This document shows, one piece after another, positions 1 to 33,309 of a stretch of 33,309 nt of DNA. The DNA is from Blastocystis sp. Blastoise (taxonomy: Eukaryota; Protista; Bigyra: Opalinata). The stretch's first letter is position 1, and the number at the start of each line of letters is the position of its first letter. The stretch covers positions 1-33,309 of the forward strand of contig JBBPEB010000016.1 of the NCBI GenBank assembly GCA_039096225.1, in the 5' to 3' direction. The translations under genes were made by a program, and so were the position numbers. The notes beneath the pieces are model-generated. The model saw only the letters and a list, made by a program, of their open reading frames with translations. It searched no databases and was not told where the DNA came from.

Positions 1-10
1 TTACACTCCG
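1..10 (-). tRNA. trnP: probable 5' end of tRNA-Pro, truncated by window start
   Basis: Reverse complement CGGAGTGTAA resembles the CGG.. 5' start typical of tRNA-Pro. It follows trnM in a tRNA cluster, and trnP is otherwise absent. The anticodon is not visible. Confidence 0.4.
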
Positions 11-15
11 TTACA

Positions 16-89
16 TAACGGAAGAGGGATTTGAACCCACAACTTATAGATTATGAATCTATTGTTCTAACCAAATAAACTATTCCGCT
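16..89 (-). tRNA. trnM: tRNA-Met(CAU), elongator type
   Basis: Cloverleaf AGCGGAA/TTCCGTT, anticodon arm ATAGA-TTCATAA-TCTAT, GGTTCAAATCC T arm. Confidence 0.9.
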
Positions 90-93
90 TTTT

Positions 94-459
94 TTATTCC
101 CATTCAAGAGCACCTTTTTTCCATTCAAAAATGAAACCTAAAGTTAATATAAAAATAAAAATCATCATTGACCAAAAACCAGTATATGATATAACATTTA
201 AAGATAAAGCCCAAGGAAATAAAAATGTTACTTCTAAATCAAACATTAAAAATAATATAGCTACTAAATAGAAATGAACATCAAAAGTATCTCTAGCATC
301 ATCAAATGGATTAAAACCACATTCATAAGCTATTAATTTATTAGAATCTTCAGCTTTTTTACCTAAATAATATGAAAAAGCAAAAGCTAAATAAGATAAA
401 ACAACACACATTATTAAAAATATAAATATAGGACCTAATTCAGAATATAATAATTTCAT
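94..459 (-). CDS. nad3: NADH dehydrogenase subunit 3
   Basis: YECGFNPF, FYLVAILFLMFDLE and EWKKGALEW motifs. Confidence 0.98.
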   Translation of the reverse strand: MKLLYSELGPIFIFLIMCVVLSYLAFAFSYYLGKKAEDSNKLIAYECGFNPFDDARDTFDVHFYLVAILFLMFDLEVTFLFPWALSLNVISYTGFWSMMIFIFILTLGFIFEWKKGALEWE

Positions 460-466
460 TTATTTA

Positions 467-539
467 CGGAAAAGACGAGATTTGAACTCGCAATCGCTAG
501 CGTGACAAGCTAATATTCTAACCATTAAACTACTTCTCC
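467..539 (-). tRNA. trnD: tRNA-Asp(GUC)
   Basis: GGAGAAG/CTTTTCC acceptor, anticodon loop TTGTCAC. Confidence 0.95.
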
Positions 540-545
540 TTTAAT

Positions 546-619
546 TAAGTCTAGTAAGACTTGAACTTACAACATTGCCGTTATGAGCGGCATGTTCTAA
601 CCATTTAAACTATAGACTT
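546..619 (-). tRNA. trnI: tRNA-Ile(CAU), lysidine type (reads AUA)
   Basis: AAGTCTA/TAGACTT acceptor and TGCCG-CTCATAA-CGGCA anticodon arm resemble organellar trnI-CAU. Separate elongator and initiator Met tRNAs are also present. Confidence 0.8.
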
Positions 620-623
620 TTAT

Positions 624-705
624 TACTCGCTACAAGACTTGAACTTGTAATCTCATAAGAGGCAGATTTTAAGTCTGCTGTGTCTACCAATTCCACCAAG
701 CGAGC
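624..705 (-). tRNA. trnL: tRNA-Leu(UAA)
   Basis: GCAGA-CTTAAAA-TCTGC anticodon arm, long variable arm. Confidence 0.95.
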
Positions 706-708
706 TTC

Positions 709-820
709 ACTTATCTTTTAAACTATGTTTCTCCATTGCTGAATATCTAATAGTATTTTCAATCTTTTAACAATTCAAGTTCGACATGTGTTTGAGTTAT
801 ATAATTAAATTAAGATAAGT
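709..820 (-). rRNA. rrn5: divergent mitochondrial 5S rRNA
   Basis: 112 nt closed by a 9-bp terminal helix ACTTATCTT/AAGATAAGT. Internal ACTCAAACACATGTCGAACTTGAATTGTTAA matches the 5S helix III/loop C pattern (CCCAT..CGAAC..G..GTTAA). The 3' part ATACT...GGAGAAACATAG resembles loop E. Flanked tightly by tRNAs. Confidence 0.75.
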
Positions 821-822
821 TA

Positions 823-894
823 CTCTTTAGATTGGATTTGAACCAATAACTTGATGATTAACAGTCATCTACTCTACCATTGAGTTACTAAAGA
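823..894 (-). tRNA. trnN: tRNA-Asn(GUU)
   Basis: GATGA-CTGTTAA-TCATC anticodon arm. Confidence 0.95.
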
Positions 895-907
895 TTTTAC
901 ATTTTTT

Positions 908-1282
908 TTATTTAGATAATTGTGCCATACCATATTTAGAACGTGAAGTTCTTCTATTTAAAACAGCAGCACAATCAAATTTACCACGTATTATTTTATA
1001 ACGAATACCTGGTAAATCTTTACGTCTACCACCTTGAATTAATACAGTTGAATGTTCTTGTAAATTATGACCTTCACCAGGTATATAAGCATTAACTATA
1101 TTTTTATTACGTAATAATACACGGGCAATTTTACGTTTAGCTGAATTTGGTTTTTTAGGAGTTTTTATATAAACACTTAAACATATACCTTTTTTTTGAG
1201 GATTTTGTGTTAAAGATGGTGTTTTTGTAAATTTTTTTTTATTAATTCTTTTATGTTTTATAATTTGATTTAAAGTAGTCAT
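908..1282 (-). CDS. rps12: ribosomal protein S12
   Basis: [21 protein letters not shown] and DLPG motifs. Confidence 0.98.
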
Positions 1283-1312
1283 TAAAGTAAATTAACTTAA
1301 AAAGTTAAATAT

Positions 1313-1383
1313 CAAGAAAAAAAAGAGTTGAACTCATATCTTCGATTTTGGAGATCGATGTTTTACCATTAAACTATTTTCTT
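1313..1383 (-). tRNA. trnW: tRNA-Trp(CCA)
   Basis: TCGAT-CTCCAAA-ATCGA anticodon arm. Confidence 0.93.
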
Positions 1384-1470
1384 ATATAATAATTATTATT
1401 TTTTTTTTAATCTATCATTTATAATATTTTATATTAAAAATATTAACATAAAATTAAATTTAATAATATT

Positions 1471-1938
1471 TTAATTGAACCAACGAAAATGTGCAAATGA
1501 TCTGTTTTCATAAGCTTTTTTATGAATATCATTACGTTTTTGAATACTAGAACTAGTACCTTGATAAGATTCAAAAATTTCATTAGCTATATATTGAGCA
1601 TAAGTATTATCATTTGTAAAATGTTTTTGATTTGCAGTATCTAATATTAAATTTATAGCATTTTTAAAACGTCTGTTATGATTTAAAGGTATAGGAACAT
1701 TGATATTAGATTTAACAATTTTAATTGTTCTTAAATCAAAAAGAGGTTCTACTTTTAATAAAGCTATATTTAAGATATAATAAGGATCTATATTTTGGTC
1801 AAGTTTTTTTAAAAAAAATAAAATATTATTAAACATAGTTAAAGCTGTAGCTTTTTTACCTTTTTTCATTAATAATTTTATAAAAAAAGTTTTAATTTCA
1901 TTTTTTTTAGTAATATTGATTTGTAAATTATTTTGCAT
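1471..1938 (-). CDS. rps7: ribosomal protein S7
   Basis: LMKKGKKATA and C-terminal IHKKAYENRSFAHFRW. Confidence 0.95.
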   Translation of the reverse strand: MQNNLQINITKKNEIKTFFIKLLMKKGKKATALTMFNNILFFLKKLDQNIDPYYILNIALLKVEPLFDLRTIKIVKSNINVPIPLNHNRRFKNAINLILDTANQKHFTNDNTYAQYIANEIFESYQGTSSSIQKRNDIHKKAYENRSFAHFRWFN

Positions 1939-1939
1939 A

Positions 1940-2011
1940 TATCTCTTATAGGAGTTGAACCTATACTATTACCTTGAAAAGGTAATGTCCTAACCGCTAA
2001 ACTAAAGAGAC
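1940..2011 (-). tRNA. trnE: tRNA-Glu(UUC)
   Basis: TTACC-TTTTCAA-GGTAA anticodon arm. Confidence 0.93.
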
Positions 2012-2014
2012 TTT

Positions 2015-2088
2015 TGTCTGGGAATGGGATCGAACCATTGACCTAAAGATTTTCAGTCTTTCGCTCTAACCAACTGAGCTATCCAGAC
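2015..2088 (-). tRNA. trnF: tRNA-Phe(GAA)
   Basis: AAAGA-CTGAAAA-TCTTT anticodon arm, canonical D and T arms. Confidence 0.96.
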
Positions 2089-2109
2089 TTTTAATTAAAA
2101 AATAATAAT

Positions 2110-4098
2110 TTATTTTCTAATTATAATATAAAATATTAATAAAACTATACTTATTTTTAATAAACTTAAAACAAAAGTAGAATTTAATAAAATTAAACAA
2201 GTAACACCTATTAAAAATACAAAAGCATAATTATAGAAGAAACCTGATTGTAATTCAATTATATTATGACTTATATTTGATAATAAATTAGATAAACCTC
2301 TAGGACCTAATAAATTAAAGAAACCTTTATCTAATAATTTATAAGTATATTCAAAACTTACAAATAAAGTACTTTGATATAAAGTTTCACTATATAATTT
2401 ATCAAAGAACCATTTTCTATTTAAGAAAGTATATAACATCATACCTACTTTTGTAGTTTTTAATGAATGAATTTCATTAGTTAAGAAACCATAACATATA
2501 TAACCAAAAATAGCACCTAAAATACTTAAAATTACTGGAAGTATTTTAAAGAAGAATGGTAAAAATTCAGCTTCTAATATAAAAGTATTACTTGGTAATA
2601 TAAATATAGCATTATTCCAGAAATTAGTACCTAAACCTATAAACATATCTTTAGTAATATAACCTATAAATATACTTAATATAGATAAAATAATTAAAGG
2701 TAAAGCCATAATTAATGGAGCATCATGAGCTTTTAATATAGTTTGTTTATAAGCATTTGTTTTAGTTAAAAATGTTAAAAAGATTAAACGAACTGAATAA
2801 AAAGCAGTAAAGAAAGCTGATAAAGTACCTAACCAATAAGCAAAATGACTACTTATAGTATATTTAGCAAAAGCTAATTCTAGAATAACATCTTTTGAAT
2901 AATAACCTGATAAGAATGGGAAACCTAATAAAGCTAAAGAACCTATTAATATCATAGAATAAGTTAAAGGTAAAATTTTTAATAAACCACCCATTTTACG
3001 CATATCTTGTTCATCATTCATTGCATGAATTACTGAACCAGCACTTAAGAATAATAAAGCTTTAAAGAATGCATGATTTGCTAAATGGAATATACCTACA
3101 TTATAACCTGAAATACCACAAGCAAAAATCATATAACCTAATTGACTACAAGTTGAATAAGCAATTACTCTTTTCATATCATTTTGTAATAAACCTGTAG
3201 TAGCTGCAAAGAAAGTAGTAATAGCACCTATAACAGTAACTACTATAAGAGCATTTGAAGCATATTCAAATAAAGGAGAACATCTACTTATCATAAATAC
3301 ACCGGCAGTAACCATGGTTGCAGCATGAATTAAAGCTGAAACAGGTGTAGGACCTTCCATTGCATCTGGTAACCATACATGTAAACCAACTTGAGCTGAT
3401 TTACCTACAGCACCTATAAATAAAAATATACATAAAAAATTTAAAAGGTCAAAATTCATATTAAAAAAATTAAAGTTAATATTACTAAAATTAGGAGCTA
3501 AAGCAAATACTGTAGAATAATCTAAAGTTTTAAAGGTAAAGAAAACTGTTAACATACCAATCATTAAACCAAAATCACCTACTCTATTTACAAGCATAGC
3601 TTTTATAGCAGCTTTATTTGCTTGAATTCTAGTAAACCAGAAATTAATTAATAAATAAGAACATAAACCAACACCTTCCCATCCTACGAACATTTGAACA
3701 AAATTATCACCAGTTACAAGAACAAGCATAAAGAAAGTGAATAATGATAAATAAGACATAAATCTAGGTAAATGAGGATCACCATGCATATAACCTATAG
3801 AATATAAATGTACTAAAGATGATATACAAGTAACTACAACAAGCATAGTAACAGTTAAAGTATCAAATTGAAAACTCCAATTAATATTTACTAAATCTGA
3901 AACCATCCATTTACATAAATCTATATAGCATACACTACCACATAGAGCTACTTCATAGAAAGCAAAGCAACTAATTAAAAAAGTTATAAATATAGTACTT
4001 GTAGTTAAAATAGTACTTCCTTTTTCAGTTAAAAATCTACCAAACATACCTGAAATAAACGCACTTAATAAAGGTAAGAAAACGATTAATAAATACAT
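2110..4098 (-). CDS. nad5: NADH dehydrogenase subunit 5 (start corrected to [10 protein letters not shown], 662 aa)
   Basis: [22 protein letters not shown] and [10 protein letters not shown] motifs. The first 27 codons of the ORF-track call lie in or immediately beside trnS(UGA). Confidence 0.98.
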
Positions 4099-4101
4099 AA
4101 A

Positions 4102-4185
4102 CGGATAAAGAGGGATTCGAACCCCCGATATCATAGATATACCTGTTTTCAAGACAGGCACCTTCAACCACTCGGTCATTTATCC
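4102..4185 (-). tRNA. trnS: tRNA-Ser(UGA)
   Basis: GGATAAA/TTTATCC acceptor, CCTGT-CTTGAAA-ACAGG arm, long variable arm. Confidence 0.95.
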
Positions 4186-4195
4186 TTTAAAAAAA

Positions 4196-4615
4196 TTAAA
4201 AATAAATTTTTCTTTTTTTACAACCATTAAAAGGTTTAGGTGTAATATCATAAATATTGTTAATTTTAATACCTGTTTCAATTAGACCTTTAAAAATACC
4301 AGTTAATTTTACAGGAATACCTTTTATTTTGATATTAACATTAGTAAATCCTTGTTTTTTTAATTCATCACCTATGAATTTACCTAAAGAAATTGCGGCA
4401 TAAAAAGATTTTTTTTTAAAACCGGAAAATCCTAAAGCACCTATTGACATTATTCTAGTTTTATTTGTTTTATATGTAACAAATGTATTATTAGTATCAC
4501 ATTTGATATATATATTTATATTTTTATTTGATTTAATTTGTTTATGAGTTACTATATTATAAAATGTTAAATTTTTTGTTTTTGGTTTTTGTGTTAAACG
4601 AGTCATTTGTATCAT
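4196..4615 (-). CDS. rps11: ribosomal protein S11
   Basis: NNTFVT, SIGALGFSGFKKKS and DITPKPFNGC motifs. Confidence 0.93.
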   Translation of the reverse strand: MIQMTRLTQKPKTKNLTFYNIVTHKQIKSNKNINIYIKCDTNNTFVTYKTNKTRIMSIGALGFSGFKKKSFYAAISLGKFIGDELKKQGFTNVNIKIKGIPVKLTGIFKGLIETGIKINNIYDITPKPFNGCKKRKIYF

Positions 4616-4620
4616 TATAT

Positions 4621-5214
4621 TTAATTATTCCAAGTACTATTATTAAATGTAGAATATTTATATTCATTAGCATATTCTAAATCTTGATATCTTACAGATT
4701 TAGTAAAATCATCATATCTTACTTCTTTAAATCCTAATAAAGGGAAATCTTTTCTTAAAGGAAAACCTTTAAAACCATAATCTGTTAAAATTCTACGTAA
4801 ATCTTTATTATTTAAAAAATAAATACCAAACATATCATAAATTTCTCTTTCAAACCAACCAGCACAACTATATAATGAAGTAATAGTATTAACATTATCA
4901 AATTCAGATACACTTATTTTTACACGAATTCTACTGTTAAAAACAATACTTAATAAACTATAAACTATTTCAAATCTAGCTGATCTATCAGGATAATCTA
5001 CACCACACATATCAGATAAAATTTTATATTGACAATTAGTATGATTTTTTAAAAAATATAAAACTTTAGTTAAATTTTCAGTAGAAACTACTAATGTTAA
5101 TTCATTATTACCATAAATTACAGCGTAAATATAATTTGGAAGCATATGCATAAGTGATTTACCATATTTTATATTTAATAAAACATTATTTAAAAATATA
5201 TTTTTTTTTAACAT
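4621..5214 (-). CDS. nad9: NADH dehydrogenase subunit 9
   Basis: WFEREIYDMFG and LRRILTDYGFKGFPLRKDFPL. Confidence 0.98.
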   Translation of the reverse strand: MLKKNIFLNNVLLNIKYGKSLMHMLPNYIYAVIYGNNELTLVVSTENLTKVLYFLKNHTNCQYKILSDMCGVDYPDRSARFEIVYSLLSIVFNSRIRVKISVSEFDNVNTITSLYSCAGWFEREIYDMFGIYFLNNKDLRRILTDYGFKGFPLRKDFPLLGFKEVRYDDFTKSVRYQDLEYANEYKYSTFNNSTWNN

Positions 5215-5251
5215 AGTGTTATTTATAAGGTAAATTAACCTTTGCCTAAAT

Positions 5252-5584
5252 TTAATTTAAAATATTAATTTCTTTAAAAGTTAAATTCATACTTAAAGGT
5301 ACTTTATTTTCTAAAAATTTTCTAAAAAATATAAATTTTTGAGTATCTTTAGTAATTATTTTAAATTCACTTACATAAATACGTTCTTCAAAAGTTTCCA
5401 TAAATTTTTTATGAACATGTGGTGATTTTAAAACAGTATGTTTTTTTATTTTTGTAGGTAAATTTATTAAAGAATAATTAAAATTAAAAAATTTAATTAA
5501 ATTTTCAATTTTTAAAATATAATTTTTACATAATATATTATCATTACTTTTTATATAGATATAAAAAATTTTATTATTAAACAT
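5252..5584 (-). CDS. rps10: ribosomal protein S10
   Basis: LPTKIKKHTVLKSPHVHKK..E.FE motif. Confidence 0.93.
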   Translation of the reverse strand: MFNNKIFYIYIKSNDNILCKNYILKIENLIKFFNFNYSLINLPTKIKKHTVLKSPHVHKKFMETFEERIYVSEFKIITKDTQKFIFFRKFLENKVPLSMNLTFKEINILN

Positions 5585-5621
5585 ATGGTTTTTTTAAGGA
5601 TTAACTTAAAAAAACTTAGAA

Positions 5622-5693
5622 TGAAATATAGCCAAGTGGTAAGGCACCGGTCTTTGACATCGGTATACAAAGGTTCGAATCCTTTTATTTCTA
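5622..5693 (+). tRNA. trnQ: tRNA-Gln(UUG)
   Basis: TAGCCAAGTGGTAAGGC D arm, CCGGT-CTTTGAC-ATCGG anticodon arm. The 3' end overlaps the nad2 stop codon on the other strand. Confidence 0.92.
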
Positions 5694-7175
5694 TAAACAT
5701 AAGAATAAAGATATATAATGAGTTATTATAAATAAAGTATTAGGATTTAAACATAAAAATACTAAAACTAATGTGAAAGCACTTATAATTACAGCTAAAT
5801 TTTTATTAATAGAAGTATAAACGTAATTATTATTAGTTGATTCAAAATACATTATTTTTATAAATCTTATATAATAAAAAGCAGTAATTACACTAATTAC
5901 AATAGCAAATATAGCTGGTAATAAAACATTATTTTCTACGCATACAAAGAAAGTATAGAATTTTGCTAAGAAACCTGCTAGAGGTGGTATACCTGCCATA
6001 GAAAACATTATAATAGTTAAACTGATACCTAATAAATAATTGTTTTTAAATAAATCAGCGAAATCAGTAATATATTTAACTTTATTATTAACTATTAATA
6101 ATATAGCCCAAATAGCAATAGTAGTTATTAAATAAACTATAAAATAAAATAATAAACTTTGAACACCTTGTATAGTACCAGTTGATAAACCTAAAATCAT
6201 ATAACCTATATGGGTTACTGAACTATAAGTTAAAAAGCGTTTAATTTTATATTGTTGTAATGCAAAGAATGCAGATACTATAATAGATAATAAAGATACT
6301 AATATAAAAATTAATTGCCATTGATCTATAAAAGCATAAAAAGTTGACATTAAAATTCTAGATAATAAAGCTATTAAAGCAAATTTAGGAGCTATATTAA
6401 AAAACATAGTTATGATACTAGGAGCACCTTCATATACATCTGGAGCCCATACATGGAATGGAGCTATGGTTAATTTAAAGAAGAAAGCTGATAAAATAAA
6501 ACAAATAGCTGTAAAAGTTAATTTATCAAAAGAACTTGTAGTAAAAAAATAAGATAATTCAGTTAAATTAGTTAAACCTGTAGTACCATAAAGTAAAGCT
6601 ATACCAAATAATAAGAAACCTGAAATTAAAGAACCTGTTATAAAATATTTTAAACCAGCTTCACATGAATATAAATTACTTTTTCTTGAAGAAGCTAATA
6701 CATAAAAACAGAAACTTTGCATTTCTAAAGTAATATATAAATGTAAGAAACTATTACAATGTAAAGTTAATAAAATACTAAATATAGATATATATAATAA
6801 TATTAAATATTCATAATTATACATAGTATCAGTATTTAAAAAATTATTTATAGATAATAAGTATATTACAGAAATAATTAATATGATTAATTCTATTAAA
6901 GTTAAAGCATAATTCATAGTATACATACCATCAAAAATTAATCTAGTTAATGTAGTTTCTTTACATAAAAGAATTATTACAAAAATTAAAGATAAAATAA
7001 ATAGATTATTAATAATAGTAGAAATGTAAGGTGTTCTATAATTATTTTTATAAATATTTAAATATTTACTAGATAAAAAAATACCTACACATAATAAAGT
7101 TAATACTGAAAATATAAAAAAAATTTCTGGAACAATAAATTTAATTTCTTCGAAAAATATTGATGCGAAAGTCAT
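5691..7175 (-). CDS. nad2: NADH dehydrogenase subunit 2
   Basis: EAGLKYF, FKLTIAPFHVWAPDVYEGAP and SMAGIPPLAGF. Confidence 0.97.
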   Translation of the reverse strand: MTFASIFFEEIKFIVPEIFFIFSVLTLLCVGIFLSSKYLNIYKNNYRTPYISTIINNLFILSLIFVIILLCKETTLTRLIFDGMYTMNYALTLIELIILIISVIYLLSINNFLNTDTMYNYEYLILLYISIFSILLTLHCNSFLHLYITLEMQSFCFYVLASSRKSNLYSCEAGLKYFITGSLISGFLLFGIALLYGTTGLTNLTELSYFFTTSSFDKLTFTAICFILSAFFFKLTIAPFHVWAPDVYEGAPSIITMFFNIAPKFALIALLSRILMSTFYAFIDQWQLIFILVSLLSIIVSAFFALQQYKIKRFLTYSSVTHIGYMILGLSTGTIQGVQSLLFYFIVYLITTIAIWAILLIVNNKVKYITDFADLFKNNYLLGISLTIIMFSMAGIPPLAGFLAKFYTFFVCVENNVLLPAIFAIVISVITAFYYIRFIKIMYFESTNNNYVYTSINKNLAVIISAFTLVLVFLCLNPNTLFIITHYISLFLCL

Positions 7176-7280
7176 TATTATTATAATTCTGCTATTATTA
7201 CTTAAATTTATTAATTTTCATAAAAAAAAATTTATATAATATTATTAATATAAAAATACTTTAGTTATATAACTATAAAT
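7176..7280. promoter_or_regulatory. candidate bidirectional promoter region (nad2 / nad11 divergent)
   Basis: Non-coding AT-rich spacer at a strand switch; position only, no motif recognised. Confidence 0.3.
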
Positions 7281-9401
7281 ATGTTAGCTAAAATAGATAA
7301 CATAGTATCTTCTTATAAAACAGATATAAGTATTTTAAGTCATTCAGAAATGTTAGGTATAACTTTACCACGTTTTTGTTATCATAATAAACTTATGATA
7401 TCTGCTAATTGTCGTGTATGTTTATGTATAGTTGAAAAAGAAAGAAAACCTGTTACTGCTTGTTCAACCATGTTAAGACCAGGTATAGTAATATCTTTAA
7501 ATACACCTCAAGTATCTAAATTAAGAGAAGATGTTCTTGAATTTTTATTAATAAATCACCCTTTAGATTGTCCTACATGTGATCAAGGTGGTGAATGTGA
7601 TTTACAAGATATGTCTTATTATTTCGGTTTAGATAAAGGTAGAAATTTTGGTATAAATAAAAAAGCTATTTTAAATAAAGATAAAGGTCCTTTAATAAAA
7701 ACTGTAATGAATAGATGTATTAATTGTACTCGTTGTGTTCGTTTTGTAAATGAAATAGCAGGTAGCATTTGCTTAGGTTCTATAGGTAGAGGTAGAACTA
7801 CTGAAATTGGTAGTTATGTTGATTCTTTTTATGATTTCGAAATTTCAGGTAATTTAATTGATGTTTGTCCTGTAGGTGCTTTAACTTCTAAACCTTATGC
7901 TTTTACTAATCGTCCTTGGGAATTAAAAAGTACTCATAGTATAGATGTAATGGATGGTTTAGGTTCAAGTATTACTATAAATACAAGAGGTTCAAATATT
8001 AGTAGAATTATACCTAGAAATAATGATTTAGTAAATGAAGAATGGATTTCAGATAAAATAAGATTTTCATATGATGGTTTAAATTATCAAAGAATATCAA
8101 ATCCTATGATTAGAATTAATAATAAATTACAAATGTTTGATTGGGATAAAGCTTTAAATTATTTACAATCAAATATTAATTCTGATAATTTTAAAGTAAA
8201 ATTAAATAATAATACTTTAAATTATAATGTAGGTTGTTATTTTGGTGAATTATTAGATAATGAAACTATTTTTATGATGTCAAATATGTTAAATCAATTA
8301 GGTTGTTCTAATAAATATACTAAAGAAGATTTATTTAATATAAATAATGATTTAATGTCAAATTATCGTTTTAATACAACTTTAAAAAATATAAGTAAAT
8401 CTGATATGTGTATTTTAATAGGTACTAATCCTAAATTAGAAGCTTCTGTATTAAATATACGTTTAAGAAAATTATATACAGATTCTAATACTCCTATAAT
8501 AACTATAGGTAGTAAAATTAATTTAACTTATCCTTCATATAATTTAGGTTTTACTTTAAATTCTTTAATAAAATTTACTGAAGGTAGATCTGATTTATGT
8601 AAAGTATTACAAACTAAAAAAAGACCATCTTTAATTATAGGTTCAAATATCTTTATAAATAAAGCTATATATAATACTGTAATATATTTAAATAATATTT
8701 TAAAATTATCTTTAAAAAATATGGATACAAATTGGAATTATTTTAATATATTACATGATAATATAAGTTCTGTAGGTAAATATGATATAAGTTTAACTAC
8801 TAAATATAAAAAAAATATTGAAGATTTAAATTGTTTATTTTTATTAAATGTAGATAATGATTTTGATAATATAATTAGAAATAAAAATTTAACAAATACT
8901 TTTGTAATTTATCAAGGTCATCATTATAATAAATATATAAATATGTCTGATTTAGTATTACCTAATAAAACTTTTGTAGAAAAAGATGGTACTTATACAA
9001 ATACTGAAGGTCGTACTTTATTTGCAAGACATTGTGGTGTAAATTCTTTAATAAATACTCGTGAAGATTGGTCTTTATTAAATATTTTAGGTAGTATTTT
9101 ATTTAAAAAAGTAAATAATAATATGAAAAATTATATTGTAAATTCTAAACATGATTTAATAAATACTTCTGATATATTTAATGCATCTTTATGGAGAAAT
9201 AATCCTAATTTTAAAAATGATAATAATGTATCTGAATCTGTATTTACTAAATTTATAAATAATGCTTTTATAAATAATAAAGTAAATAATTATACATTTA
9301 GTCCTTTAATATATAATTTTTATTTAACTAATAATATAAGTAGAGCTTCACGTACTATGGCTGAATGTTCTAAATCTTTAATAAAAAAAACTAACTATTA
9401 A
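7281..9401 (+). CDS. nad11: NADH dehydrogenase subunit 11 (75 kDa), unsplit
   Basis: Fe-S motifs RFCYH..CRVC..C, HPLDCPTCDQGGEC and RCINCTRC..CPVGAL. Confidence 0.98.
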   Translation: MLAKIDNIVSSYKTDISILSHSEMLGITLPRFCYHNKLMISANCRVCLCIVEKERKPVTACSTMLRPGIVISLNTPQVSKLREDVLEFLLINHPLDCPTCDQGGECDLQDMSYYFGLDKGRNFGINKKAILNKDKGPLIKTVMNRCINCTRCVRFVNEIAGSICLGSIGRGRTTEIGSYVDSFYDFEISGNLIDVCPVGALTSKPYAFTNRPWELKSTHSIDVMDGLGSSITINTRGSNISRIIPRNNDLVNEEWISDKIRFSYDGLNYQRISNPMIRINNKLQMFDWDKALNYLQSNINSDNFKVKLNNNTLNYNVGCYFGELLDNETIFMMSNMLNQLGCSNKYTKEDLFNINNDLMSNYRFNTTLKNISKSDMCILIGTNPKLEASVLNIRLRKLYTDSNTPIITIGSKINLTYPSYNLGFTLNSLIKFTEGRSDLCKVLQTKKRPSLIIGSNIFINKAIYNTVIYLNNILKLSLKNMDTNWNYFNILHDNISSVGKYDISLTTKYKKNIEDLNCLFLLNVDNDFDNIIRNKNLTNTFVIYQGHHYNKYINMSDLVLPNKTFVEKDGTYTNTEGRTLFARHCGVNSLINTREDWSLLNILGSILFKKVNNNMKNYIVNSKHDLINTSDIFNASLWRNNPNFKNDNNVSESVFTKFINNAFINNKVNNYTFSPLIYNFYLTNNISRASRTMAECSKSLIKKTNY

Positions 9402-9404
9402 TCA

Positions 9405-10391
9405 ATGTATACTTTAATCATAATTATTGAATTTTTTTTAATTATACTTCCACTTTTAATTGGTGTAGCTTATATGACTTTAGCAGAACGTAAAATATTA
9501 GGTGGTGCTCAACGTAGAAGAGCTCCTAACGTATTAGGTGTTTTTGGTTTATTACAACCTTTAGCCGATGGTTTAAAATTAATGATAAAAGAATTTATTT
9601 TACCTACAAATGTTAATATCTTCTTATTTATATTAGCTCCTGTAATTACTTTTACTTGTACTATGCTTTATTGGAGTGTAACTCCTTTAGGTAAAGGTTA
9701 TGTTTTTGCTGATTTAAATATAGGTGCTTTATTTATATATGCTATTTCTTCTTTAAGTGTATATGGTATAATATTAGCAGGTTGGTCAAGTAATATTAAA
9801 TATTCTTTTATGGGTGGTATACGTTCAGCTGCACAAATGGTATCTTATGAATTATCAATTGGTTTAATATTAGTAACTATATTTTTATTAACAGGTTCTT
9901 TAAATATGTCAGATATAGTAATGTCTCAAAGTCATATTTGGTATATGGTACCTTTATTTCCAGCATTTGTTATGTTTTTAGTAGCTATACTTGCTGAATG
10001 TAATAGACATCCTTTTGATTTACCTGAAGCTGAAGGTGAATTAGTTTCTGGTTTCAATACTGAATATTCAGCAATGGGTTTTGCTTTATTTTTTATTGGT
10101 GAATATGGTAATGTTGTATTTATGAGTGTATTAACTACTATATTATTTTGTGGTGGTTGGTTACCTTTATTTGGTATGAGTTTTATTCCAGGTCCTATTT
10201 GGTTAAGTATTAAATGTTTAATATTTATATCATATTTTGTAGTTACAAGAGCCACTTTTCCAAGATTTCGTTATGATCAATTAATGAGATTAGGTTGGAA
10301 ATCATTATTACCTATATCTTTAGGTTGGTTTTTATTTGTAGCTTCTTTATTAATTACTTTTAATTTATTACCTTATAATTTATGTATCTAG
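9405..10391 (+). CDS. nad1: NADH dehydrogenase subunit 1
   Basis: [30 protein letters not shown] and PRFRYDQLM. Confidence 0.98.
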
Positions 10392-10684
10392 CAAAATATA
10401 TTATTTTATCTTTAACTATTTTTATGATTAGTTTTTTTGGTATAATTTTTAATAGAAAAAGTATAATTATTGTTTTAATTTCTATAGAATTAATTTTATT
10501 AGCTGTTAATATTTTATTTATTGTATTTTCTGTATATTTAGATAATATGGAAGGTTTTATATATTCAATGTTTATTTTAGTTATAGCAGCTTCTGAAACT
10601 TGTATAGGTTTATCTTTATTAGTTAATTACACTATTGAAGTAGGAGATAATAATACAGGTGTATTTAATTTATTATATGCTTAA
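10382..10684 (+). CDS. nad4L: NADH dehydrogenase subunit 4L
   Basis: [12 protein letters not shown] and [11 protein letters not shown]; three hydrophobic segments. Confidence 0.95.
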
Positions 10685-10772
10685 TTTTTAAATTAAATAA
10701 ATTTTAAGATTTTTTATATTATTAATAATTTTAATATAAATTATAATAAATTAATATTTGCTCATTATTAAG

Positions 10773-11297
10773 TTAAAAAGGTAAACCTAAATAACTTAAT
10801 AATAATTTTAAGTTTTTATTTTGACTATCAAATGTTATAGTTAATTTATTACGTTTAATTATATCAAAAAAATCAAAATCATTTTCAAATTCTAAAAAAG
10901 ATCTAAAATTATCAAAACTTATTGTTAAACTAGATTGATTATTTTGCATTGTAAATTTATCTAAACGTTTTACTCTAGGTAAAACAATATAAGATAAATA
11001 ATCTAAAAAATTATACATCATAAAATTACGTAAAGTTAATTTACAACCTAAAATTTTTATATGTTTTGTTTTATTTTCTCTATTTTTTAAAAAAATTAAA
11101 GATGTTTTTTGATTTGAAAGTATTTCTAAAAATATTAAGGTATAAATTATATTTTGATTTGATATATTTTTATTATTAAAATTTATATTTAAACTTATTT
11201 TTGATAATTTAGGTAAATTTGTATAATGAGTTACTAATAATTTTGGATATAAATTATTATTTATATTAGGTGTATATAATTGAATTCTATTTTTCAT
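10773..11297 (-). CDS. rpl5: ribosomal protein L5
   Basis: PKLSKISLN, LEILSNQK and GCKLTLR..MYNFLD; directly follows rpl14. Confidence 0.92.
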   Translation of the reverse strand: MKNRIQLYTPNINNNLYPKLLVTHYTNLPKLSKISLNINFNNKNISNQNIIYTLIFLEILSNQKTSLIFLKNRENKTKHIKILGCKLTLRNFMMYNFLDYLSYIVLPRVKRLDKFTMQNNQSSLTISFDNFRSFLEFENDFDFFDIIKRNKLTITFDSQNKNLKLLLSYLGLPF

Positions 11298-11672
11298 TTA
11301 AATTATGTTTGAGGCTAATAAAAGTATTTTTATATTGGTTTTTCTTAATTCTTTTGTAATAGTACCATAGATTCTTGAACCTTTAGGATTTAAATCATTA
11401 TCTAAAAGTATAACACTATTTTCAAAAAATTCAATTTTTTGACCATTGAATCTAGGTTTATTAGTTTTTGTAGTTAATACTATGGCATTATAAATTTCAC
11501 CTTTTTTTAAATTTGTTTCATTTTTTTTTTTTAAATTTTGTATAGAAACTTTAATATAATCTCCTAAAATAGCAGGTTGATTATTATATTTACTTTTTAA
11601 CACTTTAAAGCACATTACGTCTTTAGCACCACTATTGTCTAGAACTTTTAATATTGTACAATTTTGTATCAT
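11298..11672 (-). CDS. rpl14: ribosomal protein L14
   Basis: MIQ..T.LKVLDNSGAK and PKGSRIYG. Confidence 0.96.
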   Translation of the reverse strand: MIQNCTILKVLDNSGAKDVMCFKVLKSKYNNQPAILGDYIKVSIQNLKKKNETNLKKGEIYNAIVLTTKTNKPRFNGQKIEFFENSVILLDNDLNPKGSRIYGTITKELRKTNIKILLLASNII

Positions 11673-11874
11673 TTTTTTTTTTGAAGATAAAACACAAATA
11701 TCATTTTGTATTTTTATTTATATATCTATTATATTAATTGTTTAATATATTTTTAATTTAATTTTAATTTATTTTTATATTTATTTTTAAATATAAAATT
11801 ATTTCATTAATTGTAAATTCATTTCTTTATAAATTAAAATAGATTAATCCATTTAGCTTTTATCTAAATATTAT

Positions 11875-12471
11875 TTAAAAAATTAAATATTTTGCTTTAT
11901 TTAAAAATAATTGTTTATCTTGAAAAAAATTTAATTTAGTTTTAGTTAAACCTTTTAAAATATGATTAAATATTAAATAAATATATAGAATATTTAGTCT
12001 AAAAGATTTTGTATTAGCTAGAGCATAATATGTTAAATTAGTTAAATTATCTTTAGTATCTACTATACTTATTACAGGTATATTATTATTTACTAAAGAA
12101 ACATTATTATTAAAACAAAAAATTGCATTAGGCATAGTTTTAAAAGTATTTACTAAGTCTAAATTACGAGTATTTTCTGTAAAATATTGATTATAATTTT
12201 CTGCTAATTGTTTAATTAATGTATTTAAATTTGGATTATTTGTACCTATAAAAAGAATTTTACCATTATTACTAATTAAATCTTCAATAAATTGTAATAA
12301 AATATGTAAAGATTTAGTTGTATAATTTAAATTTATAATAGAATTATTATGTAAAGTACCTAAAAGCATATATGTTATAAGTATATTACTTTTTTTTTTA
12401 TTATAACCTAAACTTAAATTTAATAAATTATTATTATTTGTAAGTATTGTTTTTATATATTTATTAGTCAT
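11875..12471 (-). CDS. rps2: ribosomal protein S2 (divergent)
   Basis: IINL..T, GKILFIGT, PNAIF and IPVISIVDT motifs. Confidence 0.85.
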   Translation of the reverse strand: MTNKYIKTILTNNNNLLNLSLGYNKKKSNILITYMLLGTLHNNSIINLNYTTKSLHILLQFIEDLISNNGKILFIGTNNPNLNTLIKQLAENYNQYFTENTRNLDLVNTFKTMPNAIFCFNNNVSLVNNNIPVISIVDTKDNLTNLTYYALANTKSFRLNILYIYLIFNHILKGLTKTKLNFFQDKQLFLNKAKYLIF

Positions 12472-13086
12472 TTATTTTTTTTTAGCTTTTTCTTTTTTTT
12501 TGATTATAATTTCATCATTATATATTATACCATTACCTTTATAAAAATCAGGTTTTTTAAAATTACGTATATTTGAAGCTGTTTTATGTAATAAATTATA
12601 ATCATTACTTATTAACATTAATTCAGTTTCATTTATAGTTTGAATATAAATATTATTAGGTATTATATAATTAATATAATGACTATAGCCTAATCTTAAT
12701 AATAAATTTTTATTATCTTTAATTATATATTTAAAACCTATACCATTTAATTTTAAATTTATACTATAATTATTTATAACACCTTGTATATTTTTATTTA
12801 ATTCTTTTAAATAAATATTTAAACCTTCTTTTTGTACATAATTATTATTTGTATATTGTAAAGGTAATAATGTTATATTTTTTTTATCATATTGTATACT
12901 TTTAGTTAAATGTTTATATAGATTATTATAATTAGTAGTATTAAGAATTAAATTTTTATCTTTAAATTGTATATTAAAAAAATTATTTGTTTTTTTAATA
13001 AGACCTGAAGGTCCAATAAAAATAATATATTTATCAGTTAATACTATTTTTATATTTTTATAATTATTTAGTGTATAAGTTATCAT
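12472..13086 (-). CDS. rpl6: ribosomal protein L6
   Basis: GPSG, L.LNGIGFK, LRLGYSH and KKPDFYKGNGI. Confidence 0.95.
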   Translation of the reverse strand: MITYTLNNYKNIKIVLTDKYIIFIGPSGLIKKTNNFFNIQFKDKNLILNTTNYNNLYKHLTKSIQYDKKNITLLPLQYTNNNYVQKEGLNIYLKELNKNIQGVINNYSINLKLNGIGFKYIIKDNKNLLLRLGYSHYINYIIPNNIYIQTINETELMLISNDYNLLHKTASNIRNFKKPDFYKGNGIIYNDEIIIKKKEKAKKK

Positions 13087-13517
13087 TAGTTTTTATAATT
13101 TTTATAAATTTTACAAATTAAAGCACCACCTATATTCATTTTAATAGCATCATCTATTGTAATAATAGCTATTTTACGATCGTTTAAATTTGATTTTACT
13201 AAAAAATAATCATTAAATATATCAGTAGATCTAATTTGTTTTAATTCAGTTACAGTTGCATATTTTTTTAAACTAGGTTTAGATAATGGTATTATTTTAT
13301 AAAAAGATTTTTTATTAAATTCAAAATTATTAAAAAAAATGGTACATTTATTATTATTTTCAATAAAAAATGAATGTATATAACCTTTTTGTTGAAGTAA
13401 ATAAAGAATATCTAAAACTATATTATTTATTTGATTTAAGGTTATACATTTATAACCTATTTTTGAAGCTTCATTTAAAATATTAAATAAATTATTTGTG
13501 TATTTCATAATTACCAA
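13086..13517 (-). CDS. rps8: ribosomal protein S8 (true start may be the ATG at 13508)
   Basis: ILYLLQQKGYI, SKPS..KY and A.KMNIGGALIC; lies between rps14 and rpl6. Confidence 0.88.
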   Translation of the reverse strand: MVIMKYTNNLFNILNEASKIGYKCITLNQINNIVLDILYLLQQKGYIHSFFIENNNKCTIFFNNFEFNKKSFYKIIPLSKPSLKKYATVTELKQIRSTDIFNDYFLVKSNLNDRKIAIITIDDAIKMNIGGALICKIYKNYKN

Positions 13518-13816
13518 CTTGATCTTTTTAATCCTGGAAGTTTGTTATTAAAAGTATAATCTTTAAATGTTAATCTAGATAAACCATATTTATGTAAAAT
13601 ATATCGAGATCTACCTGTAATTATACATCTATTTTTATTATAAGTTTTATAAGAACTTTTTTTTAATAAATTCATTCTAATAAAAGCATTAGTTACAGTT
13701 GTTTTATTTAAATCATATTTACAAGCACGTAAGACTGAATTTAAAGCTTTTTTTTCAATAAAATTATTTACATAATTAGCTTTTATATAACTATCTTTTA
13801 TTTGTTTATTTTGCAT
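13511..13816 (-). CDS. rps14: ribosomal protein S14
   Basis: NRCIITGRSR...LSRL.F...LPGLKRSSW. Confidence 0.95.
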   Translation of the reverse strand: MQNKQIKDSYIKANYVNNFIEKKALNSVLRACKYDLNKTTVTNAFIRMNLLKKSSYKTYNKNRCIITGRSRYILHKYGLSRLTFKDYTFNNKLPGLKRSSW

Positions 13817-13819
13817 TTA

Positions 13820-13891
13820 TGGAGATAACCGGACTTGAACCGATAAATTGTGAGTGCAGATCACATATTATACCAATTTAATTATACCCCC
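13820..13891 (-). tRNA. trnA: tRNA-Ala(UGC)
   Basis: GGGGGTA/TATCTCC acceptor with G3:U70, anticodon arm TGTGA-TCTGCAC-TCACA. Confidence 0.9.
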
Positions 13892-13897
13892 GTTTAA

Positions 13898-13970
13898 AGA
13901 TTGGAAGTGGAATTGAACCACTATCTGTAGATTTGCAGTCAACTGCATGAACCATTTATGCTATCCAATC
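13898..13970 (-). tRNA. trnC: tRNA-Cys(GCA)
   Basis: Anticodon loop CTGCAAA, U73 discriminator. Confidence 0.93.
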
Positions 13971-13972
13971 GT

Positions 13973-14149
13973 TTAAAAAGAAATATTTTTTATATTTGAA
14001 TTATTTTTAGAACTTTTTGCTTTAGTATTAGCAACTTCATTAACTAGATTTATAATAGATTTATTAAATGTTTTATATAAAAATATATTATAATTGGTAT
14101 TTAATTTATATAATTTTTTAGATATAGTTAAATTTTTTTTTTTTATCAT
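13973..14149 (-). CDS. hypothetical basic protein orf58
   Basis: ATG..TAA ORF (MIKKKNLTISKKLYKLNTNYNIFLYKTFNKSIINLVNEVANTKAKSSKNNSNIKNISF) filling the trnI-trnC spacer almost exactly, co-directional with neighbours. Confidence 0.55.
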   Translation of the reverse strand: MIKKKNLTISKKLYKLNTNYNIFLYKTFNKSIINLVNEVANTKAKSSKNNSNIKNISF

Positions 14150-14156
14150 TTAATTA

Positions 14157-14230
14157 TGAGTCTAAAAGGACTTGAACCTTTAACAGTACGCTTATCAAGC
14201 GTATACTCTAACCAATTGAGTTATAGACTC
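14157..14230 (-). tRNA. trnI: tRNA-Ile(GAU)
   Basis: TACGC-TTGATAA-GCGTA anticodon arm. Confidence 0.96.
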
Positions 14231-14236
14231 TTTTAG

Positions 14237-14309
14237 GGCGCTTAACAGGATTTGAACCCATACTACTTAGTACCACAAACTAAAGTTTTACCATTAAACT
14301 ATAAGCGCC
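14237..14309 (-). tRNA. trnH: tRNA-His(GUG) with encoded G-1
   Basis: TTAGT-TTGTGGT-ACTAA arm, G-1:C73 pair. Confidence 0.94.
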
Positions 14310-14318
14310 TTTTATTTT

Positions 14319-15026
14319 TTATTTATAAAATCTTTTTATAAATTGTAAATAAATATTGTCATAATAAACAATTTTTCTATATCTTTTAATAAATCTTTTT
14401 CTTCTATTAAAAGTTTTATTTAATTTAAAAGCTTTTTGATGTTTAATACAATATTTATTTTGAATTAAGTTATAATTATTTTTATTTAAAAAAATAAAAC
14501 TTAAAGTATTAAAATCTACTTCTAAATTATAAATTGTTTTATAAGTGATATATGTTTTTTTAGATAAATTATATGAAAAATATCTGTATAATTTATTATA
14601 AAAAAAATTCCAATATTTAGGATTAATTTCAATTAAATCATTTTTTTTTAATAAATAACTAGGTTTATTTACTTTAATACCATTTACTAAAATTAAACCT
14701 TTACTTATACAAAATCTAGAAAAAAAAATGCTTCTAGTTATATTTGATTTATATAAATTAAAATCTAAACGTTGTTCTAATAAAGTTGGATTTTGTATTA
14801 TTATATTTTTAAATTGTCTTTCATTTATTTTACCTAAATAATTTTTTAAACATTGTTTATTAAGTAATTTTTTTTTGTAAAAAGTATTTAAACTTAATAA
14901 ACGTATGTTATAAAAAAAATAATATTTTTTAGATGATTTTTTAGTAGTTAAATTAAATTTACTATTTTTCCAATAATTTGTTTTTTTATAACGTGTATAT
15001 AATTTTGATCTTGATTTACGTAACAT
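14319..15026 (-). CDS. rps4: ribosomal protein S4
   Basis: LEQRLD and S4 domain ILVNGIKVNKPSY.LK.ND.IE. Confidence 0.93.
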   Translation of the reverse strand: MLRKSRSKLYTRYKKTNYWKNSKFNLTTKKSSKKYYFFYNIRLLSLNTFYKKKLLNKQCLKNYLGKINERQFKNIIIQNPTLLEQRLDFNLYKSNITRSIFFSRFCISKGLILVNGIKVNKPSYLLKKNDLIEINPKYWNFFYNKLYRYFSYNLSKKTYITYKTIYNLEVDFNTLSFIFLNKNNYNLIQNKYCIKHQKAFKLNKTFNRRKRFIKRYRKIVYYDNIYLQFIKRFYK

Positions 15027-15039
15027 TGTTATTAATTCT

Positions 15040-15369
15040 TTATCTTATTTTACGTGAAGTTTTCGCATTTGAACGTGTTCTTTGACCTCTTGCAGGTAAT
15101 CCTTGTACTAGACGCATACCTGTAAAAGTTTTATTTATTTTTTTGTCATTTTTATTATCTTCAATTAAATAGGTTAAACGATCATCCACGTAATAATTAT
15201 CTTTTATTGTTTTTTTTAAAATTTCTTGTAAAAATTTATTTAAATTTTGATTATTAGCTTTTTTTATATTAATACCATATTTATTACATAAAAAAAGAAT
15301 TTGATTTTGATTAATTCCATAATAATTATTTAATACATTTAATATTTTTAATTCACTAGTTTTTTTCAT
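15040..15369 (-). CDS. rps13: ribosomal protein S13
   Basis: YGI and G.R...GLPARGQRTRSNAKT. Confidence 0.96.
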   Translation of the reverse strand: MKKTSELKILNVLNNYYGINQNQILFLCNKYGINIKKANNQNLNKFLQEILKKTIKDNYYVDDRLTYLIEDNKNDKKINKTFTGMRLVQGLPARGQRTRSNAKTSRKIR

Positions 15370-15457
15370 TAATTTTAAGTTATTATTTAAAATAAAAATG
15401 TTCTTTCAGTAGAAAATCTTAACATAAAGTTAATGATTTTATATTATATTATTTAAA
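15370..15457. promoter_or_regulatory. candidate bidirectional promoter region (rps13 / rpl2 divergent)
   Basis: Non-coding spacer at a strand switch; position only. Confidence 0.3.
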
Positions 15458-16192
15458 ATGAATTTTAAATTTTTAAAAAAAGGATTTGCTAAAACAGGTG
15501 GTCGTAATACTCGTGGTAAAATCACTGTTTATCATAAAGGAGGGGGTAATAAAAAACTATATAGATTTATAGATTTTAAAAAAGATTTTTCACAAGCTAT
15601 TGTAAAAAAATTAGAATATGATCCTAATCGTACAGCCAATATTGCTCTTTTACAAGATCTAAAAACTTTAAAATATTCTTATATAGTAGCTCCTAAAGGT
15701 ATAAAAGTAGGTGATTTAATAACAAATCAATTTAATGTTACCGAATCAATTAATAATATAAATGGTACTTGTATGTATATTAAAGATATACCTTTAGGTG
15801 TATATATACATAATATAGAAATTGTACCAGGTAAAGGTGCTCAATTAGTTAGAAGTGCTGGTTGTTATGCTATGATAATTAAAAAAGAAGAAAATTATGC
15901 TATAATTAAATTAAATAACAAATTTTCTAAAAAAATATCTTTAAAATGTAAAGCTACTTTAGGAATTGTATCAAATAGTGAACATTACTTACAAATTATA
16001 GGAAAAGCTGGAAAATCTAGAGGAATGAATATTAGACCTACAGTAAGAGGTACTGCAATGAATCCTATTGATCATCCACATGGTGGTGGTGAAGGTAAAA
16101 CTTCAGGTGGTAGACCTTCAGTAACTCCATGGGGTATTATAACCAAAGGTAAAAAAACAAGAAAAAATAAATCACATAAATATGAAATATAA
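15458..16192 (+). CDS. rpl2: ribosomal protein L2
   Basis: GGRNTRGKIT, EYDPNRTANIAL and MNPIDHPHGGGEGK. Confidence 0.98.
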   Translation: MNFKFLKKGFAKTGGRNTRGKITVYHKGGGNKKLYRFIDFKKDFSQAIVKKLEYDPNRTANIALLQDLKTLKYSYIVAPKGIKVGDLITNQFNVTESINNINGTCMYIKDIPLGVYIHNIEIVPGKGAQLVRSAGCYAMIIKKEENYAIIKLNNKFSKKISLKCKATLGIVSNSEHYLQIIGKAGKSRGMNIRPTVRGTAMNPIDHPHGGGEGKTSGGRPSVTPWGIITKGKKTRKNKSHKYEI

Positions 16193-16409
16193 AATTAATT
16201 ATATAGATTCAAATTTATTAAATAATAAAAAAACTAAAAAAACATATAGTAGAAGTAGTACTATAATTACTGATTTTTTAAATAACACTTTTTTAATTCA
16301 TAATGGTAAAGAATTTAAAAAATTAAAAATAAAAAGTGAATATTTACAAAATAAATTAGGTGATTATGTATTTACTAGAAAAAAATGTGTTCATAAAGCA
16401 AAAAAATAA
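16182..16409 (+). CDS. rps19: ribosomal protein S19
   Basis: SRSSTI, IHNGKEF and KLGDYVFTRK. Confidence 0.93.
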   Translation: MKYKINYIDSNLLNNKKTKKTYSRSSTIITDFLNNTFLIHNGKEFKKLKIKSEYLQNKLGDYVFTRKKCVHKAKK

Positions 16410-16414
16410 TCTAA

Positions 16415-17392
16415 ATGACAAGTAGAATAAATCAATTAAATTTTCATGTAAATAACAATAGAACTTGGGATTCTAAATGGTATTGTGCTTTAAATTATAA
16501 AAATAACTTAGTTGAAGATTTATATGTAAGAAAAACTATTGAAAATGTTTTTCAATCTTCTCTAAAAAATTCTAATATTATTGTAGATAAATGTATTATT
16601 TATAAATATAATAATAATTATGTAATATATGTTTATTTATTTTTTAATTATAAATTTTTTAAAAAAATAAATATATATGATTTTAATTTAAAAAAAAATA
16701 AAAAACAATATACTAAAAAAGGAAATTCAAAATTATATAAAAATACCAAATTAAATCTTATAAAAAAAAATTTTTATAATTATTATATAAATTCTAAAAA
16801 ATTAGAATGTATTCAAATATTAAATAATATATTATCTGAAAAAGTAAATGTACAATTTTATATAAAAAATATAGGTTTAAATTTTTTACCTAAACAAAAT
16901 GAACATTTAAAATTACATTTACAATTAAAAAATCAAAAAATACTTAGAAAATTTAAAAGAGTAAAATATTATAAAACATTAAATATGTTATTCTTAGCTT
17001 TAGCTTATAGTAAACATTTAAATAATTATTATATAAATGCACAAACTTTAGCTCAATTTATAAAAAATCAATTATTAAATATGAATGAAGGTAAAAAAGA
17101 TTATAAATTTAATTTTTATACTTTATTAAATTTAATTAATACTTTAGGATCATTTTATATAAATTTAGATACTAGTAATTTAAAAGGTATAAAATTACAT
17201 ATAAAAGGACGTTTTTTATTAAATAAAAGAAAACGTATCATTATATTAAATATAGGTACTATACCTTTAAATACAATAAATTATAACATAGATTATAGTC
17301 ATAAACAAATTGTAAAAAGTTCTGGTACTAGTAGTATAAAATTATGGATAAATAATTCAATTAAAAACAATGTTTCAATCAAAAAAAATTAA
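16415..17392 (+). CDS. rps3: ribosomal protein S3 (divergent, expanded)
   Basis: WDSKWY, LKGIKL.IKGR and G.IPLNT....IDY...IKLWI; lies between rps19 and rpl16. Confidence 0.9.
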   Translation: MTSRINQLNFHVNNNRTWDSKWYCALNYKNNLVEDLYVRKTIENVFQSSLKNSNIIVDKCIIYKYNNNYVIYVYLFFNYKFFKKINIYDFNLKKNKKQYTKKGNSKLYKNTKLNLIKKNFYNYYINSKKLECIQILNNILSEKVNVQFYIKNIGLNFLPKQNEHLKLHLQLKNQKILRKFKRVKYYKTLNMLFLALAYSKHLNNYYINAQTLAQFIKNQLLNMNEGKKDYKFNFYTLLNLINTLGSFYINLDTSNLKGIKLHIKGRFLLNKRKRIIILNIGTIPLNTINYNIDYSHKQIVKSSGTSSIKLWINNSIKNNVSIKKN

Positions 17393-17783
17393 ATATAGAA
17401 AAATACAAAAAGGTACTTTAAAAAACATAAATACTCGTGGTTTAATTTTACAAAAAGGCGATTTTGGTATTAAAGCTTTAGATTATACTAGATTAAATGT
17501 ACAACAAATTCAAGCTACATTTAATGTTTTAGTAAAAACTTTAAAAAAAACAGGTATTATTTATGTAAATGTTTGTGCTGATACTCCTATAAGTAAAAAA
17601 CCTAATGGTGTTAGAATGGGTGGTGGTAAAGGTGAAACTGATAAATGGATTTATAAAGTAAGACCTGGAAAAATATTATTTGAAATAAGTAATGTTTCTA
17701 AAGATAAAGCTTATATTGCTTTAAAACAAGCTTCTGCTAAATTACCTATTAAAACAAAAATAGTTTATTTAAAAAAATATTAA
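17370..17783 (+). CDS. rpl16: ribosomal protein L16
   Basis: KYRK.QKG, KP.GVRMGGGKG and KLPIKTK. Confidence 0.97.
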   Translation: MFQSKKIKYRKIQKGTLKNINTRGLILQKGDFGIKALDYTRLNVQQIQATFNVLVKTLKKTGIIYVNVCADTPISKKPNGVRMGGGKGETDKWIYKVRPGKILFEISNVSKDKAYIALKQASAKLPIKTKIVYLKKY

Positions 17784-17789
17784 TTTAAA

Positions 17790-17863
17790 GTCAAAGTGGT
17801 GAAATTGGTATACACGTAAGTTTTAGAAACTTAATTTTAAGAGTTCAAGTCTCTTCTTTGATA
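17790..17863 (+). tRNA. trnL: tRNA-Leu(UAG) lacking the long variable arm
   Basis: GTCAAAG/CTTTGAT acceptor, Leu-type D arm GTGAAATTGGTATACAC, TAAGT-TTTAGAA-ACTTA arm, 5-nt variable loop. Confidence 0.88.
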
Positions 17864-17883
17864 AAGTTGGTCTATCGTAGTTT

Positions 17884-19065
17884 ATGCTTAAAACTACGCA
17901 TTTAAAAAGTTTTACGATTAACTTCGGACCACAACATCCTGCAACTCATGGTGTTCTGCGTTTAGTTTTAGAATTACATGGTGAAATTGTAAGAAAAGCA
18001 GATCCTCATATAGGTTTTTTACATAGAGGTACTGAAAAATTAATAGAACATAAAACTTACTTACAAGCTTTACCTTATTTTGATCGTCTAGATTATATTG
18101 CTATGTTAGCAAATGAACATGGTTATGCTCTAGCTGTTGAAAAATTATTACAATGTAATGTTCCTAAAAGAGCTCAATATATTAGAGTAATTTTTGTAGA
18201 ACTTACTAGAATATTAAATCATTTAATTAGTATAGGTTCACATGCACTTGATATAGGTTCAACTACCGTTATTATATGGTTATTTGAAGAACGTGAAAAA
18301 ATATTTGAATTTTGTGAACGTTTAACTGGTGCAAGAATGCATGCTAATTTTATTAGACCAGGTGGAGTACGCCAAGACTTACCTTTAGGTTTATTAAGTG
18401 ATATATATATGTTTTGTACTACTTTTAGTGCTTCTATAGATGAAGTAGAAGAATTATTAACTAATAGTCGTATATGGAAAGAACGTTTAGTAGATATAGC
18501 TAAAATAACCAAACAAGAAGCTTGTGATTGGGGTTTTAGTGGTGTTATGTTAAGAAGTACTGGTGTTAATTGGGATTTAAGAAAAACTTTTCCTTATGAA
18601 ATTTATAATGAAGTAAATTTTCAAATTCCTGTAGGTACTAATGGTGATAACTATGATAGATATTTAATTAGACTTGAAGAAATGAGACAAAGTGTTTATA
18701 TTATTATGCAATGTATTAATCAAATACCTAATGGTCCTATTAAAGCTGATGATTATAAAATAAGTTTACCTTCAAAATTACAAATGAAAAGATCAATGGA
18801 AAGTTTAATTAGTCATTTTAAACTATTTTCAGAAGGTTTTGTAGTTCCTCAAGGTGAAGTTTATTCTACAATTGAAGCTCCAAAAGGTGAATTTGGTGTA
18901 TATATTGTATCAAATAATACAAACAAACCTTATAGATGCCATATTAAAGCACCTAGTTTCTTACATTTACAAGGTGTTGATTTTATGTCTAAAGGTCATT
19001 TAATTGCAGATATAGTTACTGTTATCGGTACTATAGATATAGACTTTGGTGAAATAGATAAATAA
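17884..19065 (+). CDS. nad7: NADH dehydrogenase subunit 7 (49 kDa)
   Basis: [27 protein letters not shown] and EAPKGE. Confidence 0.98.
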
Positions 19066-19297
19066 TCCGAATACAATGTTCCTATTAAATTTAATCATCT
19101 ATACAATTATCTTTATATTTTATTTATATTAATTTCTTCGTTCTAATTCATAATTAAATATCTAACTTTCCATCTTAACATAAATATTTCTTGGCAAAAT
19201 CAAATATTTATACTAATCTAAATTTCAATAAACATATTGTGAAATTAAATTTTGTAATATTATTTTATCATAATTATATTAAATAACTAAAAAAATC

Positions 19298-19384
19298 ATG
19301 AACTGGCCTGTATTTTTTACTGTAATAGCTATCCTAATAATATTTTTAATTGTATTATATTTTATAGATGAACATTATCTATAA
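19298..19384 (+). CDS. possible single-TM micro-protein orf28
   Basis: MNWPVFFTVIAILIIFLIVLYFIDEHYL*, co-directional with nad7 and orf163. Confidence 0.3.
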   Translation: MNWPVFFTVIAILIIFLIVLYFIDEHYL

Positions 19385-19453
19385 TACAATTAAATAGAGT
19401 TTTAAAATTAAAAAAGAATTCTATTTGTTTTTAAAACAAAATCATAAAAAAAA

Positions 19454-19945
19454 ATGATGCTTTTATCTAAACAAATTGTTTATAAAAAAACTCAAATTTG
19501 TACATGTATAAGTCTTAATAGTGTAGTAGCTTATAGTACAAATTGTAAAAAACTAAAACGTTTTACAACTGGAGATTCAATTTTTGATAATTATAAATAT
19601 TTAGCTTTATATCATACTCCTTTAAATAGTAAACCGTTAATGCATACTTATAAAGTTAAATTTTTACCTACTTTAGATTATTTACGTGAAATTTATCCTG
19701 GATTAACAAATAATGTGACTATATTTTATACTAATGATAAATTAGAATTTGATAAATTTATACATAAATATTCTCAATCTTTACATATAATGATTGTATT
19801 TATTGAAAAACAATATATATGTTGTGATTTTAATCGTCTTAATATAAATTCATTTAGTGATTTTCTTAATTTTTATTTATTTTCTTATAAAAAAAGATTT
19901 TATACTTTAAAAAAATTAAGTGAAACTAAAAAAGTAGTTAAATAA
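19454..19945 (+). CDS. unassigned orf163, possibly a highly divergent rpl10-like protein
   Basis: Intact 163-codon soluble basic ORF downstream of nad7. Size fits L10, but no diagnostic motif is recognised. Confidence 0.6.
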   Translation: MMLLSKQIVYKKTQICTCISLNSVVAYSTNCKKLKRFTTGDSIFDNYKYLALYHTPLNSKPLMHTYKVKFLPTLDYLREIYPGLTNNVTIFYTNDKLEFDKFIHKYSQSLHIMIVFIEKQYICCDFNRLNINSFSDFLNFYLFSYKKRFYTLKKLSETKKVVK

Positions 19946-20276
19946 ATATATACCTTTTATAAGTATAATAATATTTGTAACTTTATTTGTAAATATATTA
20001 TTAGATAATAATATAATAACTATATTTACATCTGATAATGAAAATTTATTTAATTGGTTTTCAATTATCAATGAAATTAGTAATATTAAAGTTATAGGAC
20101 AAACTTTATTTACTAATTATGCTTTTTATTTTATTTTAGCTGGTTTTGTATTATTAATTGGTATAATGGGTTCTATTATTTTAAGTAGAAGAACCAATAA
20201 AAATATTAGAAGATATCAATTAGTATATCAACAATTATCTAGAAATATTGAAAATGCTGTATTTTTAATAGATTAA
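19938..20276 (+). pseudogene. nad6: 3' half of nad6, with no start codon or N-terminal helices
   Basis: Frame reads LNKYIPFISIIIFVTLFVNILLDNNIITIFTSDNENLFNWFSIINEISNIKVIGQTLFTNYAFYFILAGFVLLIGIMGSIILSRRTNKNIRRYQLVYQQLSRNIENAVFLID*. The NI..IG..L.T.Y...F...G..LL..M.G.I.L motif marks the Nad6 C-terminus. In-frame TAG at 19935. Confidence 0.88.
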
Positions 20277-20293
20277 TTTTATAATTTTCAATA

Positions 20294-20366
20294 GCGTTCT
20301 TAGCTTAATGGACAGAGTAACAGTCTTCTAAATTGTTTTGTATCAGTTCGATTCTGATAGAACGCT
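20294..20366 (+). tRNA. trnR: tRNA-Arg(UCU)
   Basis: GCGTTCT/AGAACGC acceptor, ACAGT-CTTCTAA-ATTGT arm. Confidence 0.93.
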
Positions 20367-20433
20367 TATAAGTTTTTGGGATTATTTTTTTAAATTATCC
20401 CATTAATATTTATATATATATTGGAGAAGGAAG

Positions 20434-21245
20434 AAATTTTAGAGTTTAATCCTGGCTCCGAATAAACGCTAGTAGTATGCTTGAACACATGCAAGTCGAA
20501 TGTTTTTTTGTTTTTTAAAAAGACATGGCGTACGGGTGAGTAAATGAAAAAATTTCTACCTAAAGGATCAATGGAATATTGAATATTTAAAGATTTTTTC
20601 GCCTTTAGATTAGTTTTTTCTAGGATTAGGTAGTTGGTAATGTAAAAGATTACCAAGCCAACAATCCTTAGCTGGTTTTTGCGAACGATCAGTCACATCG
20701 GAATTGAAATAAGGTCCGAACTCTAACGAGGCAGCAGTGAGGAATATTGGACAATGAACGAAAGTTTGATCCAGCAATACTACGTAAGTGATGAATGTTT
20801 TGTTACTGTAAAACTTAAATTATATTTAGGATTATGACCTTTATATAAGAAGTCCCGGCAAACTCTGTGCCAGCAGCCGCGGTAATACAGAGGGGGCGAG
20901 CGTTATTCGTATTTACTGGGCGTAAAGTGTTTTGAGACGATTTTTTAAGTTAAAAAGGAAATTCCAAAGCTTAACTTTGAAAGAATTTTTAATACTGAAA
21001 ATTTAGAGTTTATTACAGGATAATAGAATTTTTGACAGGAGGGGTGAAATCCAAAGATATCAAAAAGAATGCCATTTGGCGAAGGCAATTATCTAGTAAA
21101 AAACTGACGTTGATTAACGAAAGCATGGGGAGCAAATAGGATTCGATACCCTAGTAGTCCATGCTGTAAACTATGAATATTAATTATTGTAAATTTTTTT
21201 GCAGTAGTTTAGTTAACGTATTAATATTCCGCCTGGGAAGTAAAA

Positions 21246-21296
<51 letters not shown>

Positions 21297-21895
21297 ACAT
21301 GTGGTTTAATCCGATAACCCGCGTAAAATCTTACCAGTTCTTGACTTAATTTAGTTTTAACGTTATTATTTCAAAAAAATAATAATTATAAATTACAGGT
21401 GTTGCATGGCTGTCGTCAGCTCGTGTTGTGAAATGTTAAGTTCATTCTTTTAACGAGCGCAACCTCTTATTTAAATCACGATTTTAAAAAAGAAGTAAAT
21501 TATAATTACTTTAATTTAAAAGTTAAATTTAAATATATTATGAGATGAATGCCAAGTCATTATGACCCTTATGAACTGGGCTACACATGTGTTACAATGT
21601 TTTTAACAAAAAGATGCAATTATGAGAATAGGAGCAAATCTTTAAAGAAAAACAAAGTTCGGATTATAGATTGAAATTCATCTATATGAAGTTGGAATCG
21701 CTAGTAATCGTGCATTAGAACGGCACGGTGAATATGTACTTGAGCCTTGTACACACCGCCCGTCACATTAGAAAAATTATTTTTGTACGAAATATTGATA
21801 ATACAACATATTATTAATATTACTATAAAAATTTTGATTTTAATGAAGTCGTAACAAGGTAGCCGTATGGGAACATGTGGCTGGAATTATTATAT
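20434..21895 (+). rRNA. rns: small subunit rRNA (ends approximate)
   Basis: AGAGTTTAATCCTGGCTC, GTGCCAGCAGCCGCGGTAATAC, AAACTCAAAGGAATTGACGG and AAGTCGTAACAAGGT. Confidence 0.98.
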
Positions 21896-21917
21896 TTAAA
21901 AAAACTAAAGACTTATA

Positions 21918-21989
21918 AGGTAATTAACTCAATGGTAGAGTATTTCGCTTACAACGAAGAAGTTAATGGTTCAAGTCCATTATTACCTA
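21918..21989 (+). tRNA. trnV: tRNA-Val(UAC)
   Basis: AGGTAAT/ATTACCT acceptor, anticodon loop CTTACAA. Confidence 0.94.
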
Positions 21990-21990
21990 A

Positions 21991-22057
21991 ATCAAGGTGC
22001 TAGGTAGCTACTTAGGCTCATGCCCTAATTATTTAGGTTCAATCCCTAACCTTGATA
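21991..22057 (+). tRNA. trnfM: tRNA-Met(CAU), probable initiator, with reduced D arm (67 nt)
   Basis: ATCAAGG/CCTTGAT acceptor, TTAGG-CTCATGC-CCTAA anticodon arm, TTAGG-TTCAATC-CCTAA T arm. Confidence 0.8.
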
Positions 22058-22065
22058 TAACATTA

Positions 22066-23786
22066 GCATTTAAGTACAAAGAGCATTAGAAGGATGCCTA
22101 GGTATTTATTTATGGACGTTTTATCGAAAATTTATGGCTAATTAATGTAATCATACCATAAGATTCCTGAGGGGAAACCTTTTCAAAATGAAAAGTTTTT
22201 TATACAAGAATAACTAAAATATAGTGAACTGAAACATCTAAGTAACTATAGAAAAGATATCAAACGAAATTTCGTAAGTAGTGGCGAACGAACACGAATC
22301 AGGCTCAAATTTTTATGAAATTTTATAGAATAAATCCAAAGATGGTATTAAAAGACCAGTTTCTATGAAATTAATAAATTGTATTAAGTAAAACGGAACA
22401 CGTGAAATTCTGTTTGAATATAGGGGGACCATCCTCTAAGCCTAAATAAAATAAATAACCGATAGTGAACAAGTACTGTGAAGGAAAGGTGAAAAAGCTT
22501 ATTTATATATTATAGTGAAATAGAACCTGAAATCTAATGCTCTATAACAATTGGAGCTTAAAATAGTGACAATGTACCTTTTGTATAATGGACCAGCAAC
22601 TTTATTAATTTAGCAAGCTTAATTCGATAGAAATAGGCGTAGTGAAAGCAAATTTAAATAAAATTTTAAGTTAAATTAATAAGACCCGAAATCAAGTGAT
22701 CTAACTATGAATAGGTTGACTTTAATGTAAAAGTTAAACGAAGACCGAACTCGTATCTGTTGCAAAAGATTGAGATGATTTGTGGTTAGGGGTGAAAGGC
22801 TAATCAAACTTGAAGATAGCTGGCTTTCTGCGAAATCTATTTAGGTAGAGTGTCAAAATTTAATATAATGGGGTAGAGAACTCGATAAAAAAGGGGGGCC
22901 ATTATGGTCTTACTAATTTTAATGAAACTTCAAATACATTATATATTAATTTTGGCAAACAGACTTTGAGTGCTAAGATTCAAAGTCGAGAGGGAAACAG
23001 CCCAGATTGTATGTTAAGGCCTCTAAATTTATTCTTATCGTATAAGGATTTATATAAATAATGACAACCAAAAGATAGGCTCAGAAGCAGCCATTCTTTA
23101 AAGAAAGCGTAATTGCTCATTGGTCTAGTTTATATATTCCGAAGATGTATAGAGACTAAAGAATAATGCCGAAACAGCAAATTTAATTTTAGATTAAATG
23201 GTAGCAGAACGTTTTGTATGCTTAAAAGTTAGAATTGAAAAATTTTAATTTAGTATCAAAAGTGATAATGCTGGTATAAGTAGAATAAACAATGTAACAA
23301 AACATTGTCGCCGAAAATCCAAGGTTTTTAAAATAAAAATAAAGTTTTTTATAATATACGGTCTCTAAGATAAATATGAGAATTTTTATTGATGAGTTAT
23401 ATTAATATATTTTTAAAAATTATGAATACAATTTTAAAAAATAGAGTATTGTTTTTATTTTTGTATTGATAGTTACGCGAAATAAATATTAATTCAAACC
23501 GTACTAAAACCGACACTGGTGGATTAGTAGAAAATACTAAGGCGTAGAGATAATCATAGCGAAGGAACTAGGCAAAATGACTTCGTAACTTCGGGAGAAG
23601 AAGTTCCTATAAATTAATTATTTATAGGAGGCACACAATAGGGGGTAGCGACTGTTTAATAAAAACACAAGACTATGCTAAATCGAAAGATGATGTATAT
23701 GGTCTGACATCTGCCAAATGCTGTGTAGTTAAATTCAAAAGTTAAATGCTTTTGATATAAACAGCAGTCAATGGCGGCCGTAACTC

Positions 23787-23817
<31 letters not shown>

Positions 23818-24714
23818 AATTAATTGTTGACGCGCATGAATGATGTAACGACTTCCCCACTGTCTCCGCTATGAACTCTTTGAAATTGAATTATTCGTGA
23901 AGATGCGAATTGCATATGGCTAGACGGTAAGACCCTGTGCACCTTTACTACAATTATACACTGATTACATTTATAAAAATGTGTAGAATAAGTGGGAGTT
24001 TAAAAAACGACAATGAAATACCACTCATTTTTATTATTTGTAGCTAACTAAAAGGAAAACTGTATATTTGGTAGTTTGACTGGGGCGGTAACCTCCTAAA
24101 ATGTAACGGAGGCATATAAAGGTAAACTGAAATTATTTTGTAAATAATGATAGAGTGCAATGGCATAAGTTTGCTTGACTGTGAGATTGACAAATCAAAC
24201 AGAAACGAAAGTTGATCATAGTGACCCGGTAGTTCTTTATGGAAAGGCTATCGATCAATGGATAAAAGGTACGCCAGGGATAACAGGCTGATGACTCTCT
24301 CGAGTTCTTATCGACGGAGTAGTTTGGCACCTCGATGTCGGCCCATCACATCCTAGAGCTGTAGAAGGTTCTAAGGGTTTGACTGTTCGTCAATTAAAGT
24401 GGTACGCGAGCTGGGTTTAAAACGTCGTGAGACAGTTTTGTCCCTATCTACCATATGTTTTAGAAAAAAAAGGAACGATAATCTTAGTACGAGAGGACCA
24501 GATTAGGTTGATCAATAGTGCATCGGTTATTTTAACTCAAAGTATAGCCGAGTAGCCAAATCAATAAAAAATAATTACTGAAAGCATATAGGTAAGAATT
24601 TTATTCCTAATTTTTCTTTTAAAGAAATGTAGAAGACTACTACATTAATAGGCTTAAAGTGTAAATATGGTAACATATTAGCTTATAAGTACTAATTTTT
24701 CAATACTTAAATGC
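22066..24714 (+). rRNA. rnl: large subunit rRNA, no introns seen
   Basis: Terminal helix GCATTTAAGTA/TACTTAAATGC; GAACTGAAACATCTAAGTA, GGCACCTCGATGTCGG and sarcin-ricin loop AGTACGAGAGGAC. Confidence 0.98.
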
Positions 24715-24719
24715 AATAA

Positions 24720-24802
24720 AGAACAATCGCTTAGTGGCTATAGCAACAGACTGTAAATCTGTGGAATTCTATTCATCGTGGGTTCGAGTCCCTCTTGTTC
24801 TA
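24720..24802 (+). tRNA. trnY: tRNA-Tyr(GUA)
   Basis: ACAGA-CTGTAAA-TCTGT arm, long variable arm. Confidence 0.94.
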
Positions 24803-24886
24803 TTTAAAAATTTTTTATTACAAAAATAGTTAAAGCTAATATATATTTAAAGATATTTTTAATTATTTTTTGTAATTTTAATTAAA

Positions 24887-26350
24887 ATGTATAATATTCT
24901 GATCTCTTTAATAATTTTACCTTTAATAGGATCTTTTATAATAAGTTTATTAGATTTCAATAATATAAAAACAATAAGAAATGTTGCTTTATATACAACA
25001 ACTATTACTTTCTTTATATCATTATTACTTTTAGTATTTTTTGATAAAAGTAATTTTGGTTTTCAATTTTTAACTTCAACTAATTGGTTAAATGCTATAA
25101 ATTTAAATTTTATTTTAGGTATAGATGGTATTTCATTATTTTTTATTTTATTAACTACCTTTTTATTTCCTATTTGTATTTTATCTAGTTGGAATTATAT
25201 TTTACATAATACTAAATTATTTTATATAAGTTTTTTAATTATGGAAACTATTTTAGTATTAGTATTTAGTGTATTAGATGTTGTATTTTTCTATATGTTC
25301 TTTGAAAGTGTTTTAATCCCAATGTTTATTATTATAGGTATATGGGGTGCTAGAGAAAGAAAAATATTTGCTTCTTATATGTTTTTCTTATATACACTTT
25401 TAGGTTCAGTATTAATGTTAATTGGTATATTTGTAATGTTTTGTTATACTGGTACTTCAAGTTATGAAGTATTATTAACTTGTAATTTTAATGAAAATTT
25501 ACAATTATTATTATGGTTAGCTTTCTTCTTATCATTTGCTGTTAAAGTACCTATGGTACCTTTCCACATATGGTTACCTGAAGCTCATGTAGAAGCTCCT
25601 ACACCAGGTTCTGTTATATTAGCAGGTGTTTTATTAAAATTAGGTACTTATGGTTTTATGAGATTTTCATTACCTTTATTTCCTTATGCTAATATATATT
25701 TTACTCCTTTTGTATTTACTTTAAGTTTATTAGGTGTAATTTATGCTTCATTAATTGCTATAAGACAAACTGATTTAAAAAGAATTATTGCTTATGCTTC
25801 AGTAGCTCATATGAATTTAATAATGATTGGTTTATTTTCAAATAATATTACTGCTATAGAAGGTGCTTTATTACAAATGTTAAGTCATGGTTTAGTAGCT
25901 GGTGCTTTATTCTTAGTTGTAGGTGTTTTATATGAACGTTTTCATAGTCGTTTAATAAAATATTATAGTGGTTTAGTACAAGTTATGCCTATGTTTGTAT
26001 TATTCTTCTTATTCTTCACTTTAGCTAACATAGCTGTACCTGGTACTAGTAGTTTTGTTGGTGAATTTTTAATCTTTATTGGTACTTTTCAAAATCATGC
26101 AGCAGTTACTTTCTTATCAGCTACTGGTATGTTATTTGGTGGTATTTATTCTTTATGGTTATATAATAGAGTAGCTTATGGTAATGTAAAAATAAAATAT
26201 GTAACTAATTTTGTAGATTTAAATAAAAGAGAAGTTTTCATGTTCTTAATTATATTAATTGTAGTTGTATTTGCAGGTATTTATCCTAAATTCTTTTTAG
26301 ATTACATACATGCTTCAGTAACAGGTTTAGTTAATTTTATGAATATATAA
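24887..26350 (+). CDS. nad4: NADH dehydrogenase subunit 4
   Basis: KVPMVPFHIWLPEAHVEAPT.GSVILAGVLLKLG and DLKRIIAYASVAHM. Confidence 0.98.
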   Translation: MYNILISLIILPLIGSFIISLLDFNNIKTIRNVALYTTTITFFISLLLLVFFDKSNFGFQFLTSTNWLNAINLNFILGIDGISLFFILLTTFLFPICILSSWNYILHNTKLFYISFLIMETILVLVFSVLDVVFFYMFFESVLIPMFIIIGIWGARERKIFASYMFFLYTLLGSVLMLIGIFVMFCYTGTSSYEVLLTCNFNENLQLLLWLAFFLSFAVKVPMVPFHIWLPEAHVEAPTPGSVILAGVLLKLGTYGFMRFSLPLFPYANIYFTPFVFTLSLLGVIYASLIAIRQTDLKRIIAYASVAHMNLIMIGLFSNNITAIEGALLQMLSHGLVAGALFLVVGVLYERFHSRLIKYYSGLVQVMPMFVLFFLFFTLANIAVPGTSSFVGEFLIFIGTFQNHAAVTFLSATGMLFGGIYSLWLYNRVAYGNVKIKYVTNFVDLNKREVFMFLIILIVVVFAGIYPKFFLDYIHASVTGLVNFMNI

Positions 26351-26364
26351 TTATATTTTTAAAA

Positions 26365-26436
26365 GGGTTTATAGTTTAATGGTAAAACATTCGACTTTTA
26401 ATCGAAGAAGTTTGGGTTCAAATCCCAATAAACTCA
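26365..26436 (+). tRNA. trnK: tRNA-Lys(UUU)
   Basis: TTCGA-CTTTTAA-TCGAA arm. Confidence 0.95.
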
Positions 26437-26444
26437 ATTTATAA

Positions 26445-26530
26445 GGAAAAATGTCAGAGTGGTAATGAGTTAACCTGCTAAGTTAAAGGAAGTTTAATCT
26501 TCCTCAACGGTTCAAATCCGTTTTTTTCCG
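26445..26530 (+). tRNA. trnS: tRNA-Ser(GCU)
   Basis: TTAAC-CTGCTAA-GTTAA arm, long variable arm. Confidence 0.94.
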
Positions 26531-26728
26531 AAAAATCTTATATTTTAACATAATATTATACTATTATATCATCATCATATCATTAATATGATGGGGGGAT
26601 AAAAAATTCCGTTTTAACAAATAATTAAATTTAATTATTTGTTAAAACGGAATTTTTTATCCCCCCATCATATTAATGATATGATGATGATATAATAGTA
26701 TAATATTATGTTAAAATATAAGATTTTT
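26531..26728. other. non-coding palindrome centre (candidate hairpin telomere or end junction)
   Basis: 99 bp of non-coding DNA on each side of the symmetry axis at 26629/26630, with no loop or spacer. Confidence 0.6.
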
Positions 26729-26814
26729 CGGAAAAAAACGGATTTGAACCGTTGAGGAAGATTAAACTTCCTTTAACTTAGCAGGTTAACTCATTACCAC
26801 TCTGACATTTTTCC
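26729..26814 (-). tRNA. trnS: tRNA-Ser(GCU), mirror copy
   Basis: Reverse complement of 26445-26530. Confidence 0.93.
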
Positions 26815-26822
26815 TTATAAAT

Positions 26823-26894
26823 TGAGTTTATTGGGATTTGAACCCAAACTTCTTCGATTAAAAGTCGAATGTTTTACCATTAAACTATAAACCC
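26823..26894 (-). tRNA. trnK: tRNA-Lys(UUU), mirror copy
   Basis: Reverse complement of 26365-26436. Confidence 0.93.
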
Positions 26895-26908
26895 TTTTAA
26901 AAATATAA

Positions 26909-28372
26909 TTATATATTCATAAAATTAACTAAACCTGTTACTGAAGCATGTATGTAATCTAAAAAGAATTTAGGATAAATACCTGCAAATACAACTACAA
27001 TTAATATAATTAAGAACATGAAAACTTCTCTTTTATTTAAATCTACAAAATTAGTTACATATTTTATTTTTACATTACCATAAGCTACTCTATTATATAA
27101 CCATAAAGAATAAATACCACCAAATAACATACCAGTAGCTGATAAGAAAGTAACTGCTGCATGATTTTGAAAAGTACCAATAAAGATTAAAAATTCACCA
27201 ACAAAACTACTAGTACCAGGTACAGCTATGTTAGCTAAAGTGAAGAATAAGAAGAATAATACAAACATAGGCATAACTTGTACTAAACCACTATAATATT
27301 TTATTAAACGACTATGAAAACGTTCATATAAAACACCTACAACTAAGAATAAAGCACCAGCTACTAAACCATGACTTAACATTTGTAATAAAGCACCTTC
27401 TATAGCAGTAATATTATTTGAAAATAAACCAATCATTATTAAATTCATATGAGCTACTGAAGCATAAGCAATAATTCTTTTTAAATCAGTTTGTCTTATA
27501 GCAATTAATGAAGCATAAATTACACCTAATAAACTTAAAGTAAATACAAAAGGAGTAAAATATATATTAGCATAAGGAAATAAAGGTAATGAAAATCTCA
27601 TAAAACCATAAGTACCTAATTTTAATAAAACACCTGCTAATATAACAGAACCTGGTGTAGGAGCTTCTACATGAGCTTCAGGTAACCATATGTGGAAAGG
27701 TACCATAGGTACTTTAACAGCAAATGATAAGAAGAAAGCTAACCATAATAATAATTGTAAATTTTCATTAAAATTACAAGTTAATAATACTTCATAACTT
27801 GAAGTACCAGTATAACAAAACATTACAAATATACCAATTAACATTAATACTGAACCTAAAAGTGTATATAAGAAAAACATATAAGAAGCAAATATTTTTC
27901 TTTCTCTAGCACCCCATATACCTATAATAATAAACATTGGGATTAAAACACTTTCAAAGAACATATAGAAAAATACAACATCTAATACACTAAATACTAA
28001 TACTAAAATAGTTTCCATAATTAAAAAACTTATATAAAATAATTTAGTATTATGTAAAATATAATTCCAACTAGATAAAATACAAATAGGAAATAAAAAG
28101 GTAGTTAATAAAATAAAAAATAATGAAATACCATCTATACCTAAAATAAAATTTAAATTTATAGCATTTAACCAATTAGTTGAAGTTAAAAATTGAAAAC
28201 CAAAATTACTTTTATCAAAAAATACTAAAAGTAATAATGATATAAAGAAAGTAATAGTTGTTGTATATAAAGCAACATTTCTTATTGTTTTTATATTATT
28301 GAAATCTAATAAACTTATTATAAAAGATCCTATTAAAGGTAAAATTATTAAAGAGATCAGAATATTATACAT
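26909..28372 (-). CDS. nad4: NADH dehydrogenase subunit 4, mirror copy
   Basis: Protein identical to 24887-26350. Confidence 0.97.
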   Translation of the reverse strand: MYNILISLIILPLIGSFIISLLDFNNIKTIRNVALYTTTITFFISLLLLVFFDKSNFGFQFLTSTNWLNAINLNFILGIDGISLFFILLTTFLFPICILSSWNYILHNTKLFYISFLIMETILVLVFSVLDVVFFYMFFESVLIPMFIIIGIWGARERKIFASYMFFLYTLLGSVLMLIGIFVMFCYTGTSSYEVLLTCNFNENLQLLLWLAFFLSFAVKVPMVPFHIWLPEAHVEAPTPGSVILAGVLLKLGTYGFMRFSLPLFPYANIYFTPFVFTLSLLGVIYASLIAIRQTDLKRIIAYASVAHMNLIMIGLFSNNITAIEGALLQMLSHGLVAGALFLVVGVLYERFHSRLIKYYSGLVQVMPMFVLFFLFFTLANIAVPGTSSFVGEFLIFIGTFQNHAAVTFLSATGMLFGGIYSLWLYNRVAYGNVKIKYVTNFVDLNKREVFMFLIILIVVVFAGIYPKFFLDYIHASVTGLVNFMNI

Positions 28373-28456
28373 TTTAATTAAAATTACAAAAAATAATTAA
28401 AAATATCTTTAAATATATATTAGCTTTAACTATTTTTGTAATAAAAAATTTTTAAA

Positions 28457-28539
28457 TAGAACAAGAGGGACTCGAACCCACGATGAATAGAATTCCACAG
28501 ATTTACAGTCTGTTGCTATAGCCACTAAGCGATTGTTCT
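28457..28539 (-). tRNA. trnY: tRNA-Tyr(GUA), mirror copy
   Basis: Reverse complement of 24720-24802. Confidence 0.93.
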
Positions 28540-28544
28540 TTATT

Positions 28545-29441
28545 GCATTTAAGTATTGAAAAATTAGTACTTATAAGCTAATATGTTACCATATTTACAC
28601 TTTAAGCCTATTAATGTAGTAGTCTTCTACATTTCTTTAAAAGAAAAATTAGGAATAAAATTCTTACCTATATGCTTTCAGTAATTATTTTTTATTGATT
28701 TGGCTACTCGGCTATACTTTGAGTTAAAATAACCGATGCACTATTGATCAACCTAATCTGGTCCTCTCGTACTAAGATTATCGTTCCTTTTTTTTCTAAA
28801 ACATATGGTAGATAGGGACAAAACTGTCTCACGACGTTTTAAACCCAGCTCGCGTACCACTTTAATTGACGAACAGTCAAACCCTTAGAACCTTCTACAG
28901 CTCTAGGATGTGATGGGCCGACATCGAGGTGCCAAACTACTCCGTCGATAAGAACTCGAGAGAGTCATCAGCCTGTTATCCCTGGCGTACCTTTTATCCA
29001 TTGATCGATAGCCTTTCCATAAAGAACTACCGGGTCACTATGATCAACTTTCGTTTCTGTTTGATTTGTCAATCTCACAGTCAAGCAAACTTATGCCATT
29101 GCACTCTATCATTATTTACAAAATAATTTCAGTTTACCTTTATATGCCTCCGTTACATTTTAGGAGGTTACCGCCCCAGTCAAACTACCAAATATACAGT
29201 TTTCCTTTTAGTTAGCTACAAATAATAAAAATGAGTGGTATTTCATTGTCGTTTTTTAAACTCCCACTTATTCTACACATTTTTATAAATGTAATCAGTG
29301 TATAATTGTAGTAAAGGTGCACAGGGTCTTACCGTCTAGCCATATGCAATTCGCATCTTCACGAATAATTCAATTTCAAAGAGTTCATAGCGGAGACAGT
29401 GGGGAAGTCGTTACATCATTCATGCGCGTCAACAATTAATT

Positions 29442-29472
<31 letters not shown>

Positions 29473-31193
29473 GAGTTACGGCCGCCATTGACTGCTGTTT
29501 ATATCAAAAGCATTTAACTTTTGAATTTAACTACACAGCATTTGGCAGATGTCAGACCATATACATCATCTTTCGATTTAGCATAGTCTTGTGTTTTTAT
29601 TAAACAGTCGCTACCCCCTATTGTGTGCCTCCTATAAATAATTAATTTATAGGAACTTCTTCTCCCGAAGTTACGAAGTCATTTTGCCTAGTTCCTTCGC
29701 TATGATTATCTCTACGCCTTAGTATTTTCTACTAATCCACCAGTGTCGGTTTTAGTACGGTTTGAATTAATATTTATTTCGCGTAACTATCAATACAAAA
29801 ATAAAAACAATACTCTATTTTTTAAAATTGTATTCATAATTTTTAAAAATATATTAATATAACTCATCAATAAAAATTCTCATATTTATCTTAGAGACCG
29901 TATATTATAAAAAACTTTATTTTTATTTTAAAAACCTTGGATTTTCGGCGACAATGTTTTGTTACATTGTTTATTCTACTTATACCAGCATTATCACTTT
30001 TGATACTAAATTAAAATTTTTCAATTCTAACTTTTAAGCATACAAAACGTTCTGCTACCATTTAATCTAAAATTAAATTTGCTGTTTCGGCATTATTCTT
30101 TAGTCTCTATACATCTTCGGAATATATAAACTAGACCAATGAGCAATTACGCTTTCTTTAAAGAATGGCTGCTTCTGAGCCTATCTTTTGGTTGTCATTA
30201 TTTATATAAATCCTTATACGATAAGAATAAATTTAGAGGCCTTAACATACAATCTGGGCTGTTTCCCTCTCGACTTTGAATCTTAGCACTCAAAGTCTGT
30301 TTGCCAAAATTAATATATAATGTATTTGAAGTTTCATTAAAATTAGTAAGACCATAATGGCCCCCCTTTTTTATCGAGTTCTCTACCCCATTATATTAAA
30401 TTTTGACACTCTACCTAAATAGATTTCGCAGAAAGCCAGCTATCTTCAAGTTTGATTAGCCTTTCACCCCTAACCACAAATCATCTCAATCTTTTGCAAC
30501 AGATACGAGTTCGGTCTTCGTTTAACTTTTACATTAAAGTCAACCTATTCATAGTTAGATCACTTGATTTCGGGTCTTATTAATTTAACTTAAAATTTTA
30601 TTTAAATTTGCTTTCACTACGCCTATTTCTATCGAATTAAGCTTGCTAAATTAATAAAGTTGCTGGTCCATTATACAAAAGGTACATTGTCACTATTTTA
30701 AGCTCCAATTGTTATAGAGCATTAGATTTCAGGTTCTATTTCACTATAATATATAAATAAGCTTTTTCACCTTTCCTTCACAGTACTTGTTCACTATCGG
30801 TTATTTATTTTATTTAGGCTTAGAGGATGGTCCCCCTATATTCAAACAGAATTTCACGTGTTCCGTTTTACTTAATACAATTTATTAATTTCATAGAAAC
30901 TGGTCTTTTAATACCATCTTTGGATTTATTCTATAAAATTTCATAAAAATTTGAGCCTGATTCGTGTTCGTTCGCCACTACTTACGAAATTTCGTTTGAT
31001 ATCTTTTCTATAGTTACTTAGATGTTTCAGTTCACTATATTTTAGTTATTCTTGTATAAAAAACTTTTCATTTTGAAAAGGTTTCCCCTCAGGAATCTTA
31101 TGGTATGATTACATTAATTAGCCATAAATTTTCGATAAAACGTCCATAAATAAATACCTAGGCATCCTTCTAATGCTCTTTGTACTTAAATGC
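28545..31193 (-). rRNA. rnl: large subunit rRNA, mirror copy
   Basis: Reverse complement of 22066-24714. Confidence 0.97.
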
Positions 31194-31201
31194 TAATGTT
31201 A

Positions 31202-31268
31202 TATCAAGGTTAGGGATTGAACCTAAATAATTAGGGCATGAGCCTAAGTAGCTACCTAGCACCTTGAT
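31202..31268 (-). tRNA. trnfM: tRNA-fMet(CAU), mirror copy
   Basis: Reverse complement of 21991-22057. Confidence 0.8.
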
Positions 31269-31269
31269 T

Positions 31270-31341
31270 TAGGTAATAATGGACTTGAACCATTAACTTC
31301 TTCGTTGTAAGCGAAATACTCTACCATTGAGTTAATTACCT
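31270..31341 (-). tRNA. trnV: tRNA-Val(UAC), mirror copy
   Basis: Reverse complement of 21918-21989. Confidence 0.93.
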
Positions 31342-31363
31342 TATAAGTCTTTAGTTTTTTTAA

Positions 31364-31962
31364 ATATAATAATTCCAGCCACATGTTCCCATACGGCTAC
31401 CTTGTTACGACTTCATTAAAATCAAAATTTTTATAGTAATATTAATAATATGTTGTATTATCAATATTTCGTACAAAAATAATTTTTCTAATGTGACGGG
31501 CGGTGTGTACAAGGCTCAAGTACATATTCACCGTGCCGTTCTAATGCACGATTACTAGCGATTCCAACTTCATATAGATGAATTTCAATCTATAATCCGA
31601 ACTTTGTTTTTCTTTAAAGATTTGCTCCTATTCTCATAATTGCATCTTTTTGTTAAAAACATTGTAACACATGTGTAGCCCAGTTCATAAGGGTCATAAT
31701 GACTTGGCATTCATCTCATAATATATTTAAATTTAACTTTTAAATTAAAGTAATTATAATTTACTTCTTTTTTAAAATCGTGATTTAAATAAGAGGTTGC
31801 GCTCGTTAAAAGAATGAACTTAACATTTCACAACACGAGCTGACGACAGCCATGCAACACCTGTAATTTATAATTATTATTTTTTTGAAATAATAACGTT
31901 AAAACTAAATTAAGTCAAGAACTGGTAAGATTTTACGCGGGTTATCGGATTAAACCACATGT

Positions 31963-32013
<51 letters not shown>

Positions 32014-32825
32014 TTTTACTTCCCAGGCGGAATATTAATACGTTAACTAAACTACTGCAAAAAAATTTACAATAATTAATATTCATAGTTTACAGCATGG
32101 ACTACTAGGGTATCGAATCCTATTTGCTCCCCATGCTTTCGTTAATCAACGTCAGTTTTTTACTAGATAATTGCCTTCGCCAAATGGCATTCTTTTTGAT
32201 ATCTTTGGATTTCACCCCTCCTGTCAAAAATTCTATTATCCTGTAATAAACTCTAAATTTTCAGTATTAAAAATTCTTTCAAAGTTAAGCTTTGGAATTT
32301 CCTTTTTAACTTAAAAAATCGTCTCAAAACACTTTACGCCCAGTAAATACGAATAACGCTCGCCCCCTCTGTATTACCGCGGCTGCTGGCACAGAGTTTG
32401 CCGGGACTTCTTATATAAAGGTCATAATCCTAAATATAATTTAAGTTTTACAGTAACAAAACATTCATCACTTACGTAGTATTGCTGGATCAAACTTTCG
32501 TTCATTGTCCAATATTCCTCACTGCTGCCTCGTTAGAGTTCGGACCTTATTTCAATTCCGATGTGACTGATCGTTCGCAAAAACCAGCTAAGGATTGTTG
32601 GCTTGGTAATCTTTTACATTACCAACTACCTAATCCTAGAAAAAACTAATCTAAAGGCGAAAAAATCTTTAAATATTCAATATTCCATTGATCCTTTAGG
32701 TAGAAATTTTTTCATTTACTCACCCGTACGCCATGTCTTTTTAAAAAACAAAAAAACATTCGACTTGCATGTGTTCAAGCATACTACTAGCGTTTATTCG
32801 GAGCCAGGATTAAACTCTAAAATTT
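31364..32825 (-). rRNA. rns: small subunit rRNA, mirror copy
   Basis: Reverse complement of 20434-21895. Confidence 0.97.
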
Positions 32826-32892
32826 CTTCCTTCTCCAATATATATATAAATATTAATGGGATAATTTAAAAAAATAATCCCAAAAACTTATA

Positions 32893-32965
32893 AGCGTTCT
32901 ATCAGAATCGAACTGATACAAAACAATTTAGAAGACTGTTACTCTGTCCATTAAGCTAAGAACGC
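32893..32965 (-). tRNA. trnR: tRNA-Arg(UCU), mirror copy
   Basis: Reverse complement of 20294-20366. Confidence 0.92.
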
Positions 32966-32982
32966 TATTGAAAATTATAAAA

Positions 32983-33309
32983 TTAATCTATTAAAAATAC
33001 AGCATTTTCAATATTTCTAGATAATTGTTGATATACTAATTGATATCTTCTAATATTTTTATTGGTTCTTCTACTTAAAATAATAGAACCCATTATACCA
33101 ATTAATAATACAAAACCAGCTAAAATAAAATAAAAAGCATAATTAGTAAATAAAGTTTGTCCTATAACTTTAATATTACTAATTTCATTGATAATTGAAA
33201 ACCAATTAAATAAATTTTCATTATCAGATGTAAATATAGTTATTATATTATTATCTAATAATATATTTACAAATAAAGTTACAAATATTATTATACTTAT
33301 AAAAGGTAT
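32983..33309 (-). CDS. nad6: nad6 3' half, open at the window edge (may be the intact copy continuing outside)
   Basis: Reverse complement of 19950-20276; the reading frame is open up to base 33309. Confidence 0.8.
   Translation of the reverse strand: MPFISIIIFVTLFVNILLDNNIITIFTSDNENLFNWFSIINEISNIKVIGQTLFTNYAFYFILAGFVLLIGIMGSIILSRRTNKNIRRYQLVYQQLSRNIENAVFLID

Follow-up and report, generated by a model that had tools for sequence, protein, structure and literature searches.

Complex I and translation genes without complexes III-V in the very probable MRO genome of Blastocystis sp. Blastoise, with spacer-free inverted repeats

Gene content of the window

The stretch of DNA analysed here (the window) is a whole contig (C9) of 33,309 nt, which carries nad1, 2, 3, 4, 4L, 5, 7, 9 and 11 together with the 3' part of nad6, 16 ribosomal-protein genes, orf163, rns and rnl. 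The ribosomal-protein genes were matched by Pfam, namely rps12, 7, 11, 10, 2, 8, 14, 4, 13, 19 and 3 as well as rpl5, 14, 6, 2 and 16, the matches of rps13 and rps3 lying under the Pfam cut-offs and both genes standing in conserved ribosomal-gene order; the nad, rps and rpl set proposed in an earlier, sequence-only reading is thus borne out by Pfam, with nad6 recognised via PF00499. Both rRNA genes were detected by Rfam, and ARAGORN reported 25 tRNA genes of 20 species, overlooking one further tRNA. In-frame TGA is absent from all genes and trnW has the anticodon cca. The largest stretch without assignment measures 388 nt, so that a respiratory gene cannot be hidden inside the window. As positions 26630-33309 repeat 19950-26629 exactly in reverse complement, the non-redundant sequence amounts to about 26.6 kb, as already noted in that reading. 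The single-copy region and the inverted repeats carry the following features.

1-15, minus: trnP(tgg), 3' part, the remainder past base 1 on a second contig, C12 (ARAGORN on the C12 extension)
16-89, minus: trnM(cat) (ARAGORN, Rfam)
94-459, minus: nad3 (PF00507)
467-705, minus: trnD(gtc), trnM(cat), trnL(taa) (ARAGORN)
706-822, minus: candidate divergent mitochondrial 5S rRNA, rrn5-like (synteny, loop-C-like motif, terminal helix)
823-894, minus: trnN(gtt) (ARAGORN)
908-1282, minus: rps12 (PF00164)
1312-1384, minus: trnW(cca) (ARAGORN)
1471-1938, minus: rps7 (PF00177)
1940-2088, minus: trnE(ttc), trnF(gaa) (ARAGORN)
2110-4179, minus: nad5 (PF00361, PF00662, PF06455)
4102-4185: trnS(tga), overlapped by the nad5 5' end (ARAGORN)
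4196-4615, minus: rps11 (PF00411)
4621-5214, minus: nad9 (PF00329)
5252-5584, minus: rps10 (PF00338)
5622-5693, plus: trnQ(ttg) (ARAGORN)
5691-7175, minus: nad2 (PF00361; same position in the pig relative)
7281-9401, plus: nad11 (six NuoG-type Pfam domains)
9405-10391, plus: nad1 (PF00146)
10382-10684, plus: nad4L (PF00420)
10773-11672, minus: rpl5 (10773-11297; PF00673), rpl14 (11298-11672; PF00238)
11875-13816, minus: rps2, rpl6, rps8, rps14 (PF00318, PF00347, PF00410, PF00253)
13820-13970, minus: trnA(tgc), trnC(gca) (ARAGORN)
13973-14149, minus: orf58, small basic conserved ORF (homology with the pig relative)
14157-14308, minus: trnI(gat), trnH(gtg) (ARAGORN)
14319-15369, minus: rps4 (235 aa, ATG start), rps13 (PF01479, PF00416)
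15458-17783, plus: rpl2, rps19, rps3, rpl16 (Pfam)
17790-17863, plus: trnL(tag) (ARAGORN, Rfam)
17884-19065, plus: nad7 (PF00346)
19454-19945, plus: orf163, 3' of nad7, at the Blastocystis orf160 position
19950-26629, plus: inverted repeat arm A (inner limit on the closed map, 19943)
19950-20276, plus: headless nad6 3' part at the inner end of arm A, 108 codons and stop (PF00499, reading frame)
20293-20367, plus: trnR(tct) (ARAGORN)
20434-21896, plus: rns (RF00177, 982 bits)
21918-21989, plus: trnV(tac) (ARAGORN)
21991-22057, plus: third tRNA(CAU), reduced D arm (fold; pig-relative comparison)
22067-24715, plus: rnl (RF02541, 1764 bits)
24720-24802, plus: trnY(gta) (ARAGORN)
24887-26350, plus: nad4 (PF00361; 92% identity to the pig relative's nad4)
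26365-26530, plus: trnK(ttt), trnS(gct) (ARAGORN)
26531-26728, no strand: palindrome centre, axis between 26629 and 26630 (zero spacer, AT-rich)
26630-33309, minus: inverted repeat arm B, exact mirror of arm A (trnS, trnK, nad4, trnY, rnl, tRNA(CAU), trnV, rns, trnR, nad6 3' part)

Among the tRNAs, trnL(tag) misses a long variable arm, and CUN codons occur at conserved Leu columns. The third tRNA(CAU), missed by both ARAGORN and Rfam, exhibits acceptor, anticodon (CAU) and T arms in the fold and almost no sequence change relative to a pig-gut lineage described below. The segment 706-822 is probably a divergent mitochondrial 5S rRNA: it falls under every Rfam threshold, with an mtPerm-5S score of 13 bits only, but its slot between trnN and trnL(taa) is common to Blastoise, the pig relative and one classical-subtype contig, its loop-C-like motif is conserved, and its terminal helix (9, 11 and 15 bp, with differing sequences) covaries in the three lineages. 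While the 5S rRNA of the sequence-only reading is strengthened in this respect, its value as a mark of lesser reduction is lost, since a 5S-like gene was also predicted in classical Blastocystis (Valach et al., 2014, PMC4267664). Neither small ORF has a Pfam match; orf58, whose counterpart in the pig relative has the same length and location (E 2e-16, with 69% identity across 35 residues), is possibly a 28th protein gene, and orf163, which has a homologue, orf124, in the pig relative (E 1e-8), counts no more than 3 representatives in a set of 1.84 billion proteins.

Closure of the map

The second contig, C12, corresponds to the reverse complement of positions 1-19028 of the window plus 340 nt; its end shares an 8-nt overlap with the end of the window, and a 195-aa nad6 reads across in frame. 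Joined on this overlap and on reading-frame continuity, C12 contributes 332 bases, i.e., only the remainder of trnP and the nad6 5' part, and the extension suggested earlier thereby results in a closed map of 33,641 bp, made up of a single-copy region (20.3 kb) and a pair of identical inverted repeats (6,687 nt each), where the functional nad6 is completed by the arm B copy of its 3' part (32983-33309). The truncation of trnP had been seen correctly, but the mention of a nad6 5' half needs amending, the window carrying the 3' part (19950-20276, mirrored at 32983-33309); as for trnG and trnR-CGN, supposed to lie possibly beyond the window, trnG and trnR(ACG) are missing from the closed map as well. 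This map encodes ten complex I subunits (nad1-7, 4L, 9 and 11), 16 mitoribosomal proteins, orf163 and the conserved orf58, along with rns, rnl, the probable divergent 5S rRNA and 22 tRNA species, and bears neither trnG, trnT and trnR(ACG) nor any gene of complexes III, IV and V.

Respiratory genes, nuclear toolkit and source organism

Across the whole 33.3-Mb assembly (34 contigs), six-frame HMM searches returned no match to COX1, COX2, COX3, cytochrome b, ATP6 or TatC, nor to cytochrome c1 or F1-gamma, nuclear contigs included, searches which a tiny or highly divergent gene, e.g., atp8 or atp9, could escape and which recovered the poorly conserved nad6 at 31-64 bits as a positive control. The lack of cox, cob, atp and tatC first remarked on in the window thus extends to the assembly, and the case named at the time as speaking against it, such genes elsewhere in the same organism, was looked for in the 34 contigs without any being found. 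The nuclear contigs contain [FeFe]-hydrogenase (269 bits, with Fer4), PFO at four loci and AOX, all three anticipated in the sequence-only reading, besides NDUFV1 and two copies of SDHA; organelle and nuclear contigs, co-assembled from a xenic culture, were paired on that ground and on their common AT-richness and phylogeny. By analogy with the established metabolism of Blastocystis, complex I would oxidise NADH and pump protons, keeping a membrane potential, while electrons would pass via quinone to complex II, acting as fumarate reductase, or to the alternative oxidase; PFO/PNO would oxidise pyruvate with the hydrogenase as electron sink, and ATP would come from substrate-level phosphorylation.

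The source organism is Blastocystis itself, a tortoise-gut isolate, and not a new lineage: in a Nad4 tree, Blastoise and the pig lineage together form the sister group of contigs that show the layout published for Blastocystis subtypes (100% SH-aLRT). Blastocystis sp. Blastoise fits the Russian-tortoise isolate Rus-B, the nuclear genome of which was published with the organelle unmentioned in the main text (Lind et al., 2025, PMC12129017). Closed map, gene absences and nuclear toolkit all support the earlier view of an MRO genome from an anaerobic stramenopile of the Blastocystis/Proteromonas type, and the window is very probably the MRO genome of Blastocystis sp. Blastoise, with complex I and translation genes and without complexes III-V. 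As the organism is Blastocystis, such a gene set is expected rather than surprising, being the known state in Blastocystis, Proteromonas and Cepedea (PMC5203790, PMC2997541, PMC9656049).

Inverted repeats and the pig-gut relative

The two 6,687-nt repeats abut head to head with zero spacer, forming a 13.4-kb perfect palindrome, the axis of which is flanked on each side by a G-run motif about 35 nt away. The same architecture exists in an independent lineage widespread in pig gut, where the repeat was assembled independently of Blastoise: five independent assemblies show a homologous zero-spacer centre within perfect palindromes of 13.18 kb, 20.0-kb single-copy contigs terminate in exact inverted k-1 overlaps, a 26,654-bp contig comprises the single-copy region and one arm, and Illumina-only assemblies of several studies yield the same repeat with the boundary shifted within nad6.

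Alternative explanations and topology

Taken by itself, the window is open at both ends, cutting trnP and nad6, and could pass for a piece of ordinary aerobic stramenopile mtDNA with cox, cob and atp on an unseen part; this is scarcely credible, as 332 extra bases close the map through nad6, those genes are nowhere in the assembly, and the pig relative's contigs hold the same complete gene set and nothing further. The palindrome might likewise be an artefact of nanopore fold-back reads, the true genome being a circle of about 27 kb without repeats, in classical Blastocystis style: the assembly was made by Flye with --meta from R9 nanopore reads, the window stops exactly where the mirrored arm stops, and a redundant second contig is present. 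Such an artefact is nonetheless very unlikely, given that the repeat's inner end joins two distinct sequences, orf163 and the nad6 5' part, and two repeat copies are therefore needed, and that Illumina-only assemblies of the pig relative repeat the structure, with complete palindromic contigs. The inverted repeat is real.

The form of the molecule divides opinion about evenly between two readings, each given slightly under even chances. On the one hand, it may be linear, with a 6.7-kb terminal inverted repeat on either side of the unique region and with outer ends (26629/26630) that would be covalently closed hairpins; reads passing round the hairpin would then produce the zero-spacer palindrome, and the molecule would combine the Proteromonas/Cepedea architecture with hairpin ends as in some yeast and Paramecium mtDNAs. 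In duplex circles, a long perfect palindrome is as a rule unstable, which counts for a linear molecule, as do the perfect zero-spacer, AT-rich centre in both Blastoise and the pig relative, a T-run length variant mirrored in both arms (expected when one arm templates the other), and a cumulative GC skew with its maximum at the axis and minimum near 5-7 kb. Moreover, the closest relatives studied for topology have linear genomes with large repeats at their ends (Proteromonas, PMC2997541; Cepedea, PMC9656049), and sequencing of Proteromonas ended abruptly at a short inverted repeat, although TdT tailing there pointed to open, not closed, ends (PMC2997541), no protelomerase homologue was found in the assembly, and all assembly graphs fit a circle equally well. 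On the other hand, a circle of 33.6 kb (or a concatemer mapping as one), in which the two inverted repeats lie back to back and a small single-copy region is missing, provides the simplest closed path, the single-copy region entering the repeat at both ends and the copies joining at the axis, and agrees with the circular-mapping MRO genomes of classical Blastocystis (PMC5203790). Short-read assemblers with k of 113-127 crossed the axis directly, implying duplex-like continuity of at least ~60 nt on either side; yet a 13.4-kb zero-spacer perfect palindrome is unusual in a stable circle, and the remaining opalinates with large repeats are linear.

Comparison with known organelle genomes

In hairpin-ended linear mtDNAs, i.e., those of some Pichia/Williopsis yeasts and Paramecium, the ends of the terminal inverted repeats would read as perfect zero-spacer palindromes; these lineages and their gene content are unrelated to Blastoise, where closed ends are hypothetical. 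Proteromonas lacertae (GU563431; PMC2997541) is an opalinate with the same complex-I-plus-translation set, two identical large inverted repeats carrying both rRNA and many tRNA genes, a rich tRNA set (23 species) and a short inverted repeat where sequencing stopped. Its genome is nevertheless 48.7 kb, linear by experiment, with 15.6-kb repeats starting at nad11, four unidentified ORFs including orf1636 and trnL(tag) reported missing (PMC2997541), whereas the Blastoise repeats are 6.7 kb and begin inside nad6, and assemblies continue through their outer ends. The Cepedea longa MRO genome, reported linear, also has large inverted repeats with rRNA and tRNA genes and lacks cox, cob and atp, but differs by its size (62.4 kb), higher GC content, TGA as Trp, many unidentified ORFs and central tandem repeats (PMC9656049).

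Classical Blastocystis, the closest clade in the Nad4 tree, was considered through the MRO genomes of subtypes ST1-ST9 (Perez-Brocal and Clark, 2008; Jacob et al., 2016, PMC5203790). Blastoise shares with them 10 nad and 16 ribosomal-protein genes, one unidentified ORF 3' of nad7, the lack of cox, cob and atp, AT-richness, the standard genetic code, a 5S-like spacer between trnN and trnL(taa), and the blocks rpl2-rps19-rps3-rpl16-nad7-orf, rps14-rps8-rpl6-rps2-rpl14-rpl5 and rps12-nad3-nad6-rns-rnl. It differs in size (33.6 kb vs 27.7-29.3 kb), in its two 6.7-kb inverted repeats (rns, rnl, nad4 and six tRNA genes; none in ST1-ST9), in the additional orf58, in rps4 (235 aa with an ATG start vs ~926 aa with a start codon often missing), in orf163, which lies apart from nad7 and is free of in-frame stops, and in a rearranged gene order, so that the "complete synteny" of Blastocystis does not hold for the Blastoise clade. 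The larger tRNA set noticed in the sequence-only reading stands, with 22 species vs 16 in human and bird subtypes, the extras being two trnS, trnQ, trnR(tct), trnV and trnL(tag), and trnH being present. In the literature searched, the spacer-free 6,687-nt inverted repeats, also found in the pig-gut relative, the 22 tRNA species vs 16, trnL(UAG) included, and the short rps4, uninterrupted orf163 and rearranged gene order all look new. Compared with a classical-subtype contig (L030), protein identity is lowest for rps14 (26%) and highest for nad7 (73%).

Closure of the organelle map

In an assembly-wide search with the Nad6 HMM, the C-terminal half of nad6 was located in both repeat arms of C9 (the contig that constitutes the window), each time at the inner end, and the N-terminal half on C12, a second organelle contig of the same assembly. 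C12 (19,368 bp) corresponds to the reverse complement of C9:1-19028 (100% identity) followed by 340 more bases, which hold the remainder of trnP(tgg) together with the start of nad6, and its final 8 bases are shared with the end of C9, read as reverse complement. Over the C12/C9 junction, and with this 8-base overlap, nad6 reads uninterrupted as an intact gene of 195 codons. The incompleteness of the window, which the sequence-only reading had rightly entered as a caveat, is thereby resolved, C12 continuing the molecule and closing it into a map of 33,641 bp, in which a single-copy region of ~20.3 kb accompanies two repeat arms, each 6,687 nt long:

19943-26629, closed map: repeat arm A
26630-33316, closed map: repeat arm B

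The same reading had credited the window with the 5' half of nad6, which has to be corrected, as the window carries the 3' part and the start of the gene sits on C12. It had also found trnG and trnR(CGN) missing from the window; with the map closed, trnG, trnT, and trnR(ACG) prove to be lacking from the whole molecule. Within the assembly, C12 is a redundant second organelle contig.

Gene content and energy metabolism

Pfam searches on the listed ORFs of the window confirmed (i) nad3, nad5, nad9, nad2, nad11, nad1, nad4L, nad7, and nad4, (ii) rps12, rps7, rps11, rps10, rps2, rps8, rps14, rps4, rps13, rps19, and rps3, and (iii) rpl5, rpl14, rpl6, rpl2, and rpl16. Bacterial-type rns and rnl are present in two copies each (Rfam), ARAGORN recovers 25 tRNA genes corresponding to 20 species, and the longest unassigned stretch measures 388 nt; the gene inventory initially drawn from the sequence is correct by ORF listing, Pfam, Rfam, and ARAGORN alike. 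The genetic code is standard, since in the Nad7 and Nad4 alignments CUN codons occupy conserved Leu columns, ATA codons conserved Ile columns, and AGA and CGT codons conserved Arg columns, and no in-frame TGA occurs, the 26 complete protein genes all ending in TAA or TAG. Reassignment of CUN, considered because trnL(tag) (17790-17863, + strand, 74 nt) is without the long variable arm seen in the other tRNA-Leu of the genome, is rejected on the same Leu columns.

Absence was assessed by six-frame HMM searches of the whole assembly (33,340,088 bases, 34 contigs, with the window being all of C9). Across these 34 contigs, there were zero matches to COX1 (PF00115), COX2 (PF00116), and COX3 (PF00510), and none to cytochrome b (PF00033), cytochrome c1, ATP6 (PF00119), F1-gamma, or TatC. 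As a positive control, the same method recovered the poorly conserved and AT-rich nad6 at 31-64 bits, which shows it to be sensitive enough for organelle genes. On the closed molecule, where the largest gap is 388 nt, there is no cox1-3, cob, or atp gene. The nuclear contigs encode an alternative oxidase (AOX), an [FeFe]-hydrogenase that scores 269 bits and also has a ferredoxin-type domain, the 51-kDa subunit of complex I (NDUFV1), and two copies of the SDH flavoprotein (SDHA), with four loci bearing PFO-type genes, so that the [FeFe]-hydrogenase, PFO, and AOX sought at the suggestion of the sequence-only reading were all found. This gene pattern is of the Blastocystis kind, namely complex I, complex II, and AOX in a cell devoid of a cytochrome chain and of an F-type ATP synthase, as stated for Blastocystis in PMC2997541 and PMC6204527. 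The proposal of a mitochondrion-related organelle (MRO) genome with a nad and ribosomal protein set and without cox, cob, atp, or tatC is upheld by the closed map and the 34-contig searches, and the molecule is a complex-I-only opalinate MRO genome of the Blastocystis, Proteromonas, and Cepedea kind.

Some features of the nuclear contigs (assembly G000) are of note on their own. The two SDH flavoprotein matches (G000:C18:586444-586860, - strand, and 603555-603971, + strand) have identical scores and lie 17 kb apart in inverted orientation, which suggests a recent inverted duplication. On G000:C14, an ORF with the PFO C-terminal TPP domain is found on the same strand and ~380 nt upstream of the [FeFe]-hydrogenase ORF (C14:937262-941068, L006), with PFO N-terminal domains a few kb further upstream (PFO matches at C14:932704-935249); PFO and hydrogenase may form there a tandem or a fusion gene. 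At least three tandem nuclear 18S genes of ~2,020-2,030 nt each are present at G000:C27:6838-37575, a length probably above that typical for Blastocystis subtypes.

Identity of the organism and a relative from the pig gut

In size, contig number, and low GC, the assembly fits isolate Rus-B of a Russian tortoise, whose nuclear genome is published (33.3 Mb, 33 contigs; Lind et al., 2025, PMC12129017); nowhere in the main text of that publication do "MRO," "mitochondri," "organell," "tRNA," or "inverted repeat" appear, and in the literature searched, no repeat-bearing Blastocystis MRO genome is described. The organism belongs to the genus Blastocystis, both by the NCBI name of a protein on the contig of the window, i.e., hypothetical protein WA158_002599 [Blastocystis sp. 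Blastoise], and by where a quick Nad4 ML tree places it. One protein in the Nad7 cluster of the window occurs on 221 contigs, which reveal, in pig-gut and other gut metagenomes, a lineage with the gene order of the window (hereafter the pig lineage). In the Nad4 tree, the window and the pig lineage are sister to contigs with the published subtype layout (100% SH-aLRT), and these together split from all other matches; this tree was rooted at midpoint and, apart from the window, consists of metagenomic contigs, anchored by their match to the published subtype gene layout, and of no named Proteromonas or Cepedea sequence. Among the best 120 matches of Nad7 or Nad4, no named Proteromonas, Cepedea, or Blastocystis protein occurs. 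Compared with the window, the pig lineage shows nucleotide identities of 81% (single-copy region) and 88% (repeat), and protein identities of about 92% for both Nad7 and Nad4. In the public collection, 743 blocks index its nad4. Present in hundreds of public metagenome assemblies, the pig lineage can serve directly as a marker of a Blastocystis lineage that is under-recognised.

The inverted repeat and the form of the chromosome

In the window, 19950-26629 and 26630-33309 are exact reverse complements of each other, and the two arms meet with zero spacer. In the pig lineage, single-copy contigs of ~20.0 kb end in exact inverted copies of length k-1, a contig of 26,654 bp comprises the single-copy region plus one arm, and complete palindromes, with two nad4 copies head to head and no spacer, make up five contigs (13,180-13,184 bp) that stem from several samples and assemblers. 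In both lineages the repeat boundary falls inside nad6, at different codons (~35 codons duplicated in the pig lineage, 108 in Rus-B). The repeat is thus a real and evolving feature: its architecture is independently reproduced by the pig-lineage assemblies, and a nanopore artefact is accordingly rejected as its source, and its boundary differs between the lineages. A large repeat of the Proteromonas type is present in Rus-B and conserved in the pig relative.

The form of the molecule can be read in two ways. All assemblies read through the axis, both single-copy ends lead into the repeat, and its outer ends connect with one another; precisely this graph is expected from a circle with back-to-back repeats and equally from a linear molecule whose terminal inverted repeats are closed by hairpins, so that the two are held to be about equally probable. 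The circle draws support from the passage of short-read assemblers through the axis and from the circular maps of classical Blastocystis genomes (subtypes ST1-ST9). In favour of the linear molecule are the linear genomes with terminal repeats of Proteromonas and Cepedea, the zero spacer, a T-run length variant mirrored on both arms in the pig lineage, and the maximum of the cumulative GC skew at the axis. A protelomerase of the ResT/TelK family (PF16684) was not found in the assembly, a result which counts neither for nor against hairpin ends.

Transfer RNAs and a candidate 5S rRNA

The closed map carries 22 tRNA species, and Rus-B possesses trnS (two), trnQ, trnR(tct), trnV, and trnL(tag), the last being present in the pig lineage too. 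The pig lineage also carries trnR(acg), absent from Rus-B. Between trnV and rnl lies a third tRNA(CAU):

21991-22057, + strand, mirrored in arm B: third tRNA(CAU), with a reduced D arm

Undetected by ARAGORN and Rfam, this odd tRNA, pointed out in the sequence-only reading, proves almost invariant relative to the pig lineage. ATA codons number 346 in the genome, and a lysidine-modified tRNA-Ile is probably to be found among the three CAU tRNAs.

The spacer between trnN and trnL(taa) is a plausible site for a 5S rRNA:

706-822, - strand: candidate 5S rRNA in the 117-nt spacer between trnN and trnL(taa)

Over 26.7 kb, Rfam returned no 5S rRNA match at the gathering or E ≤ 1 threshold, and the mtPerm-5S model on the 141-nt spacer alone gave 13 bits (E 4.5), below the covariance-model threshold. 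A loop-C-like motif of the candidate is conserved between Rus-B and the pig relative, and in each of Rus-B, the pig lineage, and the subtype contigs the spacer closes with a terminal helix (9, 11, and 15 bp) that differs in sequence among them; this helix was checked sequence by sequence, RNAalifold on a four-sequence MAFFT alignment having misaligned the ends. A three-way junction appears in the MFE folds of two of the three lineages, with a fold z-score of only -0.95. A very divergent 5S rRNA was already predicted for Blastocystis (Valach et al., 2014, PMC4267664), and therefore the candidate does not distinguish this genome from classical Blastocystis, nor does it mark a less reduced genome as had been suggested.

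Reading frames and spacers of the clade

At the position of the classical orf160, Rus-B carries orf163, of 163 codons and free of internal stops; orf160 overlaps the end of nad7 in the classical architecture, whereas orf163 begins 388 nt past it. This ORF had been thought rpl10-like, an idea that finds no support: no Pfam match was obtained even at E 10, a word-index search returned orf163 alone, and a profile search over 1.84 billion representatives yielded only three proteins, all from its own clade. By BLASTP, its resemblance to the classical-subtype ORF is not significant (E 0.1). A 224-aa "hypothetical protein" at NCBI covers most of orf163 and carries the nad6 domain, and thus appears to fuse orf163 with a nad6 fragment. 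The 388-nt non-coding stretch between nad7 and orf163 (19066-19453) is absent from the pig lineage; a 28-codon hydrophobic ORF within it (~19299-19385) is probably due to chance.

A further small frame is found between trnC and trnI:

13973-14149, - strand: orf58, lysine-rich, 58 codons

Its length and sequence are conserved in the pig lineage (69% identity over 35 residues), it matches no Pfam family, and the classical-subtype contig, unlike Rus-B and the pig lineage, has no counterpart at the same place; it may encode an unrecognised small ribosomal protein. Between rps2 and rpl14, which abut in the classical subtype, Rus-B has a spacer of 202 nt (11673-11874) that is ~89% identical to the pig lineage, versus an average of 81% in the surrounding coding DNA; it may be a promoter region, a processing region, or a small RNA.

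Comparison with classical Blastocystis and other opalinates

Published Blastocystis MRO genomes are circles of 27.7-29.3 kb in complete synteny, with 27 protein genes, 16 tRNA genes, no large repeat, and neither trnG, T, S, Q, R, nor V; the loss of trnL(UAG) was placed before the Blastocystis-Proteromonas ancestor (PMC5203790). With 33,641 bp, two inverted repeats of 6,687 nt, and 22 tRNA species, Rus-B departs from this classical ST1-ST9 architecture, and the less reduced tRNA set anticipated from the sequence is borne out (22 species versus 16). The contigs of the next Nad7 cluster (27.9 kb, Nad7 73% identical) have the published subtype layout, namely nad7-orf-nad4-rps4 (926 codons)-rps14..rpl5 and rps12-nad3-nad6-rRNAs-rps13 (PMC5203790). 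In Rus-B, rps4 has 235 codons and an ATG start, compared with these 926 codons, and the gene order differs from that of L030 and L031, two contigs with the classical-subtype layout.

By inspection, the subtype order could be derived from the Rus-B order in two steps: one repeat copy would have lost nad4 and the other the rRNA genes, after which one inversion would give the subtype order. A joint reading, offered tentatively and somewhat short of an even chance, is that deep-branching Blastocystis, i.e., the tortoise clade and the widespread pig-gut lineage, keep a large-inverted-repeat MRO chromosome, possibly linear and hairpin-capped as in the Proteromonas/Cepedea type, and that the repeat-free, 16-tRNA circle of the human and bird subtypes was derived later by differential loss of duplicated genes and one inversion, with trnL(UAG) lost several times.

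The sequence has already been released as part of a nuclear assembly, where it bears nuclear-style gene calls; given these calls and the apparent orf163-nad6 fusion, the contig could be re-annotated at once. Being the known state for Blastocystis and its opalinate relatives, the complex-I-only condition is not new. What is new, and of moderate interest to specialists of organelle evolution, is how the genome of a deep-branching clade is built and that its tRNA set is richer. Deeper-branching Blastocystis MRO genomes were called for by Jacob et al. (2016; PMC5203790) to explain rps4, orf160, and the small tRNA set; those of Rus-B and the pig relative supply a short rps4 with a normal start, a stop-free gene at the orf160 position, and six more tRNA species. 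Gene order is not conserved across the genus Blastocystis, and the large, zero-spacer inverted repeat links this genus to Proteromonas and Cepedea, whose genomes are linear and bear repeats.
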